Position numbers and translations under genes: made by a program. The notes below the pieces were generated by a model. The model saw nothing but the letters and a program-made list of their open reading frames with translations, was not told the DNA's origin and did no database searches. This document shows, in pieces, positions 1-64,000 of a stretch of DNA of 64,000 nucleotides. Where the stretch lies: positions 419,263 to 483,262 of the IMG/VR virus record IMGVR_UViG_3300027996_002186. One strand, given 5' to 3'. Position 1 is the first letter of the stretch. Each line of letters begins with the position of its first letter.

Positions 1-852
1 GAATGTGAAATTATCACCATCAATTTTAGTAATTGATTTACTACCAACTTGAACATCATCCCACTTATCCTCATCTGTTTTTTCTTCATCTGAAAGTTTA
101 TTCCATTCCTCTTCTTTGAAATCCTTTCTTTTATAAATAACAACATCATCTTCTTTATACTCAACTGGTTTTCCAGTTTTTTCAAATTTAACCCAGTCTT
201 CTCTTTGTTTCTCTCCAAGTGTTTTAGCTTCTATTTGTTTAGCTGCGGCTAGTTTCTTAGATTCTGGATCCTCTGATTTTTCTAAAGATGATATTTCAGC
301 ATTCAATAAATCCAATGTGAATTGATCCTTTTTAATATTAATTATTATTTGTAATTGTGGGTTCTTAGAACCACCACCCTGTTTTACTAATACAGCATCC
401 ATCTCTTTAATAGCCATACCTTTCATTTGTACAATTATCTTTTTTAAGATATCTTGCTTTTGTTTTAATATCTTAGGATCTACAGCTGGTTTCTTTTCGG
501 CCTCTCCTGGTTTTTTATCAGTAGTTTCCTCTGCTCCTTCTTCTGCTACTGCTCCTTCTTCTCCTTCTTCTGCTACTGCTTCTTCTGCTTCGAATACTTT
601 AGACTCTTTGACAGAAACTTTACCTAATTCTAAGTTTAAACCAGTTTGTTTAACAATAGCATCATTTATCAACTTCAGATATTTTTTATAAATAACCTCA
701 ATCTCATTACCACCCTGCGTCTTTCTTATATTTTCTCCAGCTTTTTTAAACATTTTTCCGAAGAATTTACCAATAGCACCAAGAAATTCTTCATTGACTG
801 GTTTATTATTATTATTATTCTTGAAAGATTCAAAGGTTCTTACATATTTCAT
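1..852 (-). CDS. Hypothetical virion-internal protein, runs off the left edge of the window (not in ORF track)
   Basis: Manual translation from CAT at 850-852: MKYVRTFESFKNNNNKPVNEEFLGAIGKFFG..., open to position 1; TAATATATA motif at 878-886(-). Confidence 0.75.
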   Translation of the reverse strand, partial: MKYVRTFESFKNNNNNKPVNEEFLGAIGKFFGKMFKKAGENIRKTQGGNEIEVIYKKYLKLINDAIVKQTGLNLELGKVSVKESKVFEAEEAVAEEGEEGAVAEEGAEETTDKKPGEAEKKPAVDPKILKQKQDILKKIIVQMKGMAIKEMDAVLVKQGGGSKNPQLQIIINIKKDQFTLDLLNAEISSLEKSEDPESKKLAAAKQIEAKTLGEKQREDWVKFEKTGKPVEYKEDDVVIYKRKDFKEEEWNKLSDEEKTDEDKWDDVQVGSKSITKIDGDNFTF

Positions 853-940
853 AATTTTATAATATTTTTATATAATCTATATATTAGTTTTCTAAACTAT
901 AATTTAATTTAAACATATAAACAAAAAGTATTATATAATT

Positions 941-1411
941 ATGGAAAAGATAGATTCTTTAAATCAAGTGGCTGAATTCCACAAAACTTTCAAAGCTCCC
1001 ATTTTAGATACCCCACAAATACCAGGTGAGGATAGATGTGAACTACGTGTAAACCTTCTACAAGAAGAATTAGATGAGTTATCACAAGCAATAAAAGAAA
1101 ACGACCTTGTTGAGGTAGCTGATGCTCTTTGTGACTTACAATATGTATTGTCTGGTGCAGTTCTTGAATTTGGTTTAGGTGATAAATTTGTTGAGTTATT
1201 CGATGAGGTACAAAGAAGTAATATGTCAAAGGCATGTGATACAATGAAAGAAGCTTTGGCTACATTATCACACTACAAAAAGAAAGATGGTACAGAGGGT
1301 AATTATAAAGAAGTAAATGGTAAATATGTTGTTTACAGAAACTCTGATAATAAAGTATTGAAGTCAATTAACTACTCACCTACTAGTTTAAAAAACATAA
1401 TAGAAGGATGA
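941..1411 (+). CDS. MazG/PRA-PH-like nucleoside triphosphate pyrophosphohydrolase
   Basis: LLQEELDEL...EVADALCDLQYV...EVQRSNMSK motifs. Confidence 0.85.
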   Translation: MEKIDSLNQVAEFHKTFKAPILDTPQIPGEDRCELRVNLLQEELDELSQAIKENDLVEVADALCDLQYVLSGAVLEFGLGDKFVELFDEVQRSNMSKACDTMKEALATLSHYKKKDGTEGNYKEVNGKYVVYRNSDNKVLKSINYSPTSLKNIIEG

Positions 1412-2409
1412 AAACAATTTTAGTCACTGGTGGTGCTGGGTATATTGGATCACACACAATTTTAGAATTATTGAAAGAAGGAAGTGAAGAATGTGAAGTT
1501 TTAATACTTGATGACTTTTCTAATTCAAACCCTTTGATTATTAATAAACTTAATAAGATGGTTAATAATGTAAAAGTGTATGCTAGAGATTGTAGAGATA
1601 CAATAGATGATATATTAACTAATCATAAGATTGATGGTGTTATACATTTTGCAGCATCTAAAGCAGTTGGTGAATCGGTTAATAACCCATTAGAATATTA
1701 TGATAATAACATTAATTCTTTATTAAATATTTTGGATGCTTGTAAAAGATTTGATATTAGAAGTTTAGTATTTTCATCTTCTTGTTCTCTTTATGGTGAT
1801 GTTGATAAATTACCAGTAAATGAAGATACTGAGTTATCTGATCCACAATCACCATACGCTTATACTAAGTTGGTTGGTGAGAGAATAATATCAGATTTTT
1901 GTAATTCAAATTCGAATATTAGTGTTGTATCACTTAGATACTTTAATCCTGTTGGTGCTCACGAAAGTGGAGAGATAGGAGAATATCCAATAACAAAACC
2001 AAATAATATACTTCCGGTTATATGTAACTCTGCTGATACAGGAGAAGAAATGGTGGTGTTTGGTGATACTTATGATACTCGTGATGGTTCTTGTATAAGG
2101 GATTATGTTCATGTCTCAGATATAGCTAGAGCTCATGTTGACTCTCTTAATTATATGTCATCAAATGTTGGTATTTGTGATGTTATTAATTTAGGATCAG
2201 GTGATGGTGTTTCTGTTTTAGAGTTGATTAAAACATTTGAAGAGGTAAATGGTGTTAATATAAACTATAAAATAAGTGATGCGAGAGAAGGTGATATAGT
2301 TCAAATATACTCTGATTCATCAAAAGCTAAAAAACTTTTGGGATGGGAAACTAAATATGATATTAAAGATATGGTATCATCTGCTTGGAAATGGCATAAA
2401 AACTTGTAA
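1408..2409 (+). CDS. galE: UDP-glucose 4-epimerase
   Basis: TGGAGYIGSH, FAASKAVGES, YxxxK (YAYTK), LRYFNPVGAH, RDYVHV. Confidence 0.95.
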   Translation: MKTILVTGGAGYIGSHTILELLKEGSEECEVLILDDFSNSNPLIINKLNKMVNNVKVYARDCRDTIDDILTNHKIDGVIHFAASKAVGESVNNPLEYYDNNINSLLNILDACKRFDIRSLVFSSSCSLYGDVDKLPVNEDTELSDPQSPYAYTKLVGERIISDFCNSNSNISVVSLRYFNPVGAHESGEIGEYPITKPNNILPVICNSADTGEEMVVFGDTYDTRDGSCIRDYVHVSDIARAHVDSLNYMSSNVGICDVINLGSGDGVSVLELIKTFEEVNGVNINYKISDAREGDIVQIYSDSSKAKKLLGWETKYDIKDMVSSAWKWHKNL

Positions 2410-2433
2410 TAACTAATAATTTTAATTACCTTT

Positions 2434-2814
2434 ATGTATATGATTTCAAATAAATCGAAAAAAAGAAAACAACATCAAAAAGAATTAAACTCTCTTAGAA
2501 ATAGGATGGGTTCTAATATCGTTTGGTTTAATTCTCTTTCTGAAAAAAACCAGTGTGATATATTATTTCAATGGAAAAAAGAAAAATATCATAATAAATT
2601 AACACAACCAGAAAAGGTTATAGATAAACTATTCCTACCAAGAAATAGAAAACCACTAAGATATGGATATGGTAATAAAAGGTTCAAATGGGTTGAGCGA
2701 ATAAATTACCCACCAAATATAAAACATTTCATCAATAGTGTGAAGTTACGTTACAAACCAAATGTGGTTCAGTTACGTGAATCTGCTATTGACTTACTTT
2801 TAAAAAATAAATAA
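2434..2814 (+). CDS. Basic hypothetical protein with a variant C-terminal tag
   Basis: In operon; ends LRESAIDLLLKNK. Confidence 0.6.
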   Translation: MYMISNKSKKRKQHQKELNSLRNRMGSNIVWFNSLSEKNQCDILFQWKKEKYHNKLTQPEKVIDKLFLPRNRKPLRYGYGNKRFKWVERINYPPNIKHFINSVKLRYKPNVVQLRESAIDLLLKNK

Positions 2815-2819
2815 ATAAT

Positions 2820-3803
2820 ATGAAAATTTTCAACGGATCAACTAGTGAGAAATTAGCAAATAGTATTTGTAATATACTATGTGTAGAGTTTGACATCGAT
2901 ATCAAACCAGGCAAACTAAAGATAGACAAGTTCTTAGATGGTGAGATATTGCCATTATTCGAAGAGACTGTTAGAGATGAAGATGTTTTCTTTATTCAAT
3001 CAACAATGTCTTCTGATACAATTATGGAAACTCTATTAATAATAGATGCTGCTAAGAGAGCAGGGTGTAAATCATTTACGTTAGTTTCTCCGTTTCAAGG
3101 ATATTCAAGACAAGATAAAACAGACCATTTGAGATCATCTATTGGTTCTAAACTATTAGCCGATATATTAGAGAAAGCTGGTATGACGAGAATTATCACT
3201 ATTGACTTACACGCATCTGCTATTCAGGGATTTTATAATGTTCCGGTTGTTCACCTTAATGGTAACAAGATATTCATTGAACATATCAAAAATAACCAAA
3301 TTGATGATTTAACTATTATTGCACCTGATCAAGGAGCTGTTAAGAGAGCAACAGATTTCTGTAAAGCTTTCCCTGAAGCAACATTTGCAATGATTAATAA
3401 GAAAAGAATTAAACCAAATGAAATTCACTCTATGGAATTGGTTGGTGATGTTGAGGGTAGAAATGTTGTTATCGTTGATGATATGGCTGATACACTTGGT
3501 ACATTAAAAAAAGCTAGTGAATTGGTTATGAAGATGGGAGCTAAGAGTGTTAGAGCAATAGCTACACATGGAGTATTGAGTGGTAAAGCACTTGATAATT
3601 TAGAAACATCTATGTTAACTGAGTTAATGGTTTCTGATAGTATCTCAACAGTTGTTGATAAAAAGTTTAATGAGTCATTGAAAAACAGAGAAGGTGTTAT
3701 GGGTGGTCAAAAATTAAACATCATTTCTTGTGATAGAATTTTAGCTAAGTCTATTAATTTTATCTCAAAGAAAAAGAGTATTCATGAATTGAATATAGTG
3801 TAA
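2820..3803 (+). CDS. prs: Ribose-phosphate pyrophosphokinase (PRPP synthetase family)
   Basis: FLDGE, YSRQDK, IDLHA, APDQGA, GDVEGR, VDDMADTLGT, THGVLSG. Confidence 0.93.
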   Translation: MKIFNGSTSEKLANSICNILCVEFDIDIKPGKLKIDKFLDGEILPLFEETVRDEDVFFIQSTMSSDTIMETLLIIDAAKRAGCKSFTLVSPFQGYSRQDKTDHLRSSIGSKLLADILEKAGMTRIITIDLHASAIQGFYNVPVVHLNGNKIFIEHIKNNQIDDLTIIAPDQGAVKRATDFCKAFPEATFAMINKKRIKPNEIHSMELVGDVEGRNVVIVDDMADTLGTLKKASELVMKMGAKSVRAIATHGVLSGKALDNLETSMLTELMVSDSISTVVDKKFNESLKNREGVMGGQKLNIISCDRILAKSINFISKKKSIHELNIV

Positions 3804-3818
3804 AAAATAATAATTAGT

Positions 3819-4184
3819 ATGAAAGTATTTTTAGTAGATATAGATGGAACCTGTTGTGATGATATTAGTAATGAAGATTCACACTTATATGCAACTGCAA
3901 AAGTTATTGAGGGTTCATTAGAACAAATTAATAAGTGGTATGATGATGGACATCATATTACATTTTTCACGGCTCGTGAATCAAAAGATAGAGATGTTAC
4001 AATAAAATGGTTAGATGATAATGGGTTTAAATATAATGGCCTAATAACAGATAAACCAAGGTGTAAAGGTGAGGATGATGAATATATCTGGATAGATAAT
4101 CGTAAAGTACGCGGGATAACATATAGTGAAGTGTGGGGAGATTTGAAGAAAGTGAATAAAGAAATTTTAACATTCGGAGACTAA
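3819..4184 (+). CDS. Small HAD-superfamily phosphatase
   Basis: VDIDGT motif I, FTAR motif II, KP...IDNR. Confidence 0.8.
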   Translation: MKVFLVDIDGTCCDDISNEDSHLYATAKVIEGSLEQINKWYDDGHHITFFTARESKDRDVTIKWLDDNGFKYNGLITDKPRCKGEDDEYIWIDNRKVRGITYSEVWGDLKKVNKEILTFGD

Positions 4185-4198
4185 AAATAACCTTTGTA

Positions 4199-4492
4199 AT
4201 GAATGAGTGGGTAATAAAAGATATGATAAAACGAGGAATAATCTCCTTTAGTAAGGGAGATGAGGTCGTTCTATTGAAGAGAAAAAAAAATGGTTATCCA
4301 AAATCTGTTAAGGGAGATGAGGTTTATATAATCACTCATATAGAAAATGATAATATAACTATTGCTCAACATTCCACTGATGGTGTTGGTTGGGTAAACC
4401 ATAATAAAGTAAATAAAATATATCTAATAAATAAATCAAAATTAAGAGATATCAAAATAAACTCTATACTGAATGAAACAAATCGGTTATAG
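4199..4492 (+). CDS. Hypothetical SH3-like protein with C-terminal tag
   Basis: FSKGDEV beta-barrel-like start; ends LRDIKINSILNETNRL. Confidence 0.6.
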   Translation: MNEWVIKDMIKRGIISFSKGDEVVLLKRKKNGYPKSVKGDEVYIITHIENDNITIAQHSTDGVGWVNHNKVNKIYLINKSKLRDIKINSILNETNRL

Positions 4493-4522
4493 TAGATATA
4501 AATAAAAAATAATAATATTTAA

Positions 4523-5701
4523 ATGGGGAAATTAGCGCTTAATTTCATATGTAAGGACGAATCACATGTGATAGGAAAGATGTTAGAAAGTGCAAAATCA
4601 TTCACTGATCTAATTGTCGTAACAGATACCGGATCTACTGATGGTACACAGGATATAATAAGAAAGTTCGGAGAAGATAACAACATACCAACGTATGTTT
4701 ATGATAGACCGTTTGATAACTTTGAAAATAGTAGAAACCATTCAATGGAGAAGCTAAGAGAGGTTGTTAAAGAATTGGATTGGAATGCAGATAAAACATA
4801 CGGGTATTGGTTTGATTGTGATGAAACTGTAATCATACAGCCAAAATTCGATAAGAGACAATTCACAAAAGATTTATATATGATGAATACGTATATCGGT
4901 CAAATGAAATATACTAGAAATACTTTCTTTAGAGTGTCTAAGCCATTTAAGTGGTATGGTCCTGTTCATGAATTTATCATATGTGAAGATAAGAATATTA
5001 CCTCGGCACTTGCTGAGAATATTCATGTTGATGTTAAGATGACTGGTAACTCTTGGCAAGGTGATATACCAGCTAAATATAAATCTCATGCTCACGTATT
5101 AGAAAATTATATTGATAATGATAGAAAAGATCCAAGGTGGATTTTCTATACAGCTCAATCATATCATGATTCAGCATCTTTACCAAATAACAAAGACGAG
5201 AATGAAGAAAGGTTAAGAAGATCTCTTAAATATTATAGAGAAAGAACTTCTAGGCCTGATGGTTATGCTGAAGAAATTTACTATTCACAATTTAGAATAG
5301 GAACAGTTATGAGACTTCTTGAAGAACCTTGGTCTTTAACACATCAAGAGTGTTTGAAAGCTTATTCTATGGATCCAATGAGAGGTGAGTCTATAAAAAC
5401 AATAATAGATTATTACTTACAAGTTGGTGAATGGCATATGGCTTATCTTTATACGAAGTTCTGTAAGGTTAATTTCCACGGTAAAAATCCTTATCCTAAG
5501 AGATTATTATTTGTTGATGAGGCTCTTTATACTTGGAAGTTTGCTGAGGCACACGCCGCGGCTAGTTTTTATACTGGTAGAATGGATGAAGCTAAGGCTA
5601 ATTTTCAAGAGATAGTCAATTTAGTTAAAACACAACCACAATCTTTTACTCCGGATGATTTGAAGAAGATTGAAACAAATGGTCAATTCTTTAATAAATA
5701 A
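4523..5701 (+). CDS. GT2 glycosyltransferase with TPR-like helical C-terminus
   Basis: ICKDE, DTGSTDGT, DxD (FDCDE), WYGPVHE, followed by TPR-like repeats (FYTAQSYHD, YYSQFRIG). Confidence 0.85.
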   Translation: MGKLALNFICKDESHVIGKMLESAKSFTDLIVVTDTGSTDGTQDIIRKFGEDNNIPTYVYDRPFDNFENSRNHSMEKLREVVKELDWNADKTYGYWFDCDETVIIQPKFDKRQFTKDLYMMNTYIGQMKYTRNTFFRVSKPFKWYGPVHEFIICEDKNITSALAENIHVDVKMTGNSWQGDIPAKYKSHAHVLENYIDNDRKDPRWIFYTAQSYHDSASLPNNKDENEERLRRSLKYYRERTSRPDGYAEEIYYSQFRIGTVMRLLEEPWSLTHQECLKAYSMDPMRGESIKTIIDYYLQVGEWHMAYLYTKFCKVNFHGKNPYPKRLLFVDEALYTWKFAEAHAAASFYTGRMDEAKANFQEIVNLVKTQPQSFTPDDLKKIETNGQFFNK

Positions 5702-5744
5702 TATATCATATACTGGTAAATTATGTTAGTAACAATAAGTAGAT

Positions 5745-6224
5745 ATGATTAAGATAATTGTAGCAACTTCGAAAAATAGAGTCATTGGTAATGATAACTC
5801 TTTGATATGGAATTTACCATCAGATTTGAAGCACTTCAAGAAACTAACAACTGATAATTCAATTGTTATGGGTAGGAAGACTTATGAATCAATTGGTAGA
5901 CCTTTACCAAATAGAAGAAATATAATAATAACAAGACAAGAAGATTATGAGGTGGATGATTGTGAGGTTGTTGGTTCATTAGAAGAAGCTTTATTATTAT
6001 GTGGTTCTAATTGTTTTATAATTGGTGGAGGTGAGATATATAAACAGTCAATTAATATAGCTGATAAAATATATCTCACCCTTATTGATGAGGAGTTTGA
6101 AGGAGATACTTATTTTCCTGAGATTGATGAGGATTGGGTAGAAGTGATAAGAGAGAATAAAGAACAGGATGATAAAAACGAGTATAATTATTCATTTATA
6201 GAATATGAAAGATATAAATTTTAA
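5745..6224 (+). CDS. folA: Dihydrofolate reductase
   Basis: VIG...W.LPSDLKHFK, VMGRKTYESIGRPLPNR, IGGGEIY, GDTYFP. Confidence 0.97.
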   Translation: MIKIIVATSKNRVIGNDNSLIWNLPSDLKHFKKLTTDNSIVMGRKTYESIGRPLPNRRNIIITRQEDYEVDDCEVVGSLEEALLLCGSNCFIIGGGEIYKQSINIADKIYLTLIDEEFEGDTYFPEIDEDWVEVIRENKEQDDKNEYNYSFIEYERYKF

Positions 6225-6780
6225 GGGTAAATTAATAATGATAATGGGTCCTCCTGCTAGTGGTAAATCAACATTAGCTTCTGAGGTACACACTGAATTG
6301 AAAAAGAGAAATATTAATTCTGTTTTTGTAGGTGAATCTGCAACTGATTATATTGCTGAGTATGGTATTCCAGATTCACCTAATGATCAAATGGTTATCT
6401 TTTATAAACAATTGAATAAGGAATTAATGTTTTTAGATAGTAAGGATTATATAATATGTGATTCTAGTTCGATTCTAAATTATTTCTATTTCAGAAATTT
6501 ATTCGATTCTAAACTATCTAATAAAGATATAGCATCAATAAATCATTTACAGAAGGAAATATTAAAACACATAAATACGATTGATGAAATATTTTATGTA
6601 CCAGCTATGTCAGTTAATGATAGTGATGATGGTATTAGATTTCATGATAAAGGTGAGATTGAGAAGTTAGGAACTTGGATAAAGTCTTATTTAGAAATAG
6701 AAAATATAAAACATATTGATTTATCTAATGAGAATATGGATAATAGAGTTGATTTTATAATAAAAAGTTTAATAAAATAA
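6205..6780 (+). CDS. P-loop kinase, NadR/AAA_28-like
   Basis: GPPASGKST, ESAT, IICDSS, DGIR. Confidence 0.7.
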   Translation: MKDINFKGKLIMIMGPPASGKSTLASEVHTELKKRNINSVFVGESATDYIAEYGIPDSPNDQMVIFYKQLNKELMFLDSKDYIICDSSSILNYFYFRNLFDSKLSNKDIASINHLQKEILKHINTIDEIFYVPAMSVNDSDDGIRFHDKGEIEKLGTWIKSYLEIENIKHIDLSNENMDNRVDFIIKSLIK

Positions 6781-6782
6781 AT

Positions 6783-6977
6783 ATGATAATAATTAAAACA
6801 GAAAAGAAAATTGGTGAATTTTTAGATAACTCATCCGTTGATAATATTCCTTTAAGAAGAATCAATTCTTTGGATGAATTAAAAGAATTTGAAGATGACG
6901 ATTACCAAATAATAAAAATGCCATCGACACCGATTATAGATATAGAAAAGGCTAAAGGAAATTCTTTTAGAAGGTAG
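6783..6977 (+). CDS. Hypothetical protein
   Basis: Fills gap at end of operon. Confidence 0.5.
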   Translation: MIIIKTEKKIGEFLDNSSVDNIPLRRINSLDELKEFEDDDYQIIKMPSTPIIDIEKAKGNSFRR

Positions 6978-6978
6978 A

Positions 6979-7410
6979 TTATTTATAAACCTTAAATGGA
7001 AGACTTTTAGATTTATAACCTTTAAAATCCTCTCTAAACTCTTCAAGTCTAGGTTCTATCTCGTCAGATTTTATTATCCAAAATTGAGCACCAGCTGCTA
7101 TTGCTTTCGCTTTTTCGGATTCCTCGTTGGATGAGGATATTATTCCGACAACCACCTCATTTCCGTATTCAAAATTTATCTTTCTAATCAATTCTATACC
7201 ATCGAAAGAACTACCTAATATATTTAAATCTATAAAGGCACAACTAGGTTTTCCTTTACCACTCTCAAACCATTCTTTAAACATATTACTAGCATCATCT
7301 GAACTAGACACACTTGTAAGGCTTAATGTTATATCTAAAAGACTGCAAGCGTCTTCGAAGACTAGGTGGAATAAGTCTTCATCATCTACTAATAATATTG
7401 AATCAATCAT
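6979..7410 (-). CDS. Single-domain response regulator (receiver only)
   Basis: LLVDDED, phosphoacceptor FIDLN, DGIELI, ISSS, IIKS. Confidence 0.9.
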   Translation of the reverse strand: MIDSILLVDDEDLFHLVFEDACSLLDITLSLTSVSSSDDASNMFKEWFESGKGKPSCAFIDLNILGSSFDGIELIRKINFEYGNEVVVGIISSSNEESEKAKAIAAGAQFWIIKSDEIEPRLEEFREDFKGYKSKSLPFKVYK

Positions 7411-8663
7411 AATGGTATTTCTATTTTTATTTTAGTTCCTATTTTTATTTTTTCACTACTAACACCAAAACCATGTTCTTTCATTATCGCTAAACATATG
7501 TTTAACCCTAATCCCGTTCCAGACTCTTGTTGTTTATTTTTTCTTATATATGGTTTAGATAAGTCTTCAAATTCCTTTTGCGACATCCCTCTTCCATTGT
7601 CTTCTATTATTAGTAAATTTCTATACGAACCTCTATCTTTATTGTATTTCGCTTCATCCATATATATCTTAACTAACTTTGAATCACTGTCATTATATTT
7701 TAACCCATTTCTTATTAGGTTATCTACAGCAGTACAAAATAAAGATTCATTAACGTTACATTCTATTAAATTTTCTATAATAACTTGTTTTGAGTATGCG
7801 GTAGTACTTAGGTGTGATTTTAATATATCCTTTAAATTAAAAATTTCTCTTTCTAATGTAGCATCTTTTTTAACAAGATTTGTAAATTCTTTAACACCAG
7901 TATATACTTTTTGTGAGTGTTTTAACCCTTCCTCTATTAACTTTAAAGAGGATTCTAGTTTTAATTTTTTAATAATTTCGGGAGACATCTTTCTTTTTAA
8001 AGAACGTAAACCTCTTGGCATATAGGTGTTTATCCCACTATGCATATCGTGTCTTAATATTTTTGCAGCATGTTCTAGGTAGGAGTTGGTTTTTTCTATC
8101 TCAGCTTTTTGTTCTACCATTTCTGTTATATTGTTTACTACTTTTAGTATCTTATAACATTTACCATTACCATCTAGAATAGGGTTGTAATTACCATTGA
8201 TGTGAACCTCATCACCTTCACTATCTATTCTCACAAATTCACCACTTTTAAATTCACCATCTCTTAAATCTTTCCAAAACTTTTTATATTTAAGTGTGTT
8301 TTTATATTCATGTTTAACGAACATACTATGATGTTTACCTTTAACCTCTTCTATTGTATAACCAAATATGTCTAGGAAATTTTGGTTTGCTTTAATTACG
8401 TGTCCATCAGGACAAAATTCTATTACAGAATTAGATTTGTTAATAGCGTCTAACATGTTGGAATTGAAATTGGAGTTATTACCTATATTTTCTTTTAGTA
8501 TAATACAAAAAGGTGGTAAAAATAATAACAAACTAATAAACTCATACCAATCTGTATATACCGAAGAATTAATAAATCCAGATAACAACATAACTTTAAC
8601 TACAAAAAAAGTAATTATAATAAGGAAAGATGTGTAAATTGATATGTGGAAACTTTTGTTCAT
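7407..8663 (-). CDS. Membrane PAS-domain sensor histidine kinase
   Basis: Two N-terminal hydrophobic segments; PAS (ANQNFLDIFGY...GKHHSMF...FW..L..GEF); H-box LRHDM; N-box NLIRNGLKY; DNGRG; GTGLGL. Confidence 0.92.
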   Translation of the reverse strand: MNKSFHISIYTSFLIIITFFVVKVMLLSGFINSSVYTDWYEFISLLLFLPPFCIILKENIGNNSNFNSNMLDAINKSNSVIEFCPDGHVIKANQNFLDIFGYTIEEVKGKHHSMFVKHEYKNTLKYKKFWKDLRDGEFKSGEFVRIDSEGDEVHINGNYNPILDGNGKCYKILKVVNNITEMVEQKAEIEKTNSYLEHAAKILRHDMHSGINTYMPRGLRSLKRKMSPEIIKKLKLESSLKLIEEGLKHSQKVYTGVKEFTNLVKKDATLEREIFNLKDILKSHLSTTAYSKQVIIENLIECNVNESLFCTAVDNLIRNGLKYNDSDSKLVKIYMDEAKYNKDRGSYRNLLIIEDNGRGMSQKEFEDLSKPYIRKNKQQESGTGLGLNICLAIMKEHGFGVSSEKIKIGTKIKIEIPL

Positions 8664-8736
8664 AACTTATTAATTTTATTTAATCGATGAACAGGTTTGA
8701 GTTATATCGGAAATCTATCCCAAACCATCTCGAACA

Positions 8737-9015
8737 TCACATTTGGTCAAGATTATCATCGGTATATTCACCCGGATAGTCGTCTTCGTCCTCACCAAGT
8801 ATAGTATTGATTACTTCTCTAGTATATTTATCTGTCAGAAATGAGACAAAATTATCTAAGGTTGTATGACAAGATGAGTGTACATCATTTTCTTTATGAA
8901 AATCATCTAAGTCTGTGAAAAAATCTAAGGTTTTCCATGGTCCTTCTTCCTCTTCTTGCATCTCTAAAATTCGATTGACTTTAGTATTTTCATTAAACCT
9001 ATTTATATGTTTCAT
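8737..9015 (-). CDS. Acidic hypothetical protein with N-terminal capsid-targeting-like motif
   Basis: Starts MKHINRFNE. Confidence 0.65.
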   Translation of the reverse strand: MKHINRFNENTKVNRILEMQEEEEGPWKTLDFFTDLDDFHKENDVHSSCHTTLDNFVSFLTDKYTREVINTILGEDEDDYPGEYTDDNLDQM

Positions 9016-9027
9016 AATCTTTTATTT

Positions 9028-9687
9028 TTATTTTGAAAGTAATCTAATTAAATCCTCAGTTATTATAGTTATAAGCTTTTTACCTTCAACTGTAACAAGT
9101 GGTATATTTTTAACCATTGAATACTTATCATTACCATCAACATAAACAGATTCTAGTAATTTTTTAAGTTTAGGTTCATTTTTATATTTATCAATATAAT
9201 AAGATTTTAATTCAGTTACAAATTTACCTAAATCAACACCTTCTTTATAGTTATATTTAACCATTTGAAGTTCGTTATCTTGTTTCTCAACCATTATATA
9301 CCAGATTGATTTCTTAGGTACTTTAACATTTTCAAGGAAGTTATAAGCTTTAGAAGCTTTAATATTCTTAGGGAATTTAGCAATTTTACCAAAAGTCTCA
9401 ACCTCTTTATTTTCATTCTCCTCTTCAAACTCATATCCGAAATCTTCGTTTTCATCATCATTAGATAAATTAATATCTTGATCTTCTGGCATCAGATTCT
9501 TTCTAGATGCTGGTTTCTCAATCTTTTTAGAGTCAAGTGGTAAATTTGGATTCATAGGAATATCAGAATCTTTAAATCCATTAAAGGGTAATGATGGATC
9601 TATTTCCTTAATCTTTTTAGATTCGGTTTTAATATCAGAGAATTTTCTGAAACCTACTATTTTCTTATTGTTTGACTTATCTGACAT
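9028..9687 (-). CDS. Hypothetical protein, possibly head-associated
   Basis: KKIVGFRKFSD near N-terminus, acidic linker, TAATATATA upstream. Confidence 0.6.
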   Translation of the reverse strand: MSDKSNNKKIVGFRKFSDIKTESKKIKEIDPSLPFNGFKDSDIPMNPNLPLDSKKIEKPASRKNLMPEDQDINLSNDDENEDFGYEFEEENENKEVETFGKIAKFPKNIKASKAYNFLENVKVPKKSIWYIMVEKQDNELQMVKYNYKEGVDLGKFVTELKSYYIDKYKNEPKLKKLLESVYVDGNDKYSMVKNIPLVTVEGKKLITIITEDLIRLLSK

Positions 9688-9736
9688 TCGTTTAAATTAC
9701 TTTTGTTTATTATATATTAAAATTTGAAATGGTTTT

Positions 9737-9991
9737 TTATCCTTGTTGTTTATAGTAATATTTATCCACCATGTAGTTCTTAAAATTCTTCATAACATTC
9801 ATATGGTCGAAATTTATAGAAACTAAGGGTTGTAATTTTTTAAGGAAAGTATTCATGACATCATTCTCATACATATAAGGTGATAATGATTTATCAAGTA
9901 AATTATTTTCATAATCAAAATTTGAATCATCATCATCATGTCTGTGTTTCATGTAATTAAGTTCACTAAGTTGTTGTCTATCGTATAACAT
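9737..9991 (-). CDS. Hypothetical protein coupled to the baseplate gene
   Basis: Start overlaps stop of upstream gene. Confidence 0.6.
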   Translation of the reverse strand: MLYDRQQLSELNYMKHRHDDDDSNFDYENNLLDKSLSPYMYENDVMNTFLKKLQPLVSINFDHMNVMKNFKNYMVDKYYYKQQG

Positions 9992-11718
9992 TATATACCC
10001 GCTCTATTTTTTGAATCAACAATACCCTTTTTAATAATATTTACTGATTTTAAACCACCACCATCTATATTATCAGAATAATATAGACCGTTTCTATCAT
10101 ACCAACCACCTCTAATAACCGGTATTTCATCTGCTTCAAATATTATATCATCAAGAACCGGATCTAAACCAATAACTTTATTTGAAATATAATTTGGATC
10201 AGCTTTTGGTGTTGATATATCAACATTTATCTTAGAATCAAAATTTGATAATTTGTTTTCAACATTTATTTTATTTTCTTTGTGGTAATCCTCATTCTTT
10301 TTACACATGAATTGAAGATCAATAGAGTGTACATCATTTATTGTTGATAGTTCTCTTATTATATCAAGCTTTGGTATTCTATCTATTCTTTTTAAGTCTA
10401 AAAAGTATTCTGATATCTTATCTAATATTTGTGCATTAACCGAATCGTCAGTTGCATCCGAATAATTCATAACGAATATATTCATTATATAATATGATAT
10501 TTTTGGTGAATCTACTCTATATTTTCTTGTTAATTGTAACTGTCCTCCTGTCCTAAGATATTTATCTATCTTAGATTTCTCATATCTATCAAGCTCAAAA
10601 GCTTTTATATCAATTGTGAAATAATCAGCATTTCGATTCTTAAATAATCTTATATTTGGTGTAGCGACAATAAATATTGTTCCGAATCTCTCATAAGCAT
10701 TTACATGTGAGAAAACTCCTAACTTCTTAATCTCATACGCATATTGTTGTGGTAATCCTAAAACAAAGTTATTACTCGATATTGGTAATATATTTTTTGT
10801 AAATAATAGATTTTCAGCATCAGCACCAAAGTTTATATCTGTATAAATATCTATGTTGAATACATCAGCGACATCCATGGTTTCACCATTTCCATCTAAT
10901 ACATTTCCAACAAACTCCCAATCATCTCTTGTTCTTCTAAATATGTTACCAGTCGATCCATCAGATACTAAATAATTTACCTCTATTGAGGAACCAATTG
11001 GTGGTTTCAATCCGAACCCACCATTACCAAAAACAATATCTACACCACCGTTAAATCCAGTTCTAACAACACAAGCTTGTTCATCAGGCAACATTTCATA
11101 AATATGCTTTTTTAATGACCAAAAATCACCATTAACCAATATTTCAACGTTGAAGTTCTCGATATCTTTTTGGCTTATTTCTGATAATGATAATGTTTGT
11201 AATTGTGTTCCATCACCTGTATAAGTTTTTCTCATCCATTTACCTTGTATTATTGGTACGAAGAATTTATAATTAGGAGTTATTTTGTGTGTTACTTTTT
11301 CAGTTCCAATACTAAATGAGTAATCAAGAGCGTTTGTTTTATTCTTAATCAATAATCTATTATTAAATGTCAATCTTGATCCAGGTATTTGATCGGCCAC
11401 ATCAAGATTTGATTTTAAGGTAAACTTCAAAGTACCAGTAGCACTTATTGATCTACCCGGGATATGTCCAGCAAAAATTGCCGCATTTCTTATAACTTTC
11501 CTATTTAAAGCATTTGGGTTACTTAAATCAAATTGGTCAATTGAATTCTTCAAATATAAGATTGACATTTGGTGTAAATTTTCAATAACAGATAATATCT
11601 GACCATATGGAGAAGCAGGACTAAAAAGAAGACCCGCTTTGTTATGTTCTTTTTTTAAATACCTTTCTATCTCAGCCTTAATACCGGTAAAAGTTATTGA
11701 TGAAAAATTAGTAGCCAT
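9991..11718 (-). CDS. Baseplate wedge subunit, T4 gp6-like
   Basis: F..IK....YL start; V.VNG..W; IVFGNGGFG.KP..GS.I.V.YLVSDG..GN. Confidence 0.75.
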   Translation of the reverse strand: MATNFSSITFTGIKAEIERYLKKEHNKAGLLFSPASPYGQILSVIENLHQMSILYLKNSIDQFDLSNPNALNRKVIRNAAIFAGHIPGRSISATGTLKFTLKSNLDVADQIPGSRLTFNNRLLIKNKTNALDYSFSIGTEKVTHKITPNYKFFVPIIQGKWMRKTYTGDGTQLQTLSLSEISQKDIENFNVEILVNGDFWSLKKHIYEMLPDEQACVVRTGFNGGVDIVFGNGGFGLKPPIGSSIEVNYLVSDGSTGNIFRRTRDDWEFVGNVLDGNGETMDVADVFNIDIYTDINFGADAENLLFTKNILPISSNNFVLGLPQQYAYEIKKLGVFSHVNAYERFGTIFIVATPNIRLFKNRNADYFTIDIKAFELDRYEKSKIDKYLRTGGQLQLTRKYRVDSPKISYYIMNIFVMNYSDATDDSVNAQILDKISEYFLDLKRIDRIPKLDIIRELSTINDVHSIDLQFMCKKNEDYHKENKINVENKLSNFDSKINVDISTPKADPNYISNKVIGLDPVLDDIIFEADEIPVIRGGWYDRNGLYYSDNIDGGGLKSVNIIKKGIVDSKNRAGI

Positions 11719-11779
11719 TTTAATTTATTAATTTATTTTAGTTGTAATTTAGTTATCCTTTATCACTCGATTTATTTTA

Positions 11780-12520
11780 TTATAGTAATGATAATAAATC
11801 ATCTATATTACTATTTAACCAAGTAGTTAATTGTTTAGCAATAATTGTTTTAGCTTCATCATCATTAACATTTATCCAGTCCCCAACCTTTTTAGTGAAT
11901 AAACCATGAGTATCACCTAAGTACAACCCATCAGTTCTGTTTCTACCATAGTCATTAACACCAACATTAGACTTAATTTTTTTAACTAAATCTAATTTAT
12001 CAATTTTATTAAAATGTTTTATAAGTTTTTCATTGGATAATATATCATCTAGTACTGTGTTAAGTTGATTAAGAACATTGATAGATACATCAGCCATATC
12101 CCAAGTAATTTGACCATCACTAATTTTATCCATTTCTATCTTCATATTACTAACTAAGTCTCGTGACTTATCAATCATTTCTCCTGTTCTATTGAATATA
12201 GATAGTTCATTTATATATTCTGAGTTAAATCTATTTTTTTCAAAAATATCTTTAACATCTTCTATGAATAAACTAATTGAAGAGTTTCTATTCACTAAAT
12301 CTGAATTCTCATTCAATGGGTTGGTAAAATATTTCCAATTGAAATTATCACCTTCTAAATCGGTTTTAGAAACAATTAATTTTAGATTCTTATCACCTTC
12401 TAAAATAGACAATTCAATATAGTTTCCTAGTTTTATGTCACTTTTCTCGAATATAATAACTTCATCGAAGTTATTCGATAACTCAATGTGTATCCTGTTT
12501 ATATTTTGTTTAAGGTTCAT
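11780..12520 (-). CDS. Hypothetical protein
   Basis: 246-aa ORF preceded by TAATATATA at 12537-12545(-). Confidence 0.65.
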   Translation of the reverse strand: MNLKQNINRIHIELSNNFDEVIIFEKSDIKLGNYIELSILEGDKNLKLIVSKTDLEGDNFNWKYFTNPLNENSDLVNRNSSISLFIEDVKDIFEKNRFNSEYINELSIFNRTGEMIDKSRDLVSNMKIEMDKISDGQITWDMADVSINVLNQLNTVLDDILSNEKLIKHFNKIDKLDLVKKIKSNVGVNDYGRNRTDGLYLGDTHGLFTKKVGDWINVNDDEAKTIIAKQLTTWLNSNIDDLLSLL

Positions 12521-12645
12521 GTGAAACTTTTTCTTTTATATATTAAAAAATTCTTACTCTTAATGTGTTTTTTGAATTATGAGTACATTTCAAAAATTTT
12601 TGAAAAACCATATTAAATATATATATAACAAGAAAATACAAATAT

Positions 12646-13362
12646 ATGGGAATAAACGATATAACATCATTAATAGACAAGTATGGTATTAAAGGAGCAA
12701 TTTTTGTGATATTCCTATTTTTACTTATTGCGATTTTTAAAAGTAAATGGTTTAGTATGGCATTATCTAAGCTATCAGATAAGTTCATAGAAAGGTTTAT
12801 GAAAAATAAAACAAAGGATTTAGATAAAGTTAGAAATATAAATGTTTCAGATATATCAAATCATGATATATTTAACTACATTGATTTCTGGATGTATTCA
12901 AAGATACCAACATTTCAATTCTCTACTGAGTATAGAACAATAGTATTTAGAAAATATTTAACACTATATCTTAAAAGTTATAAATCAAATATATCAAAAT
13001 TTGTTACCAATAAAGATTATCAAGATATGGATGATCCAAAGGTTTGGAAAGCTTTATTAGATTTAATAAACACAATTGTTTATGATTATGAAAGAGAAAT
13101 GGTAGAAGCAGGTATACCTAAGGTTGTTATAGAAAAGATGAAAGCTAGAAATAATGATACTATAACATTAACAATTGATTTAATACAAGGTGTTTGTAAT
13201 TCACAATTTTATTCATCTGATAAGAATTATTTGAAAGTTTATTCGGTGGTAAATATATTACTATCTGTGTTAGAAAACACAATAAGTAATTCCGAAAATA
13301 TTTGTAATAGTATAAATGGCCAATTAAAAGGACTAGAATTTGGTGGTAAAAAAGAGCCTTAA
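12646..13362 (+). CDS. Membrane-anchored hypothetical protein (possibly holin-like)
   Basis: Single N-terminal TM helix GAIFVIFLFLLIAIF followed by soluble domain. Confidence 0.55.
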   Translation: MGINDITSLIDKYGIKGAIFVIFLFLLIAIFKSKWFSMALSKLSDKFIERFMKNKTKDLDKVRNINVSDISNHDIFNYIDFWMYSKIPTFQFSTEYRTIVFRKYLTLYLKSYKSNISKFVTNKDYQDMDDPKVWKALLDLINTIVYDYEREMVEAGIPKVVIEKMKARNNDTITLTIDLIQGVCNSQFYSSDKNYLKVYSVVNILLSVLENTISNSENICNSINGQLKGLEFGGKKEP

Positions 13363-13364
13363 TT

Positions 13365-13793
13365 ATGAAACACATTAAAAAGTTTAATGAAGAATTAGTA
13401 CCAAGATTTCCCACTCATAATAAGGGGGAGGTTATTGTTTATGCTAAGGATTTAGATTATAGAAATGTTCAAGTATTTGCTAAGAAGCTTGGTTATGAAG
13501 TAGTTGGTGAGGTTAGAGATGATGGTTATTTAGTGAAGACACCAGTTGGTCAAGAAGAACAAGCCGGTGCTGATTTTGTTGATAACTATCCAGAATTTTT
13601 CTATAACCACGAAAGAGAAGATATCAAAGATACTATGGCTTATGAAGAGTTAGATGATATCAAAAATGATGTTGAAAATTTAAGAGATTCTCTTGGTAGT
13701 CTAAATAAGTTTGGAAAAAGTATGTTACCTGATGGTTGGAATGAGGACATCGACAAAATTATTAATAGATTACAAAATGCCAAACACGAATAA
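13365..13793 (+). CDS. Hypothetical protein with N-terminal capsid-targeting-like motif
   Basis: Starts MKHIKKFNEE. Confidence 0.7.
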   Translation: MKHIKKFNEELVPRFPTHNKGEVIVYAKDLDYRNVQVFAKKLGYEVVGEVRDDGYLVKTPVGQEEQAGADFVDNYPEFFYNHEREDIKDTMAYEELDDIKNDVENLRDSLGSLNKFGKSMLPDGWNEDIDKIINRLQNAKHE

Positions 13794-14145
13794 ATACATA
13801 AAATCATTTATATTGTTTGAATCTGATAACATAAATTCGGATGAAATACCTTGGGAGGTCTTTTGGGAATTTATACAAGATTCTCAAGACGTTTTTATGG
13901 AAATAATGGATGATGATTTATTATTAAGTGATTATGGTAAATACTCTTTTGATTATCAAGATGATTTTATTTTCTTAAAGTTTAAAAAGCCAACAGATTT
14001 AGAAACAATTTCTTTTTTATGGGAAGATATTAAAATAGCAATTAATAGATTGAGTGATAAATATAATATTACTCATAAAGTATCCGATTTACCTGGTATA
14101 ATTAAGTTAGTTGTTACGTTGGAGAATCAATCCATTAAACCATAA
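13777..14145 (+). CDS. Paralogous-domain family protein (start revised from 13711)
   Basis: MPNTNKYIKSFILFES; DSQDVFMEIMDD...AINRL. Confidence 0.6.
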   Translation: MPNTNKYIKSFILFESDNINSDEIPWEVFWEFIQDSQDVFMEIMDDDLLLSDYGKYSFDYQDDFIFLKFKKPTDLETISFLWEDIKIAINRLSDKYNITHKVSDLPGIIKLVVTLENQSIKP

Positions 14146-14666
14146 ACATCATCAGCATTAAACTCTGGGTCGGTTATTTTCAAATCACAATCGATGAAAT
14201 TGTTAAAATCTATTTCATCCGAATCTAATCTACGTTTGATAGAATCATTCTTATCTTCTCTTGTATGTAATCTAGATTCTCTTATATTTCTATCAATATC
14301 TAAATAAACAACAAAACAACACTTTCTTTGTTCTTCTGTGATGTCTTTGAATTCACCAGGAGTCATTATCATAACTTGTGATGAGTTAAACTCATCTTTA
14401 GTTAATCCATAATACCACTTTTCTTTATCAGAATCTTCTGGTGTAACCTCAAATTCTTGGTGTGTTAGGAATTTATTTTCATTGATTGATTGTAAAAATT
14501 CAGAATCATCTACGAAGTTATAAGTAGAACCTTGTTCTTCAAATTTTCTTTTTGGTCTTGTTGTCCACTTTAGACAGGGTTTTAGACCTTTATCAGATAA
14601 TTTTCTTAATAGAAAGTCTTTCCCCGATCCACTAGGTCCCATTATTATACATTTTTCATTTTTCAT
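14127..14666 (-). CDS. gmk: Guanylate kinase-like protein
   Basis: GPSGSGKD, TTRPKR..E..G..YNF, WYYG, IKRRL. Confidence 0.85.
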   Translation of the reverse strand: MKNEKCIIMGPSGSGKDFLLRKLSDKGLKPCLKWTTRPKRKFEEQGSTYNFVDDSEFLQSINENKFLTHQEFEVTPEDSDKEKWYYGLTKDEFNSSQVMIMTPGEFKDITEEQRKCCFVVYLDIDRNIRESRLHTREDKNDSIKRRLDSDEIDFNNFIDCDLKITDPEFNADDVYGLMD

Positions 14667-14677
14667 TTCTAATTATA

Positions 14678-15487
14678 TTATCTTTTATCAATTTGTTCAT
14701 ATCTCCAATAGAATCCACGAGATTTCCTATTAATATTCTTACAACAAAATGAAATATTAGAAGAGTTACTACCTACATGATTTGCAGCTTCTTTGATAGA
14801 TTTAAATTCCCCAACTAGTTGATTATCATTATCATATTGATATACTTTCTTACCTATTTTTTCTTTCCTAGTCATATCCACTTTCACCAATTCACTACCG
14901 TCATCATATTTCCAAATGAACTTTCTGTGGTGCTTTCTTATACCGGTTAAACAAGCTGATATTTTACCTGTGCTAAAAAAACCATCACTTTCAACAACAG
15001 CGTCTTTAATACACTTATACTTCTTTATTATGTTATAGTTTATATCATATTGTATTATTGATTTATAACTATTGATATTAGGAATCCCAATTAATTTATT
15101 TTTAATTTTCTGCTTGGTTTCTTCACTACAAGGAACTCCTTTGTTATGTGGTGTATTTCCTTTCTTAAAGGATCCTTTATTACCAAAGGTAGATCCATCA
15201 CCACCTGATGTATAATTAACTAATGAAAATCCCCATGTTTTGAATAATGATATATAGAACATTTCCCAATATTGCCATTCAGATACCGGAACCTCATCTA
15301 TAATAATTAACTCAGGTCTAAATCCATCCTTTCTAACGTTGTTAATCCAATTTCTTTTATGTGTATTCTTATCCCTAGCAGAATTAAAGTGATTTGTGTA
15401 TCTATCTTTCGGATTGTTGGCTTTCCCAATATACCTAATTTGGTTATTTCTGGGATCAGATAGAGCATATATAAAAACATTTTTCAT
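14678..15487 (-). CDS. Free-standing GIY-YIG homing endonuclease with NUMOD3/NUMOD1-type repeats
   Basis: FIYAL...YIGKA..R...H, N.T.GGDG, HNKG...SEETKQKI, two QYD...F.SI.EA...W.Y repeats. Confidence 0.9.
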   Translation of the reverse strand: MKNVFIYALSDPRNNQIRYIGKANNPKDRYTNHFNSARDKNTHKRNWINNVRKDGFRPELIIIDEVPVSEWQYWEMFYISLFKTWGFSLVNYTSGGDGSTFGNKGSFKKGNTPHNKGVPCSEETKQKIKNKLIGIPNINSYKSIIQYDINYNIIKKYKCIKDAVVESDGFFSTGKISACLTGIRKHHRKFIWKYDDGSELVKVDMTRKEKIGKKVYQYDNDNQLVGEFKSIKEAANHVGSNSSNISFCCKNINRKSRGFYWRYEQIDKR

Positions 15488-15539
15488 TTCTTATATATAA
15501 AAACACCCAGTACCTCTTTTACCTAAAATTATAACATTT

Positions 15540-15923
15540 TTAATTTGGTATGAATTGAAGGCTTATTGATTGTAGGATCCATTCTGGGAATTCTTCAATC
15601 CTCTTGATATTTATAAATCTAGCACTGCCATTAGATAATACAATGTGTATATTTTTAATCTTACAATCCTCTGATATTATAATATCGTTAATTCGTTTAA
15701 GATATTCATTGACATCATTCAAACTAAATAAATACTTATCTGGATAAACTCCTATTTGGTTGGTTGATTTATCAATATCTATTGTTATTCTTTCTAATGA
15801 ATCGGATCTCTTTGTAACACTAGTTTTGAAATTTATATCATCTAATTCAAGTAATACATCTCTTATATTATTCATCAGAGAATCTTCGTCATTAAATGAC
15901 TCAAACATCTTTAGATAATTCAT
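15540..15923 (-). CDS. Paralogous-domain family protein
   Basis: MNYLKMFESF; NIRDVLLELDDINF...EYLKRI. Confidence 0.7.
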   Translation of the reverse strand: MNYLKMFESFNDEDSLMNNIRDVLLELDDINFKTSVTKRSDSLERITIDIDKSTNQIGVYPDKYLFSLNDVNEYLKRINDIIISEDCKIKNIHIVLSNGSARFINIKRIEEFPEWILQSISLQFIPN

Positions 15924-16186
15924 TATAATGGTTTATAATTTGGGATAGCTCCTTTGTAATTCTTATTACCACTCTTTAGTTGTTCTCTTTCTGCTTCAGA
16001 TGCAGCTCCATATTCTGGATCTTTCTTTTCTTTATCTTTACAATCCATACAGATTATATCTTCATTGAACATACTCATTGTGGTCATATTATTAGTTGAT
16101 TCACCACATCTATCACAATTATCTCTTCTCATGTCGAAGGAACCATGTCGTGCTGAATAATCTTCAAATGTTTTTAAGTTTTTCAT
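15923..16186 (-). CDS. Zn-finger protein with N-terminal capsid-targeting-like motif
   Basis: MKNLKTFE; CDRC...MSMFNEDIICMDC. Confidence 0.7.
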   Translation of the reverse strand: MKNLKTFEDYSARHGSFDMRRDNCDRCGESTNNMTTMSMFNEDIICMDCKDKEKKDPEYGAASEAEREQLKSGNKNYKGAIPNYKPL

Positions 16187-16542
16187 TCACCTAATTTAGT
16201 TTTTAATTCTTCTATGAATGGTTGAAAATTATGTTTACCATAATCATCTTTAAGTACTGTTGCAACAGCATCTGCGAAATCTTTATATGACATACTATCA
16301 TCAATTTGATTGATTGATTTACTTATATCACTTGATAATAAATCTGATTCATTTGATTCATTGAATCTTTTAAATTTTTTAATTTCATTCACATCATCAC
16401 TGACTGTTAATTTTTTAACAACCTTTAAGAGAAAATCTACATCTTCTATAGCAGCACTTGGATTATCATAGTAATAATCATCACCCCTTTCTTGTAAATG
16501 GGTAAATATATATTCTCTTTCCCAATCAGTTAGTTTATCCAT
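16183..16542 (-). CDS. Hypothetical protein with an internal copy of the targeting motif
   Basis: Internal IKKFKRFNESNES. Confidence 0.6.
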   Translation of the reverse strand: MDKLTDWEREYIFTHLQERGDDYYYDNPSAAIEDVDFLLKVVKKLTVSDDVNEIKKFKRFNESNESDLLSSDISKSINQIDDSMSYKDFADAVATVLKDDYGKHNFQPFIEELKTKLGE

Positions 16543-17089
16543 TATCTAAAACCTTTATTTTTAATGAATCTAACCATTGTTTAGCATCTTCTTCTGAATC
16601 AAAATATATCTCACCACCATCTACTGGATGGTTTTGAAATTCATAATGATATCCTTCTGTTCCAAAGGATTCTTTTGGTAAAGATATGTAGTGTGTTGGT
16701 TCACTAACTTCTGGTTCAATTTCTTTAATTATAGCCATCAATAATTGATAAACATCATCACCAGCATCTACATATTCGAAATCACTATCTCTTGAACTTT
16801 TAGAATATGATTCACCGTTTGGTAAGTCATAAGTAATAACTAGTTTATCATTATGTGGGTGGAAGGTATAATCAGTTCTAATAGAACTACCATCATCCAA
16901 CTCTATTTCATAATCCATCTCGGTCTCACCCGACACACCACTTATTTCAGTTACCTTTTTACCAGTGGCTCTTTCGACCTCACCAACAGTACCTTCAGTA
17001 TAATCAAGATAGTTTTCTTTATCATATTCACTATGTGGAACAACACCACTATAATCTATTGTTTCGTTGAATTTTTTTAAATGTTTCAT
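16535..17089 (-). CDS. Acidic hypothetical protein with N-terminal capsid-targeting-like motif
   Basis: Starts MKHLKKFNE. Confidence 0.7.
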   Translation of the reverse strand: MKHLKKFNETIDYSGVVPHSEYDKENYLDYTEGTVGEVERATGKKVTEISGVSGETEMDYEIELDDGSSIRTDYTFHPHNDKLVITYDLPNGESYSKSSRDSDFEYVDAGDDVYQLLMAIIKEIEPEVSEPTHYISLPKESFGTEGYHYEFQNHPVDGGEIYFDSEEDAKQWLDSLKIKVLDNG

Positions 17090-17607
17090 TATTTCTTTAT
17101 TGTATTTACATCACTCTTAGCGAAGTCATTGAAGTCCATAACTTTCTTTTCGCCTGGTTTCTTCTTTTCACCATCTTTTGAAAAGTCAGGACGATTAGCA
17201 AAAATATTCTTTAGAGTTTTCATATCCAATCTCTTCTTTCTACTTTTCTTTCCTGTTCTAGCTCCGTGGTTTTTACCCATGGAATCTATTTTTATTTTCT
17301 GATCCATATTATTCTTAGCTGATCCACTATTGTAAGGTACTGAAACATCTCCTGACCCAGTAGTTCCTCCGTTGTTTGACCAATTTGGTCCTATTGTAGA
17401 ACCAGCTAATCCAGAGGGTTGTGATGAAACAACTGCTCCAGAACCACCACCAACAGCAGGGCCACCAGTAGCAGAAGTTTCTAGTATTAATTGTTCTCTA
17501 TACTCGATTGCTTCTAATATCTCATCCATCAGAATGTCACCAGACATACCTTCTTTAATAATTCTCCTTTTGATGTTATAAAGTTCTATGATATTTAATT
17601 CTTTCAT
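17089..17607 (-). CDS. Hypothetical low-complexity head/core-like protein
   Basis: LILE then Gly/Ser-rich segment and basic tail ending KVMDFNDF; TAATATATA upstream. Confidence 0.55.
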   Translation of the reverse strand: MKELNIIELYNIKRRIIKEGMSGDILMDEILEAIEYREQLILETSATGGPAVGGGSGAVVSSQPSGLAGSTIGPNWSNNGGTTGSGDVSVPYNSGSAKNNMDQKIKIDSMGKNHGARTGKKSRKKRLDMKTLKNIFANRPDFSKDGEKKKPGEKKVMDFNDFAKSDVNTIKK

Positions 17608-17618
17608 AAGATTATATA

Positions 17619-17930
17619 TTAATAATTAAATCTGTCAATTTCACCAATCACATATCCATTCTTTTTAATCCATTCCTTAGATTTATCTAAATTATCACCA
17701 ACACCAAAATCTATCCCCAATTTTGGATCTTTTAGATTTATATCATCTGAATATACTTCAAATATCAATTTCTTTAATCCACTAAAATATATAACCAATT
17801 CAAAATCTTTAGATTTTCTAAAAAAGCCACGATTAATTGTTCCACTTACGAACAACTTGTTTAACATTTTCCATTTTCTTTTTTTACCACAAATTCTACA
17901 AATTTTATTATAGGACTTGTCGTGACTCAT
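17619..17930 (-). CDS. Hypothetical protein
   Basis: ORF track; start uncertain. Confidence 0.5.
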   Translation of the reverse strand: MSHDKSYNKICRICGKKRKWKMLNKLFVSGTINRGFFRKSKDFELVIYFSGLKKLIFEVYSDDINLKDPKLGIDFGVGDNLDKSKEWIKKNGYVIGEIDRFNY

Positions 17931-17965
17931 ATAATATTATATATAAATTAATATAATAAAAAGTT

Positions 17966-18625
17966 ATGGATAAATTAAAAATACTTGAAATTAAAAAGTT
18001 ATTAAAAGAGTTGGATTATATAGAGTCTGACTTTGAGTATAGATCAGAAGTAATAAGTGACGCTGATTCTGAATTCATTAATTCAGTTAATAACTTTTTA
18101 TCATTACACCCAGAATTGAAAGAAATATATGATCAAAAAATAACAGATAAAATTAATGAATCTATTAAAAAATCCACTGAAGAAACTGAAGAAACTGAAG
18201 ATAACATCGAGGAAGACGGAGAAGATGTTTCAGACCTTGTTGATGAAGATGAAAGACAAGAGGTTGAGGAGGTTGAGGAAGATAGAGGAGTTATTTCACC
18301 TAAAATAAAAAAACTTTATAGAGAAATAGTTAAGATAACACACCCAGATAAAGTAAAAAAGAAAAAACTAAATGATATTTATATAAAGGCAACTGATTTT
18401 TATAACCTAAATGATAAGATTGGTATCTATAAAATATGTAATGAATTAAGTATTAATTATGATATAGAAGAGGATGATGAATTATTCATATCAATGAAAA
18501 TATCTTCACTTAAAAAAAGAATTGTTTTTTTAGAGACCACATTTACTTGGAAATGGACAAGAACAGAAAATGAAGAAGAAAGAAATCAAATATTGATTAA
18601 TTATATTAAATTAAGAATTCAGTGA
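17966..18625 (+). CDS. Coiled-coil protein with J-domain-like HPD motif
   Basis: IKKLYREIVKITHPDK. Confidence 0.7.
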   Translation: MDKLKILEIKKLLKELDYIESDFEYRSEVISDADSEFINSVNNFLSLHPELKEIYDQKITDKINESIKKSTEETEETEDNIEEDGEDVSDLVDEDERQEVEEVEEDRGVISPKIKKLYREIVKITHPDKVKKKKLNDIYIKATDFYNLNDKIGIYKICNELSINYDIEEDDELFISMKISSLKKRIVFLETTFTWKWTRTENEEERNQILINYIKLRIQ

Positions 18626-19261
18626 TATCTTTTCTTTATTAGTTATATTAATGGTTATATCAGTTACTTTGCTTCTCATCAATGAAGTGATTCTAATTAT
18701 ATCAGAATCATTATCTGGGTGGTATGAGTTAGCATCAATTGAAAGTTTATCTGATAAGTTATATTCTGAATACCATTTTACATATTTTTCATTCAATCTT
18801 TTCCAATAATTTTCATCAACTGATTGTTCCATTTCTCTACCTCTTATTTGTATTCTTTTCATAGCAGTTTCTAAATCACAATCAATATAAAGTAAAGCTT
18901 CAGGACCTTTAATATGTTGATTCATATTATTCAATAGTGATTTATAAGTATCATATTCATCATCTGTCATATACCCATCTTCATTTAACATTTCTGCGAA
19001 AATCTTATCACCGAAAATAGAACGATCTAATATACCTGATCCATTTTTGTGTATTTCTTTAATCATTCTAAATCTTTCATTTAGAAAATGAATTTGTAAA
19101 GCAAAAGACCATCTCTTTTTATCTTTATAGAATTCTTCAAGAAGATTCATTGTAGTTTGGTTATGTAATTCATAGAAGATAGGTATGTTTAAAACTTCCC
19201 CAATTTTTTCAGACAAAGTGGACTTACCACAACCTACAACACCTTCGATATATAAAATCAT
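18611..19261 (-). CDS. Deoxynucleoside kinase
   Basis: IEGVVGCGKST, FALQIHFL..RF, DRSIFGD..FA, RGREME. Confidence 0.92.
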   Translation of the reverse strand: MILYIEGVVGCGKSTLSEKIGEVLNIPIFYELHNQTTMNLLEEFYKDKKRWSFALQIHFLNERFRMIKEIHKNGSGILDRSIFGDKIFAEMLNEDGYMTDDEYDTYKSLLNNMNQHIKGPEALLYIDCDLETAMKRIQIRGREMEQSVDENYWKRLNEKYVKWYSEYNLSDKLSIDANSYHPDNDSDIIRITSLMRSKVTDITINITNKEKISLNS

Positions 19262-19446
19262 TATTAAAAATTATTTTTTATTTTTATATAAAAAAGTGAT
19301 TTTGTTTAAAATAAAAATGAAGAAGAACATTAATTATCTTAAATTAAGAATTCAATAATTATTAACTCATCTTATCATTAAGTGTGTTTATTAAATTTTT
19401 ACAATCTTTCATAAATTCAATAGCTGGCCAATCACTTGGTATAGAC

Positions 19447-20082
19447 TCATAGTATGTTTACTTTAACATTTCTATCTGATAATAGATCTTGTAACTCTTC
19501 TCTTCTGAATATTTTCTTATAAACATCAGTTTCCGCATCAGCATTTTGTAATATCCATTCATTACCATTTGATGTTTCATAGATATAGTTCTCATCACCA
19601 TCGATTATTTCAATAACCTTTGATGTTAGTTTGTCATAAAATTTCTTAACATCATCATTTATCTTATAAAGTTTAACATCTTCCCATTTCTTTATAGTTT
19701 CATTCCAAACTTGAAATAATAAATAGATTGGGTTTTCCAACTCATTTGTATTTATATCAAAAATAAACATAAACTTACATGGTTTGTTCAAAAATGTTTG
19801 AAAATCCTCTGAGTTCTTTAATTCTGACTTTTTAAGAGCTATACTTGATAATGAATTGATAAACTCAACATTATCACTTAAAGTATCTAAATCTAATTTA
19901 TCAGCGAAATCATCATTAGGCAATTTGAATGTGTCATAGATATCTACCTCTTCCGCGGATATTGAGTTTAGTAGAGCATCGTGCCATAAACTTAAAGATT
20001 CAAGTAGTTCTTCTACATTTTGGAATGTTAAATCAACAACTACCGATTCTTTGTGTTGTTTATATTTCTTTAAGTATTTCAT
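19447..20082 (-). CDS. Hypothetical protein with N-terminal capsid-targeting-like motif (start revised from 20094)
   Basis: Second Met gives MKYLKKYKQHKES. Confidence 0.65.
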   Translation of the reverse strand: MKYLKKYKQHKESVVVDLTFQNVEELLESLSLWHDALLNSISAEEVDIYDTFKLPNDDFADKLDLDTLSDNVEFINSLSSIALKKSELKNSEDFQTFLNKPCKFMFIFDINTNELENPIYLLFQVWNETIKKWEDVKLYKINDDVKKFYDKLTSKVIEIIDGDENYIYETSNGNEWILQNADAETDVYKKIFRREELQDLLSDRNVKVNIL

Positions 20083-20083
20083 A

Positions 20084-20497
20084 TTAACCTTCACTTTCTT
20101 TTTTAGCTATGAACAATAGGTTTCTAACAACTTTAATAGAAGAAATAAAGTCATTATAAGTATCCTGACCGACTTGAGAATTCCAAATCAATTGCTGTCC
20201 ACCACCACTAACATACCTAACATATATATTATATCCTAATGATTCTAAATAATCATTCAATCTATTAAACTCATCAATGACATCATTTTTTATTTCTAAT
20301 GGATAATCCGTATATGTAACAATCCTTATTATTATCTCAGTAGGGTCTTTGGTAAAAGGTTCCCAATCAACCGTATTATCTTTAACACTTGGACTATATC
20401 CCATATCCGATATTGGTAATAAAATATCCTTTATTGTTTGTAACATGATATTTACTTTTTCAGATTCAAATATTTTATATGATTTTATGTAACGCAT
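20084..20497 (-). CDS. Paralogous-domain family protein
   Basis: MRYIKSYKIFES; TIKDILLPISDMGY...EFNRLNDYLESLG. Confidence 0.7.
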   Translation of the reverse strand: MRYIKSYKIFESEKVNIMLQTIKDILLPISDMGYSPSVKDNTVDWEPFTKDPTEIIIRIVTYTDYPLEIKNDVIDEFNRLNDYLESLGYNIYVRYVSGGGQQLIWNSQVGQDTYNDFISSIKVVRNLLFIAKKESEG

Positions 20498-20515
20498 TAA
20501 CCTTTTGGGTTTATA

Positions 20516-20535
20516 TTTTTAATATATATTAAAAA
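20516..20535. promoter_or_regulatory. Palindromic double TAATATATA motif (putative divergent late promoters)
   Basis: TTTTTAATATATATTAAAAA is a perfect palindrome between divergent genes that both carry the N-terminal motif. Confidence 0.6.
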
Positions 20536-20552
20536 TTCATTACGGAAATCAT

Positions 20553-21929
20553 ATGAAGTGGTTAAGAAATTACGAACTATTCAAAGAGTCTAAAACATAT
20601 TCTAATAAGAACTTGTTAAGTGAGATGTGTATCTCAATGGTTCTATTAAACAATGAATTCCTAGATAATATATTAGATAGAGGATTAAAAGCTAGATACT
20701 CTGATAACTCACAAATATTTTTAACAGATTTGAAGAATCTTTTACTTGCTAAGAATAGATTAAAGCTTGGTAAATTCGTTGATAACAAATGTGTTGTTGA
20801 TGATGAGATATCAAAGGTTAATGGTATGTTTAGTGACGTTACTTTTGATATAGAAAAGGATTGGAAAATTCTAGTTAATTCTAGAATCGCTGCTAGAAAT
20901 ATCATAGATAAATTAATACCAGATGAGAAATTAGAATCAGATAGAATAAGAAATATATTCTGGGTTGGTCCTAATAAAGATGGTGATTACCAAGAAGATA
21001 TTGTTATCGAATTAACAGATGGTAGACAATATTCATTTTTCTTAAATAAGAATCTTACTTCAAGTAAGACATCATCATTTAACTTATTTGCTGAAGAATT
21101 AATTGGATCTGATTTAGATAGATTATTCAAAGCAGATTACTTACCTAGATGGGATAAGTTAACACAAGAATGGGTAAGAGTAATTTATGAAAATGCTAAC
21201 AAGAATATACAGCTACACATTGAGAAGTTCATAGACCCTAAAAGGATTGATTCTATGGGTTACTTTGAGTATTTTGATATAAGACATAGTGATGTTAGAT
21301 TCAAGCACTTAGGTGAGTTTATAAGAGATTTTGATAAAAACATATTAAAGTTCCAAGATTTAATGACTGAGATTTGGAAGAAGAGAGACATTTGTTTTTC
21401 TGATCCTGAAAAAGTTTATAAAGAATGGACTGAGAGTAAGATAGTTATTCTTAACTCTAAGATATTGGAAAATTTATTAACAACATCATTGAAAGCAAAC
21501 TTCGCTGAGAACATCGAGAGAATGGAAGATGGGTTTAAGTTAGCAAGTGGTACAGTTAAAATGAAATTATTCAAAACACTTGTTGAGAAAATAGGATGTT
21601 TAGAAAGACCTCTGTATTTCTTAGGTAATAATGGTAACGTATTTCATATGGTACCATCAAGAGAATTCTTTAGAGAGAATTATGATGACTTAAAAATAAA
21701 ATTTGATTACCACGTTAACTTCACAGTTAGTGAAGAAGAAGATAATAATGATTTTAATGTTAAGATTAAATTAGAATTGGATGATACCACTTTAATTGAG
21801 ATGTTTATTCTTGTTAAATTCTCTGGTGGTGAGATGTCTGGTAAGCTATCTGCTAAGCACAAATTCGAATTACCTGAAAATTTCAATTATTTAATTTCTA
21901 AGAAACAATTAGGAGAGAACGAGGAATAG
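20553..21929 (+). CDS. Hypothetical protein with N-terminal capsid-targeting-like motif
   Basis: MKWLRNYELFKES; 458 aa. Confidence 0.7.
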   Translation: MKWLRNYELFKESKTYSNKNLLSEMCISMVLLNNEFLDNILDRGLKARYSDNSQIFLTDLKNLLLAKNRLKLGKFVDNKCVVDDEISKVNGMFSDVTFDIEKDWKILVNSRIAARNIIDKLIPDEKLESDRIRNIFWVGPNKDGDYQEDIVIELTDGRQYSFFLNKNLTSSKTSSFNLFAEELIGSDLDRLFKADYLPRWDKLTQEWVRVIYENANKNIQLHIEKFIDPKRIDSMGYFEYFDIRHSDVRFKHLGEFIRDFDKNILKFQDLMTEIWKKRDICFSDPEKVYKEWTESKIVILNSKILENLLTTSLKANFAENIERMEDGFKLASGTVKMKLFKTLVEKIGCLERPLYFLGNNGNVFHMVPSREFFRENYDDLKIKFDYHVNFTVSEEEDNNDFNVKIKLELDDTTLIEMFILVKFSGGEMSGKLSAKHKFELPENFNYLISKKQLGENEE

Positions 21930-21957
21930 AAATATATACCTTAAAATTTCTAAAATT

Positions 21958-24900
21958 ATGCCTTTACCCTTCGGATCCGGAACCATACCCGGAACTTATT
22001 ATGAAATTGAATTCTCACTACCTGGGCTACCTAGTATAATATCTGAAGGTGAAGACACACTTTTGTTGATACCCAATTCAGATTATATTGCTGAGTTTAT
22101 TGGTGGTAATATTGGTATATCCGATAGTATGCAGAAAGCTACTATGTTTAAGAATTTAAACTCACCAATAGCATCATCAGATGAAATGGTCTTTCGAAGT
22201 TTTGCTAAAACCAACAAAATTGACATTAGCGAAGATATAAATTTATATAAAAAACCAAATGGTAAATTAACTTTCCCTGAGAGTGAAATAAAACTTAGTA
22301 CTGAGAATGATTTAGTCGGTATTAAAGGATTAGAAGTAACTGTATTAAAATCAATATTTGAAACACAGAAACCTTATTTAGAAATAGCTGAGATGGTTAT
22401 TGGTACTCTAGCTAAGTTAGAAGATATAACAGCAAGGATTATGCCACTACTTGGTATTCCTTTAGTTGCAACTTCTAAGAAACCAAAGGGTAATCCAAAT
22501 GCTATTGGATATAAAAGCGGTGCTGCAGTAAAGGAAGAATTAGCCAAAATGAAAGCTATACAAAAAAAAGGAGGTAGTATTAAAGTTGGTAATGATGGTA
22601 CGGTTAGTAAACTAGATGATACAACTGGAGGAGATGCTGGTGCTAGTGGTGCTAGTGCTAGTGGTGCTGGGGATGATGGTAATAATGGGGATGATGGTAA
22701 TAATGGGGGTGATGCAAATTGGGAAATAATATCAACTGTTTATTCAACTGGTCAATTTGATCCAAAAGTTGATTATAAATATGAATATGTTTATTTACCT
22801 AAGGATCCTGGTCTAGGTACGGATGTATCTGATTTAGATTTAGATGAAAAAGATCCTTATCACAAACATAAACCCGAGTCGATAATATTTGGAATATTTA
22901 ATTCCAAAGGAATACCAATCAACCCAGCAAGTCCGTTAAAGGGTATTGATAATGCCGGAAACGAATCAGACTCAGGTTTTCAAATAGCTAGTTGGTTACT
23001 TAATTCACCTAAGTGGGCATTTGGTGAAGGACTTTTTAATTGGCCAGGATTTGGTGATCCTATTTATGTGAGATATCCCAATAACCTAGATGGTAGTCAG
23101 GGAGCAGTTAAGTATTATAATAATGGTAATATAAACATATTGAATGGTGAAAAAGCGATACCTGGTACACCAAAAATAAAGGGGTTTCAGGCAAATGAAG
23201 TCTCTGAGTATAGTGATTTTTTCAATGACCTAATAGGTATAAAACTTTTGGATAATGAGGATTTAACACAAGCGGAAAGAAATAATATTGGGCTTGAGGT
23301 AGCAAGTAAATTGAATATACCAGCACACTTAGAAAATGTTTTCCTTTGGGGTCAGGCAAAATCATCTGTTTATAATAAAATACCCATACCATCAGAAGCT
23401 TTCTTATCTACTGGTAGTTTAGATGGTTTATCAGCTGGGATAGATGATCCTTATCCAAGTGCGATGAAGAAATCATTCAAACCATACAAGATATATTCTG
23501 AGAGTGCAAAGAATGATGAAAAATTAAAAGCTTATGCTAAATCTAAAGGTAAACCTGAGAGTGATGCTGCTTGGGTATGGATTGATCCAGAATCGGATTA
23601 TGTTACTAAGATAATAAGAATCGATCCAACAACTAAGATAACATATAAATATGCTGAGGGTGAACCAGAAATAGAAACTGTGATAAAATCATTTGTTAAG
23701 AATGTTACTACCTTTCAAGTATCAGATAATAGAGAATTTAATATTGAGATTACTAGGTCTCCTGGGTTTGTAGGAACGTCAACCACTGATCAAGCACCGT
23801 TTGTTGAGTATGATAATGTAGAAAACGTAACAAGTTATGAGTTAGAAAACTGGAATTATACAGACAATGATGAACTATTAAGTAGTTTTGGTACTCTTAA
23901 TTTGGCACCAACAAATGTTCCAAATGCTCGATTCGAGGTGACGATGTGGGGTGACACACCACCACCTTATTATAGTGATGGTCAAGACTACTATATGTAT
24001 GGTGAAATTATTGGAGATGATTTATTTATTTATGAAGTCCAGAAAATTGGAGGAGACTGGAAATCACAGGTATTAAGGTTTGATACTATTATCACTTCTG
24101 TGGATTATGATTTATCTCAATTAACCGAGACCGAACTCACTGAATTTTATAGTGATTATAAATCCAATAACACTGCATTCATTTCTAAACCGAGTGATAG
24201 TGATTCCGATATATACATAAACATTTATGGACGTGACATTTTTGATTATCCAGATGATGTAACAGAAGATGGAAAAATAAGATTACTACCTAATGTAGAT
24301 AATTCACTAGTTGAAATTGAAAATAATACCATTATAAAATGGTATTATATGGATCCTTCGGATTATGGTAATGGTGATATATCCAATACCGATCTTCCAA
24401 ATAATGGAATTAAAAAAACAATATCCGTTGATATTAGCACGGTAGGTAATGGTACATCAGTTCCAACTAGTTCGGATAGCAATGTTACTTTAGACGAATT
24501 CCAAATAAGAGTTATTGATGAGGATTCGGATGGTCGTATAATTGATCCATCCAAAGTTCTTAATTCACAATTAACAATAGCCGATCCATTTTCTTTAGGT
24601 AAATATGGACATGGTTCACCGGCCGCAGATGGAGGCACACCACAAAATATTGATTTTATCAAAAGGTTTATGTTAACTGAGTTAGACACCGAATCATATT
24701 ATATCATCGAGGGTGTATTAGCGGATCTGGTTGATGACAATGGTATTTTTGGAGGTGATGCAACTGCTGGTTCTGATGGATCTGCTGCTGGTTCTGGTGC
24801 TGAAGACGGTGGTGGAACTTATAAATTACCTGATGCTATTGGAGCAATAAAGGTTTTTATAAGCATATTAGCTGATATTTTTGGTAAGTTAATACCCCTC

Positions 24901-26634
24901 ATTACAAAAGTTATTGCTTTATTTACAGATCCACCTGGATTTGTGACTAGTATAATATCGGATAAAATGAAAGATGCGTTTATTTTTGTATCTGAGGATT
25001 CTATAAAAGCTTTTATAAAAGGTCAAAATTTTAAAAAAAGTATACCAAGTGGAGATGTAAGCGTACCGGATGCACCAAACGCTCCGGATGCACAAAACAC
25101 TCCAGATGCACCAAACGTAGATGAAAAAGAAAAGAAAAGAAAAGTTCAAGAATTAACAGACCTATTTAAGAATTCATCTCTATCAAATTATGTATTTGTT
25201 AGAGAGGATGGTGAGTTTGGTAGTGTAATAGATGGTATAGCTGGTATCCCCTTTGGTATATTCGGTACTTCATTACCTTTTGGATTAGAAATGGATCTTA
25301 GTAAGATACCTGGTTCACCAATAAACTTAATTTACCCATCAAAGATTAATTTTGATAAAGTTAAAAACTTACAATCATTTGTTAGTCCACAAAAATTTGA
25401 TGATACGAATGCTTCTAATTTAGCTAGTCAAATAAAAGAAGCTAATAAACCGCCTGATAAAATTGATGATTTAAATCTAAATACAAGTGGAGATAAAACT
25501 GATGGTAAAAACGATAACAAAACAAAAATAGAATTTGCTGATGGATCAACAATATTTATCGATGATGGATCAGTTAATGATTATGTTATAGATAACAGTA
25601 GTAAATATAATTTTGTTTATATTTCTGAGAATGCAAAAAAACAATTTGATGAAGTTGACGCTTTGGTAGAAACTGGTACACCAGAAAACTTAAAGAAGGC
25701 TCTTAGTATTTTAGATGATATCGATGAAATACCTGGAAATGATAAAGAAGTTGATTTAAAAAAGAAATCAATAAAGGATAAACTGGATAAGATAGATGGT
25801 GGTGAACAACCTTTATTGAAATTTATATTAGGGTTAGTAACATTACCAATTAAAATAATAGGTGGAATAATAGAATGGATAATGGAATTCTTTAAGAAAC
25901 TGAGTAATCCTCTTAATTTACCAACACTAATTGCTGAATTTTTATCATTCTCTTGGATAATGGATTTCTTCACACCAGTCGGTCTATTAGATATGATTGG
26001 TATAACAATAAACCCTGCTAAAGTAGCAGAGTGGGCCTCTTCAATTAAGTCAAAAAAACAATCGGCAGAAGGATCGGTAGATCCATCGGTAGATCCATCG
26101 GTAGATCCATCAGAAGAGGAAGCGGCGGAAGCTTCTAAAAAGGCAGCAGCACTAGAGGAACCTTTTGCAGATTTGACTGAATTTTTAGATATTGATTTTT
26201 TTGTTAAGTTACCAACTTTAACCACAGAACAATTCTCAGCTATCAAACCAGATTTACCATTAAATTTAATGAAAGGATTGTTTTGTTTTATAGAGAAGAT
26301 GATAAATGGTATAATAGATCTTATTTGGTCATCATTGGGTATCGAGGCTATTATACCACCACCACATATAAAACTATGTTCTAATTCAGATAATATGAGC
26401 CCAGAAGAGATATCAGCGATATTAAATGGACAAGGTGTGGTCACGGATGACAAGGCTGATCTTGATGGTGATGGGGTATTAAGTGAAGATGAAAATAATG
26501 CTGCCAACGCAATTTCTAATTTCTATTACGAAATTGAATTACCTAATGGCGAGAAGAAACAATTCTTAGATAGAGTAGAGTTGGATTCTTTCATATCGGA
26601 GAATAAAGACTTGAATTACGACTTCACTTTTTAA
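21958..26634 (+). CDS. Large acidic putative structural protein
   Basis: 1558 aa with Gly/Asp-rich linkers and amphipathic helical segments; AAATATATA upstream. Confidence 0.65.
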   Translation: MPLPFGSGTIPGTYYEIEFSLPGLPSIISEGEDTLLLIPNSDYIAEFIGGNIGISDSMQKATMFKNLNSPIASSDEMVFRSFAKTNKIDISEDINLYKKPNGKLTFPESEIKLSTENDLVGIKGLEVTVLKSIFETQKPYLEIAEMVIGTLAKLEDITARIMPLLGIPLVATSKKPKGNPNAIGYKSGAAVKEELAKMKAIQKKGGSIKVGNDGTVSKLDDTTGGDAGASGASASGAGDDGNNGDDGNNGGDANWEIISTVYSTGQFDPKVDYKYEYVYLPKDPGLGTDVSDLDLDEKDPYHKHKPESIIFGIFNSKGIPINPASPLKGIDNAGNESDSGFQIASWLLNSPKWAFGEGLFNWPGFGDPIYVRYPNNLDGSQGAVKYYNNGNINILNGEKAIPGTPKIKGFQANEVSEYSDFFNDLIGIKLLDNEDLTQAERNNIGLEVASKLNIPAHLENVFLWGQAKSSVYNKIPIPSEAFLSTGSLDGLSAGIDDPYPSAMKKSFKPYKIYSESAKNDEKLKAYAKSKGKPESDAAWVWIDPESDYVTKIIRIDPTTKITYKYAEGEPEIETVIKSFVKNVTTFQVSDNREFNIEITRSPGFVGTSTTDQAPFVEYDNVENVTSYELENWNYTDNDELLSSFGTLNLAPTNVPNARFEVTMWGDTPPPYYSDGQDYYMYGEIIGDDLFIYEVQKIGGDWKSQVLRFDTIITSVDYDLSQLTETELTEFYSDYKSNNTAFISKPSDSDSDIYINIYGRDIFDYPDDVTEDGKIRLLPNVDNSLVEIENNTIIKWYYMDPSDYGNGDISNTDLPNNGIKKTISVDISTVGNGTSVPTSSDSNVTLDEFQIRVIDEDSDGRIIDPSKVLNSQLTIADPFSLGKYGHGSPAADGGTPQNIDFIKRFMLTELDTESYYIIEGVLADLVDDNGIFGGDATAGSDGSAAGSGAEDGGGTYKLPDAIGAIKVFISILADIFGKLIPLITKVIALFTDPPGFVTSIISDKMKDAFIFVSEDSIKAFIKGQNFKKSIPSGDVSVPDAPNAPDAQNTPDAPNVDEKEKKRKVQELTDLFKNSSLSNYVFVREDGEFGSVIDGIAGIPFGIFGTSLPFGLEMDLSKIPGSPINLIYPSKINFDKVKNLQSFVSPQKFDDTNASNLASQIKEANKPPDKIDDLNLNTSGDKTDGKNDNKTKIEFADGSTIFIDDGSVNDYVIDNSSKYNFVYISENAKKQFDEVDALVETGTPENLKKALSILDDIDEIPGNDKEVDLKKKSIKDKLDKIDGGEQPLLKFILGLVTLPIKIIGGIIEWIMEFFKKLSNPLNLPTLIAEFLSFSWIMDFFTPVGLLDMIGITINPAKVAEWASSIKSKKQSAEGSVDPSVDPSVDPSEEEAAEASKKAAALEEPFADLTEFLDIDFFVKLPTLTTEQFSAIKPDLPLNLMKGLFCFIEKMINGIIDLIWSSLGIEAIIPPPHIKLCSNSDNMSPEEISAILNGQGVVTDDKADLDGDGVLSEDENNAANAISNFYYEIELPNGEKKQFLDRVELDSFISENKDLNYDFTF
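26073..26111 (+). repeat. 12-bp tandem repeat x3 (SVDP)
   Basis: ATCGGTAGATCC three times in tandem. Confidence 0.9.
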
Positions 26635-26682
26635 ACTTATTCAAAGTTAGTGTGTATAAAATAAAAATTAAACAATTTAATT

Positions 26683-26904
26683 ATGCCAAAGTCAAGAAAT
26701 AGAAAAGACCACAAGAAAAAATTAGCAGCTCGTAATCTTAAAATAAAGAATGATAAGAGACGTGCTGAAAAAGCTCAAAGAGAATTCATAATGGATTTAA
26801 TTAAGAAGGAACAAGAAAATGGTGCTTTTGAGAATACACCAGATATATCTATTGTTGATGGGCCAAGTATTGATGGACCAAGTATTGATGGACCTTCGAT
26901 ATAA
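26683..26904 (+). CDS. Small basic protein ending in DGPSI x3
   Basis: MPKSRNRKDHKKK...; 15-bp imperfect tandem repeat at 26857-26901. Confidence 0.7.
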   Translation: MPKSRNRKDHKKKLAARNLKIKNDKRRAEKAQREFIMDLIKKEQENGAFENTPDISIVDGPSIDGPSIDGPSI

Positions 26905-27151
26905 GATAGTTTAAAATGGTAATGGTGAAGTTTTCTTTGGTTGAGTTTTAGTACGACCAACCAAAACTTCATTTATTTTCATTGTCAGGTATTTTCTAGC
27001 AGCATTAGTTTTTGGACACCCTACTCCATTGTTTTTTACACAATTGACGATGTACCAATTAGCTAATAAAATTGAATCAATATCTGAATTCATACATAAC
27101 AAACATTTTTATATGTCATTATATATAAAATATAAAATATAATTTTTTATC

Positions 27152-28222
27152 GTGGGTAAAAATCCGAAAATTAACATAAATATAAATAAAGATGATTCCG
27201 AGTTAAATGACTTTTTGCATTGCTGGGGTCAATTTGGTACAAGACCAAATAAAATAATCATTTATAATTCATATTCCAAAGATGAGTTTATTGAAGTATT
27301 AAGCGAATTCTCAAAAGAGAAAAACGTTTTCACTGAAATAATACCCACGGAAGAATCAAGTATAATAAATGATAAGGTATTAGCTATGGTTAGTGAGGAC
27401 TTATACGTATCATACTTATTACTTGATAGTAATAATGAAAATTCAGTTATACATGAAATAACTTTCTTCTTTAGAGATTATGAGAAAGAGTTAGAAACTA
27501 TCAATGTGATATTAGAAAAGTTAAACTCCTGTATAATAGATTTTAAAGAAGAAATTAAAGATACAAAATTAAATACTCTTTTTGTTGGTCAATCAGGATT
27601 AGAAATGGAGTCATTGGAATTGAAAGAAATGGATTCAGAGTTAGATATGTATTATAACTCATTATCACTAAAAAAGGTTAACAAACTAATAAAAACTATT
27701 AAGAAATCAGAAAAGGGTTTAAGTATATTTTATGGACCAAGAGGATCAGGTAAGACGAGTATAATAAATCATCTTTCTTCTAAACTTGATAGAGTTGTTA
27801 TATTTATACCAAATAATTTAATAGAAAACACAATAAATAACCCAGAATTCAAAAGATTTTTATTAAATCACCCCAAGCCGATAATCATATTGGATGATTG
27901 TGAGATTATGTTCAGTGATTTTTATCATAAATCAAATATAGTTGTTAATAATTTATTACAAATTATAGATGGGTTTTTATCTGATAGTATTGAATTAAAT
28001 GTTATATCTATATTTAACACAGATAATGTTGAAGAAATCGACAAGTCTTTGTTAGATTGTAATAATCTACTAGATGTTATTAAATTTGACCTTTTAGACA
28101 TAGAGGAGTCAAATGAGTTAGCTAAACATCTCGGTAGTAGAAAAAAATATAAAAACAAAGCAAGACTTATTGATATAATAAAGAAGAAAGGTTGTATTGG
28201 AAATAAAAAGGTTGGCTTCTAA
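27152..28222 (+). CDS. AAA ATPase
   Basis: Walker A GPRGSGKT, Walker B IIILDDCE, NLLQIIDG, SIFN, C-terminal KVGF. Confidence 0.85.
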   Translation: MGKNPKINININKDDSELNDFLHCWGQFGTRPNKIIIYNSYSKDEFIEVLSEFSKEKNVFTEIIPTEESSIINDKVLAMVSEDLYVSYLLLDSNNENSVIHEITFFFRDYEKELETINVILEKLNSCIIDFKEEIKDTKLNTLFVGQSGLEMESLELKEMDSELDMYYNSLSLKKVNKLIKTIKKSEKGLSIFYGPRGSGKTSIINHLSSKLDRVVIFIPNNLIENTINNPEFKRFLLNHPKPIIILDDCEIMFSDFYHKSNIVVNNLLQIIDGFLSDSIELNVISIFNTDNVEEIDKSLLDCNNLLDVIKFDLLDIEESNELAKHLGSRKKYKNKARLIDIIKKKGCIGNKKVGF

Positions 28223-28236
28223 AATATATATAGACT

Positions 28237-28572
28237 ATGATATCAGAACTTAAAGATGATGAAATAATGGATTTTCTTATGACATCCGAATTTGAAAACG
28301 ATTACAAACCAGAGGAATTCAAGTACCTTCTATATAAATGGAGATATTTTTATAGGCTTTTGGATGGTAAGAATGATAGATTAAGAGATGATAGTGAGTT
28401 TGTAATTAAAAAATTAAAAGAGGAATCATCTTCTAATGAAAGTAAATACCAAAGATCATTAATCGATGTGGCTAATAAACAAAATATCATAGATAGTTTG
28501 AAAAACAGAAAACTAACTTTCAAAGAAAGATTTTCTGGAAAAATTATTATGGGTGAAGATGAAAATAAGTGA
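28237..28572 (+). CDS. Hypothetical coiled-coil protein
   Basis: ORF; ends RKLTFKERFSGKII. Confidence 0.65.
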   Translation: MISELKDDEIMDFLMTSEFENDYKPEEFKYLLYKWRYFYRLLDGKNDRLRDDSEFVIKKLKEESSSNESKYQRSLIDVANKQNIIDSLKNRKLTFKERFSGKIIMGEDENK

Positions 28573-29695
28573 ATTTAAAAAATTAGAAAAGAAAATAACA
28601 GGACAGAACTTTGGTGAAAGCTATAAGGGAATAAATGTCATGATGACGATATTGAGTTATCTTGGTAACCTAGGTTCTATATTTTTGGCATATTTCTTTA
28701 TGTCAAAGGTAATAGGTTCTGCTATGACAGATAACCCAGTTGCAGTATTTATATCATCTGTTGTTATATTAGCAGGTATAGAATTATTAAAGAGAGATAT
28801 ATTTGATAAATTTTCTATTTCCTTTTTGAAGGAAGGAAGTATAGCAAGGGGTGTTCTACCACTTTTGATATTCAGTATGTTATTAATATCTGCCTCATTT
28901 TACTCATCACTTAATGGTGCTAAAGAATTTTCATCAAAGTCTGCTCAGATGGATGAGAGTAAAGATAATATAGTCCAAGTTTATAGTGATAGTATTTCGA
29001 ATATTTATGAAACTAAGATAGTTTTGATAGAAGATGAGATAAAAGCATATAAGATTAAAATAGATGAGAAGGATGTTGAGCAAGCATTAATCAACAAAGA
29101 CTTACAGGATAGAGGTTATTTATATAATTCTCAGAAAAGTAGAAATAAACAACTAACAGAAGAAAAAAAATACTTAGATGAAAAAGTAGATGAGTCTGAA
29201 ATTAAAATCGATGGATTGAAAGAAGAAAGAGATATTGATATATCTGAGTATGAAAAAGATTTAACTAATGAAACAGATTCAAAGAAAGAAGATAATAGTA
29301 AAAATTCATTTATATTCATTATTATATCGACAATTATTGAGTTTGTAATACTTGGTGGTGTATTCTTTAATGAGTATTATAAATTTAGATCATATAGAGA
29401 GTTTAGAGATAGAATCGATAAAGATCCTAATTACCAAAAGTGGATGTTGTACGAAGAAATACTTAAAGTCGTTTATCCTGAAAGTGCTCTTAATAGTCAG
29501 AAGTTACCATCCAATAAAGCAATGATTGAGATGTGTAAAGTTAATGGTATGATTGTTTTACCTAGAGATATGATTAACTTCTTAAAGATTATAAACAGTT
29601 TAGATATAATAAAAACAAGTGGGTCATCAAGATATATTAATAAGACAAGAGATTTATCGTTTGATGTGTTGAAATCTCACTTTAATATAGATTAA
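28553..29695 (+). CDS. Multi-TM membrane protein with long coiled coil
   Basis: Three N-terminal TM segments, coiled coil, fourth TM, soluble C-terminus. Confidence 0.7.
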   Translation: MKMKISEFKKLEKKITGQNFGESYKGINVMMTILSYLGNLGSIFLAYFFMSKVIGSAMTDNPVAVFISSVVILAGIELLKRDIFDKFSISFLKEGSIARGVLPLLIFSMLLISASFYSSLNGAKEFSSKSAQMDESKDNIVQVYSDSISNIYETKIVLIEDEIKAYKIKIDEKDVEQALINKDLQDRGYLYNSQKSRNKQLTEEKKYLDEKVDESEIKIDGLKEERDIDISEYEKDLTNETDSKKEDNSKNSFIFIIISTIIEFVILGGVFFNEYYKFRSYREFRDRIDKDPNYQKWMLYEEILKVVYPESALNSQKLPSNKAMIEMCKVNGMIVLPRDMINFLKIINSLDIIKTSGSSRYINKTRDLSFDVLKSHFNID

Positions 29696-29728
29696 TTTGT
29701 TTTTGAGAGAACCATCAAGAGAATTTAT

Positions 29729-30571
29729 ATGATACAAACACCATTCAATTACACCGGATCTAAATTTAAATTATTAGAACAAATACTACCTGAGTTTGAT
29801 TATACAAAACCTTATTTTGTTGATGTCTTTGCAGGTGGCGGGTCAGTTTATACTAATGTATTAGATAAATATGAAAAAATAATAGCAAATGATATAATTG
29901 GTGACCTTATAGGGGTACACGACTCTCTATTACAGTCCAATGACATCATTTCATCGACTAAATCACTTTGCCCAGGTAAATCCAACCCAGAGGGGTTTGG
30001 AGCTCTTAGGAGTGATTATAACGAGAATCCAACTCCTGATAAACTATGGGCTTTGATGTTATCATCAACTAATAATATGATGAGGTTTAATCAAAAATTC
30101 AAATATAACCAAAGTTATGGTAATAGAGGATGGAATCCAAACACCGATAAAAAAGTGGAGGCGTTCACCGAACACATCAGAAAATATAAAGAAAATATAA
30201 AGTTCTCATCAAAGACATTCGATGATATAAAAGTATCATCAGATAAGATTATGTTTTATTGTGACCCACCATACGGACGTATAAAGAATGTTGATGGAAC
30301 AATGGGTAAAAAGCAGATATCCGAAGCTGGATACAATGCTTTTTGGAAGAAAGATGATGATTTAAGACTTTATGATTACTTAAAGTTAATAGATGAGTCT
30401 GGATCTTCGTTTATGGTATCTGGTGTTCTAAACCATGATAATAAGACTTGTTGGATGTTAGATAAATTAATATCTGATGGATATAATTATAAAGTCCTAT
30501 CGTTTGATTATAATAAAGTCTCTCGAAAAGGTAATAAGGAAACAACAGAGATTATCATCAAAAACTACTAA
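29729..30571 (+). CDS. DNA adenine methyltransferase (D12/Dam class); target sequence unknown
   Basis: PFNYTGSK, DVFAGGGSV, ND, YCDPPY. Confidence 0.92.
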   Translation: MIQTPFNYTGSKFKLLEQILPEFDYTKPYFVDVFAGGGSVYTNVLDKYEKIIANDIIGDLIGVHDSLLQSNDIISSTKSLCPGKSNPEGFGALRSDYNENPTPDKLWALMLSSTNNMMRFNQKFKYNQSYGNRGWNPNTDKKVEAFTEHIRKYKENIKFSSKTFDDIKVSSDKIMFYCDPPYGRIKNVDGTMGKKQISEAGYNAFWKKDDDLRLYDYLKLIDESGSSFMVSGVLNHDNKTCWMLDKLISDGYNYKVLSFDYNKVSRKGNKETTEIIIKNY

Positions 30572-30626
30572 AAACGACTAAGAAACCACATTTTTTTAAT
30601 ATATACAAAAAAATAAAGAAAAAATT

Positions 30627-30842
30627 ATGGAATATCAAGACAAATATGACTCTTTGGTTAAGTTATTAACAGAAGAAGTTGAGATTGATGGTAAGAAATA
30701 CAATCTAAAAGATGACTTTGATAAGTTCTTCGTACGCGGGAATAAGACAGCCGGCACGCGTATTCGTAAAATGATGCAGGAAGTTAAGAAAATGTCACAG
30801 GAAGTTAGAACAGATGTTCAAGACTATAAAAGTAAAATTTAA
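30627..30842 (+). CDS. Histone H1-like (Hc1-type) protein
   Basis: KF...GNKTAGTRIRK.MQEVK...QEVR. Confidence 0.8.
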   Translation: MEYQDKYDSLVKLLTEEVEIDGKKYNLKDDFDKFFVRGNKTAGTRIRKMMQEVKKMSQEVRTDVQDYKSKI

Positions 30843-30860
30843 TCACTATTAAATTTATAC

Positions 30861-30893
30861 AAAAACCGAATCATAATTTGATTCGGTTTTTTT
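30861..30893. terminator. Bidirectional intrinsic terminator
   Basis: AAAAACCGAATCA-taatt-TGATTCGGTTTTT between convergent genes. Confidence 0.85.
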
Positions 30894-31467
30894 ATTCGTA
30901 ATAAACCCACTTATCTTTATAGTTATTATGACTTGCGCAGTAACGAGCATATTCATTAATCATTACTTTACCAGTATTATATTTACCGCAAACAATAGCC
31001 CAATTCCCATGTTTATCATAAGCTCTTCTTAATATCTTCATACTCAACATAACATTAAGTTCGATATTATTTCTTAAATCTTCATTGGTTATTTGATCCT
31101 CGAATCCCATTATCTTATAGATAGCTCTACCGGTCGCTGGCATTATTTGCATAGGTCCTAATGCACCAGCATAAGAACCTTGCTCAGGAACATAGTTCCA
31201 GTGGAAAGGTCCTTTATATCGAGTCTCTCGATAAGCTACGTTATAAGCTATATACTTTGGTATTTCATATATGTCGGAATACTTCTCAATCATCTCATAC
31301 ATAATAATTGATTTTGGGATATTAACTTCGCCTCTTGAAGGTTCTAGATTTAATTTCTCCACTATTACAACACTCTCCTTTGTATTATATGAGAATAAGA
31401 ATATTAATGATAGTAAGAATAATGAATACTTTATTAAAAAATTCATTATTTTGTCTCCGGTCTCCAA
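30892..31467 (-). CDS. Membrane-anchored lytic transglycosylase (SLT-type)
   Basis: N-terminal TM; catalytic RET; SYAGALGPMQIMPATG; KYNTG. Confidence 0.85.
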   Translation of the reverse strand: METGDKIMNFLIKYSLFLLSLIFLFSYNTKESVVIVEKLNLEPSRGEVNIPKSIIMYEMIEKYSDIYEIPKYIAYNVAYRETRYKGPFHWNYVPEQGSYAGALGPMQIMPATGRAIYKIMGFEDQITNEDLRNNIELNVMLSMKILRRAYDKHGNWAIVCGKYNTGKVMINEYARYCASHNNYKDKWVYYE

Positions 31468-31772
31468 ATATTCTTGGCATATAACTTGAATATAGTTTGA
31501 CCAATTGAATCCTGATAGATTGTGTATTTACCACTCTCATTATCAATTATGATAAGGTTATTACTTTCATCAATAGCTATGTTAACTTCATCCTTATTTA
31601 CTTTAGTGACATTTGATTCTATAATTATCACATCGTCATTCTTGTGTCTTTCTGTGAATTTACCTTGGTAGAATGAAGCGAATGCAACAAGTCCTACTAT
31701 AACCATTCTAGCAACATATACGATAAAGGGTTTAACTTTTTTACTCAAATTATTTAATTTTTCTTTATTCAT
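31446..31772 (-). CDS. Single-TM membrane protein overlapping the SLT gene
   Basis: Hydrophobic IVYVARMVIVGLVAFASF. Confidence 0.6.
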   Translation of the reverse strand: MNKEKLNNLSKKVKPFIVYVARMVIVGLVAFASFYQGKFTERHKNDDVIIIESNVTKVNKDEVNIAIDESNNLIIIDNESGKYTIYQDSIGQTIFKLYAKNIWRPETK

Positions 31773-31821
31773 GTTTAGATATTATGTTTTTAATATATAT
31801 GTTAAATTGTAGTAGATTATA

Positions 31822-32379
31822 ATGAAAAAGTTTAGCAAGATAACAAATCAGAAAGTTGGTGAAGAACCAAAAGTAGAGGTTGGTGTAGATGAATCAACTT
31901 CTATTAAATATAAAATGATAGATTTGATGGATAGATTACTATCTGTTACTACTTATGGTCCAGTTATTAACTATGATCTAGCTGGAACAATTAAAATTTC
32001 TGGTAAAGAAATGTTAGCTGAAGCAATTGCTGATATGTTAGCTGATGTTTCAGTGAGTGATAAAACTATATTATTAGAATCACTTAAATCAGAAATTAGA
32101 GACTGGGAATTTATTGATGATAAGATCAGATCTTTAACTAAAGAAAGAGCATCACTTAATAATAAAAGTAAAATGTATAAGTTATTAGAAATGTATGGTG
32201 ATGATGAGGATATGTTGGTAACTTTAGTTGAGGCTAAATCATTGAAAATAACAAATACAAATACATTACTAGATTATAATCTATTAATATCGGAAAACAA
32301 AACCCTGAGTGATGAAACTAAATCTAAATTAGTGGGAATATATTCCGAAAGAATTAAACAAATAGATTCTGTGGAGTAA
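31822..32379 (+). CDS. Hypothetical head-core-like protein
   Basis: MKKFSKI start, LLES/LVEA/ISEN-type motifs, TAATATATA at 31791-31799. Confidence 0.55.
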   Translation: MKKFSKITNQKVGEEPKVEVGVDESTSIKYKMIDLMDRLLSVTTYGPVINYDLAGTIKISGKEMLAEAIADMLADVSVSDKTILLESLKSEIRDWEFIDDKIRSLTKERASLNNKSKMYKLLEMYGDDEDMLVTLVEAKSLKITNTNTLLDYNLLISENKTLSDETKSKLVGIYSERIKQIDSVE

Positions 32380-32386
32380 AACTCTT

Positions 32387-32881
32387 ATGATTACAGAACT
32401 AAATTGGGAAAGTGTTTGTGTTGAGGATATATTCAATAATATCACATACACAACCGAAAATCCACTAATACTCAAAACAGAATCGGTCTTCAAAGAAGGT
32501 GGTGAAATCAAAAGAATTAAAAAAGAAGAAATATTTGATTTAACTAAAAATGATTTATTGTCAGAATTATTAGAAAATGGTGATGAAAAAGATATTCACT
32601 TTCACCAAAAAGGAATTCTTAGACTATTCAGAAAATATAATAATAAGCCTATTACTGAGATATTATATGGTTTATCAGAAGATGATTGGGTAATAATGGG
32701 TCCTGATGTTAGGAAAATATTAGAAATATCACCAAATAGATTCTGTGGTAATTTAATAATCGATTCTAGACTGGAAAATAAATGTATTCTTGGTGACAGA
32801 AGCACACGATGTTTTATGAATAAAGAAACTTTTGAATATTATTTTGATAAAGACCCGATTAGTGTGTTAGTTTTAATATGA
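32387..32881 (+). CDS. Hypothetical protein
   Basis: ORF track. Confidence 0.6.
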   Translation: MITELNWESVCVEDIFNNITYTTENPLILKTESVFKEGGEIKRIKKEEIFDLTKNDLLSELLENGDEKDIHFHQKGILRLFRKYNNKPITEILYGLSEDDWVIMGPDVRKILEISPNRFCGNLIIDSRLENKCILGDRSTRCFMNKETFEYYFDKDPISVLVLI

Positions 32882-33001
32882 GAATATAGCATATGAAGTT
32901 TCGTACTGTCTCTAATTTATTCAATTCATCTATTCTAACTAAATAATTCTGATCAATCCAGTATCAACTAATCTACTTTGTATTTACTTCAATTAACTTG
33001 C

Positions 33002-33919
33002 TCATTTTGATAGTAATTGTTCTAGTAATTGTTCTCTCTTTATGGCCATATCTTCAAACAAAATATAGTCATACCACTCTAATCTATCAACATCATTACG
33101 AATCATAACTGTTAAGTGTCCTTGTTGAATATATGAATTTTCAACAGTATAAAATTTACCCTCTGTTAAACTCGAAAGCTTATGGAAACCAGTGTAGTTT
33201 TTTATGGATTGACACTTTATATTAGTGCCCACTTTTATCTTCATAAGATTTTTAAATCTCGTAACTAATGTATCTGTTATATAATCAATATTTAATTTTC
33301 TGAAATCTATTTTTGAAACTTCTATAATATCAATAAAATTATTTATTAAGTCCTTTGTCAATTCTATTTCCTTTATCTTAATATTATCATATTCCAACTC
33401 TGTTTTTATATACCATCTAATGTCATTATTTATGAGATGTGAAGTGTTAGTAAATATTGAAGATGATACTTCAATATCATTTGATATTAAATAATTTAAT
33501 ATGGGTATTATTGAGTAGGTTAAACCTTCTATTCTTTCATGTGATCTATTATCACCTCTTCTATTTCTTGATATAATTCTACCTTCCAAAAGTCTGTTAA
33601 ACTTTTTATAATTATTAAAAATTCCGATAAATTGTTTTTGTGGTCGATTTTTTATATAAGTTTTGAATCTTTCAGTTATTGTATTTTCTATTATAAGTGG
33701 TTTTAACTTACGATAAGTTATTTTAATAATTGGTTCAAATCCTTTATCAATTAATCTCATTTTAAAATCATGAAAATCCGCAAAGTTTATTAACCCAACT
33801 TTCGTCATTGTTGCTCTACTGATAGTTTTATTTTCATAATCAAGTATAATTGGGAACTTTTCCCTAGCTTCATTATAAATTTTTAAATTTTTGTCAATTA
33901 AATTATAAGTTAATTTCAT
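33002..33919 (-). CDS. Hypothetical protein with SH3-like end and variant C-terminal tag
   Basis: LTEGKFYTV...ND...Y...F; ends KREQLLEQLLSK. Confidence 0.65.
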   Translation of the reverse strand: MKLTYNLIDKNLKIYNEAREKFPIILDYENKTISRATMTKVGLINFADFHDFKMRLIDKGFEPIIKITYRKLKPLIIENTITERFKTYIKNRPQKQFIGIFNNYKKFNRLLEGRIISRNRRGDNRSHERIEGLTYSIIPILNYLISNDIEVSSSIFTNTSHLINNDIRWYIKTELEYDNIKIKEIELTKDLINNFIDIIEVSKIDFRKLNIDYITDTLVTRFKNLMKIKVGTNIKCQSIKNYTGFHKLSSLTEGKFYTVENSYIQQGHLTVMIRNDVDRLEWYDYILFEDMAIKREQLLEQLLSK

Positions 33920-34212
33920 TAGTATTTTTTATACCACTTGTCTTGTGATTGGTTAATTAATATGAATAATTCATTTTCTGGAATGTTTGGCTTATGTTTG
34001 GCTTCTTTATAATATTCTTTATAATCTCCTTGTAATACCAATTGATATTTATCTGTATTATCTAAAGTAAAATTTATCATCAGAGTAAATGGGTTAATTA
34101 ATTTACAAGATGGGTTGGTTATTTTTGGTCTAAATCGATTATCAAATACATTGATACCAAATTTCTCGATAATCCTAACGATTAATCTACCAAAAAATTT
34201 ACCATTTTTCAT
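33919..34212 (-). CDS. Hypothetical protein
   Basis: Translationally coupled ORF. Confidence 0.6.
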   Translation of the reverse strand: MKNGKFFGRLIVRIIEKFGINVFDNRFRPKITNPSCKLINPFTLMINFTLDNTDKYQLVLQGDYKEYYKEAKHKPNIPENELFILINQSQDKWYKKY

Positions 34213-34479
34213 TTATATAGTATAATACATTTCTGAAAATATTGGAGATCTTTTTATAATTTCTTTTATTAGTTCGATATCAATATTTTGTAATAATATT
34301 TTGAACAATTCACCACCAACATCTTTTGTTAGTATTTCTCCTTTTGTTAAAACTTCCATATCAATTTTAGTGATATGTACATCAATAGATCCATACATTG
34401 GACTCTTTTGTGTGATAAATCCTGATTTACAAAGATTTGTAAATGTTATTTCTGTTAGTAAAATTCTATTTTCTTTCAT
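34213..34479 (-). CDS. Hypothetical protein
   Basis: ORF in operon. Confidence 0.6.
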   Translation of the reverse strand: MKENRILLTEITFTNLCKSGFITQKSPMYGSIDVHITKIDMEVLTKGEILTKDVGGELFKILLQNIDIELIKEIIKRSPIFSEMYYTI

Positions 34480-34489
34480 ATTATATTTA

Positions 34490-34705
34490 TTAATTTTTGA
34501 AACTAAGTTTAGCTCCTACACAAATATTTTTATTATTAATTTTTGATTCATATCCCCATATGTCCTTTGTTATCATGTGACAACCGTGTTTTTTGTCTTG
34601 TATTTTACCAATATTTTCAATGGATTTAACATAACTTGGGAATTTTTTGCTATGTGGGTTACTATTCGTCCAAGGGCACTGTTTACAAGGCTTTCTACAA
34701 CTCAT
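34490..34705 (-). CDS. Small Cys/His metal-binding protein (start revised from 34786)
   Basis: MSCRKPCKQCPW...CHM...CVG. Confidence 0.6.
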   Translation of the reverse strand: MSCRKPCKQCPWTNSNPHSKKFPSYVKSIENIGKIQDKKHGCHMITKDIWGYESKINNKNICVGAKLSFKN

Positions 34706-34842
34706 TTGTATATTTTTTATAAAGGTAAGGATAAATATTTGATAAAAAAAGTAAAAAAAGATTAAACTTTTTAAAACATAAGCCACATCGGTGATATAAG
34801 AATTATACGAAATTAATCGTTAACAAAAAAACAAAAACGGCA

Positions 34843-35115
34843 ATGAATAAAGCAGATTTAGTAAATTCAATTTCTGGGAAGACAGGCCTCACAAAAACAA
34901 AGTCAAACGAATTTATTGATGCTTTTTTATCATCAATAACAGAGTCTCTTAGTGAAGGTGAGAAAGTTACTTTAGTTGGGTTTGGTACTTTTACAACATC
35001 TAATAGAGATGCTCGTAAAGGAAGAAATCCAAAGACTGGTGAATCTATTGACATTCCGGCTAAAACGGTGGCACGTTTCAAAGCAGGATCAGATTTATCG
35101 AAAAGTGTTAATTAA
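34843..35115 (+). CDS. hup: HU-family DNA-binding protein
   Basis: MNKADLV...VTLVGFGTF...R.ARKGRNPKTGE.I.IPA...FKAG. Confidence 0.97.
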   Translation: MNKADLVNSISGKTGLTKTKSNEFIDAFLSSITESLSEGEKVTLVGFGTFTTSNRDARKGRNPKTGESIDIPAKTVARFKAGSDLSKSVN

Positions 35116-35137
35116 TTAACTACTCAGAATCAAAATT

Positions 35138-35169
35138 AAAAACCCTTGGATTATTCCAGGGGTTTTTTT
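35138..35169. terminator. Bidirectional intrinsic terminator
   Basis: AAAAACCCTTGGA-ttat-TCCAGGGGTTTTT. Confidence 0.8.
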
Positions 35170-35336
35170 GTATAGTCCCAAGGACAGTTTATACAACCAG
35201 ATTTGCAACATGATGGTCTCACCATCAATAAATATTCTTTTGTGAAAACTCTTATTCTAAGTCCATCAACTTCCTTCCAATTGAAGTCAACACCTTCTAT
35301 TAATTCATCAATTCTAAATCTTTTAGTATCACACAT
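35151..35336 (-). CDS. Small Cys-rich protein (DUF5522-like)
   Basis: VFTKEYLL..R..CCKSGCINCPW. Confidence 0.7.
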   Translation of the reverse strand: MCDTKRFRIDELIEGVDFNWKEVDGLRIRVFTKEYLLMVRPSCCKSGCINCPWDYTKKPLE

Positions 35337-35339
35337 AGT

Positions 35340-36473
35340 TTATATATTATCTTTATATTCTGGTATATAATCTAATATATCTTCATCTAATATTTTGTCT
35401 ATTTTCAAATCACGATTAGTAGCAACACCTGGGTTTACTTCTTCCCAGCCTCTACCTATTAGCTTAGTTGTTCTATGTATTATCCTTTTATTAGAATACA
35501 TCTTAGCCTCTTTGTTAATAATGAATATTCCATTTTTACAATGTGATACAGCACTCTCGTAGTTCTCATATACCTTTTCTCCATCATAAGAAACACCACA
35601 ACAACTTATATCAACATTTCGTATCAAATCAATGAATGATTTTTTGTAAATACTTTCTCTAATCTCTGGTTTTTGTATCTCTTTAAGAGCATCACTAGCA
35701 TGTATCAAAATATTGGCCAAGCCAATTACCCGTCTCTTTTGCTCGCACCCAGGTGTGGTTTCTCGCGTCTTCAGAAGACCGCCCGCTGGTCTTATCAATT
35801 GTATTATTTTATCTTCTTTAACCCAACTATGTGGTTCGTTTATAATTTTTATATCTGTATATATGGATGATAAATCCTTTGGTGTTAAAGATTCCATATA
35901 TTTATACCCATTTTGTGTTAGTATATTCTCTACATAATCTAGTGAACCTGATCCTAATATTATATCAACATCGTGTATCTCTCTATCAGAAATACTATCC
36001 CTAACAGATCCTCCAAATATTCTGACTAATGAATTTATTGGGAATAATTCATCTGAATCAAATCCAATATATTCATTTATATTCTTTCTAACCTTATCAC
36101 CAAGTGTCACACCAAGAGACTTAATCTTTTGATTTCTATTCTCAGTTATATAATCATTGTATGATATTTTTACTGACTTAACTATTTCTTCAAATTTATC
36201 TGGGAAAGAAGATGATTTAATCTTCATAGTATATCCTATCCAAATACTTGGATTGAGTATGCTCTTGAAATTAGCACTAGCAAGTCTATTATCAACTCCA
36301 TCAGCACCAATCGATGTACTATCTCTATATTTAACAATATTGATATTAAATGGTATTAACTTAATAGATCTACTTTGTCTATTAAATGTTGGAGCAATTT
36401 CAGACTCGATGTGTCTGTGTACTATTCTTTTTATGGCACTATCGTTAATCGATAAGTCTTCTAATTTCGGCAT
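35340..36473 (-). CDS. Class II (CCA/poly(A) polymerase-like) nucleotidyltransferase
   Basis: IFGGSVRD...HDVDI and NVDISCC; tag motifs RNQKIKSLG (internal) and RDLKIDKIL (C-terminal). Confidence 0.7.
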   Translation of the reverse strand: MPKLEDLSINDSAIKRIVHRHIESEIAPTFNRQSRSIKLIPFNINIVKYRDSTSIGADGVDNRLASANFKSILNPSIWIGYTMKIKSSSFPDKFEEIVKSVKISYNDYITENRNQKIKSLGVTLGDKVRKNINEYIGFDSDELFPINSLVRIFGGSVRDSISDREIHDVDIILGSGSLDYVENILTQNGYKYMESLTPKDLSSIYTDIKIINEPHSWVKEDKIIQLIRPAGGLLKTRETTPGCEQKRRVIGLANILIHASDALKEIQKPEIRESIYKKSFIDLIRNVDISCCGVSYDGEKVYENYESAVSHCKNGIFIINKEAKMYSNKRIIHRTTKLIGRGWEEVNPGVATNRDLKIDKILDEDILDYIPEYKDNI

Positions 36474-36714
36474 TTCTAATTTCTAATTTAAAGTGATATT
36501 CTATATTTCCAGGTATTTTTCGATAAAGAATTTTTAATAATTCTTCATCTGATACAAGACTTCTATTCACTTTATACTTTATAGTTCTCTTTTTCCGTTT
36601 GGTTAAAATAGATATAAGTAAATCCTTATCAGTTAGATTATAACCAATGATTTCCTTCGATCCTTTTTTCCTATTTAGAATCTCCTTTATCCTTGTCTTT
36701 GTGAATATATTCAT
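36445..36714 (-). CDS. Basic hypothetical protein
   Basis: ORF track. Confidence 0.5.
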   Translation of the reverse strand: MNIFTKTRIKEILNRKKGSKEIIGYNLTDKDLLISILTKRKKRTIKYKVNRSLVSDEELLKILYRKIPGNIEYHFKLEIRNAEIRRLID

Positions 36715-36803
36715 TTAAACAAATATAGTGAAAAAAATCGAATGATAAAAGATTTTGATAAAATCATTTTAATATATAAAGATATCAAATAAATAATAAA
36801 ATT

Positions 36804-38483
36804 ATGAAGTGGATAAAGGACCGAAATAAATTCTTAAAAGAAGCTAAACTTCGAGACGTTTTGTACCCTAGTCAATCAAAGGAAGTCGCTAGTTCTTGGA
36901 GTGAGAGATATCTTGATTATGAAGAAGTAGCTGCAACTGATAAAATAAAACAAGGTAAGTGGAAATTAGAAGAAGAAGATAAGTTAAAAGTACTTGGAGA
37001 GTTCTTCGATTGTAATATGAGTAATATATTTGAGTTATTTGAAAATTTACCAGATAAATTTAATGAGATTATTTCACAATCAATTGATTTTGATTTAATC
37101 AATAATCGAGATAAAGAAAAGTATAGTGTTATATTTAAGGAATTTGATATTAAAAAGCCTACGATAGACCAAATTGTTTTACTATTTGACAATGTTTTCA
37201 GAAAACTTTCTGTAAATGAAACAAACTCTTCTGAGATGATTCAGAAGGATGAGAATGGTAGACCAATGAGAGATGATAGTGGTAATATGATTAAAATACA
37301 GAAAGAACCGGGATCTCCTATATTCTCAACTAACTTAGTTAATATTAATTCATTTATATCTGATTATAATAGATGTTTTAGAAGTGATGAAGTACAAACA
37401 GATACATTTAATCAAAATGATATTCAAAATTTGAAAAGTTATGCTTCAGATCATTGTAATGATTACCAGGCTGATTTTGAGATATTTAATAGAGATATGT
37501 ACCTTTCTATATCACATAACCCAAAAGACATATTAAATATGTCAATATCTAAGTTTTATTCATCTTGTCAACATTTATACAATGGTGGATATAGAAGCCA
37601 GTTATTAGCTAATGTATTTGATCCTAATAGTATGCCAGCTTATTTAATATTTGATACTCCTTTATTTTGGAATGATAAAAAGATATCTGAATTTTTACCA
37701 TTGACAAGAATGATAATTAGAAATATCGAAACTTATGATGAGAGTGATGGTAAAGAGCCTCAAATATATTTTGATAGAGCTTATCCAGATAGGATGAAAG
37801 ATATCTTTGATGAAATTATAACAAAATATAGTGAGAATAAAAAAAGTGAGAATAATCCTAGGGACTATTACTATACACCAGATATTGATATCGAGACTGA
37901 TAAAGATATAAAAGAACCTTATATGGATAGAATTCGATTAAAACAGAGGCCTTATATAGGTATTAACACCAAAACACTTCACTTAAACAGAAATTATGAT
38001 TGGAGTAAAGTTAAAATAGCTCCAAATGCTAAGATTAAAGAATTGATAATTGAGACTGATGATATTCCAGAAAATATGTTAGATATTGATATTAAATTGG
38101 AGTGGGTAAAGTTCAAATATTTGAAAATTAATACATTGAAAAATTTCTCACATATTAAAACAAATGCTATTGCCTTTGATAAATGTAAATTTGATAACAA
38201 GGTATTAGAAGATATAAGTAAGATAAACAAAAATATAGATAAATTACAAATTGTTAGTTGTGATGCTAATAATTTGAATATTTCTGTTTTCGAAAATCTC
38301 GAAGAGTTACATATGATTTATACATTAGACTCATTAGAAGAATTAAAATCAACATTATCAAATTTAAAAAACATTAAAAAACTTGTTATATCAGGTGATT
38401 TATTAAGTGATAAAGAATCTAAAGCATTTGTTAATTCATTGAAATCTAGAATGAGAGTTGAAATAGTAGGACCAGTAATATGA
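36804..38483 (+). CDS. Protein with targeting-like N-terminus, SC(M/Q)-type domain and LRR-like C-terminus
   Basis: MKWIKDRNKFLKEA; SSCQ...RMII...FDRAYP...PYMD; IKELII/LEELHM/IKKLVI repeats. Confidence 0.65.
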   Translation: MKWIKDRNKFLKEAKLRDVLYPSQSKEVASSWSERYLDYEEVAATDKIKQGKWKLEEEDKLKVLGEFFDCNMSNIFELFENLPDKFNEIISQSIDFDLINNRDKEKYSVIFKEFDIKKPTIDQIVLLFDNVFRKLSVNETNSSEMIQKDENGRPMRDDSGNMIKIQKEPGSPIFSTNLVNINSFISDYNRCFRSDEVQTDTFNQNDIQNLKSYASDHCNDYQADFEIFNRDMYLSISHNPKDILNMSISKFYSSCQHLYNGGYRSQLLANVFDPNSMPAYLIFDTPLFWNDKKISEFLPLTRMIIRNIETYDESDGKEPQIYFDRAYPDRMKDIFDEIITKYSENKKSENNPRDYYYTPDIDIETDKDIKEPYMDRIRLKQRPYIGINTKTLHLNRNYDWSKVKIAPNAKIKELIIETDDIPENMLDIDIKLEWVKFKYLKINTLKNFSHIKTNAIAFDKCKFDNKVLEDISKINKNIDKLQIVSCDANNLNISVFENLEELHMIYTLDSLEELKSTLSNLKNIKKLVISGDLLSDKESKAFVNSLKSRMRVEIVGPVI

Positions 38484-40147
38484 GATATTTAAAACACATA
38501 AAAATATTTGAAGCTTTTAAATCTGATAAGTTATCTAAAACACTTGGATATATCGATTCGAAAAGAGACAAAGATGTCTTTTTAGATAAAATAAAAAGAA
38601 TATGTAATATAATTGATTTCCCTTATTCTGAATTATCAGATGAGTATTTTGAATATTTACCATTCAACTCAGCGCTCAAAAAGGCTGATACGATAAAAGA
38701 TGAACCTTGTGTAGCTACAAGTTCTGAAGAGTTCCCAGAATATGCTATTGCTGGAGAAGTTTGTAAGGAAGGTAAAATTAGAAGAAGATGGGGTAGTCGA
38801 ATTAGAGCTGTCTCTTGTCCTGTGTGTAATGGTACTGGTGTTAAGCCTAAACGAGGCGAGCCTAAGTTAGTTAAATTTTGGTTTAATAAAGATGGTAAAT
38901 ATATAGAAACTACTTGTGTGGATGGTATCATTAGAAATTATGGTGGTAGTTCTTCGGGGTCTGATATTCCATTACCACAAACATCATCTTCATATACGGT
39001 ATCTGGTGAAAAAATTTATCGATCAGGAGGAGCCCGAACTTTACAAACCGGACAATATATACATATAAAGATAAATGGTGAAGAGATGTATGCTTATATT
39101 CTTTCAGAAAGAAGAGATGTATATGCTATACAACCAAAGATGAATGGTGGTATTCCTAATAATACAAGTTCTAGGGTATGGAAAAAAATATCAAGTTATT
39201 CTTGGGATATTGGTGATGGTGATTTTGAATGGTTAATACCAGTTAGTCTTAATAATATGGATAATGATGATGCAGAACCAGAAGCTGATCCATATACTTG
39301 GAACACAGGACTCACTTTTAATTATAGGGGTATAAATTCGAATGGTAGGAATATTGAGCGTTTTATTAAAGATTCTCACTTTGCTATTGTTATGGATTTT
39401 GGGAAATTGAAAAAGTCTGAATTTCAAACTAGAACACACACCAAACATGGAAGAGAGGATAATAAAGTTGGAGCTTTATCTTTTATGAGTGATGATGAAA
39501 TTAAAAAAGAAAATATAGAAAGATATATTAAAAAATTAGCTTCTAGATTAGAAGTTGATGGTAAAGATGTAACTAACCTACCAAAGGTTATAAAAAGATT
39601 ATTAGGATATAGAAATTTAGTATATTTTTTAAGACAAGGACATACAGATCGTTATATATCTACAATTCTAAAAGGTTATATACTTTTATTAAAGAGTCCT
39701 GATGATCGTAAAGAAAGATATTTGAAAGAATTGAATGATAATATTAAATATTCTTTTAAGCAAAGCGTCGATAATAATAAGGATTTAACTAACATTCTAA
39801 AAGAGGTTAAGGATAGGTTAAAAAGAGAGGATAAGGAAGAATATATTGAAGTATTAGATCTTTTAAGTGAATTAAGTTTAGTCATTTATGATAAAATAAA
39901 TAGTTTTGAGCTTGAAACAATTGAAGATTTAGAAATTTTATATCAAAAGATAATGAGTATGAAGAATATTGTTAGATCTGATAGATATTCACTATCTAAA
40001 TTATCATATCATATGGATTACTCATTCAGACGTAGTTCTGATTATTCATATAGATACTTAACTGATAGATATTATATAGAACCTTCGAAGATGCCTAACT
40101 TAATAGAAGATATAAAAACAGCAATGCGAATAATTAAAAAAATGTAA
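38480..40147 (+). CDS. Protein with targeting-like N-terminus and DnaJ-type Zn-finger motif
   Basis: MRYLKHIKIFEA; CKEG...CPVCNGTG. Confidence 0.65.
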   Translation: MRYLKHIKIFEAFKSDKLSKTLGYIDSKRDKDVFLDKIKRICNIIDFPYSELSDEYFEYLPFNSALKKADTIKDEPCVATSSEEFPEYAIAGEVCKEGKIRRRWGSRIRAVSCPVCNGTGVKPKRGEPKLVKFWFNKDGKYIETTCVDGIIRNYGGSSSGSDIPLPQTSSSYTVSGEKIYRSGGARTLQTGQYIHIKINGEEMYAYILSERRDVYAIQPKMNGGIPNNTSSRVWKKISSYSWDIGDGDFEWLIPVSLNNMDNDDAEPEADPYTWNTGLTFNYRGINSNGRNIERFIKDSHFAIVMDFGKLKKSEFQTRTHTKHGREDNKVGALSFMSDDEIKKENIERYIKKLASRLEVDGKDVTNLPKVIKRLLGYRNLVYFLRQGHTDRYISTILKGYILLLKSPDDRKERYLKELNDNIKYSFKQSVDNNKDLTNILKEVKDRLKREDKEEYIEVLDLLSELSLVIYDKINSFELETIEDLEILYQKIMSMKNIVRSDRYSLSKLSYHMDYSFRRSSDYSYRYLTDRYYIEPSKMPNLIEDIKTAMRIIKKM

Positions 40148-40151
40148 AATT

Positions 40152-41120
40152 ATGGAAAGATACAACACAAACACAAAAGTAGCTAATTTTGGTGACTACT
40201 GTAATAACTTTGAAAAAGAAAAAGAAGAGTTGAAGAAAGTTAGAAGGTCTATTAAACCTAATACACCAGATACACAGAAGTATCCTAAGAACTCTAAATT
40301 AAAATTCAACAACATCACTAGAAAGATGGATGATTTGACACCAGACATCATTGATGATACATTAAAATCGATGGAAGAGGAAACAAACGAGGAATTTAAT
40401 TTAGGTATTAAAAGTGCTTGGAATAAATTAATGGGCAGAGATACTGATGAATATAAAATAACAAAATCTTTGATTGATATGATAAAATCCAACACCGAAA
40501 AATTCATACGCCGAAACGATTTGGATTCTATAAAGTATCAAAAAGCAACACAAGAAAACCCAGAGGGTATATTATCTGTTGAATTAAATACTGACAAAAC
40601 CTCACACCCACACACAGGAATTGAAAATAGTCCAGAATATAAACTTAAAAACTTTATTCAATTGGTAGTTAAGAATTTGGTTTCTATGGATGATGGTAAT
40701 GATGGTTTTGTGATTGAGATAATTAGCGAAGGGGAAAGATTGGATGTTGAAATAAGTAGTTCAAATATTGAAAAAATATGGAATGAATTAATGAAATCCA
40801 AAAATGAATTATTATCGACTCAAAAAATGAATATTGATAGTTCTCACCCATATTCTAAATTTAAAAGTAAATTGGGTATCAGAGAATCTAAAATAAAATC
40901 ATTTAATGAGTCATCTACTGACTTAGAGGTTTTGAATAAACTAAAACAACTACCAGCTTATGGTAAGTTAAAAGAAGATTTTAGAAAATCTATTCATGAG
41001 TTTACTAACGAAGTAGATTCATCTGCGGCTGATACTGGTTATGATGAAGGTGATAGTGACCACGATATGGCTTTTCACGAGGCTATACAAGAAGCAATCA
41101 ATGAATTAGTAGGTTGGTAA
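40152..41120 (+). CDS. Multi-segment hypothetical protein with an internal targeting motif
   Basis: TNEE and IRESKIKSFNES at apparent segment boundaries. Confidence 0.6.
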   Translation: MERYNTNTKVANFGDYCNNFEKEKEELKKVRRSIKPNTPDTQKYPKNSKLKFNNITRKMDDLTPDIIDDTLKSMEEETNEEFNLGIKSAWNKLMGRDTDEYKITKSLIDMIKSNTEKFIRRNDLDSIKYQKATQENPEGILSVELNTDKTSHPHTGIENSPEYKLKNFIQLVVKNLVSMDDGNDGFVIEIISEGERLDVEISSSNIEKIWNELMKSKNELLSTQKMNIDSSHPYSKFKSKLGIRESKIKSFNESSTDLEVLNKLKQLPAYGKLKEDFRKSIHEFTNEVDSSAADTGYDEGDSDHDMAFHEAIQEAINELVGW

Positions 41121-41129
41121 AATAATATT

Positions 41130-41330
41130 ATGAAAAATAAGATAGTTTATACATTAGTTCTAGGAATATTAGTTCTATTGGGATTCATCGTAGTAGGTGA
41201 TTTTTTTGTTGCATTAAACGAAAATAGACCGGTTGATGATTCTGTAATTAATTTATTACAAGTAACAATAACAGGACTTATTGGTATAATTGGTACTTAT
41301 TTTGGTATGAAACACAAGAATGAAGAATAA
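41130..41330 (+). CDS. Small two-TM membrane protein (holin-like)
   Basis: Two hydrophobic helices, GTYFG, charged tail. Confidence 0.6.
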   Translation: MKNKIVYTLVLGILVLLGFIVVGDFFVALNENRPVDDSVINLLQVTITGLIGIIGTYFGMKHKNEE

Positions 41331-41338
41331 AATTGTGG

Positions 41339-42802
41339 TTATTGACTTACCATCTTTATCACTTCTCCATTTGAATAATGATAAAGTAATAATCCCTCAG
41401 AATATTCATTAACTTCTTGTCCCATAAAATTTAATACTTTAATCAATTTCCTTTCTTTAATTTCATTATTTATTGTTATTATATCAAATGTTTTTGATAA
41501 ACCATTAAAATCAAACTGTGTTAATTTATAATAATTAACTCCTCTCTTTATACTCACATCAATATATTTATAACTTTTCGTCATTATTGAATTACCAGCA
41601 CCACTAAGAGTGTGTATAGTTTCCCAGTTATATCCATCAATTGATCTTTCTATATTATAATAATCATTATTTATTTCTGTGGCAGTTACCCATTTTAATA
41701 ACCCCTGTCGGCCGCTAGTACCGATTATCAATTCACCATTAAAAAAAACTAAGTCAATTGGTAATGGGGCTAAGTTACAACCACCTGATATATTATTAAG
41801 TATGTATTGATAATCACACTGGTCTCCAGCAAATCCATCAACAACTAAGAAGATACATTCACCAGCTGCTACATTGAAATTGCTAGAGGACCAACTAGAT
41901 CCTGGATTTGATGGACTCGGAGCAGATTCAATAAATGTTAGATTATTTGCAGTTCCGCTAAATATTGTCATCTGTAATCCATAGTTAGGAGACGGGTTAA
42001 CACAGTTTGTTATTCCACTAAAGTCTATGTTATAAACCCCTGCCAATGTTGTGCAGAAACTAAACCAAGAACTATTGTTAACCACATAAGGAACATCATC
42101 TCCCGGTGTGCATGTTGGACAAGTTGTTCCAATATTACCATCTAAATTTTCACCACCTGATATTAAATCTTCTGGTGTGTATCCGGTATTAGTACCGTTG
42201 TATGTTTGGCCACAAGAATCTATACCAGCTGATCCACTAGAAATATTATTAACCAAGGGACTAAAAACACCAATACAAAATTCTGTGTGTCTATCATTTG
42301 GTCCTCCACAATACAAATCAACGACTTGTACTAAGTATGTTGCTCCGATAGTAAGACTGGTGAGCATCGTGTTTTGTCCGGGATCCCCGTTATGTAAATA
42401 ATTATAAATTTCAGTACCACACACAGGTAAACACCCTAAGTTAGCATCATATATTCTAATATGTGGACTAACACAATTAGTGTAATTAATCTTATTAAAA
42501 GCGAATACTAGAGAATCGTTATTTGCTGTGAAACTATACCAAACAGAATGTTCAGTTGATCCTCCACCATAATTAGTATAACATTCACCAACTTGTAAAG
42601 TTGCGTCAAATGTTGTTCCTGTACAATTTAAACCAGCATCAATAACTAGTATTGATGCTGATGAACAATCATCATTCATAGGAGCAGCTTTAAGTTGTAT
42701 ATTAACAACTTTTTTATCAGGCATAAACCATTCTGTTGAATCATATTGAGAATATCCAATTGTTGATATCAACAGTATTAGTACTAATACTATTTTATTC
42801 AT
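41339..42802 (-). CDS. Secreted Cys-rich protein with T9SS type-A-like C-terminal region
   Basis: Signal peptide ending GYS|Q; NDDC..A and VWYSF.A domains; PLPIDL..F...W.TATEINND...IERS.DG; C-terminal LNFMGQEV...YSNG...K. Confidence 0.8.
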   Translation of the reverse strand: MNKIVLVLILLISTIGYSQYDSTEWFMPDKKVVNIQLKAAPMNDDCSSASILVIDAGLNCTGTTFDATLQVGECYTNYGGGSTEHSVWYSFTANNDSLVFAFNKINYTNCVSPHIRIYDANLGCLPVCGTEIYNYLHNGDPGQNTMLTSLTIGATYLVQVVDLYCGGPNDRHTEFCIGVFSPLVNNISSGSAGIDSCGQTYNGTNTGYTPEDLISGGENLDGNIGTTCPTCTPGDDVPYVVNNSSWFSFCTTLAGVYNIDFSGITNCVNPSPNYGLQMTIFSGTANNLTFIESAPSPSNPGSSWSSSNFNVAAGECIFLVVDGFAGDQCDYQYILNNISGGCNLAPLPIDLVFFNGELIIGTSGRQGLLKWVTATEINNDYYNIERSIDGYNWETIHTLSGAGNSIMTKSYKYIDVSIKRGVNYYKLTQFDFNGLSKTFDIITINNEIKERKLIKVLNFMGQEVNEYSEGLLLYHYSNGEVIKMVSQ

Positions 42803-42884
42803 TTTTTATTATGTTTAATTTGTAGTTATGTACCTTATATATTAAAAATATACAATTGTTATATGAGGTTTTAATATATAAGTT

Positions 42885-43436
42885 ATGAAATTTTTAAAAA
42901 AATATAAATTTTTTGAATTAAAAACAAGTACATATTTATCAGCTGCTGATAAGCTAGAAGGATTACATCCAACAAGAGCTAAGAATATTAGGAAATATGT
43001 AGATGATCAACAAAGAGTTGATGTTGATTATCTTGACCCAAGACCATTTCATATAAATAATGATATCTATTATATCACCGGTATTACCAAAGATGAATAT
43101 GGGGTTGGATCATTACCAGAAGGTGAGTTAGTATTTAGAATCGATGTTGAGTTTAAATCATCAACCACAAGTGACGAAAGAATTGAGATGATTATATTTA
43201 ACAATGAGAAATTTATCAAGGATGATATAGAATTAGATGGATCACCAATCAATAGGGTAAACCTTAAATTTAAAAGACTAATAGGTACTGAACATGAACA
43301 AGAACAAGAAAGAACATTATCCAGAAGATTCTTTTTTGAAACTAGAAAAGAAGCAAGAGCCTTTCTTTCTATTATAGAAAGTGAATTGGGTATTAAAATG
43401 CTTATTAAAATAAATCAAATATATAAAACTAACTAA
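42885..43436 (+). CDS. Hypothetical protein with N-terminal capsid-targeting-like motif
   Basis: MKFLKKYKFFE; TAATATATA at 42872-42880. Confidence 0.7.
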   Translation: MKFLKKYKFFELKTSTYLSAADKLEGLHPTRAKNIRKYVDDQQRVDVDYLDPRPFHINNDIYYITGITKDEYGVGSLPEGELVFRIDVEFKSSTTSDERIEMIIFNNEKFIKDDIELDGSPINRVNLKFKRLIGTEHEQEQERTLSRRFFFETRKEARAFLSIIESELGIKMLIKINQIYKTN

Positions 43437-43443
43437 GTTTACG

Positions 43444-43668
43444 TTATTGATTCTTCAATTTAACAATTTCTCTTTTAATAGAAAAAATTTCAGAATATTT
43501 TTCTTTTTTGAAATCCACCATTAATGAATCGGTGTCAAGTTTACCTTTGTGATAATCTCTATTACGATCATACAAAGCAAAATGATATTCAGGAATACTT
43601 TTTCTAATCTTATTAATCTTCTTTGTTAGAAGACATATCTTGTATGCTTTTACAATCTCATTTTTCAT
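43444..43668 (-). CDS. Basic hypothetical protein
   Basis: ORF track. Confidence 0.5.
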   Translation of the reverse strand: MKNEIVKAYKICLLTKKINKIRKSIPEYHFALYDRNRDYHKGKLDTDSLMVDFKKEKYSEIFSIKREIVKLKNQ

Positions 43669-43730
43669 ATTGAGTATATATAATATTTTAATCTAAGGTT
43701 TTAAGTATGTTTATCAAAATTCAAAACAAT

Positions 43731-43776
43731 TATACAAATATAAGTATAAATATACAAATATACAAATATACAAATA
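43731..43776 (+). repeat. TATACAAA octamer x4 (three in tandem) upstream of a tagged-ORF operon
   Basis: Copies at 43731, 43751, 43759, 43767. Confidence 0.7.
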
Positions 43777-44055
43777 ATGGAATCGGATTATATAATAGAT
43801 TTTAAAAGACTTAATGAATTAACTTCACATGAAAATGACAACCCATCATCAAATCAGGGAGGGTTTGGTGCGATGTACATCCACACAACTACTAGAAAAC
43901 TTATCAAAGAATATATGGAAATATACCAAGGTAGGTATAGCAGAAGTAGTGATGGGAAGAAAGTAGATGAGGTTATAGAAACTCTACACTTTAATCGAAT
44001 ACTTATATCAAAATCTGATATAAGAGATGGTAAAATAAAAGAAATATTAGAATGA
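43777..44055 (+). CDS. Hypothetical protein with C-terminal tag
   Basis: Ends IRDGKIKEILE. Confidence 0.7.
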   Translation: MESDYIIDFKRLNELTSHENDNPSSNQGGFGAMYIHTTTRKLIKEYMEIYQGRYSRSSDGKKVDEVIETLHFNRILISKSDIRDGKIKEILE

Positions 44056-44262
44056 ACAAAGACAAAGAAATTTAATTTATGGTAATGAGGAATTATAAAA
44101 AAATGTTATCAAACTTAGTAGCAAATATTGTTGCTTATGATAATTGGTCAGATGAATTTTCACGAAAGGAAATAAACAAACTTTATAAATTATTAATTGC
44201 AATCCGAACAGGAACTCCTGTTAAGAGAATCTAAATTAGAAGGTGTTTTAGATGAGAATTAA
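44052..44262 (+). pseudogene. Disrupted tagged ORF (in-frame TAA plus frameshift)
   Basis: MNKDKEI*FMVMRNY...KLL in one frame; LQSEQELLLRESKLEGVLDEN* in the +1 frame; overlaps both neighbours like an operon gene. Confidence 0.6.
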
Positions 44263-44473
44263 ACTAAAAGATATGCATGATAATATAACTTATAACGAAC
44301 AACACCAAGTAATTTATAAAGGTATTAATTTAGGAATAACAAGAGAAAATATAACAGACTATCAATTTCAAACCGGATTCGACCCAGTTGAAATGGTAGA
44401 AAATTTATACAAACAATCTTTACCAGTGGTTAGAGATAAAAAACTAAATCAAATATTAGATGAAGAAAATTAA
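44252..44473 (+). CDS. Hypothetical protein with C-terminal tag
   Basis: Ends VRDKKLNQILDEEN. Confidence 0.7.
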   Translation: MRIKLKDMHDNITYNEQHQVIYKGINLGITRENITDYQFQTGFDPVEMVENLYKQSLPVVRDKKLNQILDEEN

Positions 44474-44804
44474 AATGTACGATTTCTTATCGTCAAAAGA
44501 AGGTATTTATATCTCATACTTAATCAAAGAGGTTGATAAAAATGAATCAATTTGGAAATCAACCTATGAAAGCAGAGATAAAAAGCTAACCTTATTATTA
44601 AACGAAGACTTACTCATAGTTAGTGAGAACGTGGCGGAACATTACAAATCAATAAAAAATAAGATTAATGATTTAGATTTTGTTAGTTCGGATATTATAA
44701 AAAATATGGATGCGCTGGTTGAAGAACTTGATAAGACAGTACAATATACAGAATACGTAACAGACAAAATAAAGGAATGTGAATGTCAGGATATAAAGGA
44801 ATAA
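44460..44804 (+). CDS. Hypothetical protein with internal tag
   Basis: Internal SRDKKLTLLL. Confidence 0.65.
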   Translation: MKKIKMYDFLSSKEGIYISYLIKEVDKNESIWKSTYESRDKKLTLLLNEDLLIVSENVAEHYKSIKNKINDLDFVSSDIIKNMDALVEELDKTVQYTEYVTDKIKECECQDIKE

Positions 44805-45061
44805 TTAAATATGTAGAAGAACATTTCGATAATAGATTTACTTTTATTTCGACCACATTCTTACACTCACACTCACCAAGTTATAGGAATAATGAATTTT
44901 TCACAAAAATGGAAATGATTATACTCGATAACTTTGATGGGGAAACACATAATATAAAAATTATGTATAAAACAAACAAGATTTTAATAAATAAACTTAA
45001 TAAAATAATCCGTGATAAAAGGGGCGATGTTATAGATAATATTATTAAAGTGTATGAGTGA
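44783..45061 (+). CDS. Hypothetical protein with variant tag
   Basis: Ends KRGDVIDNIIKVYE. Confidence 0.6.
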   Translation: MSGYKGIIKYVEEHFDNRFTFISTTFLHSHSPSYRNNEFFTKMEMIILDNFDGETHNIKIMYKTNKILINKLNKIIRDKRGDVIDNIIKVYE

Positions 45062-45272
45062 TGGTATTAGATTACACAAAATAGGAGCCGAGAAGACTAG
45101 AGTATTTGAGGTTAACTTTGATGAAGTTTATGACCATTATAAACAAAAAGCAGAAGATGCTGGTTATTTTGGAGATCTTAAATTCATTAAAGAGAGGGGC
45201 AAAATAATAGTTTATTCTGTGATAGAGTTACCACCTGATGATGATGAATTAATCATCCGAGTTTCCTCTTAA
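45054..45272 (+). CDS. Hypothetical protein
   Basis: Coupled ORF. Confidence 0.55.
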   Translation: MSDGIRLHKIGAEKTRVFEVNFDEVYDHYKQKAEDAGYFGDLKFIKERGKIIVYSVIELPPDDDELIIRVSS

Positions 45273-45731
45273 ACGCTTAGTCATTTCCTCATAAGAGATT
45301 GGTATTCTCCAATAAAGTGATACATGAGAACATTCTTTATTTGAGTACCTTTCTAAATCATCTATTTTTATGAATTGACTATCATCATCTTTACGTTTAC
45401 CACCACCCACATGAACTTTAATAGCAAATATTGGTTGTATTATATATGAATATGTCTTTAAGAATTCATTTGATCTGTATATAACATCGAAAACATCACC
45501 AAATCTAAATGTTGGTACGGAAAAATCTTGTACGTGATCCTCATTAAAAATACCGTGTATTTCAACTCTTAAGCTATCACCAATAACTTCACCCCTTCTT
45601 TCAGAAGTTACAGTAGCCTCTAGATTTTGATCACGAGCATCGCATAATATATCATTAAGGTCATCAATTATAATTGACTCTTCCTCTTTGGTTATATCCT
45701 CAAATATTTTATATTTAATCAGGTACTTCAT
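45249..45731 (-). CDS. Paralogous-domain family protein
   Basis: MKYLIKYKIFED; DLNDILCDARDQNL...VIYRSNEFLK. Confidence 0.7.
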   Translation of the reverse strand: MKYLIKYKIFEDITKEEESIIIDDLNDILCDARDQNLEATVTSERRGEVIGDSLRVEIHGIFNEDHVQDFSVPTFRFGDVFDVIYRSNEFLKTYSYIIQPIFAIKVHVGGGKRKDDDSQFIKIDDLERYSNKECSHVSLYWRIPISYEEMTKRLRGNSDD

Positions 45732-46797
45732 TTATAAATTTCATACTTATTTCTTTTACGACTGGTCTAACATCAGTCTCTAAATCTGATTCCGATATAG
45801 ATATTTCAAAATCATCAAACTGCATTTCAGATTTAAATTTATATTCACCATCTTTCTTACCAACATATGAAAATTCTTCTTTCCACTCATTCATACCATT
45901 ATCAAGTACTTGAAATTCTATTGGGATTGATCCATTTGGATCAAAAGATGGGTTTCTTGCTTCTTCTCTCGATTTGTGTGAAGTGTTATTGTTTATTCCG
46001 TTAGGAAAATGTTTATCTAAAAAATCTAATAAACCCTTTATATTGAAATCATCTAAGCTTTTTAATTTCTCTGGATGAGGTGGGTAACTAAATGTCCCTC
46101 TTTTGTTATGTTGGCTAAACCTAATTGTAATGTTTTCAACATCATATTTAATTATATCCTTTATTTGGTTGATTCTATAATCGACATCATCTAATAGAAT
46201 AGTATTTTGTCCTCTTTTATAAAGAAGTACACCTATACCATATTTTGTAAATCCATTGGATGGCATACTTCTTTCCCTACTTGGGGTGACCATATAACCA
46301 TATCCCAAATCTTCCATATCATACAACATACTCTCAACATCACCACCGACATCATTATTATCTATATTTGTAATAGACTCATTTAGACTACAATCAGTTA
46401 CGTTTATATCAATATACCAAACTTCTGTCCCAATATAATCCAAAATATCTGAACTACTTAATTGGTACCATTCATTACCACTTAGATGTATCTCATATGT
46501 GCAAAAATTACAACCCTTTGACTTAACATATTGTGAAACTCTATATAAAGAATCAGATAGTTCTTTTGTTATTTCAAATTTCCCAGACATACTACCATCC
46601 TTGGTTGGTGTTATCTGAAAAAATATTCTATCAACCCCACGATTCGATCGTGTAATTTTCTTATTTATGAAAAGACCTAAATCCTCCACTTCTAATAAAA
46701 TATCTTTGATATCATCAAATAAATCCAAGAGGATTGCTTGAGGAAATTGAGGATATTTTGATTTCTCAAATAATTTATATGTTTCTAAATATTTCAT
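45715..46797 (-). CDS. Paralogous-domain family protein, two domain copies
   Basis: MKYLETYKLFE; DIKDILLEVEDLGL; SLNES linker; DVESMLYDMEDLGY. Confidence 0.7.
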   Translation of the reverse strand: MKYLETYKLFEKSKYPQFPQAILLDLFDDIKDILLEVEDLGLFINKKITRSNRGVDRIFFQITPTKDGSMSGKFEITKELSDSLYRVSQYVKSKGCNFCTYEIHLSGNEWYQLSSSDILDYIGTEVWYIDINVTDCSLNESITNIDNNDVGGDVESMLYDMEDLGYGYMVTPSRERSMPSNGFTKYGIGVLLYKRGQNTILLDDVDYRINQIKDIIKYDVENITIRFSQHNKRGTFSYPPHPEKLKSLDDFNIKGLLDFLDKHFPNGINNNTSHKSREEARNPSFDPNGSIPIEFQVLDNGMNEWKEEFSYVGKKDGEYKFKSEMQFDDFEISISESDLETDVRPVVKEISMKFINEVPD

Positions 46798-47774
46798 ATC
46801 TTAAATCTTAATCTAATATTGAAGCTGTGATAATGGCAATTCATTAACTCATCTATTGATTTCATATCTGCCCATTTATTTTGAAAGGATGCCGTTGCGA
46901 CCGAGATGAATAACTCATAACCAAGAGTTGTCATATAAGCATCTAGTCTTCTAACTACTTCACCGAACCATTCTGGTAAATCAAGTGATCCACTTCTATC
47001 AACCTCATCCCTCATATTAATTGTATCTATATTAATATAGAATGGTATGAAATAACCCTCTTTAATCTCATAATCAACATCATTATCAATAAACTCAATA
47101 CAAATATCATCAAGATCTCTTCTTAACTCAGATTTCTCGGTGTTCCGGAAGTTTTGATTTAAGTGGGTGTCCGAAAACAAATGTTGCTTCCGTTCGGTAA
47201 ATCTTACCAGACCAAACTGAGGTGATTCTACTTTACTCTCTGTGTAATATCCCGATGAAATTCTAATCGGAGGCCTTGTTTTTTTTGTTTTTATATCTAT
47301 TTGTGATATCTTAAAATAACCACTATCGAATTCAGAAATATTCTCTAGTTTTTCTAGATTTATATCTAAATCACACACACCCATTTCTGTATAATCAACG
47401 TTAAAAGCGGAGTTTTGATAAAATGCTCCAAACCTTAAATCACTATCTAAATATTCATCAAGTCTCATAATAATATCTATCAATTCTTCTGTTATTTTTA
47501 TATCACCAGAGTCACTCCCAGCACCAGAAGAAATATCATACTTATCATATATCTCAATCATCATATCATTATAAATACCTGATTTAGAATGCATTGAAGT
47601 TTGTTGATTGTAATCAACAAACAAATGACCTGTTAAAGATTCACCATCCATTGTTGATGATATTATACGATATTGTAGCCCTAAATCAATAAGATCCAAA
47701 CAGATATCATTGATATTATCCATTTCATCTGCACTTATCCCAACACTTTCATTAAAACTTTTTAAGTATTTCAT
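46794..47774 (-). CDS. Paralogous-domain family protein, two domain copies
   Basis: MKYLKSFNES; NINDICLDLIDLGL; YTES linker; DLDDICIEFIDND...RRLDAYMTTLG. Confidence 0.7.
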   Translation of the reverse strand: MKYLKSFNESVGISADEMDNINDICLDLIDLGLQYRIISSTMDGESLTGHLFVDYNQQTSMHSKSGIYNDMMIEIYDKYDISSGAGSDSGDIKITEELIDIIMRLDEYLDSDLRFGAFYQNSAFNVDYTEMGVCDLDINLEKLENISEFDSGYFKISQIDIKTKKTRPPIRISSGYYTESKVESPQFGLVRFTERKQHLFSDTHLNQNFRNTEKSELRRDLDDICIEFIDNDVDYEIKEGYFIPFYINIDTINMRDEVDRSGSLDLPEWFGEVVRRLDAYMTTLGYELFISVATASFQNKWADMKSIDELMNCHYHSFNIRLRFKI

Positions 47775-47811
47775 ATATAAATCTATATATTAATATGGTA
47801 AACCCATTACA

Positions 47812-48456
47812 ATGGTAAAAAGATATCTTGATGAAATTAATCTAAATAAAACACAAGGCCACATAACTTGTTATGTTAATAACCCCAGATACAACCTATT
47901 AAAGATACATAGTGATGTAGTCCGTATAGACTTCACACACTTATATAATCGTGTTTTGATACAGATGGATGATGAAGGACTTATACCTGATGAGAAGGTA
48001 AATATAGAATCAATAAAATATTTATTAAGTATTAAGGAAGATGTAGAAGAATCTGATATGTCTAATTGGAGATACGTTTTCAACTCGATATGGAGTAGGG
48101 TTTTTCGAAGAAATCAAAATGGTGCTAATATTGTGTGTGATTACTTACACCATTTTTACAAAGAACTTTTATACAAAAATAATAATGAAATTATTTATAT
48201 AGACACTGATAGTATTATTTTAAATGGGTTAAGCCAAGATGTTAAAAAACTAATAGATGAGTTAGAACTACCATATAAAATTGTTGATGTAGATTATTTT
48301 TATTTAATTGCTAAAAAGCGTTACGCTTATACAGATGAGAATCATAATATTAAAATAAAAGGATTACTTAAAAAGGAATTAAACCGTTTTGAAAAACTAG
48401 AATCTATGATGAGAACACATATAAGAGAAGATAAACTTATAAGTATTGGGTTATAA
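47812..48456 (+). CDS. Minimal family-B DNA polymerase palm-like protein with C-terminal tag
   Basis: IDFTHLYN (motif A), RYVFNSIWS (motif B-like), YIDTDSI (motif C), KKRYAY...IKGL; ends IREDKLISIGL. Confidence 0.75.
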   Translation: MVKRYLDEINLNKTQGHITCYVNNPRYNLLKIHSDVVRIDFTHLYNRVLIQMDDEGLIPDEKVNIESIKYLLSIKEDVEESDMSNWRYVFNSIWSRVFRRNQNGANIVCDYLHHFYKELLYKNNNEIIYIDTDSIILNGLSQDVKKLIDELELPYKIVDVDYFYLIAKKRYAYTDENHNIKIKGLLKKELNRFEKLESMMRTHIREDKLISIGL

Positions 48457-48570
48457 TGTGGTGGGGAAAAAGAAGAGAGAAAGGAAGACGAAAATCATAG
48501 GATATACCAGAGGTTCTAGACAGACCCGAACATAGAGATAGAAGAGTTAGAAAATTAAAAAAATATTCAA

Positions 48571-50601
48571 ATGAAAATGTATAAATACCCAGAATTTAAA
48601 TACCCAAACTTAGAAACATATATATCAGAACTTGAGAGTATATTAAATAAGTCAGAATTAGTAATAAATGAATTGTTAAAAATTGATAATAAAACATATG
48701 ATACTTTCCTAAAGCCATATTTCATGGCTTATGAAGATATAAACAATCATTACTTTTATCTATCACACATAAATTCAGTTAAGAATACTGATGATACACA
48801 ACGTGTTGAAACTGAGAGCTTACCAATTATGAGTGATTGGTACACAAAGATAGGTCAACGAGATGACATTCATCAAGCATTATTGGAGGTTTCGAAAACA
48901 AATCTTAACCCAAGTCAGCGCATAGTAATCGAACAATCATTGCTTAGTAACAAACTAAAGGGTATTGGTCAAGAAGATTCAATTAAGAAAAGGCTTGGTG
49001 AAATTAGCAAAGAGTTATCTGAGTTATCTGATTCATTTTCTACAAACCTACTAAAAGCTACAAAGGATTTCAAACTAGAAGTAAAAAATCCAGAAGATGT
49101 TAGTGAGTTCCCTGATGATGAATTACAAAGACATGTAAAAGAGGATACTGATCATTGGGAATTTACCTTACAAGCACCATCATACTCAGCTTACTTAAAG
49201 TATGGATCTAACACAGATATAAGAGAGAAATTATCCAAAGCATTATCAACAAGAGCTACTGAAAATGAAGAACTTATTGAAAAAATATTAACTCTTAAAA
49301 ACGAAAAGGCTAAAATATTAGGATATAAAAATTACGCTGAGATATCGATATTAACAAAAATGGCTGATAGTCCAAATGAAATAGTTGGGTTTTTGGATAG
49401 GTTAGCAACAATCGCCTTACCTATTAAGTCAAAAGAAGATGATGAATTATTATCATTCACTGAAAGAAAGTATGGCGTAACACATTTAAACTCTTGGGAT
49501 AAAGGTTATTACACAAATAAATATAAGGAAAGTGTTTATGATTTTAAGTCAGAAGATTTGAAACCATATTTTGAACAATCAATGGTGTTAAATGGTTTAT
49601 TTGACTTTCTGTATGAAAAATTCAAGCTTAAATTTACTAAAGTAGATACTTATGTTTGGGATGAAAAGGTTACTGTGTATGATATAACACGTAATGGTGA
49701 AGAACATTCAAGAGTTTATATCGATCTAGAATCTAGAGATGATAAAAGATCCGGTGCTTGGATGAATAATTCAGAAGTTGGTTATGTAAAGGAAAATGGT
49801 GAAAAGGTTTTACCAATTGCTTATATAACTTGCAATTTCACACCATCAACTGATAAGTTACCATCATTACTTTCACACTATGAAGTAGAAACACTATTTC
49901 ATGAGATGGGACATGTATTACAACACGTCTGTTCAGAAGTGGAAGATTTCACATACGCTGGTATAGGTGGTATCGAGTGGGATGCTGTTGAGTGGAGTTC
50001 TCAATTTTTAGAACTATTTGTTTATGAAGGAGATGTATTAAGGAAATTTGGTAAACACCATGAAACTGGTGAAATAATACCGGATGAGTTCATTAAAAAG
50101 ATTAACGATTTAAGAACATACAGAGCAGCTAATGGAATCATAGGACAAGTGAAGAATGGTAAATTCGATATGACAATTTTCCAATCAGATGATACGTCAA
50201 AGGAATATGTACAATCAACACTTGATAAGATAATAGAAGATTTTGGATTGGAATCTTTTGATGGTAATAAATGGCAATGTGGGTTTAGTCATATTTTTGC
50301 TGGTGGATACTCAGCAGGGTATTACTCTTATAAATGGTCAGAAGTTCTTTCAGTTGATACTTTCTTAAAATTTAGAGAAAATGATGATAGTGATAAGTAT
50401 TATGAAGAATTTTTGAGTAAGGGCTCATCTCTGCCAAGTATGGATATGTTTGTTAATTATATGGGTAGAAAGCCTAGTGAAGAATCATTAGTAAACTACC
50501 TAATCGGATTACAACCTGTTTCGTCAGGTCGAGAGTTTGAATCCCTTCAAGCGAAGTTTGATTCAAAAAGAATTAATAATGAACTTAGAGGGTTGGGGTA
50601 A
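48571..50601 (+). CDS. prlC: M3A metallopeptidase, oligopeptidase A (OpdA/PrlC)-like
   Basis: KRSGAWM, TLFHEMGH, WDAVE.SSQFLE, FSHIFAGGYSAGYYSYKWSEV. Confidence 0.93.
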   Translation: MKMYKYPEFKYPNLETYISELESILNKSELVINELLKIDNKTYDTFLKPYFMAYEDINNHYFYLSHINSVKNTDDTQRVETESLPIMSDWYTKIGQRDDIHQALLEVSKTNLNPSQRIVIEQSLLSNKLKGIGQEDSIKKRLGEISKELSELSDSFSTNLLKATKDFKLEVKNPEDVSEFPDDELQRHVKEDTDHWEFTLQAPSYSAYLKYGSNTDIREKLSKALSTRATENEELIEKILTLKNEKAKILGYKNYAEISILTKMADSPNEIVGFLDRLATIALPIKSKEDDELLSFTERKYGVTHLNSWDKGYYTNKYKESVYDFKSEDLKPYFEQSMVLNGLFDFLYEKFKLKFTKVDTYVWDEKVTVYDITRNGEEHSRVYIDLESRDDKRSGAWMNNSEVGYVKENGEKVLPIAYITCNFTPSTDKLPSLLSHYEVETLFHEMGHVLQHVCSEVEDFTYAGIGGIEWDAVEWSSQFLELFVYEGDVLRKFGKHHETGEIIPDEFIKKINDLRTYRAANGIIGQVKNGKFDMTIFQSDDTSKEYVQSTLDKIIEDFGLESFDGNKWQCGFSHIFAGGYSAGYYSYKWSEVLSVDTFLKFRENDDSDKYYEEFLSKGSSLPSMDMFVNYMGRKPSEESLVNYLIGLQPVSSGREFESLQAKFDSKRINNELRGLG

Positions 50602-50643
50602 TAATCTTTTAAGCGTTTTGTAAAAAATAAATAAATAATAGAT

Positions 50644-51396
50644 ATGATAACAGATAAATACGTATTTTTTTGGGGTGGAATCTGCAGCCAATGGGCCGCA
50701 TCTGAATTTGAAATTGATGGACAAAAATATACTTGTGCAGAACAGTATATGATGTATAAGAAAGCTTCTTTATTTGAAGATGAAGATGTAGAAAATGCTA
50801 TAATGAGAACCAATAACCCCAGAGAGCAAAAAGCTTTAGGAAGAAAAGTTAGAGGTTTTGACAAAGATAAGTGGGAAGAAGTTTGTAAAGAATATGTTTA
50901 TGAAGCTAACTATGCTAAGTTCACACAAAACTCATTCATGCTTGAAGAGTTAAAAACTTATGGTGATAGAGAAATTGTAGAAGCATCACCAGAAGACTCT
51001 ATTTGGGGGATTGGAATGCATGAGACTGACCCTGATATCCTTGACAAGACCAAGTGGAGGGGAACAAACTGGCTTGGAGAAGCAATAATGCGAGTTAGAG
51101 ATGAATTATTAACTGAAAATGTAAAGACTTTAAATTTAATATACAGACATACAGGCGATGGTAAGTTCGTTGCTGAAATGGAAGACGGTTCTTTTAAGGA
51201 CTTGGGCCCTAATGCTGTCGGGATGATTAGGTATACTTATTTTGAAGAAGATACACTACCATCAAATGGATGGGAAGTTACAAGAGGTAAGCTATTAGAA
51301 GATTACCAACCAAAGATGTTAAAAGATTATCAGGATGGTAAGTTTGAAGTTTCTCACATAGATGAACATGGGATGAAACACTTTAAAGAAAAATGA
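50644..51396 (+). CDS. NADAR (YbiA-like) protein with C-terminal extension
   Basis: SQW, AEQYMM..KA..F.D, KALGRKV, KFTQN, VEASP.D.IWGIG, W.G.N.LG...M.VR. Confidence 0.9.
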   Translation: MITDKYVFFWGGICSQWAASEFEIDGQKYTCAEQYMMYKKASLFEDEDVENAIMRTNNPREQKALGRKVRGFDKDKWEEVCKEYVYEANYAKFTQNSFMLEELKTYGDREIVEASPEDSIWGIGMHETDPDILDKTKWRGTNWLGEAIMRVRDELLTENVKTLNLIYRHTGDGKFVAEMEDGSFKDLGPNAVGMIRYTYFEEDTLPSNGWEVTRGKLLEDYQPKMLKDYQDGKFEVSHIDEHGMKHFKEK

Positions 51397-51450
51397 CAAG
51401 TAAAGAGGAAAATAATTATTAGATATATAATTAAAATATAAATAATTATT

Positions 51451-52107
51451 ATGATTAAGAATAAATTAGGATATGAAATGGATGGGTTATTAAATAACCT
51501 AGATAATTATGATATAACAGAAGAAGAAATCCTTGAGATGAAGGAAAAGATGAAAGAGATGGATAGAAAGTTGAAGGAAAAGAATAAACCTAAGACTATA
51601 ACCATAAGTGCCCAAACACACTCATCTATAAAAAAGTATTGTAATTCAATGGACTTAAACATTGGTGATTGGGTAACTAAAGTTCTTATTAATGAGATTA
51701 ATGAAGAAAGATGTACTGAGGAATTTGAACAAGAAGACTATGTTAAGACTGAAACAAAGGAAATACTTGAAAGATACGAAGCTTCTAAGAAATATAAAAG
51801 CTTATACAAAACTGATAAGTTAATATTTCATAAGAAGTTTGCGTTCAAAGGATATTCATCACTTGATGGTAAACCAGTATATGAATGTGATTTCAAAAAT
51901 GTATTAACTTTATTATATGAGTATGATGTTGACTGTGTTGTTGCAAACAAACGTGAGATAGGTAATGGGATATATCATAACCTTGATTTAGAAGTAGAAT
52001 TATTAATACCAGAAAAACAAACTGAGGGACTTACTTTTGAAGAAATGAAGGCTCGAATTAAAGAAACCGATGAAATTTATGGGAAGAAGGGCTGGGTAAC
52101 GCCATAG
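51451..52107 (+). CDS. Hypothetical protein with ribbon-helix-helix-like segment
   Basis: KTITISAQTHSSIKKYC....I..WV..LI. Confidence 0.55.
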   Translation: MIKNKLGYEMDGLLNNLDNYDITEEEILEMKEKMKEMDRKLKEKNKPKTITISAQTHSSIKKYCNSMDLNIGDWVTKVLINEINEERCTEEFEQEDYVKTETKEILERYEASKKYKSLYKTDKLIFHKKFAFKGYSSLDGKPVYECDFKNVLTLLYEYDVDCVVANKREIGNGIYHNLDLEVELLIPEKQTEGLTFEEMKARIKETDEIYGKKGWVTP

Positions 52108-52224
52108 AAGTACTTTCCACTTGTCACATCTTCAAAAATATATTCCCAAAATTTACTGCAATGGATAGAAAGAAAAAGATACGCAAAATATTTAACTTAC
52201 CAGAAGAAAAATTACCATTTTAAG

Positions 52225-52824
52225 ATGAAAAATAATATAGATTCTAAACAAAATAATAGTGATGAAAAAGAGTTGGTTAAAAAATATTTAAATGGAGACA
52301 CAAGAGCTTTTACAACATTGTTCAAAACATATAAACCTATTTTCTTCACTAACGCGATAAAATGGTACGGTAACAACAACTACAATAACGAAGAGATTGA
52401 GGATATGGCTATGGAATTCTTAGGTAGGATATCATCAAAATTACATTTATATGATCCAGAAAAAAGTATTTTTGGTACTTGGATTACCAATTCGATGAAG
52501 AATTTTATGATAGAGTGTCACCGGAAAAGAACTCGACAAAAAAGAATACCAAGTAATAAAAAGATTTCTTTTGACGAAATCATAACAGAACCTTCAATTA
52601 ATGAGACATATAAAAATATAGAGATTAAAACCTATCGAAAATTAATTAAAATGATGGTAGAGTCTTTAGGTAGTGATGATACACGAATATTTAACGAAAT
52701 ATTTCTAAAAGGTAGAACAAAATCAGAAGTAGCTAAAGAAATGGGTATAATATATAGCACTTTAGAGTATAGAATTAAGAGAGTAAAAAGAAGATTAGAG
52801 AAATTTAGACCAGAAGATATGTAG
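52225..52824 (+). CDS. ECF-type sigma-70 family factor
   Basis: GD..AF..LF..Y, EIEDMA.E, F.TWI....N...E..R, C-terminal HTH (SEVAKEMGI..ST...RI.R). Confidence 0.85.
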   Translation: MKNNIDSKQNNSDEKELVKKYLNGDTRAFTTLFKTYKPIFFTNAIKWYGNNNYNNEEIEDMAMEFLGRISSKLHLYDPEKSIFGTWITNSMKNFMIECHRKRTRQKRIPSNKKISFDEIITEPSINETYKNIEIKTYRKLIKMMVESLGSDDTRIFNEIFLKGRTKSEVAKEMGIIYSTLEYRIKRVKRRLEKFRPEDM

Positions 52825-52925
52825 GTTTGTGTGCAAAACCACGGAAAATTTTATAAAAGAGGTAATAATTATTAAATATATAATTAAAATATAAAGATGA
52901 GTAAAAAGGAAGAAGGTGGTTTATT

Positions 52926-54251
52926 ATGAGATATTTTTTAACATTGGTAATATTATTATTTTCATTAACAAATGTCAATTCACAAGTAGCTAATGATGAT
53001 TGTCTTAACGCAATACCATTAGGTAATCTACCAAACCCATCTAATTGTGGTCCAGGACCTATGAATAATGGACAAGGTTCTCCAATCACATTTAATAATC
53101 TTACAAATGTAAACTCATTAACAGAGGCTCCATATACTACACTAATAAATTGCCAAGGAACTCCAGGAAATAATATGTCTTCTCCAGCTACCGATGTTTG
53201 GTATTCATTCGTTGCAACAGGAAATTCATTAGATGTTACAATTAATGGAAATATAAACCAACCGAATGTAGGTATATGGACAGGAAATTGTGGAGCATTA
53301 ATAGGGGTCGGTTGTGATATTGGTGGAGGAGGAAACTTAAATACTACATCTCAATTAACACCCGGACAAACATATTACATTCAAATCAGTGGAGGAAACC
53401 CTGCAGATCAAGGAACATTCGATTTAACACTACAAAATAATAATAGTTGTGATGATTGTTTATTATCATCTAATATGACCGTCACTCCATTACCAATAAA
53501 TGGAACCTATCAACCAGGAACTACTGTAACATTTTGTTTTACAGTAACAGAATGGTCACAAGAAAATCAAAATTGGTTTCATGGTGTTGTTCCTATAATG
53601 GCATCTGGTTGGGGTCCTATCACACCAATAAGTGGAGCAAATACTTGTGACACTGGTCCAGGGGTTTGGACTTGGTTTAATGGTATCAACACACCAAACG
53701 GAAATTCAAATGGGTTTTTCTTTGATGGTGATTTGTTTAACAATCCAAATGGAAATCCTACAAACAATTTCGGAGATAATTGTAATGGTAATGTCAATTG
53801 GGAATTTTGTTGGGAAGCAACAACAACTAGTTGTCCACCTGGTCAAGATGGAGATAACCTAAGTGTTTTTATAGAAACTTACGCTGATGGTGAAACTGGT
53901 AGCTGGACGAATATAGCTTGTCAAAATGATCCTATATTTGCATTCAGTGGTAGTCTTACGTGCTGTCCGATACCAACTGAAATACACACAGATGAAATAT
54001 GTTTAGGTGAAAATGATGGAACAATAACAGTAACAGGACAAGGTAGTGCACCATTCGATTATGTTTGGGAAGACTCTAATGGAAATATAATACAAACATC
54101 AAATAATATAAATGGTTCGGATAATATGTTAAATCTTGCACCAGATATATATACTATCACCGTCACAGATAATGATGGATGTGTACAAACAATAACAATA
54201 ACTATATTAGCAGGAGGCCAAGCCAGTATAGTGGGTATATGGCATAATTAA
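52926..54251 (+). CDS. Secreted Cys/Asn/Gly-rich adhesin-like protein with a SprB-like repeat
   Basis: Signal peptide ending NS|Q; NDDC..A, DVWYSF.A; C...NDG.I....G..PF.Y.W...Y..TVTD..GC; ends IVGIWHN. Confidence 0.8.
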   Translation: MRYFLTLVILLFSLTNVNSQVANDDCLNAIPLGNLPNPSNCGPGPMNNGQGSPITFNNLTNVNSLTEAPYTTLINCQGTPGNNMSSPATDVWYSFVATGNSLDVTINGNINQPNVGIWTGNCGALIGVGCDIGGGGNLNTTSQLTPGQTYYIQISGGNPADQGTFDLTLQNNNSCDDCLLSSNMTVTPLPINGTYQPGTTVTFCFTVTEWSQENQNWFHGVVPIMASGWGPITPISGANTCDTGPGVWTWFNGINTPNGNSNGFFFDGDLFNNPNGNPTNNFGDNCNGNVNWEFCWEATTTSCPPGQDGDNLSVFIETYADGETGSWTNIACQNDPIFAFSGSLTCCPIPTEIHTDEICLGENDGTITVTGQGSAPFDYVWEDSNGNIIQTSNNINGSDNMLNLAPDIYTITVTDNDGCVQTITITILAGGQASIVGIWHN

Positions 54252-54274
54252 AAATAAAAAAAAACAATGAAAAA

Positions 54275-54832
54275 ATGAAAAAACTATTATTAATTTTAGG
54301 AATTATAGCACTATTTGTGAGTAATTCTTATTCGCAAATAACAACCAACCCTGACACTGTATGTGTTGGTGCAGTTGGTGAAAACTATTGGGTGACCAAT
54401 ACACCAGGATCAACCTATGATTGGACATTGAATGGTGGGGGTGGTTCAATTACATCTGGACAAGGAACTGACGCAATCACAGTTGATTGGGGTAATGTTC
54501 CAGGGTTATACCCAACAGCGGTAACTGTGGTAGAAACAAACGCTGCAGGATGTACTGATACGGTTGATTTGGATATCTTTATTTTACTACCAGCATTTAT
54601 ACAAATAGGACCTTTCTGTGAGGGTGACCCTTGTGTAACATTGACAGGAACTCCAGCTGGAGGTGCTTGGAGTGGAACAGGTGTTACATTAACGGCAGGT
54701 GTTTACGAATTTTGTCCTGTAACGTCAGGTAATGGTGTATTTAACTTAACTTACACAGTTGGTGGGTGTTCAATCGTGATGGTCGTAACTGTAAATGCTG
54801 CACCCGTATTGGGACCAATTATACATAATTAA
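54275..54832 (+). CDS. Secreted PKD/Ig-like protein
   Basis: Signal peptide ending SYS|Q; YDW...GG.I.SGQGT..ITV.W; ends LGPIIHN. Confidence 0.8.
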   Translation: MKKLLLILGIIALFVSNSYSQITTNPDTVCVGAVGENYWVTNTPGSTYDWTLNGGGGSITSGQGTDAITVDWGNVPGLYPTAVTVVETNAAGCTDTVDLDIFILLPAFIQIGPFCEGDPCVTLTGTPAGGAWSGTGVTLTAGVYEFCPVTSGNGVFNLTYTVGGCSIVMVVTVNAAPVLGPIIHN

Positions 54833-55425
54833 TGAAATATTTACTATCCATATTACTTTTAATACCTCTTTGGTTGTCTGCGCAAAATGTGCAGACAATT
54901 AAAGTGTGTACCGAAGACCAGTCATATATACAAGATTATTGGGTGGATAACCCCACGACAAGTAGTGTATATGAGTGGGTTGTGGAGGGTGGATCTATTG
55001 TTAATGGGCAAGGTACTGATTTTATTACAGTAAATTGGTTAAATATACCTTATGATATATACCAAATATCAGTTTCGGTTATTAGTAACATGTGTATTGG
55101 TGATACTTCATATTTATTAGTAGATATTGATGAATGTTCTTTTGATGGTGTTTACGTACCTAATTGCTTTACTATTAATGGTGATGGTATGAATGATACA
55201 TGGGGACCAGTATTTAATGGTGAGTGGGATGATTCACAATATATTATGTACATTTTTAATCGATGGGGTGAAATGATATGGGAATCACATAATCCACTAG
55301 AAACTTGGAATGGGTATTATCAAAATAAGTTATGTCAAAACGGAGTTTATGTTTGGAAGATGTACTACAAACCACTTAATAGTTATCAATTACAAACTCA
55401 CGGACACGTCACGCTATTAAAGTAA
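54832..55425 (+). CDS. Secreted PKD-like protein with T9SS type-B (gliding-motility-associated) C-terminal domain
   Basis: Signal peptide ending LSA|Q; YVPNCFTINGDGMND.W...IFNRWGE...WNG.Y...GVY.W...GHVTLLK. Confidence 0.9.
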   Translation: MKYLLSILLLIPLWLSAQNVQTIKVCTEDQSYIQDYWVDNPTTSSVYEWVVEGGSIVNGQGTDFITVNWLNIPYDIYQISVSVISNMCIGDTSYLLVDIDECSFDGVYVPNCFTINGDGMNDTWGPVFNGEWDDSQYIMYIFNRWGEMIWESHNPLETWNGYYQNKLCQNGVYVWKMYYKPLNSYQLQTHGHVTLLK

Positions 55426-55432
55426 TTCAACA

Positions 55433-55918
55433 TCAGATATCCAAGGGAATAAAATAGATGTATAATTTTTTTACTCTATCTGGTAAATCATCAAAGTTTT
55501 CGAAATAACAATTATTACCAAATCTATCTGTATTATTCAAAGCGGGTGTTGTTATGAAATAGCAATCCAATCTATGAGTATCAGATACCATATCTATTGA
55601 TGTTATTATTGTTTCTTTTATATCTGATAAATTAAATCCCCTCTCACTTCTTCTAAGGTCAAACGGTTCATGTCTTGGACTTCCGGGCTTAATTTCGATT
55701 ACTATTTGTATCAAATTAACAGCATGTTCACTAATAAAGTATTCCTGAATATCATCAGAGTGTATCATTTTCTTACCTTTGAATGATATTGGTATATCAG
55801 TAACATTATTAATATCTACATGATAACCATCATCTTCTAAATCAAGAAACCTATCTGAAATATCTTCTATTAAACTTTCTTGTACTTTATATAATTTATA
55901 TGATTTTAAATAATCCAC
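55433..55918 (-). CDS. Paralogous-domain family protein (GTG start proposed)
   Basis: (M)DYLKSYKLYKVQES; DISDRFLDLEDDGY; TAATATATA at 55923-55931(-). Confidence 0.6.
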   Translation of the reverse strand: MDYLKSYKLYKVQESLIEDISDRFLDLEDDGYHVDINNVTDIPISFKGKKMIHSDDIQEYFISEHAVNLIQIVIEIKPGSPRHEPFDLRRSERGFNLSDIKETIITSIDMVSDTHRLDCYFITTPALNNTDRFGNNCYFENFDDLPDRVKKLYIYFIPLDI

Positions 55919-55928
55919 TACATATATA

Positions 55929-56279
55929 TTAATAATCAGATTTGTTAATATTATTTTTAATATACATAGCATCTAAGATAACATCACTTAAAACTAATAC
56001 AAATCCTGGATTTTCACCTTTTATATTTGCATATTCAACTGCTAATAAATTAGGTCTGTGATCTAAACTGATGATATAATCACCATCATCATGTTCAGTA
56101 ACTATATCATAGTATTTAGTTAACATACTAATACTATCTCCCCTTTCTAGAATAATACATTCTTTATTAAAAATATACTTAGCTATTATCATATTCCCAA
56201 CTTTTTTAATTTTTGGTCTCTTAATACCTTCTAGTGAAAACTGGCCTCCATATCTTTGGGTAATTAATAAAATCCCCAT
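55929..56279 (-). CDS. Hypothetical protein
   Basis: ORF track. Confidence 0.5.
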   Translation of the reverse strand: MGILLITQRYGGQFSLEGIKRPKIKKVGNMIIAKYIFNKECIILERGDSISMLTKYYDIVTEHDDGDYIISLDHRPNLLAVEYANIKGENPGFVLVLSDVILDAMYIKNNINKSDY

Positions 56280-56439
56280 TTATATTTGATTCAAAATAAC
56301 CAACCTTTTCACGACAACCTGGATACTCTATTAATAATTTGAAACCCCTTATATCTTCAATACTATACATCTATATATTTACTATTCTTATGCCTCGTTA
56401 GTTTAACACTTTTTACTATGTTAAAGTGATTTAATGAAA

Positions 56440-56889
56440 TTAATCCTTTATACCCAATTCTTTTAATTTTGATTCTCTAATCAATCTCTTTGTTTCTGGA
56501 TAATTATCATATATATAATCCACCATTGTGTGTATTTCGTTAATAACATAATCTTTATCTCTATAAGTACCAGTCATTTCAAATGGAGACCGCGTGGATA
56601 AATATTCATCTAGTATATAATAAGGAGAAAAGTCATTAGAATGAGCAGTATCAAATCCTATTTTCAATTCATTATCAACCACCTCACAATAAGTAACACT
56701 ACCATGACAAGGTATAGACTCTGCTTCATCATTATCGAAAAGTGGATGCCAGTTTGGTATGAAAATATATCCACACCAATTTTTCATCTGATTCCTTATC
56801 ATCTCACATTTGATATGTAAATATTCAAATTTGAGATTATCTCCTTCTTTATCTAAAATATCTAATATTTCCTCTTTATTCATATTCAC
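56440..56889 (-). CDS. Conserved phage-type protein (WCGY/HG/GFD.AH) with C-terminal tag
   Basis: WCGYIFIP..HP, CHGSVTY, IGFDTAH..D; ends IRESKLKELGIKD. Confidence 0.7.
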   Translation of the reverse strand: MNMNKEEILDILDKEGDNLKFEYLHIKCEMIRNQMKNWCGYIFIPNWHPLFDNDEAESIPCHGSVTYCEVVDNELKIGFDTAHSNDFSPYYILDEYLSTRSPFEMTGTYRDKDYVINEIHTMVDYIYDNYPETKRLIRESKLKELGIKD

Positions 56890-57434
56890 TAGTTTATTAT
56901 TTTAAAAAATTCTAATCGAGTAATATATACACGACCCTTGCGTTTATTTATAATCCTTTTCAAGGATAAAAACCATTTTTTACTAGACCAAATGGATTCA
57001 CGAACATTTCTTATATTGTTATGATGTGAACTACATTTATCATAAGTCTTTATTACTTTAGTGGTATAACCATTACCACACATAAATAAAGTTATTCTTT
57101 CAACAACCTCATCTAAAAAGTCCTCATTCATAAATTTATAATCATTATCAAATACCCTTTGTGTAGATATATTCGATTTGTATTGAAATTCTATATAAAG
57201 TCTTGATCCTGTCCATCGCTCAGCTTTAGAATCTTCTGGAATTAGTGGCGTATGAAAAATATGAGCATTTATACCATCATCAGTAACTTCTAAACAAATA
57301 TCTTTTAAGTCGTTTTTTAAATTATGAAATTTTGCATAATCATCCACGACAATCTTTACTGCATTGTTCCTCCAAATTGTTGGGTAATGTCTACCATTTC
57401 TATTAAACATCGGCTTAGATTCTAATGATTTCAT
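56889..57434 (-). CDS. Paralogous-domain family protein lacking the N-terminal motif
   Basis: DLKDICLEVTDDGI...EVVERITLFMCGNGY. Confidence 0.6.
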   Translation of the reverse strand: MKSLESKPMFNRNGRHYPTIWRNNAVKIVVDDYAKFHNLKNDLKDICLEVTDDGINAHIFHTPLIPEDSKAERWTGSRLYIEFQYKSNISTQRVFDNDYKFMNEDFLDEVVERITLFMCGNGYTTKVIKTYDKCSSHHNNIRNVRESIWSSKKWFLSLKRIINKRKGRVYITRLEFFKIIN

Positions 57435-57512
57435 CTTAGTTATTGTATTATATGTTTTATTTATATGTTATACTTTATTTTAACTTATGGTTTCTTAATT
57501 GTTTCAATTCAT

Positions 57513-58166
57513 TTAATCACCTATAATCTTGTCTCTGTTTGCACACCACCAATTAATATCTGTATCTATGAATATATTCGCATTGATAGGAGCCCCTTGA
57601 ATTAGTTTATGTTCTAGTTCTATTATCTTTTTTGGATAAGGCACTGTATTTGCAGGGTAGTAAAGTCTTACCAAATGATCTGTGACCATCTCAGCCGTTG
57701 GACCTACTGGATATGCTTTGAACTTTTCTGTATATTTATTTTCCCAATCAATCAGCCTTTCTGGATTTCTAAAATCCTTTTTCACTCTAGTATTATGCTT
57801 TATCATACCGATTTCATAATCTCTTGTAAACTCAACTTTTTGTTGTTTAGTATAGGCTCGTACTCTTGGATGGTTTTCATATAACGAAAGGTCTAATAAA
57901 AGACGCTTATCAAATGCCATTTTATACATTGTATCCATATCATGTTCTAGTGAATACATATCATTACAAGGTCCGTATAAGTACAAATCTACATCCCACG
58001 TATGCCAATCAAATAAACACTTACCATGTATATAAATCTCAAATTTATCCATGATATCAGTATTATCTCGGATATCTATCAAGTATGTTTTTAACGTATC
58101 ATACGTAGGCCTTATCCAGGGCGTGCTAGTTTCTACTGACCCTACCTTATAATGAAATTTACTCAT
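57513..58166 (-). CDS. Putative Pol-beta-superfamily nucleotidyltransferase
   Basis: IYIHG...TWDVDLYL and later LLDL. Confidence 0.5.
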   Translation of the reverse strand: MSKFHYKVGSVETSTPWIRPTYDTLKTYLIDIRDNTDIMDKFEIYIHGKCLFDWHTWDVDLYLYGPCNDMYSLEHDMDTMYKMAFDKRLLLDLSLYENHPRVRAYTKQQKVEFTRDYEIGMIKHNTRVKKDFRNPERLIDWENKYTEKFKAYPVGPTAEMVTDHLVRLYYPANTVPYPKKIIELEHKLIQGAPINANIFIDTDINWWCANRDKIIGD

Positions 58167-58330
58167 TTGATTTTATTATTATCTTTTTGATTAGCTCTAT
58201 TATTAGTTTTAGTTATATTTATATAGTTCTACTTTGTTATAAGTTATTCTGAGTATCGAAGAAAATTTTTTGACCTTAGTCGAAGACGTTTAAAATTTTT
58301 TTTGAGATTACCCGCATGCCGACCACAGTC

Positions 58331-60034
58331 CTAAAAAGGAAGATCATCTCCATCACCATATCCAAAGTTAACATCTGATTGATCATCATCTAAATTAAAA
58401 ACCGGCTCAGAAGGCGGCGGTGTAGGATCAACCTCACGAGGTATATTATCAAAGTATCTCCTTGGTACTCTACTAGACTCTATTATAAGTTCACGAACCC
58501 TATCCAAGTCCCCTGCCGTTAACCTATCGATATGAAGGATAGACTGAACCTCTGATACATTACTTTCCCTTCTTATACGTCCGATTGATTGCTCAACACA
58601 CTCACCTTCATCCATCTGATCTATTGGCATCTCAACTTCATCCTCAACTTCATCAGGGTCGAAGTCTTCATTATACTCCGGATCAGGGTCGAAGTCTTCA
58701 TTATACTCCGGATATAAAAAATCCGCATCAATCCCACCATATCCAACTTCCCTATTATCCCTTATCTTTAAGTATGTACCATTCGTACACCTAAACTCCC
58801 TTGTATGACCCAACTCTTTATCATTCGTAATAATTAAACAACCATCCTCATTTATACAAAAACACATCGTATCCATATAAGGAAAGTAATCCATATCAAC
58901 CGTGTCTAATTCAACCTCAAACCTATCATCAATCTCATTTCCATCTAAAGTAACACAAGCCTCTGGATACATCGTTTGCTCTACCTTACGATACCAACCC
59001 TTATTCTTAGCATAAGTCTTGAATAACTCTATATCACTATCAACATTACAGTAGATTCTATCTAAAAACTTTACCATACGCCCATTATACTTTACATCCC
59101 ATAATAACGCCCTACCCTTGATTCTATCAGATTCATATGAACCTTGTTTCAAAATTCCATCATCACTATATAAAATTACCATCGAACAACAACTGTTCTT
59201 AGAATAGATGTTAAAAAATTCCTTTGGCTTATTAGCCATACAAGAATTACTTAACTGACCTCCACCACCTACATAATTATCTCCATTATACCAAAAAGCA
59301 ATTTTATCACCAGTAACTATATTAAACTGTATATCCTTATTAGTAGAAAAATCATATGAAGACTTATATAAATTTACAAAGTCCTCGATATCCTTAGTAA
59401 TAAACTTTATACCCGCCGTAGTAAGTATAAGCCTAACTAACCTACCCACCTTTATCGAATTCCTATTCACCGTGAAAATAACATCACTATTGTCAGAAAT
59501 AATAATAGCCTTTTTATTTACTACCGATAACCTACCAGTATCTAAACACTTGAATAAAACATAAACCTTATCAGTAGAAGGACTTACAACCTCATTTATA
59601 ATTTTACCCTTATCTCCAATACCACAACCACACGATAACCCACCATCCATAAGAACACTATCTATACAATCACACGATGGCTCCGGATACCAATAATCGT
59701 TAACACTCTTATCATATCCTATTAAACCGAAAATAGTATTATTAGAATTACTATGAGTTAAATTCCTAATCGAACTAACACCATATACCTTAGGTAAATC
59801 ACTAAGTATCTTTTCTACCTTATCAGATGGAGTAAAAGTAACTAACCTATTCGTATCACCTATACTTATAAAGTTATAATCAAAACTATCAAACGCCATT
59901 CCAACTGCTGCAAGCCCAGGATGTCTGTGGTCAGGTTCTCCAGATAACCTTTCTATAAGCAAAAGATTTTTAGATACCTTATTATACGATACCCTTTGTA
60001 GTAACTCCCGAAACTTCTTTGAAAATTTTAACAT
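58331..60034 (-). CDS. SCM-motif phage protein with acidic tail (start revised from 60088)
   Basis: GQLSNSCMA, IKGRALLW, FLDRIY, FPYMDT; ends DDLPF. Confidence 0.65.
   Translation of the reverse strand: MLKFSKKFRELLQRVSYNKVSKNLLLIERLSGEPDHRHPGLAAVGMAFDSFDYNFISIGDTNRLVTFTPSDKVEKILSDLPKVYGVSSIRNLTHSNSNNTIFGLIGYDKSVNDYWYPEPSCDCIDSVLMDGGLSCGCGIGDKGKIINEVVSPSTDKVYVLFKCLDTGRLSVVNKKAIIISDNSDVIFTVNRNSIKVGRLVRLILTTAGIKFITKDIEDFVNLYKSSYDFSTNKDIQFNIVTGDKIAFWYNGDNYVGGGGQLSNSCMANKPKEFFNIYSKNSCCSMVILYSDDGILKQGSYESDRIKGRALLWDVKYNGRMVKFLDRIYCNVDSDIELFKTYAKNKGWYRKVEQTMYPEACVTLDGNEIDDRFEVELDTVDMDYFPYMDTMCFCINEDGCLIITNDKELGHTREFRCTNGTYLKIRDNREVGYGGIDADFLYPEYNEDFDPDPEYNEDFDPDEVEDEVEMPIDQMDEGECVEQSIGRIRRESNVSEVQSILHIDRLTAGDLDRVRELIIESSRVPRRYFDNIPREVDPTPPPSEPVFNLDDDQSDVNFGYGDGDDLPF
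58652..58713 (-). repeat. Perfect 30-bp tandem duplication within the CDS
   Basis: ATCAGGGTCGAAGTCTTCATTATACTCCGG x2 (PEYNEDFDPD). Confidence 0.95.
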
Positions 60035-60149
60035 ATGTAATACGATTAATTGATTTTTAATATCACAAATATAGTGTTTATTTTTCAATAAACAACTCTA
60101 AGTAAGAACAATTTTACAAACTTACAAGAACTTACAACATATAAATTAT

Positions 60150-60317
60150 ATGAAAATAACAGCTAAACATTTATACCCTATGAGAACAGTAACAGGACTA
60201 AATTATAAATCTCCTTGGAGCGGAAATAAGATTAGAATGGCTAAACTTAATAACATCTTTAAATTAACAATAACCAAAGAACCTAAAACATTACTAACAA
60301 CATATGAAAACTTATGA
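60150..60317 (+). CDS. 55-aa ORF with tag-like motif (not in ORF track)
   Basis: MKITAKHLYP...IRMAKLNNIFK...; ATGA overlap with next ORF. Confidence 0.5.
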   Translation: MKITAKHLYPMRTVTGLNYKSPWSGNKIRMAKLNNIFKLTITKEPKTLLTTYENL

Positions 60318-60436
60318 ATAAACAAAGCACTTGGAATGATAATAATCCTTATGATTATGAATTACCTTGGAAAGATAATAAACCTAATAAAACGATAATA
60401 AGAATGCGTAAGATTCTAAAGATATATGATGAGTGA
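60314..60436 (+). CDS. 40-aa ORF with C-terminal tag-like motif (not in ORF track)
   Basis: MNKQSTW...IRMRKILKIYDE. Confidence 0.5.
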   Translation: MNKQSTWNDNNPYDYELPWKDNKPNKTIIRMRKILKIYDE

Positions 60437-60462
60437 TAGAATAGAAAGTGATAAGAAGTTAA

Positions 60463-60624
60463 ATGAATATAATGAAGTTTAAAAGTCCAGGAGTAAGCAC
60501 TAAAGAGAAAGACTTGGCGATAATGCAGATAAAGAGCACAAATTCGAATTACCTGACACAAACATTTATAAGGTACAAACCTAATAAAAGGAAAACATCT
60601 ATAATTAAAATATATGGTGAATAG
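60463..60624 (+). CDS. 53-aa ORF with SPGV motif and tag-like end (not in ORF track)
   Basis: MNIMKFKSPGVSTKEKDL...KRKTSIIKIYGE. Confidence 0.5.
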   Translation: MNIMKFKSPGVSTKEKDLAIMQIKSTNSNYLTQTFIRYKPNKRKTSIIKIYGE

Positions 60625-60852
60625 TTAAGTAAAAAGAAAGAATCAATTAAGAAAAGTAAATTGAAGTAAATTGATACATAGTGAACTTAGTACAGAATAA
60701 TGGTTGTATTTCTGTAAGATTTTGAGTTGATCCTATCAGATCCTATCAGTCTCTCTTGATTTACCTTTTTAGGTACTTACGTGTATATGCAGCCATCGTC
60801 TGAACACCGTACACCCATTAGATCACAGACGGGTACTTTTTTGAGATAAAAT

Positions 60853-61287
60853 TTGAAAGATATGAAGAATGAATTAACAGTGCGTACTGAGGTTATAAGT
60901 GTTGAATTTACTTGTAGTAATTACAATAGAATGGCTACTATCTTGGCGCCAAAATTTTCTAATCATGTACTGAGTGTAAAGGCTACTTGGTCAAACATTT
61001 CTTTTGACGCCAACAGTAAGTTTACCAGACGGAGAAAGTCCTATGCAAATTCTGTTAGTACTGATATTTTACTAGCACCTCCTGGAGGTTCTCGTTTCAA
61101 ATATAACGCCAAGTGTTTTTTAACGGGTGAATACAAATTAGATTTGAGGTGGTATGAATATTTTGGTTTAAATTCAGATGTTGATATTGAAATACAGAAG
61201 GAGGGTACTATGGAGTTACCGGTTGAGATATATTATACTTCTGTTATCTTGGATAGGCAGGATAAATTGGAGACGTTAGGAGTGTAG
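60853..61287 (+). CDS. Hypothetical protein with C-terminal tag
   Basis: Ends DRQDKLETLGV. Confidence 0.65.
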   Translation: MKDMKNELTVRTEVISVEFTCSNYNRMATILAPKFSNHVLSVKATWSNISFDANSKFTRRRKSYANSVSTDILLAPPGGSRFKYNAKCFLTGEYKLDLRWYEYFGLNSDVDIEIQKEGTMELPVEIYYTSVILDRQDKLETLGV

Positions 61288-61290
61288 TTA

Positions 61291-61557
61291 TTATTTTGTA
61301 CCTCTTTTTTGATTGTTGAATTTATCTGCGGCTTCCCAGCCGAATATTTGTTTAGTAGCTATATATGAATCATCTTCCATTCCTTCTATGTTAAGTGAGA
61401 TACTTTTCCCAAAGCAAGATACTTTATCACTATGTACATAACAGAACCCTGCTGATATAGGATTCAGATATCTAAAAGTGGAGTGTTCGGTGCATGTGTG
61501 AAAGATTATAATCTGGTTATATTCTTTTAGTCTTACGTATTTTTGTTTTGTATCCAT
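61291..61557 (-). CDS. Conserved phage-type hypothetical protein
   Basis: KYV...IIF....H...PISAGF...C.G.S.SL. Confidence 0.65.
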   Translation of the reverse strand: MDTKQKYVRLKEYNQIIIFHTCTEHSTFRYLNPISAGFCYVHSDKVSCFGKSISLNIEGMEDDSYIATKQIFGWEAADKFNNQKRGTK

Positions 61558-61596
61558 TTAGTATTTGGTTTACTTTGATGTAAGTTATGTGTTTTG

Positions 61597-61669
61597 TTGT
61601 CCCACTAGGGCTCGAACCTAGACTCTTCTGTACCAAAAACAGACGTGTTGCCAGTTACACCATGGGACA
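61597..61669 (-). tRNA. tRNA-Gln (anticodon UUG), 3' CCA not encoded
   Basis: TGTCCCA/TGGGACA acceptor stem, TCTGT-TTTTGGT-ACAGA anticodon arm, CTAGG-TTCGAGC-CCTAG T arm; followed by CAA rather than CCA. Confidence 0.93.
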
Positions 61670-61705
61670 GGATTTAATAATCCCTTTTACTATTCTTTCT
61701 ATTCC

Positions 61706-61735
61706 ATAAAGATACGGAATCTATATTAATATATC
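61706..61735 (-). promoter_or_regulatory. Putative host-RNAP promoter for tRNA-Gln
   Basis: CCGTATCTTTAT on minus strand, similar to Bacteroidota -7 element TAnnTTTG; related copies at 62267, 62349, 63288. Confidence 0.55.
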
Positions 61736-61943
61736 AAGTTAATATATACATTAATAAAAAAACTATATAAAATGGCAAGAGGAATAATATTTAAGGATAA
61801 TGGTATAAGCTCATTGAGAGGTATTTTATTAAACTTAATTTATATTGGACTTATACAAAATTCCGTGTGGATTTCTGTATATTTCTAAATTATATAAGCA
61901 GGTTGGAGTCCACTCTGTGGTTTTCTGTAATTTATGGCACATA

Positions 61944-62000
61944 AACTTCACTTGGTAGTTTTAATATCTTCTGCTATAAATAAAACTACCAAGTGAAGTT
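61944..62000. terminator. 20-bp perfect inverted repeat (terminator or cruciform)
   Basis: AACTTCACTTGGTAGTTTTA (61944-61963) / TAAAACTACCAAGTGAAGTT (61981-62000), 17-nt loop. Confidence 0.7.
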
Positions 62001-62005
62001 AATTA

Positions 62006-62227
62006 TTATTGTGCGTTAGTCACAGCCGTAGCTTCAGCTAAACTTTTAATACCTGCTTTGATTACTTTTCTTCCACGACAAACAACATACTCAGAAGATC
62101 CAACTTGTCTACCTTTGTTCCCTCTGCCTACTTCAGCCTTTTTATAAGACACTTTTTGTCTGATGTCGTAGTTATTTACTTTAGTGATGTAATTTCCGAT
62201 TGTGGTTGCTTTTGTTTTTGAGGCCAT
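62006..62227 (-). CDS. Small basic protein
   Basis: ORF flanked by promoter-like motif and hairpin. Confidence 0.7.
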   Translation of the reverse strand: MASKTKATTIGNYITKVNNYDIRQKVSYKKAEVGRGNKGRQVGSSEYVVCRGRKVIKAGIKSLAEATAVTNAQ

Positions 62228-62266
62228 TGTGTTATATTTTAAATTGTTTATATTTCTTTAATCCTC

Positions 62267-62370
62267 GTAAAGATACAATAAATTATTATAATTAACAAAA
62301 ATATGTGTGTTTTTCTGTACTTTTATTATATTATAATAAAGGCATCATGTAAATATACGGATAATATTTG
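62267..62370 (-). promoter_or_regulatory. Two putative host-RNAP promoters
   Basis: TTGTATCTTTAC (62267-62278) and CCGTATATTTAC (62349-62360) on minus strand. Confidence 0.5.
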
Positions 62371-62624
62371 ACATATACAAGTAATGAAGCTGTTTTATTC
62401 CACTTAGTTAAGTATCTAAGATAATATAATACGAATTCTCCTGATGTTAATTTCATTTATCCCATTTATCTAAGGGTTTAATCCCTACTATTTTTTCTAA
62501 TCCTTTTATAATTGGCTTCGCGAATATTATAAATATCGACATACCCAATAACCAACCCATAAACATTATACATAAATCACACATCATTTCCATTTATATT
62601 GTTTGAATAAACTTTTCTTTAATA

Positions 62625-62900
62625 TCATCTTCTGACCACCTTTGTTTTGTAAGCTAAATCACATTCAGACTTTTCTACATCACTGTTACATTCACAAGAT
62701 TTACCATAAGAACATTTCCATTCGCTTTGGTTTAATAATTCAATTCTTGCTAATATTACTTTAAGATTACATTCATCACAGCATCTTCCTTTGTTAAGAG
62801 GTTCTGCATTGTTACCATATCCTTCATATGTTGATAAACATATAGAACATTTTTTTTCTTTGTTATCCATAAAATCCCATTCTTTAGTACTGTTAATCAT
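62625..62900 (-). CDS. Small Zn-finger protein
   Basis: CSIC...GYGNNAEP...GRCCDECN. Confidence 0.7.
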   Translation of the reverse strand: MINSTKEWDFMDNKEKKCSICLSTYEGYGNNAEPLNKGRCCDECNLKVILARIELLNQSEWKCSYGKSCECNSDVEKSECDLAYKTKVVRR

Positions 62901-62928
62901 ATCTCTATATTATTTATAAGTTTTTTTA

Positions 62929-63261
62929 TTATCTAATTGAAATTACTATTCCACCTGTGAACACCAATGCTCCTGTTAAAATTGGCCATATCTTTGCTTG
63001 TTGAAAAAATGGTTTCATTTCGGTTGTTGATCCACCTACATAACTTGGTGGTGTAAGTAATCCAGCAACAATGAATGTAGCACCACCTAACATCATTCCA
63101 ACACCAATTGGTATATTAGATTCCTCAGGATATCCATATGATGTGTTTAGATTTAATTCGATGGGTTCTAATGGTTCGATGAACATTAAAGGTTGGTAGG
63201 AGTCTTGTGCGCCTAGATTAAAGCTTAGTATCAGTACAATTGTTAATATAATATTTTTCAT
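62929..63261 (-). CDS. Secreted/membrane protein
   Basis: Signal peptide ending LGA|Q plus two C-terminal hydrophobic helices. Confidence 0.7.
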   Translation of the reverse strand: MKNIILTIVLILSFNLGAQDSYQPLMFIEPLEPIELNLNTSYGYPEESNIPIGVGMMLGGATFIVAGLLTPPSYVGGSTTEMKPFFQQAKIWPILTGALVFTGGIVISIR

Positions 63262-63287
63262 ATGTTTGTTTTTGGGTTATACAATAT

Positions 63288-63317
63288 CACAAGATACGGA
63301 TAATATATTGATTATAT
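63288..63317 (-). promoter_or_regulatory. Putative host-RNAP promoter
   Basis: CCGTATCTTGTG about 27 nt upstream of the 63261 start. Confidence 0.5.
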
Positions 63318-63617
63318 GGTGTTTTTTATATCCAATTTTTTAGATAAGCACCATATAATCATTTCCTTTAACAGTTGATGTATTGGATGTAATACCAAAA
63401 GTATTGCTTTTATTTACAATTTTCGCAAATCCTACCCTTGTTATAATCTTGCATTGCACCGTCCCTGACGTGTTTGGATTTCTTTATTCCAATCTATATC
63501 CTTAATAATAAGGTAATAAAATACTATTGCTAGTACTAATGTAGGTAATCCACACACTAATATAGTAATAATAAGAAAAATATCCGTTAATATGTTAGTT
63601 ATAGCTTTCATATCATT

Positions 63618-63809
63618 TTATCTTTCATCATCTTTCATTTTTTGTACTTTCAGAGTCATATCACCATTAACTAATCCAGATTGACTTAGGGTTTTGAATT
63701 GTTCTTTGGTAAAGACTTTTAAATCTCCCTCGTCCATCTGCCATCGGTACATCTGTCCATAGCTTTGTAAAGACAGAAACACCAATAGCAGTATAAGACA
63801 TCTATTCAT
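63618..63809 (-). CDS. Small secreted protein
   Basis: Signal peptide ending SYG|Q. Confidence 0.55.
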   Translation of the reverse strand: MNRCLILLLVFLSLQSYGQMYRWQMDEGDLKVFTKEQFKTLSQSGLVNGDMTLKVQKMKDDER

Positions 63810-64000
63810 CTTCTTTGTTTTTGTTTAATTCTTTTTTACTAACTCTTTTCAGAATAGTAACACAAAATAAATTATCTCTATCTTTAATTCTTTCTGCAAA
63901 CTCAATAGCACGTTCCTTTGTTAATGGATTGCTCTGTTGTATTAATGCCTCTTGCATCATAGCAGTTGAATCTTCCGCAAATACTATGTAGTTATTATCT

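What the first reader, a model, noticed from the sequence alone, without database searches (positions are those of the whole stretch)
1..55918. About 17 unrelated ORFs share a T4 capsid-targeting-like N-terminus: a possible packaged effector library
Seen: MKYVRTFES (852-), MKHINRFNE (9015-), MKHIKKFNE (13365), NKYIKSFILFES (13777), MNYLKMFES (15923-), MKNLKTFE (16186-), MKHLKKFNE (17089-), MKYLKKYKQHKES (20082-), MRYIKSYKIFES (20497-), MKWLRNYELFKES (20553), MKWIKDRNKFLKEA (36804), MRYLKHIKIFEA (38480), MKFLKKYKFFE (42885), MKYLIKYKIFED (45731-), MKYLETYKLFE (46797-), MKYLKSFNES (47774-), DYLKSYKLYKVQES (55918-). The downstream domains differ (Zn fingers, LRR-like, acidic domains). Known: T4 internal proteins use a 10-aa capsid-targeting sequence (IPIII MKTYQEFIAE) that the prohead protease gp21 removes after Glu. 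Inference: this phage loads far more proteins into its head than T4's few IPs and injects them on infection, perhaps for anti-defence or host takeover.
Basis: partly seen in the sequence, partly recalled or inferred. Interest (0 to 1): 0.85.

Follow-up and report, generated by a model that had tools for sequence, protein, structure and literature searches.

The report
Shared N-terminal address tag, marine megaphage
About one gene in six in this piece of a giant marine phage genome encodes a protein that starts with the same short peptide tag. The tag behaves like a portable address label, most plausibly one that loads the proteins into the virus head for injection into the next host cell, but no experiment has tested this.

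Summary
All 17 N-termini are at the stated coordinates. A profile scan of all 927 candidate start codons in the window recovers 15 of them and nothing else; the other two fall outside the three-class profile.

The tag is M-[KR]-[YHW]-[LI]-[KR]-x-[FY]-(0-4 aa)-E-[SNA]. It occurs only at N-termini, is selected as a peptide rather than as DNA, and has three discrete length classes. In the related 634-kb uncultured phage LR745206, at least 115 of 942 ORFs (12%) carry it, against 0 in shuffled controls.

Within homologous families the tag class switches and the linker length varies from 0 to about 90 aa. Tagged proteins carry unrelated domains (Ank, LRR, GNAT, M15 peptidase, NUDIX, Zn-ribbon). The tag is therefore a portable module.

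The clade has a T4-type head. Its gp21-family protease is fused to a scaffold containing about 14 "YSEY[IL]AE" repeats. Tag genes sit in the transcription units that carry the promoter box found upstream of head and tail genes (odds ratio 6.2, p = 7e-14).

A T4-CTS-like head-loading propeptide is the best reading (about 0.45). It rests on circumstantial evidence only: there are no virion or cleavage data. I found no published description.

The parts
1..852 (-). Tag gene, incomplete (runs off the window start; at least 284 aa). Tag MKYVRTFE|S, class 1.
   Evidence: 23.0 bits. LR745206 ortholog starts MKYVRTFESF. Box A at 878-886, 25 nt upstream.
8737..9015 (-). Tag gene, 92 aa, very acidic (pI 4.2). 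Tag MKHINRFNE|N, class 2.
   Evidence: 17.8 bits. Last gene of the minus-strand run that contains the baseplate wedge gene 9991-11718. Nearest Box A at 9711-9719.
13365..13793 (+). Tag gene, 142 aa. Tag MKHIKKFNE|E, class 2.
   Evidence: 21.8 bits. Ortholog in LR745206 is 80% identical and keeps the tag.
13777..14145 (+). Tag gene, 122 aa. Tag NKYIKSFILFE|S, class 3, preceded by MPNT.
   Evidence: The LR745206 ortholog begins MNKIKSFKLFES.
15540..15923 (-). Tag gene, 127 aa. Tag MNYLKMFE|S, class 1. Member of the shared-domain paralog group.
   Evidence: 15.6 bits.
15923..16186 (-). Tag gene, 87 aa. Tag MKNLKTFE|D, class 1, followed by a CxxC...CxxC zinc-ribbon.
   Evidence: phrog_27033, E = 1.5e-20, over residues 21-79 only, so the tag lies outside the domain.
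16535..17089 (-). Tag gene, 184 aa, pI 4.4. Tag MKHLKKFNE|T, class 2.
   Evidence: 22.7 bits. Transcription unit headed by Box A at 17613-17621.
19447..20082 (-). Tag gene, 211 aa. Tag MKYLKKYKQHKE|S, class 3-like.
   Evidence: LR745206 ortholog (84% identical) starts MRYIKSYKTFKES.
20084..20497 (-). Tag gene, 137 aa. Tag MRYIKSYKIFE|S, class 3. This family was studied in depth.
   Evidence: 69 metagenomic homologs; tag class switches and linker varies. (AlphaFold2: tag pLDDT about 50, core about 90). Box A lies 25 nt upstream.
20553..21929 (+). Tag gene, 458 aa. Tag MKWLRNYELFKE|S.
   Evidence: (orthologs only in LR745206 and LR756502).
36804..38483 (+). Tag gene, 559 aa. Tag MKWIKDRNKFLKE|A. 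The C-terminus looks LRR-like by eye.
   Evidence: Box A lies 25 nt upstream.
38480..40147 (+). Tag gene, 555 aa. Tag MRYLKHIKIFE|A, class 3.
   Evidence: LR745206 ortholog starts MKDLKHIKLFEAF.
42885..43436 (+). Tag gene, 183 aa. Tag MKFLKKYKFFE|L, class 3.
   Evidence: homologous paralogs in LR745206 carry a class 2 tag. Box A lies 4 nt upstream.
45249..45731 (-). Tag gene, 160 aa. Tag MKYLIKYKIFE|D, class 3.
   Evidence: 24.6 bits.
45715..46797 (-). Tag gene, 360 aa. Tag MKYLETYKLFE|K, class 3.
46794..47774 (-). Tag gene, 326 aa. Tag MKYLKSFNE|S, class 2. First gene of a three-gene tag operon.
   Evidence: 27.0 bits. The same N-terminal 30 residues and ORF length (326 aa) are found on IMG/VR contigs of 483 kb and 313 kb. 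Box A lies 9 nt upstream.
55433..55918 (-). Tag gene, 161 aa, GTG start. Tag (M)DYLKSYKLYKVQE|S.
   Evidence: 11.2 bits. Box A lies 4 nt upstream.
20520..20531 (.). Bidirectional Box A (TAATATATA read on both strands) between the divergent tag genes 20497(-) and 20553(+).
   Evidence: The box is 14-fold enriched upstream of genes in LR745206.
17613..17621 (-). Box A heading the unit 17607->15540, which contains three tag genes.
47784..47792 (-). Box A heading the three-gene tag operon 47774->45249.
36770..36778 (+). Box A heading the two-gene tag operon 36804->40147.

Best explanation
The window comes from a marine megaphage of the 'Mahaphage' group, sister to the uncultured phages LR745206 and LR756502. 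This group has a T4-type head.

Seventeen genes encode proteins that begin with an 8-14-residue cationic, aromatic peptide followed by Glu and a small residue. The three forms are MKYLKTFE-S/N, MK[YH]LK[KRS]FNE-S and MK[YH][LI]KxYK[IL]FE-S.

Shown: the peptide is a strictly N-terminal, protein-level, portable module. It is attached to many unrelated, mostly small and acidic proteins. Its genes are co-regulated with virion genes.

Inferred:
- The tag works like the T4 capsid-targeting sequence. It docks the newly made protein onto the scaffolding core, whose scaffold part has a long poly-acidic tract and tandem YSEY[IL]AE repeats.
- The shell then closes around the core.
- The gp21-family prohead protease, which is fused to the scaffold, degrades the scaffold and cuts the tag off after the Glu.
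- The trimmed cargo stays in the head with the DNA and enters the next host at infection.

In the best-sampled relative at least 115 proteins (12% of ORFs) would use this route.
For: 1. The tag is real, N-terminal only and selected as a peptide.
- 12 of 93 N-termini carry the core pattern, against 0.48 in shuffles and 0 of 335 internal Met.
- Strict class patterns occur 34 times at N-termini. The single 'internal' case among 199,054 residues looks like an unrecognised GTG start.
- Codon usage inside the tag equals the genome average, and Ser uses both TCN and AGY codons.

2. The tag is modular.
- In the m20497 family (37 aligned homologs) the tag switches between classes 2 and 3. The linker to the conserved core varies from 0 to about 30 aa, and three members have a domain of about 90 aa inserted after the tag.
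- A second family also switches class.
- AlphaFold2 gives pLDDT of about 50 for residues 1-10 and about 90 for the core.
- Tagged proteins carry M15 peptidase, NUDIX, Ank, LRR, GNAT, methyltransferase, NFACT-R and Zn-ribbon domains.

3. The head machinery is T4-type.
- Terminase, sheath, tube, portal and gp23 have homologs. Pfam gives Portal_T4 at 2.7e-57 and Gp23 at 1.8e-26.
- The 707-aa protein immediately upstream of the capsid gene aligns with T4 gp21 across the ..HP.. and ..VSSR.. motifs (BLASTP 2e-4; Pfam S77 0.005). It also hits annotated prohead core proteases in 713 phage records.
- Its C-terminal scaffold part has about 14 tandem repeats containing Y-S-E-Y-[IL]-A-E. These are candidate [IL]-x-E cleavage sites.
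- The capsid protein propeptide has a conserved [ILM]-x-E-N.

4. The tag genes are co-regulated with virion genes.
- Box A (TAATATATA) is 14-fold enriched upstream of genes and lies directly upstream of portal, protease-scaffold, capsid, sheath, tube and terminase.
- 70 of 89 tag genes lie in Box A units, against 318 of 853 other genes (odds ratio 6.2, p = 7e-14).
- A host-like box heads 6 of 89 tag-gene units, against 252 of 853 (p = 6e-7).
- All 17 window tag genes are in Box A units.

5. Genes with tag-like N-termini lie next to head genes in LR745206 and in the 735-kb phage.

6. The tag is lineage-specific rather than compositional. PTm1 and T4 have none, and it is rarer in more distant clade members. 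At least nine IMG/VR contigs carry both the tag and the protease-scaffold.

7. Precedent: T4 propeptides of 10-20 residues target proteins to the prohead core and are removed by gp21, which cuts C-terminal to Glu (PMC5694885).
Against: - There are no virion proteomics, cleavage data or expression data for any member. My one attempt to lay metatranscriptome contigs failed.
- Only class 3 has [ILV] at P3. Class 2 has Phe at P3. Class 1 has mostly Thr at P3 and a conserved aromatic at P2', which suggests the class 1 motif runs past the Glu.
- The tag does not closely resemble the clade's own scaffold repeat. The one ORF whose N-terminus does resemble it (MNYEDYIAE, LR745206 460435-460686) is not a tag protein.
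- Tag proteins are acidic (69% have pI below 5.5), unlike the basic T4 internal proteins (from my own knowledge).
- At least 115 different cargo proteins would be unprecedented.
- Box A also precedes the uvsX and gp46 homologs, and weaker variants precede replication genes, so 'late' timing is not proven.
- The host-like box is only about 2-fold enriched upstream of genes, so that class is noisy.
- The protease and scaffold were examined in relatives. They are not inside this window.
Confidence: 0.45

Rival explanations
1. The tag is an address or docking peptide for a different destination. Candidates are a short cationic amphipathic helix that takes proteins to the cell membrane, to another virion part, to a phage-built compartment, or to a common hub or chaperone. 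The three classes could specify different partners. The tag is not removed and the proteins are not packaged in the head.
For: - The tag is portable, strictly N-terminal and in three discrete classes.
- Hydrophobic residues at positions 3, 4, 7 and 10 alternate with Lys/Arg at 2, 5, 6 and 8. This fits an amphipathic helix, and AlphaFold2 draws it as a low-confidence helix extension.
- Class 1 keeps a conserved aromatic after the Glu, which a cleavage site does not need.
- The promoter link shows only co-expression with virion genes, not packaging.
Against: - The Glu is invariant and is followed by a small residue. This has no obvious role in membrane binding.
- The cargo is strongly acidic and would be repelled by anionic membranes.
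- No compartment or hub protein was identified.
- The only precedent for such a tag in phages with a gp21-type protease is head targeting (PMC5694885).
Confidence: 0.2
2. The tag is simply the inherited N-terminus of one very large, fast-diverging paralog superfamily that spread by tandem duplication. It is kept because the first few codons or residues favour translation initiation or nascent-chain behaviour in this host. It has no sorting function.
For: - Six of the 17 window proteins share 40-110 aa beyond the tag.
- 45 of 89 tag genes in LR745206 are adjacent to another tag gene, against 16 expected.
- About 95% of tag proteins have no Pfam domain, so hidden common ancestry cannot be ruled out for many.
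- The second codon is nearly always AAA or AAG.
Against: - The tag is fused to clearly unrelated Pfam domains (M15 peptidase, NUDIX, Ank, LRR, GNAT, methyltransferase, NFACT-R).
- The linker length is free, and extra domains are inserted between the tag and the core.
- Conservation runs through residues 7-12, including the invariant Glu. That is further than known start-codon context effects (from my own knowledge).
- Codon usage in the tag is unbiased.
- PTm1, another AT-rich phage of a marine Bacteroidetes host, has no tags.
Confidence: 0.15
3. The tag is a degradation or processing signal that sets protein lifetime. It would be recognised by a host AAA+ protease or by a phage-encoded peptidase rather than by the prohead protease.
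For: - The pattern Met-basic-hydrophobic-hydrophobic loosely recalls N-terminal ClpX recognition motifs (from my own knowledge).
- The window itself encodes an M3 oligopeptidase at 48571-50601 (Pfam 1.2e-105).
- The N-terminal segment is exposed and of low confidence in the model.
Against:
- It does not explain the link to the virion-gene promoter class or the invariant Glu.
- Tagging 12% of the proteome for degradation has no precedent known to me.
- M3 oligopeptidases act on short free peptides rather than on folded proteins (from my own knowledge).
Confidence: 0.08
4. The tag is a chance or compositional artefact of AT-rich coding sequence.
For: The genome is 29% GC. Lys, Tyr, Leu, Phe and Asn are encoded by AT-rich codons.
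Against: - Shuffles give 0.48 core-pattern matches against 12 observed.
- The HMM scan gives 115 N-termini at 10 bits or more, against 0 shuffled.
- There are no true internal occurrences.
- Composition-matched controls have none.
- 102 IMG/VR stretches match the class 2 DNA pattern, almost all exactly at ORF starts.
Confidence: 0.01

Closest known systems
T4 capsid-targeting sequence (CTS) of internal proteins IPI, IPII and IPIII and of Alt (Mullaney & Black 1996, as summarised in PMC5694885)
   Same: It is a short N-terminal peptide of 10-20 aa that is portable to unrelated proteins. The phage has a gp21-family protease that cuts after Glu, together with a scaffolding core. The peptide starts MK, has aromatic residues around positions 3-7 and ends in Glu followed by a small residue. 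In class 3 an Ile or Leu lies two residues before the Glu, as in T4's I-A-E.
   Different: - There is no detectable sequence homology to MKTYQEFIAE.
- The tag is cationic.
- Two of the three classes lack Leu or Ile at P3.
- 17 genes in 64 kb and at least 115 per genome carry it, against a handful in T4.
- The cargo is acidic rather than basic.
- Packaging and cleavage have not been shown.
Propeptides of head and ejection proteins in phiKZ-like giant phages (phiKZ, 201phi2-1, SPN3US)
   Same: Many head-internal proteins are processed by a gp21-related protease after Glu, and paralogs have conserved N-termini (PMC5694885). SPN3US heads carry more than 40 MDa of ejection proteins (abstract of PMC7411985), so a large protein cargo has precedent.
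   Different: In those phages the propeptides are mostly over 100 residues long, the cleavage motif is A/S/G-x-E, and only about 8-19 proteins are processed. No single short tag is shared by over a hundred proteins.
The hyper-variable internal-protein locus of T-even phages, where different IP genes share the CTS-coding 5' end (from my own knowledge: Repoila et al. 1994)
   Same: It shows the same idea: a common N-terminal tag in front of diverse, fast-changing cargo, arranged in tandem.
   Different: That is one small locus per genome. Here tag genes are spread over the whole genome in many clusters, and they did not turn over faster than neighbouring genes.
N-terminal packing signals of cargo in extracellular contractile injection systems (PVC/eCIS) and the N-terminal leader of P22 ejection protein gp7 (both from my own knowledge)
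   Same: N-terminal peptides direct cargo into a phage-like particle. The P22 gp7 leader is removed by an M3 oligopeptidase, and this window encodes an M3 oligopeptidase.
   Different: The PVC signals are about 50 disordered residues and load the tail tube lumen. No sequence similarity was tested or is expected.

Membership tests
T4-type capsid-targeting propeptide (CTS) | Short N-terminal peptide of about 10-20 aa at the extreme N-terminus | tested here: met
   Tags are 8-14 aa long and always at residue 1. The one exception is offset by four residues.
T4-type capsid-targeting propeptide (CTS) | Portable: the same peptide precedes unrelated proteins | tested here: met
   Class switching and variable linkers occur within families. 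Unrelated Pfam domains follow the tag.
T4-type capsid-targeting propeptide (CTS) | The phage encodes a gp21-family (S77) prohead protease and a scaffolding core | tested here: met
   Tested in relatives, not in the window. The LR745206 protein at 198546-200669 aligns with T4 gp21 (BLASTP 2e-4) with the HP and VSSR motifs conserved. tblastn hits annotated prohead proteases. IMG/VR contigs carry both the protease and the tags.
T4-type capsid-targeting propeptide (CTS) | Ends at a gp21-type site, [L/I]-x-E followed by the mature protein | tested here: inconclusive
   Glu is invariant and P1' is mostly S, N or A. P3 is I, L or V in class 3 (18 of 22), Phe in class 2 (30 of 38), and variable in class 1. 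The specificity of this clade's protease is unknown. The scaffold repeats ([IL]-A-E) and the capsid propeptide ([ILM]-x-E-N) suggest hydrophobic-x-E.
T4-type capsid-targeting propeptide (CTS) | Sequence relationship to the T4 CTS MKTYQEFIAE | tested here: not met
   There is only a pattern-level resemblance (MK start, aromatics, terminal Glu). The tag HMMs find nothing in the first 50 kb of T4, but the T4 internal-protein genes themselves were not scanned.
T4-type capsid-targeting propeptide (CTS) | Made while heads assemble | tested here: inconclusive
   Tag genes share the promoter box of the head and tail genes (odds ratio 6.2, p = 7e-14). There are no timing data, and the box also precedes the uvsX and gp46 homologs.
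T4-type capsid-targeting propeptide (CTS) | The protein is present in virions with the peptide removed | not testable with these tools
   The phage is uncultured and no proteome is available.
Sec, Tat or lipoprotein signal peptides | A hydrophobic core of 10 or more residues after a basic N-region | tested here: not met
   The tag has no hydrophobic stretch. None of 89 tag proteins has a TM-like segment. Genuine Bacteroidetes-type signal peptides occur on other window proteins (52926-55425).
phiKZ-like long propeptides | Propeptide over about 50-100 aa ending in A/S/G-x-E | tested here: not met
   The tags are 8-14 aa long and the P3 residue is hydrophobic or variable.

The most novel reading that the evidence does not exclude
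The three tag classes form a virus-encoded protein-sorting code. Over a hundred phage proteins (about 12% of the proteome) would be addressed by interchangeable N-terminal peptides to distinct destinations, of which the head interior may be only one. The others could be a membrane site, a phage-made compartment or another virion part. That would be an organelle-like targeting system in a bacteriophage.
Probability: 0.12. Interest if true: 0.9.

Novelty: new variant of a known kind. Interest (0 to 1): 0.75.

Why it matters
Megaphages of 0.6 Mb or more are uncultured, and most of their genes have no known function. A single recognisable tag on about 12% of the ORFs sorts those unknowns into one functional class and gives a direct handle for experiments.

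If the tag is a head-loading signal, these phages would inject over a hundred different pre-made proteins with their DNA, far more than any known phage. The cargo includes ankyrin, LRR, acetyltransferase, NUDIX and cell-wall peptidase domains. That would change how we think about the first minutes of infection, about counter-defence, and about why such genomes and capsids are so large. It would also provide a natural short peptide for loading foreign proteins into large capsids.

If the tag is not a head signal, it is still an undescribed protein-sorting or control element used on a very large scale.

Tried and rejected
- Pfam, PHROGs and NCBIfam on the 17 window tag proteins gave no family, apart from a Zn-ribbon PHROG on one protein.
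- The ESM Atlas search with the 17089 protein gave scores of 0.76 or less and no usable lead.
- The Foldseek search of the AlphaFold2 model of the 20497 protein against the PDB gave nothing at E of 0.001 or better.
- tblastn of tag proteins against 50,697 phage records found only the uncultured megaphages, so no cultured relative with a virion proteome exists.
- phmmer of the protease domain against PDB sequences did not find T4 gp21. A direct BLASTP against T4 gp21 did align it.
- Stop-codon recoding was tested and rejected; the standard code fits.
- I asked whether tag genes turn over faster than their neighbours, as arms-race cargo might. They do not: 59% against 58% have an LR745206 homolog, and the identity difference is not significant (p = 0.53).
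- The metatranscriptome check failed.
- Full-text literature searches for the tag peptide strings returned nothing. Find-searches of the two most relevant megaphage papers found no 'capsid targeting', 'internal protein', 'prohead protease' or 'paralog' in one (its only N-terminal mentions concern rpS21) and no 'N-terminal' or 'protease' in the other.
- An expected nucleotide-level explanation (a conserved DNA cassette or translation signal) was rejected because codon usage in the tag is unbiased.

Full report
**What the window is.** The sequence is 29% GC, and the standard genetic code gives dense ORFs. Its only DNA relative among 50,697 phage records is LR745206, an uncultured 634,780-bp phage, at 78.6% identity over part of the window. 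Protein searches add LR756502 (642 kb) and LR756504 (636 kb). These belong to the 'Mahaphage' group, whose largest members are predicted to infect Bacteroidetes (PMC7162821). The window itself is found in many marine metagenomes. A marine megaphage, Mar_Mega_1, has been described as sister to LR745206 and LR756502 (PMC9723777). One window gene, 9991-11718(-), is a baseplate wedge subunit (phrog_219, 3e-26). Other genes include a PAS histidine kinase, an ECF-type sigma factor, an M3 oligopeptidase and a SprB-repeat secreted protein.

**Checking the observation.** All 17 N-termini are at the stated places. The core pattern is at 12 of 93 automatically called N-termini. Residue shuffles give a mean of 0.48, and the pattern is at 0 of 335 internal Met. 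I built profile HMMs of the three tag classes from LR745206 and scanned all 927 possible starts in the window. This recovered 15 of the 17 at 11 bits or more and nothing else above 8.2 bits. The two missed are a longer variant (36804) and a tag offset by four residues (13777).

**Anatomy of the tag.** I fetched the whole of LR745206 and called 942 ORFs.
- A strict pattern finds 89 tagged ORFs.
- The HMMs find 115 at 10 bits or more, against 0 of 942 shuffled N-termini and 4 of 2558 internal-Met windows.
- The tags fall into three discrete classes by the position of an invariant Glu: MKYLKTFE-[SN]-[FY] (E8), MK[YH]LK[KRS]FNE-S (E9) and MK[YH][LI]KxYK[IL]FE-S (E11).
- Strict class patterns occur 34 times at N-termini. 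They occur once 'internally' in 199,054 residues, and that case appears to be an unrecognised GTG start.
- Codon usage inside the tag equals the genome average, and Ser uses both codon families. Selection therefore acts on the peptide, not on a DNA or RNA element.

**The tag is a module, not part of a fold.**
- The 20497 protein has 69 metagenomic homologs. In an alignment of 37 of them the conserved core begins at '..IKDILLPISDMGY'. The tag in front of it is class 3 in some members and class 2 in others. The linker varies from none to about 30 residues, and three members have an extra segment of about 90 residues between tag and core.
- A second family (42885 and its LR745206 paralogs) also switches between classes 2 and 3.
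- AlphaFold2 on the first family gives pLDDT of about 90 for the core but about 50 for residues 1-10. The fold has no PDB match.
- About 95% of tag proteins have no Pfam domain. The few that do carry unrelated domains. In LR745206 these are an M15 cell-wall peptidase, NUDIX and DUF6576. Among 81 class 2 tag proteins from IMG/VR they are ankyrin, LRR, GNAT, methyltransferase, NFACT-R and a TnpB-like domain. In the window there is a Zn-ribbon.
- Some paralogy is real. Six of the 17 window proteins share 40-110 aa beyond the tag. In LR745206, 45 of 89 tag genes are adjacent to another tag gene, against 16 expected.

**Distribution.** A degenerate DNA pattern for class 2 finds 102 stretches in IMG/VR. 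Virtually all matches lie exactly at ORF starts, in 23-35% GC contigs of 8-676 kb. At least nine of those contigs also carry the clade's protease-scaffold gene. The tag is rarer in more distant megaphages: 3 of 60 ORFs in one 50-kb sample of LR756504, 1 of 48 and 4 of 48 in two samples of LR756501, and 1 of 90 and 1 of 37 in two samples of LR756500. It is absent from Tenacibaculum phage PTm1 (31% GC, marine Bacteroidetes host; 0 of 57) and from the first 50 kb of T4 (0 of 86). It is thus a lineage trait, not a consequence of base composition or host phylum.

**Evidence bearing on mechanism: the head machinery.**
- LR745206 has homologs of T4 terminase, sheath, tube, portal and gp23 (Pfam Portal_T4 2.7e-57, Gp23 1.8e-26).
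- It also has homologs of the T4 replication and recombination proteins gp39, gp41, gp43, gp44, gp46, gp47, gp61 and UvsX.
- The 707-aa protein just upstream of the capsid gene aligns with T4 gp21 over 107 residues, including the '..HP..' and '..VSSR..' motifs. It matches prohead core proteases in 713 phage records.
- Its C-terminal two-thirds is a scaffold with about 14 tandem 14-residue repeats of the form 'xIxYSEY[IL]AExLDK', plus a long poly-acidic tract. The repeats are conserved across the clade.
It offers many [IL]-A-E sites of the kind T4 gp21 cuts.
- The capsid protein propeptide carries a conserved [ILM]-x-E-N.
- According to PMC5694885, T4 internal head proteins bind the core through 10-20-residue N-terminal CTS peptides. 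These are then removed by gp21, which cuts C-terminal to Glu, as the related giant-phage proteases also do.

**Evidence bearing on mechanism: regulation.**
- The 9-mer TAATATATA ('Box A') is 14-fold enriched upstream of LR745206 genes.
- It lies directly upstream of portal, protease-scaffold, capsid, sheath, tube and terminase.
- When each gene is assigned to the nearest upstream box in its co-directional run, 70 of 89 tag genes fall in Box A units against 318 of 853 other genes (odds ratio 6.2, p = 7e-14).
- Only 6 of 89 tag genes fall in units with the Bacteroidetes-type TAnnTTTG box, against 252 of 853 (p = 6e-7).
- In the window all 17 tag genes lie in Box A units. One of those units also holds the baseplate wedge gene.
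- Caveats: Box A also precedes the uvsX and gp46 homologs. The host-like box is only 2-fold enriched, with the expected 19-20-nt TTTG spacing in a subset only.

**Properties of the cargo.** Tag proteins are soluble (no TM-like segments) and acidic. Their median pI is 5.0 against 5.75 for other proteins, and 69% have pI below 5.5 against 45% (p = 4e-7). Orthologs between the window and LR745206 keep their tags. Tag genes are not lost or diverged faster than their neighbours.

**Interpretation.** The tag's position, length, portability and terminal Glu, the T4-type protease-scaffold, and co-regulation with virion genes together make a CTS-like head-loading propeptide the best single explanation. 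I put it at about 0.45.

Shown: the tag exists, is N-terminal, modular and peptide-selected, is lineage-specific, and is linked to the virion-gene promoter class.

Inferred: binding to the scaffold core, cleavage after Glu, retention in the head, injection, and an effector role for the cargo.

Points against: classes 1 and 2 do not fit [L/I]-x-E; class 1 has a conserved aromatic after the Glu; the tag differs from the clade's own scaffold repeat; the cargo is acidic; the number of cargo proteins would be unprecedented; and no experimental data exist.

Rivals are another sorting or docking function (0.2), a diversified paralog superfamily with a translation-favoured N-terminus (0.15), a degradation or processing signal (0.08) and chance (0.01).

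**Novelty.** Full-text searches for the tag peptides returned nothing. Find-searches of the two relevant megaphage papers found no 'capsid targeting', 'internal protein', 'prohead protease' or 'paralog' in one (its only N-terminal mentions concern rpS21) and no 'N-terminal' or 'protease' in the other. No Pfam, PHROG or NCBIfam model covers the tag. I rate it a new variant of a known kind: CTS-like targeting, expanded roughly 30-fold and with a different peptide. There is a smaller chance that it is a new sorting system.

Noticed in passing
window, e.g. 20520-20531, 42872-42880, 55923-55931; LR745206 genome-wide: The promoter-like Box A (TAATATATA) ends at two preferred distances from start codons: 4-5 nt and about 17-30 nt. 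The short class would give leaderless or nearly leaderless mRNAs. The box between 20497(-) and 20553(+) is palindromic and serves both divergent genes.
   Followed up: partly
L010:10435-10686 (LR745206 460435-460686, minus strand): A small ORF consists of four copies of the scaffold repeat. From its second Met it reads MNYEDYIAESLEKNISYSEYISEN.., which closely resembles the T4 CTS MKTYQEFIAE. It lies just upstream, on the same strand, of a six-gene tag cluster at 455.9-459.4 kb, separated from it by a 259-aa untagged gene and a small opposite-strand ORF.
   Followed up: partly
L015:8546-10666 (LR745206 198546-200669); also L017, L018, L019: The prohead protease and the scaffold are fused into one 630-810-aa protein across the clade. 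The scaffold has about 10-14 tandem 14-aa repeats (xIxYSEY[IL]AExLDK) and a poly-Glu/Asp tract. The repeat core resembles the T4 CTS, which hints that the T4 CTS may mimic a scaffold self-association element.
   Followed up: partly
window 48571-50601 (+): A phage-encoded M3 oligopeptidase (Pfam Peptidase_M3, 1.2e-105). Host oligopeptidase A removes the N-terminal leader of P22 ejection protein gp7 (from my own knowledge). A phage copy in a genome full of short N-terminal tags may clear or process such peptides.
   Followed up: no
window 6979-8663 (-), 52225-52824 (+): The window holds a PAS-domain histidine kinase, with what looks by eye like a receiver-domain protein next to it (6979-7410). 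It also holds an ECF-type sigma factor. These are regulatory genes unusual for a phage.
   Followed up: partly
window 52926-55425 (+): Three consecutive proteins have Bacteroidetes-style signal peptides, and one has a SprB repeat. This fits a Bacteroidetes host.
   Followed up: partly
window 60000-64000: Coding density drops to about 0.22 under every stop-codon scheme except TAA recoding. The region holds a tRNA-Gln(TTG) at 61596-61669(-) and only short ORFs.
   Followed up: no
L005:2508-2897 (LR745206 202508-202897): An NFACT-R RNA-binding domain protein (Pfam 1.5e-16) lies immediately downstream of the capsid gene and has a tag-like N-terminus, MIKKYKLFKEG. Among the 81 IMG/VR class 2 tag proteins, one also matches NFACT-R_1.
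   Followed up: no
L017:7989-12254 (LR756501, 735 kb): Four tandem paralogs of 341-361 aa have variant tag-like N-termini (..KFNGYMKKES....HYKNFVNEA....NFNGYVYES....NYNGFLFEA..). They sit on the same strand a few kb upstream of the portal, protease-scaffold and capsid genes.
   Followed up: no

What the first reader, a model, noticed from the sequence alone, without database searches (positions are those of the whole stretch)
2434..61287. A second, mostly C-terminal peptide tag RxxK(I/L)xx(I/L) on about 14 other proteins
Seen at or near C-termini: LRDIKINSIL (4492), NRDLKIDKIL (35340-), IRDGKIKEIL (44055), LRESKLEGVL (44262), VRDKKLNQIL (44473), IREDKLISIGL (48456), IRESKLKELGI (56440-), DRQDKLETLGV (61287), IRMRKILKIY (60436). 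Variants: LRESAIDLLL (2814), KREQLLEQLL (33002-), KRKTSIIKIY (60624). Internal copies: NRNQKIKSLG, SRDKKLTLLL, IRMAKLNNIF. Carriers are unrelated (SH3-like, NTase, mini-PolB, WCGY protein, 40-55-aa peptides) and the underlying DNA differs, so conservation appears to be at protein level. Inference: an amphipathic-helix docking signal for one common partner (phage scaffold/compartment, sliding clamp, AAA protease adaptor or membrane). I know of no description of this tag.
Basis: partly seen in the sequence, partly recalled or inferred. Interest (0 to 1): 0.85.

Follow-up and report, generated by a model that had tools for sequence, protein, structure and literature searches.

The report
Shared C-terminal helix tag in megaphages
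A marine giant phage and its relatives put the same short C-terminal helix (K-x-x-h-R-[D/E]-x-K-[I/L]-x-x-[I/L]-[L/G]) on about a tenth of their otherwise unrelated, mostly small non-late proteins, which points to an undescribed address tag that docks them all onto one still unknown partner.

Summary
All 15 quoted peptides are at the stated places. R..K[IL]..[IL] occurs 11 times in the window's proteins (2.4 in shuffles) and 7 times in the last 25 residues (0.24). In the closest complete relative, LR745206.1 (635 kb), 115 of 997 proteins end in it (1.9 expected), with R 9-16 residues from the stop. Carrier bodies are unrelated, and codon use at the conserved positions equals genome usage, so selection acts on the protein. 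Pfam and PDB searches found nothing, and four of six literature searches, aimed at a description of it, found none. AlphaFold predicts a helix, and the conserved residues fall on one face. Tag genes avoid the putative late promoter and lie in tightly overlapping arrays, partly behind host-type promoters. None carries the second tag, an N-terminal T4-CTS-like peptide found on late proteins. The tag occurs on several large AT-rich phage contigs and is absent from four AT-rich relatives. Best reading: a docking helix for one lineage-specific partner acting before late gene expression. Capsid cargo, sliding clamp, membrane anchor and chance are disfavoured. The partner is not identified.

The parts
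4442..4471 (+). C-terminal tag LRDIKINSIL of ORF 4199-4492 (97 aa, weak SH3-like hit)
   Evidence: HMM 16.2 bits. The ortholog in LR745206.1 keeps it.
35388..35417 (-). Near-C-terminal tag NRDLKIDKIL of ORF 35340-36473, a CCA-adding-enzyme-like nucleotidyltransferase of 377 aa
   Evidence: 9.8 bits. R354 is invariant and K357 is at least 90% conserved in 56 homologs. AF2 predicts helix 352-363 with pLDDT 66-75 next to a core at 90-95. The fold matches CCA-adding enzymes.
36111..36140 (-). Internal copy NRNQKIKSLG at the end of the N-terminal module of the same nucleotidyltransferase
   Evidence: Conserved in the long homologs; most homologs of 200-260 aa lack it (5 of 42 show an internal match) and the 207-230 aa examples end right after the C-terminal tag, so the module with its tag looks fused on. 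AF2 predicts helix 105-119. The HMM score of 7.5 bits is at noise level.
44020..44049 (+). C-terminal tag IRDGKIKEIL of ORF 43777-44055 (92 aa, ORFan)
   Evidence: HMM 10.7 bits.
44221..44250 (+). Stranded tag LRESKLEGVL in a 21-codon frame (44197-44262), the remnant of a truncated gene
   Evidence: ORF 44079-44234 matches only the first 39 aa of LR745206.1 584122-584556 (144 aa), which ends in the tag. The sequence is identical in independent metagenome contigs.
44429..44458 (+). C-terminal tag VRDKKLNQIL of ORF 44252-44473 (73 aa)
   Evidence: HMM 15.0 bits. The ortholog keeps it.
44571..44600 (+). Internal copy SRDKKLTLLL in ORF 44460-44804 (114 aa)
   Evidence: Matches the strict pattern, but is not among the 40 best HMM hits listed. 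About 10 such internal copies exist in LR745206.1 against 0.6 expected.
48421..48453 (+). C-terminal tag IREDKLISIGL of ORF 47812-48456 (214 aa; the 'mini-PolB' label is doubtful)
   Evidence: The ortholog in LR745206.1 ends IREDKLIELGI at 48% body identity. HMM 6.4 bits, at noise level.
56449..56481 (-). C-terminal tag IRESKLKELGI of ORF 56440-56889 (149 aa, WCGY / phrog_2164 family)
   Evidence: HMM 11.9 bits. AF2 predicts a separate helix 132-144 after the core ends at residue 129. 28 of 152 family representatives carry the tag, and homologs in cultured phages lack it.
61252..61284 (+). C-terminal tag DRQDKLETLGV of ORF 60853-61287 (144 aa)
   Evidence: The ortholog at 27% body identity still ends DREDKLKLLGVSI. 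HMM 2.2 bits, at noise level.
60231..60260 (+). Sub-variant IRMAKLNNIF in the small ORF 60150-60317 (55 aa), 27 aa from the end
   Evidence: HMM 6.8 bits, at noise level. The same R-x-x-K-[IL]-x-x-I-F form occurs on 36-52 aa proteins of LR745206.1.
60398..60427 (+). Sub-variant IRMRKILKIY at the end of the small ORF 60314-60436 (40 aa); weak
   Evidence: HMM only 2.3 bits.
52164..52193 (+).
   Evidence: HMM 14.1 bits, third best of 1519 frames. The only start codon leaves a 20-aa peptide. Whether it is expressed is unknown.
36451..36480 (-). Degenerate copy IRNAEIRRLI (K changed to E) at the end of ORF 36445-36714 (89 aa)
   Evidence: The ortholog in LR745206.1 has the canonical IRNVKIRRLI.
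2773..2802 (+). The same holds for 33011-33040(-) and 60586-60615(+).
   Evidence: None of the three is among the 40 best tag-HMM hits listed, the last of which scores 2.0 bits.

Best explanation
The motif is a true short linear motif: an amphipathic C-terminal helix of about 14 residues, K(-4)-x-x-h-R(0)-[D/E]-x-K-[I/L]-x-x-[I/L]-[L/G/F], followed by 0-6 variable residues. It has been added to more than 100 unrelated proteins per genome in a group of large AT-rich phages with T4-like head and tail genes. One tag-bearing contig encodes a T9SS sorting domain, which hints at Bacteroidota hosts.

Its conserved residues (K-4, R0, K3, I/L4, I/L7, L8, D1) all lie on one face of the helix. I infer that this face docks into a groove of a single common partner that co-evolves with the phage lineage.

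The carriers are mainly small accessory ORFans plus a few enzymes. Their genes sit in tightly overlapping arrays that lack the putative late promoter. I therefore infer that the tag works in the infected cell before or apart from virion assembly. It would gather or hand over non-late proteins to one hub: a phage-encoded scaffold, a chaperone, or an adaptor for timed removal.

Shown: the motif exists, it is C-terminal, it is under protein-level selection, it is modular, it is predicted helical, its genes are not late, it excludes the N-terminal tag, and it is lineage-restricted. Inferred: docking to one partner. Unknown: the identity of the partner and the consequence of binding.
For: - Enrichment: window 7 C-terminal copies against 0.24; LR745206.1 115 against 1.9, with R 9-16 aa from the end.
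- AT-rich negative controls have no C-terminal hits: T4 65 genes, PTm1 143, LR756501 158, LR756500 206, and two 50-kb samples of Lak-B1 read in code 15.
- Carrier bodies are unrelated. The largest carriers have no Pfam hit, and only one of ten has a PHROG hit, to a family of unknown function.
- Codon use at the conserved positions equals genome usage.
- One-face conservation follows from the logo.
- AF2 predicts tag helices in two unrelated carriers. In the nucleotidyltransferase the tag is invariant across 56 homologs yet has lower pLDDT than the core, as expected for a binding motif.
- The tag is an add-on. The WCGY core ends before it, homologs in cultured phages lack it, and tagged and untagged members are interleaved on the family tree.
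- Orthologs keep the tag at 27-70% body identity.
- Lineage drift: in LR756504 position 1 is mostly K, against D/E in LR745206.1, across 11 body clusters.
- Timing: 4 of 115 tag genes have [AT]ATATATA within 60 nt upstream, against 22% of other genes and 44% of N-tag genes. The same motif precedes tube, sheath, terminase, portal and MCP genes.
- Transcription units that hold only C-tag genes carry the late motif in 13% of cases, against 72% for N-tag-only units. They carry TAnnTTTG in 25%, against 4%.
- No protein carries both tags; 10.4 would be expected if the tags were independent.
Against: - No partner was found, and no multimer prediction or experiment was possible.
- The late-promoter assignment is inferred from six structural genes only. 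63% of tag genes lie in units with neither promoter motif.
- In the WCGY model the tag helix has pLDDT of about 91, so there it may pack on its own protein rather than stay free.
- More than 100 clients is a large number for one hub.
- The shift at position 1 in LR756504 rests on 15 carriers, some of them paralogous.
Confidence: 0.55

Rival explanations
1. Capsid cargo signal. The helix binds the scaffold or coat and loads the proteins into the prohead for ejection with the DNA, as the T4 CTS, the C-terminus of the P22 scaffolding protein or encapsulin cargo peptides do.
For: - There is a precedent for diverse proteins that share only a short targeting peptide: the T4 internal proteins (PMC3012670; PMC8442874).
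- From memory, the P22 scaffold ends in a basic R-x-x-K helix that binds coat protein.
- These phages have T4-like head genes.
Against: - Tag genes are strongly depleted of the promoter motif that precedes all identified structural genes.
- A separate N-terminal CTS-like tag sits on late genes and never on the same protein.
- The acidic 707-aa protein just upstream of the MCP does not end in the tag.
- No tag copies occur in the 140-180 kb stretch that holds the tail-tube, sheath and terminase genes.
Confidence: 0.1
2. Self-association module. The helices bundle with each other (homo- or hetero-oligomers), or simply cap and stabilise small domains, with no separate partner.
For: - It is an amphipathic helix with an [IL]-x-x-[IL]-L core.
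- The tag helix has high pLDDT next to the last core helix in the WCGY model.
- Many carriers are tiny and may need oligomerisation to be stable.
Against: - The invariant R0 and K3 and the one-face conservation across more than 100 unrelated bodies are hard to explain by packing on different folds.
- The nucleotidyltransferase tag has low pLDDT despite being invariant.
- There is no i/i+4 charge covariation between positions 1 and 5.
Confidence: 0.1
3. Sliding-clamp (PIP-like) peptide. The spacing [D/E/N]1-x-x-h4-x-x-h7-h8 mimics a PIP box and tethers the proteins to the phage or host clamp.
For: The spacing equals Q-x-x-h-x-x-a-a and the position is at the extreme C-terminus. One carrier has a weak polymerase-like PHROG hit.
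Against: - T4 gp43 and gp55 end in SLDFL[FY]. The C-terminal fragment of the split PolB of LR745206.1 ends in ...MDIFGGFK, and the UvsX homolog ends in ...EDIFG. So a T4-type aromatic motif already exists, and it is not this tag.
- The tag has almost no aromatic residues.
- The 'mini-PolB' is not detectably a polymerase.
Confidence: 0.04
4. Membrane-targeting amphipathic helix of the MinD/FtsA type.
For: It is a C-terminal amphipathic helix with basic residues.
Against: - Arg is invariant at the centre of the hydrophobic stripe.
- An acidic residue sits at position 1, and the tails are acidic.
- No aromatic residues are present, yet sequence specificity is strong.
- Carriers have no hydrophobic runs.
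Confidence: 0.04
5. Nascent-peptide signal. The last 10-16 residues act inside the ribosome tunnel at the stop codon to tune termination and re-initiation in overlapping gene arrays.
For: - 69% of tag genes overlap the start of the next gene, against 34% of other genes. TGA stops are enriched, 32% against 18%.
- The motif lies 9-16 residues from the stop.
Against: - The distance to the stop varies by 0-6 residues or more, and the last residues are not conserved.
- In the window only one of the seven tag ORFs (44252-44473) overlaps the next gene.
- Conserved internal copies exist.
- The nucleotidyltransferase keeps the tag with 14-40 residues after it.
Confidence: 0.04
6. Compositional chance, or a DNA-level repeat in a 29% GC genome.
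For: K, I, L, N, D and E are the commonest residues.
Against: - Shuffles and four AT-rich control genomes give about zero C-terminal hits.
- Synonymous codons vary as in the genome as a whole.
- Orthologs and two protein families conserve the motif.
Confidence: 0.01

Closest known systems
T4 capsid targeting sequence (CTS, MKTYQEFIAE) of the internal proteins
   Same: A roughly 10-residue terminal peptide is the only thing shared by a diverse set of phage accessory proteins, and it addresses them to one place (PMC3012670, PMC8442874). These phages have T4-like head genes.
   Different: The CTS is N-terminal, works during head assembly and is cleaved off. This tag is C-terminal, has a different sequence and sits on non-late genes. 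A CTS-like N-terminal tag exists separately in the same genomes and never on the same protein.
PIP-box and T4-type C-terminal clamp-binding peptides
   Same: A short helical motif at the extreme C-terminus of many unrelated proteins docks them on one hub, with the same h4/h7/h8 spacing.
   Different: This tag has no Gln and no aromatic pair. The polymerase fragment of the relative carries a T4-like ...DIFGGF tail instead. There are more than 100 carriers, mostly ORFans.
Encapsulin cargo-loading peptides and microcompartment encapsulation peptides
   Same: Terminal peptides or amphipathic helices on unrelated cargo bind a shell protein.
   Different: The consensus differs, no shell gene is known here, and the genes are not expressed with the capsid genes.
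C-terminal coat-binding helix of the P22 scaffolding protein (recalled from memory)
   Same: A basic C-terminal helix with R and K three residues apart, followed by G-I.
   Different: That helix sits on the scaffold protein itself. Here the candidate scaffold lacks the tag and the carriers are non-late accessory proteins.
LxxLL docking helices, and the C-terminal F-box-like (PRANC) motif of poxvirus ankyrin proteins (from general knowledge)
   Same: An [IL]-x-x-[IL]-L amphipathic helix flanked by charges. In poxviruses a shared C-terminal motif links many divergent viral proteins to one host hub.
   Different: These are eukaryotic systems with no sequence relationship. The analogy is one of logic only.

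Membership tests
T4 capsid targeting sequence | N-terminal position and an MKTYQEFIAE-like sequence | tested here: not met
   The tag lies 9-16 residues from the C-terminus. The CTS-like sequence MK[YH][IL]K.[FY][NE]E is on other proteins, with no overlap between the two sets. The CTS sequence is taken from PMC8442874.
T4 capsid targeting sequence | Expressed with the head genes (late) | tested here: not met
   4 of 115 tag genes have the motif that precedes the structural genes, against 44% of N-tag genes. The promoter assignment is inferred.
T4 capsid targeting sequence | Removed by the prohead protease and found in virions | not testable with these tools
   The phages are uncultured and no proteomics exist.
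Clamp-binding peptide (PIP-box / T4 SLDFLF type) | Aromatic pair at positions 7-8, or an SLDFLF-like sequence | tested here: not met
   Positions 7 and 8 are I/L and L/G; F is at position 8 in only about 12% of copies.
Clamp-binding peptide (PIP-box / T4 SLDFLF type) | Carried by the replicative polymerase C-terminus | tested here: not met
   The C-terminal PolB fragment of LR745206.1 ends ...MDIFGGFK. T4 gp43 ends SLDFLFG.
Scaffolding-protein coat-binding helix | Located on the scaffold protein encoded next to the major capsid protein | tested here: not met
   The 707-aa acidic protein upstream of the MCP ends ...AIMERFKSI, without the tag. Its identity as the scaffold was not itself proven.
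Encapsulin / microcompartment cargo peptides | Shell gene in the genome and the family consensus (for example GSL-rich) | not tested
   The consensus clearly differs. Shell genes were not searched for.
Membrane-targeting sequence (MinD/FtsA type) | Amphipathic helix with loose sequence, aromatic or large hydrophobic residues and a basic rim | tested here: inconclusive
   The helix is amphipathic and basic, but R and K are invariant, D is conserved and aromatics are absent. No lipid assay was possible.
C-terminal degrons (ssrA / ClpX C-motifs) | The last 2-3 residues and the free carboxylate are conserved | tested here: not met
   0-15 variable residues follow the motif. An adaptor-type degron that reads an internal helix is not excluded.
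Any curated domain or solved structure | Significant match of the tag profile | tested here: not met
   A profile of 26 tags gave no PDB sequence hit at E up to 10. Its members gave no meaningful Pfam hit.

The most novel reading that the evidence does not exclude
These megaphages run a two-address system covering about 20% of their proteome. An N-terminal T4-CTS-like peptide marks late proteins for the capsid. This C-terminal helix marks more than 100 non-late accessory proteins for a dedicated, phage-specified hub, compartment or timed-removal adaptor. Such a protein-sorting layer is not known in any phage.
Probability: 0.3. Interest if true: 0.9.

Novelty: new variant of a known kind. Interest (0 to 1): 0.8.

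Why it matters
If one helix addresses a tenth of a megaphage proteome, then hundreds of ORFans with no other annotation gain a shared, testable property. A single pull-down with a 16-residue peptide could reveal the organising hub of early infection in the largest known phages.

The tag also gives a sequence marker for this phage group and a way to separate non-late accessory genes from virion genes in uncultured genomes. It could serve as a portable docking peptide. The parallel N-terminal CTS-like tag suggests that terminal-peptide addressing is a general strategy for managing very large viral proteomes.

Tried and rejected
- Pfam and PHROG scans of window carriers and of the ten largest carriers of the relative gave almost nothing.
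- The tag profile found nothing in PDB sequences or Pfam.
- ESM Atlas gave no lead.
- Six literature searches were run. The four aimed at a description of such a motif found none; the other two concerned the T4 CTS.
- Clamp hypothesis: tested through T4 homologs and rejected.
- Scaffold hypothesis: the head gene cluster was located with T4 queries, and the protein upstream of the MCP lacks the tag.
- DNA-level repeat or promoter hypothesis: rejected by codon analysis.
- Intrahelical salt-bridge covariation between positions 1 and 5: none.
- Looked for a cultured model phage: Tenacibaculum phage PTm1 has neither tag in 100 kb.
- A family-wide locus search failed with the 70-sequence alignment and worked with 10 sequences.
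- Fold search of the WCGY model found no structural relative.
- A phyletic search for the partner was not possible, because only one tag-bearing genome was read in full.


Full report
**What the window is.** The 64-kb window has 29% GC and about 104 ORFs that cover 94% of it under the standard code. It is part of IMG/VR contig IMGVR_UViG_3300027996_002186 (483 kb). Its closest public relatives are uncultured huge phages: LR745206.1 (635 kb; a 1558-aa protein is 49% identical) and LR756502.1 (642 kb). phmmer with T4 proteins finds T4-like tail tube, sheath, terminase, portal and major capsid genes in LR745206.1. The same phage sequence occurs in marine and seawater metagenomes from many studies between 2012 and 2020. 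Independent contigs are identical over 43000-48500.

**Check of the observation.** All 15 quoted peptides are at the stated positions.
Seven copies lie in the last 25 residues against 0.24. A stricter form occurs 7 times against 0.05.
- I joined the whole of LR745206.1 from 13 fetched pieces. 115 of its 997 proteins (11.5%) carry the pattern in the last 25 residues against 1.9 expected. The Arg lies 9-16 residues from the end, with a peak at 10-11.
- Four AT-rich control genomes gave no C-terminal hit: T4 65 genes, Tenacibaculum phage PTm1 143, LR756501 158, LR756500 206. Two 50-kb samples of Lak-B1 read in code 15 also gave none. Composition alone is therefore not the cause.
- An HMM built only from LR745206.1 tags recovers six window copies above the best shuffled score, including an unlisted micro-ORF at 52161-52223.
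- That HMM puts the G-type endings (…LGI, …LGV) at noise level, but orthologs support them.

**Anatomy.** The extended consensus is K(-4)-x-x-[IL](-1)-R(0)-[DE](1)-x-K(3)-[IL](4)-x-x-[IL](7)-[LGF](8), followed by 0-6 mostly charged residues.
- On a helical wheel all conserved residues fall within one arc of about 160 degrees, with Arg in the middle of the hydrophobic stripe. The opposite face is variable. This is my reading.
- Codon use at R0, K3 and the two I/L positions equals genome-wide usage, so selection acts on the peptide and not on the DNA.
- With the tag removed, 118 carrier bodies fall into 113 blastp clusters. The only pairs are orthologs between the window and LR745206.1, plus one paralog pair. 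The same holds in LR756502.
- The ten largest carriers of LR745206.1 have no Pfam family, and only one has a PHROG family, of unknown function.
- Carriers are small (median 101 aa), soluble and of neutral charge.

**The tag is an add-on under strong constraint.** Two carrier families can be followed outside these genomes.
- *WCGY family* (window 56440-56889, phrog_2164). It has 1649 homologs. 23 strict and 5 loose tag copies are found among 152 representatives, clustered on the family tree but interleaved with untagged members (14 changes against 26 in shuffles). Homologs in cultured Staphylococcus K-like phages and in N4 (gp4) align only up to about residue 135 and lack the tag. AlphaFold gives pLDDT 93.9. 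The core ends with helix 112-129, and the tag is a further helix, 132-144.
- *Nucleotidyltransferase* (window 35340-36473). Its fold matches the head and neck of class II CCA-adding enzymes. It has 120 listed homologs. R354 is invariant and K357 is at least 90% conserved in a 56-sequence alignment. Short homologs of 207-230 aa end right after the tag. Long homologs carry an N-terminal module that itself ends in the internal copy, which indicates a fusion. AlphaFold predicts helix 352-363 for the tag at pLDDT 66-75 beside a core at 90-95. High conservation with low structural confidence is what a binding motif shows.
- Orthologs between the window and LR745206.1 keep the tag at body identities from 70% down to 27%.

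**Timing and genomic setting.** The motif [AT]ATATATA precedes the tube, sheath, terminase, portal, pre-MCP and MCP genes of LR745206.1, so I take it as the late promoter.
- It lies within 60 nt upstream of 4 of 115 tag genes (3%), against 22% of other genes and 44% of genes with the N-terminal tag.
- At the level of transcription units, 13% of units holding only C-tag genes have it, against 72% of N-tag-only units. The Bacteroidota-type -7 element TAnnTTTG precedes 25% of C-tag-only units, against 4% of N-tag-only units and 10% of units with neither tag.
- In the window, none of 7 tag genes has the late motif and 5 of 14 N-tag genes do.
- Tag genes cluster: 33 adjacent pairs against 13 expected. 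They overlap the next gene's start in 69% of cases against 34%. This layout is typical of the early accessory arrays of T4-like phages.

**A second, exclusive tag.** 90 proteins of LR745206.1 and 14 of the window begin with MK[YH][IL]K.[FY][NE]E. This resembles the T4 capsid targeting sequence MKTYQEFIAE (PMC8442874). No protein has both tags, where 10.4 would be expected. The T4 precedent is that diverse internal proteins share only a short targeting peptide (PMC3012670). The N-terminal tag therefore looks like the capsid address, and the C-terminal tag like a different address.

**Distribution.** Relatives were ranked by MCP identity to LR745206.1.
- LR756502 (76%) has the tag.
- LR756504 (53%) has it in a shifted form, R-K-x-K-I-E-x-L, across 11 body clusters.
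- LR756501 (52%), LR756500 (35%), Lak-B1 (30%) and PTm1 (29%) show none in 100 kb each.
- Among 80 IMG/VR loci that hold WCGY homologs, tag-rich loci occur only on large AT-rich contigs of 92-508 kb. 67 loci have none.
- Two further metagenome contigs carry 4-5 C-tags together with N-tags. One of them also encodes a T9SS sorting domain, which hints at a Bacteroidota host.
- The coordinated shift of the motif within one lineage argues for co-evolution with one partner.

- *Clamp.* T4 gp43 and gp55 end in SLDFL[FY]. The C-terminal fragment of the split PolB in LR745206.1 ends ...MDIFGGFK, and the UvsX homolog ends ...EDIFG. A T4-type motif is therefore already in use, and it is not this tag. The "mini-PolB" has no detectable similarity to polymerase fragments.
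- *Scaffold or capsid.* This is disfavoured by the timing, by the separate CTS-like tag, and by the untagged acidic protein upstream of the MCP.
- *Membrane.* This is disfavoured by the invariant charged residues and the lack of aromatics.
- *Protease adaptor.* This remains open. The extreme C-terminus is variable, so a classical ssrA-type degron is excluded, but an adaptor that reads the helix is not.

**Conclusion.** The tag is a real, undescribed C-terminal docking-type helix carried by about a tenth of the proteome of a group of marine and freshwater jumbo and mega-phages. It sits mainly on non-late accessory ORFans. The most likely mechanism is binding of its conserved face to one lineage-specific partner in the infected cell. 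The partner and the outcome of binding (tethering, chaperoning or timed removal) are not known. The profile searches found no match in Pfam or PDB, and the literature searches found no description.

Noticed in passing
window ORF starts at 9015(-), 15923(-), 16186(-), 17089(-), 20094(-), 20497(-), 20553(+), 38480(+), 42885(+), 45731(-), 46797(-), 47774(-), and others; also LR745206.1: An N-terminal tag MK[YH][IL]K.[FY][NE]E is on 14 window proteins and 90 proteins of LR745206.1. It resembles the T4 capsid targeting sequence MKTYQEFIAE. It is linked to the putative late promoter and never occurs together with the C-terminal tag.
   Followed up: partly
window, within about 35 nt upstream of the ORF starts at 17607(-), 20497(-), 20553(+), 42885(+) and 47774(-); L006/L007 upstream of the structural genes: The motif [AT]ATATATA lies 12-35 nt upstream of start codons and before all T4-like structural genes. 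It is a likely late promoter, comparable to the T4 TATAAATA.
   Followed up: partly
window 44079-44262: A gene remnant. The 51-aa ORF matches only the first 39 aa of a 144-aa protein of LR745206.1, and the tag survives in another frame. The sequence is identical in independent metagenomes, so this is a real deletion and not an assembly error.
   Followed up: yes
window 58331-60088 (-): This 585-aa protein ends ...GDGDDLPF, like the acidic tip of bacterial SSB (DDDIPF). Similar tips (...DDGIPF...EEELPL) occur in LR745206.1, and some nucleotidyltransferase homologs end in acidic-aromatic tails after the tag.
   Followed up: no
LR745206.1 130568-131992 (-) and 232803-234344 (+) (loci L005, L007): The replicative PolB is split into separate, distant genes. 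The C-terminal fragment ends ...MDIFGGFK, similar to the T4 clamp-binding SLDFLFG. The UvsX homolog ends ...EDIFG.
   Followed up: partly
window 7407-8663 (-) and 6979-7410 (-): A PAS-domain histidine kinase is encoded in the phage (Pfam). The adjacent 143-aa ORF begins like a response-regulator receiver domain, which was not tested. This may be a phage-borne two-component system.
   Followed up: no
window 48571-50601 (+): An M3-family oligopeptidase A-like peptidase (Pfam E = 1e-105). It also occurs in some jumbo Pseudomonas and Acinetobacter phages.
   Followed up: no
window 52161-52223 (+): A 20-codon micro-ORF that consists almost only of a high-scoring tag copy. It may be a remnant or a free tag peptide.
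   Followed up: partly
window 26683-26904 (+); 61596-61669 (-): A 73-aa protein ends in DGPSI repeats. A single tRNA-Gln(UUG) gene lies among tiny ORFs near the window end.
   Followed up: no
window 35340-36473 (-) and homologs: The nucleotidyltransferase family has only the head and neck of a CCA-adding enzyme, about 207 aa in its minimal form, and lacks the tRNA-binding body and tail. In their place it ends in the tag. Substrate binding may therefore depend on the tag's partner.
   Followed up: partly

What the first reader, a model, noticed from the sequence alone, without database searches (positions are those of the whole stretch)
13777..57434. Dispersed, highly diverged paralogous domain (10 copies in 8 genes)
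Seen: a ~110-aa unit beginning with (D/N)(I/L)xD(I/V)(L/C)x(E/D)(L/I/V)xDxG and with a later helix like E(V/I)xxR(L/I)xx(Y/F)(L/M)xxxG, in ORFs 13777, 15540-, 20084-, 45249-, 45715- (x2), 46794- (x2), 55433- and 56889-. Seven of eight genes carry the capsid-targeting-like N-terminus. Inference: an expanded family with a conserved scaffold and variable surfaces, as expected for a diversified set of injected inhibitors or nucleic-acid-binding internal proteins.
Basis: partly seen in the sequence, partly recalled or inferred. Interest (0 to 1): 0.7.

Follow-up and report, generated by a model that had tools for sequence, protein, structure and literature searches.

The report
Tagged protein family in marine jumbo phage
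A 312-kb marine jumbo phage and its megaphage relatives carry dozens of copies of an undescribed small acidic protein domain, almost always behind the same 10-12-residue N-terminal tag, which may be an address label for loading proteins into the phage head.

Summary
Nine of the ten proposed domain copies, in seven of eight genes, are significant. This was shown with leave-one-out profiles and with an external profile from which the leader and all BLAST-detectable relatives were removed (E 1e-6 to 1e-18; best shuffled decoys 0.017-0.18). ORF 13777 is marginal (HMMER E 0.8; HHalign probability 90%).

The window lies in a 312,709-bp marine jumbo phage. That genome has 23 six-frame matches. Two uncultured megaphages, LR756502.1 and LR745206.1, have 51 and 36. 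A profile finds 337 representative clusters among 1.84 billion proteins, with one, two or three domains each.

There is no Pfam, PHROGs, PADLOC or PDB match. The AlphaFold model (pLDDT 76) is a generic two-layer alpha/beta sandwich with no convincing structural relative.

The N-terminal tag, MK(Y/H)LK..(Y/F)..FE-S or MKYLKxFNE-S, is not specific to this family. At least 45 ORFs of the genome carry it, and 33 of them lack the domain. It is conserved as a peptide, not as DNA.

Function is unproven. The best guess (about 0.4) is a cleavable head-targeting propeptide on ejected proteins, as in T4 and SPN3US. Against this, the proteins are acidic and no T4-, HK97- or ClpP-type protease was found. 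A conserved M16 peptidase is a weak lead.

The parts
46794..47774 (-). Two-domain family gene (326 aa), first gene of a three-gene operon. The leader MKYLKSFNES is at 47739-47774. Domain 1 is 47436-47729 and domain 2 is 46812-47129.
   Evidence: External leader-trimmed profile E 1.3e-18, with domains at 1.2e-8 and 4.4e-10. Leave-one-out E 1.4e-7.
45715..46797 (-). Two-domain family gene (360 aa) with a C-terminal region of about 100 aa of unknown fold. The leader MKYLETYKLFEK is at 46762-46797. Domain 1 is 46402-46725 and domain 2 is 46114-46353.
   Evidence: External profile E 1.6e-14, with domain 1 at 4.6e-12 and domain 2 at 0.0067. Leave-one-out E 5.7e-9. A full-length orthologue with 44% identity lies in megaphage LR745206.1.
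45249..45731 (-). Single-domain family gene (160 aa). The leader MKYLIKYKIFED is at 45696-45731 and the domain is 45297-45674. Its start overlaps the end of 45715.
   Evidence: External profile E 8e-10. Leave-one-out E 0.0036. Its orthologue in LR745206.1 is adjacent to the 45715 orthologue in the same order.
20084..20497 (-). Single-domain family gene (137 aa). The leader MRYIKSYKIFES is at 20462-20497 and the domain is 20126-20446. This is the member that was modelled.
   Evidence: External profile E 8e-14. More than 100 orthologues in metagenomes. AlphaFold model with pLDDT 76.4 and pTM 0.73.
15540..15923 (-). Single-domain family gene (127 aa). The leader MNYLKMFESF is at 15888-15923 and the domain is 15552-15884.
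   Evidence: External profile E 2e-12. phmmer against 20084 gives 2e-7.
55433..55918 (-). Single-domain family gene with a large insert between the two halves of the domain. The true start is most likely the GTG at 55918 (161 aa; the leader reads DYLKSYKLYK after the start codon), not the ATG at 55972. The domain is 55451-55879.
   Evidence: External profile E 1.2e-6 with no close homologue in the profile. Homologues P0001 and P0005 begin MDYLKSYKLYK. The promoter-like motif ends 4 nt before the GTG.
56889..57434 (-). Single-domain family gene (181 aa). It is the only basic member (pI 9.1) and the only one without the leader. The domain is 56973-57323.
   Evidence: External profile E 2e-11. 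Leave-one-out E 1.6e-5. pI.
13777..14145 (+). Doubtful tenth copy (122 aa). A leader-like KYIKSFILFES is displaced by five residues.
   Evidence: HMMER E 0.8 with the external profile, and not found by leave-one-out. HHalign probability 90.5%, E 1.3e-6, with the leader included.
47784..47793 (-). Promoter-like motif TTAATATATA, 9 nt upstream of the 46794 start codon. It heads the 46794-45715-45249 operon.
   Evidence: 13 copies in the window against 2.8 expected. Genome-wide, 74 of 97 TAATATATA sites are followed by an ORF within 60 nt.
55923..55932 (-). Promoter-like motif TTAATATATA, 4 nt upstream of the GTG start of 55433.
20523..20532 (-). Promoter-like motif TTAATATATA, 25 nt upstream of the 20084 start. 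It overlaps a divergent copy at 20519-20528 (+) that serves ORF 20553.

Best explanation
Shown:
- The genes encode a lineage-specific, undescribed domain of about 110-130 residues. It is a two-layer alpha/beta sandwich with the order helix-strand-strand-helix-strand-(helix)-strand.
- The conserved core motifs are an xxIxDILLELxDxG(F/Y) helix and an ExxxRxxDYLxSxGY helix. The loops vary greatly.
- The domain occurs once, twice or three times per protein and in tens of copies per genome, in a clade of low-GC marine and freshwater jumbo and megaphages.
- Nearly every member starts with a peptide tag of 10-12 residues: M-K-(Y/H)-L-K-x-(Y/F)-x-x-F-E-S, or the shorter M-K-Y-L-K-x-F-N-E-S.
- About one ORF in ten in this genome carries the tag, on many unrelated proteins of unknown function.

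Inferred:
- The tag is an address or propeptide that brings these proteins into the assembling head and is cut off after its terminal Glu (...FE|S or ...NE|S). This is how T4 loads its internal proteins through the capsid targeting sequence, and how phiKZ/SPN3US-type giant phages process their inner-head paralogue families.
- The domain family would then be one large class of head-internal proteins ejected with the DNA. The conserved core would serve as scaffold, and the variable loops as binding surfaces for host targets. Because the proteins are acidic, those targets are more likely proteins than DNA.
For: Family reality and spread.

Fold. The leader residues 1-10 have pLDDT below 50, so they are not part of the folded core.

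The tag appears once per protein, at the N-terminus only, and never before second domains.

Tag frequency:
- 128 of 145 external representatives have it.
- At least 45 own-genome ORFs have it, and 33 of them lack the domain. Those 33 fall into about 30 BLAST-unrelated groups.
- The strict DNA pattern gives 23, 69 and 59 hits in the three related genomes, against 3, 3 and 1 for the reversed control.

Synonymous codons inside the tag vary about as in the rest of the genome, so selection acts on the peptide.

The tag ends in Glu in 122 of 128 cases. Ser is at P1' in 69 of those 122, and L or I is at P3 in 64.

The linker from the tag to the domain varies from 3 to 39 residues.

None of the tagged window or genome proteins I scanned has a Pfam domain (9 window and 8 other genome proteins). 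None of the proteins with recognisable enzymatic or tail domains carries the tag.

Precedents from the literature:
- The T4 capsid targeting sequence MKTYQEFIAE is cleaved once, and any protein fused to it is packaged (PMC8442874).
- T4 internal proteins are a diverse set that share only this sequence (PMC3012670).
- T4, phiKZ and SPN3US proteases all cut after Glu. SPN3US has a 20-member head paralogue family and short N-terminal propeptides ending in x-x-E (PMC5694885).
Against: There is no experimental or proteomic evidence that any member is in virions.

No T4 gp21-type (PF03420), HK97-type (PF04586) or ClpP-type (PF00574) protease is detectable in the 91%-complete genome. No T4-like capsid gene was found either: the Gp23 hits fall in ORFs of 67-68 aa and are spurious.

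The proteins are acidic, whereas T4 internal proteins are basic.

The tag only resembles the T4 sequence. It is not homologous to it.

At least 45 different cargo proteins is a large number, although SPN3US heads contain about 50 protein species (PMC7411985 abstract).

The family genes sit in an arm of small ORFs that looks like an early or host-takeover region. 15 of 21 members lie in the first 80 kb.
Confidence: 0.4

Rival explanations
1. The family members are cytoplasmic early or host-takeover proteins, such as binders or inhibitors of host factors or defence systems, and are never packaged. The tag serves another peptide-level purpose. Candidates are recognition by the phage's own DnaK/DnaJ chaperones, a translational ramp that boosts early elongation on near-leaderless mRNAs, or control of stability.
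For: - Members cluster in an arm of small unknown ORFs: 15 of 21 lie in the first 80 kb. The same is seen in LR756502.1, at 13-82 kb.
- The proteins are small, acidic and variable at the loops.
- The phage encodes DnaK-like and DnaJ-like proteins, judged from their N-terminal sequences.
- Many tagged genes sit 4-6 nt behind the promoter-like motif, so their mRNAs would be nearly leaderless.
- No prohead protease was found.
Against: - A translational ramp would not explain conservation out to residues 10-12, or the conserved terminal Glu-Ser.
- Tagged genes also occur with 20-26-nt spacers and in translationally coupled positions.
- There is no match to any defence or anti-defence model.
- The chaperone and ramp ideas were not tested.
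Confidence: 0.3
2. The tag is a presequence for the phage's own M16-family metallopeptidase, the same family as the mitochondrial processing peptidase. The peptidase removes the tag, and in this phage the M3 oligopeptidase degrades the released peptide. Processing would activate or sort the proteins, whether or not capsids are involved.
For: - There is a 369-aa M16 peptidase with an HLMEH motif (Pfam M16 4.9e-9, M16_C 1.2e-9).
- It is single-copy and of conserved length (372-374 codons of open frame) in all three tag-rich genomes.
- An M3 oligopeptidase lies in the window at 48571-50601 (E 1e-105), about 800 bp from the 46794 operon.
- Complex prediction of the M16 dimer with residues 1-60 of ORF 20084 gave a verdict of weak support. 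The median score was 0.40 and the best control 0.00. That mark was reached by 51 of 78 solved complexes and 2 of 108 mismatched pairs, but passes at 0.60 or below are more often wrong than right. The runs agreed in at least 21% of their contacts, and the partner's pLDDT was at least 31.
- From general knowledge, M16B enzymes cut N-terminal presequences and M3 enzymes degrade short released peptides.
Against: - The co-occurrence rests on three related genomes, which is not independent evidence.
- The M3 gene is absent from the two megaphages.
- The M16 gene sits among metabolic-looking and methylase-like genes, not head genes.
- The complex result is weak by the tool's own calibration, and the job differs from that calibration.
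Confidence: 0.2
3. The shared N-terminus has no function of its own. It is either the remnant of a promoter-plus-start cassette that spreads by recombination, as the early promoter cassettes of T4-type phages do, or a by-product of AT-rich codon bias.
For: - The genome is 29% G+C, and the tag uses K, Y, L, F, N and E, all AT-rich codons.
- A promoter-like motif often directly precedes tagged genes.
- Short DNA matches link the 5' ends of different genes at 87-91% over about 32 nt.
Against: - Synonymous codons vary within the tag while the residues stay fixed.
- The same residue order is kept in 128 of 145 representatives from many environments.
- The reversed-pattern control is 8- to 59-fold lower.
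- Tagged genes also occur without the promoter motif.
Confidence: 0.07
4. The ten segments are not homologous, and the resemblance is chance similarity of amphipathic helices in an AT-rich genome.
For: - Pairwise searches find only one pair.
- Mean column identity is 11-22%.
Against: - Leave-one-out and independent external profiles recover nine of ten copies far above the shuffled decoys.
- 337 external clusters are found.
- ESM Atlas neighbours of different members overlap.
Confidence: 0.02

Closest known systems
[quoted passage not shown]
   Same: A short conserved N-terminal peptide begins M-K, has an aromatic residue in the middle and ends in Glu. It sits on otherwise dissimilar, fast-evolving small proteins. 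In T4 it directs packaging into the head and is cut off once (PMC8442874, PMC3012670).
   Different: - The tag sequence differs and is not demonstrably homologous.
- At least 45 proteins are tagged here, against three in T4.
- The proteins here are acidic, not basic.
- No gp21-type protease or gp23-type capsid gene was detected.
- Packaging is untested.
Head paralogue families of giant phages: SPN3US families A and B, and the phiKZ inner-body proteins (pfam12699)
   Same: These are large paralogue families of unknown function in a giant phage, and the number of members varies between relatives (2 to 20). In family A, short N-terminal propeptides of 12-15 residues end at x-x-Glu (PMC5694885).
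   Different: - No sequence similarity, and no Pfam hit.
- Those families were shown to be in virions by mass spectrometry, and this one was not.
- No S80/S77-type protease was found here with PF03420.
Circularly permuted ferredoxin-like domains of PilO, PilN, GspL and GspM (PulM, EpsM, XcpY)
   Same: The model has the same order of elements (helix-strand-strand, twice) in a two-layer sandwich. These domains are among the best structural hits: VIA Z 5.9 for PilO, 5.0 for PulL, 4.8 for PulM and 4.7 for EpsM, and Foldseek E 0.08 for PulM.
   Different: - The scores are within the range the tool gives for unrelated common folds (best Z 6.3, and that hit is a designed protein).
- No sequence similarity.
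- The phage proteins show no membrane anchor.
- There is an extra helix before the last strand.
Organellar presequences processed by M16 (MPP) and M3 peptidases
   Same: A short basic and hydrophobic N-terminal tag occurs on many unrelated proteins, in a genome that encodes an M16 peptidase and, here, an M3 oligopeptidase.
   Different: - This is only an analogy.
- The tag is much shorter and more uniform than presequences.
- No compartment is known.
- The predicted interaction has only weak support.

Membership tests
T4-type capsid-targeted internal proteins | A conserved N-terminal peptide of about 10 residues shared by otherwise dissimilar small proteins | tested here: met
   128 of 145 external representatives have it. 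At least 45 own ORFs have it, in about 30 unrelated groups. The sequence differs from MKTYQEFIAE, so this is an analogy, not homology.
T4-type capsid-targeted internal proteins | The tag ends at a site for the prohead protease (cut after Glu; L or I at P3 in T4, from general knowledge) | tested here: inconclusive
   Glu is at positions 8-12 in 122 of 128 cases. P3 is L or I in 64 and F or Y in 37. P1' is Ser in 69. Cleavage itself cannot be tested here.
T4-type capsid-targeted internal proteins | The genome encodes a gp21-type prohead protease (Peptidase_S77) | tested here: not met
   PF03420 has no match at E<=1 in the six-frame search of the genome. PF04586 and PF00574 are also absent. The genome is 91% complete, and a divergent enzyme could be missed.
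T4-type capsid-targeted internal proteins | The proteins are basic and DNA-associated | tested here: not met
   pI is 4.05-5.3 for 8 of the 9 confirmed window domains, and the median pI of 145 representatives is 5.1.
T4-type capsid-targeted internal proteins | The proteins are present in the mature head and ejected into the host | not testable with these tools
   This needs virion proteomics. There is no cultured relative: only uncultured megaphages match in the phage collection.
Giant-phage head paralogue families (SPN3US A/B, phiKZ inner body) | Sequence membership (pfam12699 or PSI-BLAST links) | tested here: not met
   No Pfam or PHROGs hit for any member.
Giant-phage head paralogue families (SPN3US A/B, phiKZ inner body) | Many paralogues per genome, with numbers that vary between related phages | tested here: met
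   23, 51 and 36 six-frame matches in the three genomes (23 at E<=0.01; 51 and 36 at E<=0.001).
Giant-phage head paralogue families (SPN3US A/B, phiKZ inner body) | Detected in purified heads by mass spectrometry | not testable with these tools
   No isolate or proteome is available.
Permuted ferredoxin-like PilO/GspM-type domain | Helix-strand-strand repeated twice in a two-layer sandwich | tested here: met
   The model has H6-31, E37-40, E54-60, H71-86, E89-97, (H114-120) and E123-133. This rests on one model with pLDDT 76.
Permuted ferredoxin-like PilO/GspM-type domain | A structural match clearly above background | tested here: inconclusive
   VIA Z is 4.7-5.9 for PilO, PulL, PulM and EpsM, the best overall Z is 6.3, and Foldseek E is 0.05 or higher. 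The tool states that Z under 8 may reflect only a common arrangement.
Any curated protein family or solved structure | A significant profile or sequence match | tested here: not met
   - Pfam.
- PHROGs.
- PADLOC.
- PDB sequences: best E 0.028.
- BFVD and AlphaFold DB: best E about 0.02 with TM below 0.5.
- Only unnamed viral clusters match in the ESM Atlas, at TM 0.85, 0.68 and 0.66.
Presequence plus M16 processing peptidase system | An M16 peptidase with an HxxEH motif is encoded and co-occurs with the tag | tested here: met
   Pfam M16 and M16_C hits and an HLMEH motif. There is one copy in each of the three tag-rich genomes. The three genomes are related, so the co-occurrence is weak evidence.
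Presequence plus M16 processing peptidase system | The peptidase binds and cuts the tag | tested here: inconclusive
   Complex prediction gave weak support. The score was 0.40 and the best control 0.00. The mark was reached by 51 of 78 solved complexes and 2 of 108 mismatches, and passes at 0.60 or below are more often wrong than right. Run agreement was at least 21% and partner pLDDT at least 31.

The most novel reading that the evidence does not exclude
A clade of marine and freshwater jumbo and megaphages uses one short N-terminal address tag (MK(Y/H)LK..(Y/F)..FE|S) on 10% or more of its proteome. All tagged proteins are of unknown function. The tag is read and removed by a conserved phage M16 peptidase. 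This would be a virus-encoded, presequence-like sorting system that defines the whole set of proteins loaded into the head and delivered to the host. The domain family studied here would be its largest cargo class.
Probability: 0.2. Interest if true: 0.85.

Novelty: new variant of a known kind. Interest (0 to 1): 0.6.

Why it matters
Megaphages and marine jumbo phages are uncultured, and most of their genes have no known function.

The domain profile and the tag together label roughly a tenth of the ORFs in three such genomes, and several hundred protein clusters in metagenomes, as one functional class. That makes a concrete question testable: are these the proteins the phage carries in its head and delivers to the host?

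If the tag is an address label, two things follow:
- The ejected proteome of uncultured phages could be predicted from sequence alone.
- The tag could be used to load foreign proteins into such capsids, as the T4 capsid targeting sequence is used.

If the tag is not an address label, it is still an unusually uniform peptide signal whose reader is unknown.

Tried and rejected
- Curated libraries gave nothing for the eight proteins: Pfam, PHROGs, PADLOC.
- The PDB sequence profile search gave nothing.
- Foldseek against PDB, BFVD and AlphaFold DB, and VIA-align against 48,161 chains, gave only generic alpha/beta sandwiches.
- The Atlas hit to a 555-aa viral cluster with 2H/Acb1 and RNase_T domains (TM 0.55) was not pursued as homology. 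The longer family members I scanned showed no such fusions.
- The first structure job used a single sequence and was poor (pLDDT 52).
- The search for related loci with the 150-sequence alignment failed because no stretch was conserved enough.
- The T4 gp21, HK97 S78 and ClpP protease families are absent.
- The three Gp23 matches fall in ORFs of 67-68 aa, or across a stop codon, and were rejected as spurious.
- Stop-codon recoding was checked and rejected. Table 11 gives about 90% coding coverage along most of the genome (0.63 in the first 20 kb).
- A literature search for the tag strings found nothing. The papers that mention LR756502 do not describe the family.
- No RNA run holds the region, so expression timing could not be read.
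- Strain variation gives 15 synonymous against 24 non-synonymous changes. This shows relaxed constraint in the C-terminal part of 45715, but the sample is too small to claim diversifying selection.

Full report
**Context**

- The window is bases 8837-72836 (minus strand) of a 312,709-bp IMG/VR virus record estimated 91% complete. G+C is about 29%.
- The standard bacterial code gives about 90% coding coverage along most of the genome (0.63 in the first 20 kb), and no stop codon looks reassigned.
- It is a tailed phage. It has a tail-fibre protein, a UvsX-like recombinase and a protein matching PhoH-like and terminase-large-subunit PHROGs.
- The operon at 45249-47800 occurs nearly identically in 20 marine, seawater or brine metagenome runs from many studies.
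- In the phage collection its genes match only two uncultured megaphages, LR745206.1 (635 kb) and LR756502.1 (642 kb). Examples are 44% identity over all of ORF 45715 and 47% over the 555-aa ORF at 38480. These are the freshwater and subsurface megaphages discussed in PMC9723777.

Pairwise phmmer links only 15540 and 20084, so the claim needed profiles.

- An iterative search seeded with 20084 minus its first 14 residues recruited 15540, both halves of 45715 and 46794, 56889 and 55433. It placed 45249 just above the inclusion threshold (E about 0.004). It also found several genes outside the window. None of the 5x shuffled decoys appeared.
- Iterated E-values are inflated, so I ran two stricter tests.
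- Leave-one-out profiles of the paralogues gave 5.7e-9 to 1.6e-5 for five of the window genes, 0.0036 for 45249, 0.021 for 55433 and nothing for 13777. The best decoys were 0.013-0.22.
- The second test used a profile of 150 mostly external sequences (A2). Its leader columns were removed, and so was every row that BLAST-matches the tested protein. It gave 1.2e-6 to 1.3e-18 for seven genes, including 45249 (8e-10) and 55433 (1.2e-6). It gave 0.8 for 13777. The best decoys were 0.017-0.18.
- The second domain of 45715 is the weakest confirmed copy (domain E 0.0067).
- HHalign places 13777 on the profile with 90.5% probability, but part of that alignment is the leader.

Verdict: nine copies in seven genes are confirmed, and 13777 is undecided.

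**How large is the family?**

- A six-frame search of the whole genome finds 23 matches at E<=0.01, 18 of them below 1e-5. 15 of 21 lie in the first 80 kb.
- LR756502.1 has 51 matches, concentrated at 13-82 kb. LR745206.1 has 36.
- A profile of the paralogues finds 337 representative clusters at E<=0.001 among 1.84 billion proteins. Of the best 145, 65 have one domain, 70 have two and 10 have three.
- ORF 20084 alone has over a hundred orthologues at about 40-86% identity.
- In LR745206.1 the orthologues of 45715 and 45249 are adjacent in the same order.
- The paralogues are therefore old and individually conserved. They are not recent duplicates.

**What is the domain?**

- No curated family or solved structure matches by sequence.
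- With the 150-sequence alignment, AlphaFold2 gives pLDDT 76.4 and pTM 0.73 for ORF 20084. The elements are helix 6-31, strands 37-40 and 54-60, helix 71-86, strand 89-97, helix 114-120 and strand 123-133.
- Conserved positions are D24, I25, D31 and R79. Inserts of very different length sit between the strands.
- Structure searches return only generic two-layer sandwiches. These include permuted ferredoxin-like PilO/PulM/EpsM domains and a circular permutant of ribosomal protein S6. The scores (VIA Z at most 6.3, Foldseek E 0.02 or higher) are what the tools describe as background.
- The ESM Atlas returns unnamed clusters of tailed-phage proteins at TM 0.85, 0.68 and 0.66. Different window members share some of these neighbour clusters. 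This is modest support for one fold.
- The domains are acidic, with pI 4.05-5.3 except 56889.

**The N-terminal tag**

This is the more surprising result.

- 128 of 145 external representatives begin M-(K/R)-(Y/H)-(L/I)-K-x-(Y/F), followed by ..F-E-S or N-E-S.
- In the phage itself a position matrix built from those sequences picks out at least 45 ORFs.
- With the tag trimmed, only 12 of those 45 contain the domain. The other 33 fall into about 30 groups with no BLAST similarity to each other.
- Tagged window genes without the domain are 13365(+), 15923(-), 16535(-), 19447(-), 38480(+) and 42885(+). Looser variants occur on 20553(+) and 36804(+).
- A strict DNA pattern for M-K-(Y/H)-(L/I/V/M/F)-K occurs 23, 69 and 59 times in the three related genomes, against 3, 3 and 1 for the reversed control.
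- Inside the tag, synonymous codons vary about as elsewhere in the genome. For example, Tyr3 is TAT in 15 and TAC in 9, and Leu4 uses five different codons. The peptide is under selection, not the DNA.
- The tag occurs once per protein and never before a second domain.
- It has low model confidence.
- A linker of 3-39 residues separates it from the domain.
- It ends in Glu in 122 of 128 cases, followed by Ser in 69 of those 122.
- None of the tagged window or genome proteins I scanned has a Pfam domain (9 window and 8 other genome proteins).
- None of the proteins with recognisable functions carries the tag.

**What does it do?**

Nothing here is shown, so I weigh the analogies.

- In T4 a 10-residue capsid targeting sequence, MKTYQEFIAE, loads the internal proteins, or any protein fused to it, into the prohead and is cut off once (PMC8442874). 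The internal proteins are otherwise a diverse anti-restriction set (PMC3012670).
- T4, phiKZ and SPN3US head proteases all cut after Glu. SPN3US has a 20-member head paralogue family and 12-15-residue N-terminal propeptides (PMC5694885).
- The tag, its terminal Glu, the paralogue expansion and the restriction to proteins of unknown function all fit that picture. I rank it first at about 0.4.
- Against it: the proteins are acidic. No S77, S78 or ClpP protease was found. The apparent Gp23 hits are spurious. The genes lie in what looks like an early arm of the genome.
- The main rival, at about 0.3, is a set of unpackaged host-takeover binders whose tag is read by something else.

**A further lead: the M16 peptidase**

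- The phage encodes an M16-family peptidase with an HLMEH motif. One copy is conserved in both megaphages.
- There is also an M3 oligopeptidase in the window at 48571-50601, which the megaphages lack.
- From general knowledge, M16 enzymes remove N-terminal presequences and M3 enzymes degrade short released peptides.
- A complex prediction of the M16 dimer with residues 1-60 of ORF 20084 gave a verdict of weak support. The median score was 0.40 and the best control 0.00. That mark was reached by 51 of 78 solved complexes and 2 of 108 mismatched pairs, but passes at 0.60 or below are more often wrong than right. The runs agreed in at least 21% of their contacts, and the partner's pLDDT was at least 31.
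- I treat this as a lead only.

**Population variation**

- One brine-metagenome strain differs at 39 listed positions in 45715 and 46794: 15 synonymous and 24 non-synonymous. One of the changes, read singly, would give a stop codon, but it is adjacent to a second change in the same codon.
- The non-synonymous changes concentrate in residues 255-335 of 45715, outside the two domains.
- This indicates relaxed purifying selection. It is no clear sign of an arms race.

**Comparison and novelty**

- The family belongs to no known family.
- In kind it resembles the tagged internal proteins of T4 and the head paralogue families of phiKZ-like phages, so I class it as a new variant of a known kind.
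- What is new is the domain itself, its spread through uncultured marine and freshwater giant phages, and above all the uniform tag on about a tenth of the ORFs.
- My searches of the held literature found no description of either. That search is limited to the open library.

Noticed in passing
window 9711-61748 (13 sites), e.g. 47784-47793(-), 55923-55932(-), 42871-42880(+), 20519-20532 (both strands): The promoter-like motif TTAATATATA occurs 13 times in the window against 2.8 expected. Genome-wide, 74 of 97 TAATATATA sites are followed by an ORF within 60 nt. Two spacings are preferred, 4-6 nt and 20-26 nt. The short spacing suggests leaderless or nearly leaderless mRNAs.
   Followed up: partly
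window 13365-13793(+), 15923-16186(-), 16535-17089(-), 19447-20082(-), 38480-40147(+), 42885-43436(+); looser variants at 20553-21929(+) and 36804-38483(+): Further genes carry the same N-terminal tag but lack the domain. None has a Pfam hit. ORFs 36804 and 38480 are tandem genes of 559 and 555 aa; 38480 has a 47%-identical orthologue in LR745206.1.
   Followed up: partly
window 48571-50601(+): A Peptidase_M3 (thimet/oligopeptidase A type) gene of 676 aa, Pfam E 1.2e-105, lies about 800 bp from the 46794 operon. It is absent from the two megaphage relatives.
   Followed up: partly
genome G000:C1:237451-238560 (outside the window; locus L017:1451-2560): An M16-family peptidase of 369 aa with an HLMEH motif. 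It is single-copy and of conserved length in LR756502.1 and LR745206.1. It is a candidate reader of the tag, and the complex prediction gave only weak support.
   Followed up: partly
window 50644-51396(+): A NADAR-domain protein (Pfam E 1.7e-49). From general knowledge, this is a family of ADP-ribose-processing enzymes, so a counter-defence role is possible.
   Followed up: no
window 55916-55972(-): The annotated ATG start of ORF 55433 is probably wrong. The GTG at 55918 lies 4 nt behind the promoter-like motif and gives the tag. Homologues elsewhere start at that position with ATG.
   Followed up: yes
window 42885-43436(+); genome 93575-96008 (three tandem genes) and 6733-7203: A second tagged paralogue family shares a motif of the type TYxxAAxKLxxxGHxxRA just after the tag. 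An orthologue lies in LR745206.1 (33% identity, E 2e-12).
   Followed up: partly
window 52926-54251(+) and 41339-42802(-): Two proteins have N-terminal signal-like hydrophobic segments ending in SQ. One has a near-threshold SprB-repeat hit (27.6 bits against a cut-off of 28). This hints at a Bacteroidota host, but the host was not tested.
   Followed up: no
window 21958-26634(+): A 1558-aa ORF has no Pfam or PHROGs match. It is followed by an AAA ATPase at 27152-28222.
   Followed up: no
window 46103-46110 in run X14: A strain variant of ORF 45715 carries a +1 insertion and a -1 deletion 7 nt apart. This is a compensated frameshift that changes two or three residues between the two domains.
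   Followed up: no
genome 148050-149339(+) and 149378-150493(+) (outside the window): Two further long family members lie side by side. The first has a GTG start and a full tag (open frame of 429 aa). The second lacks the tag and begins directly with the domain.
   Followed up: partly
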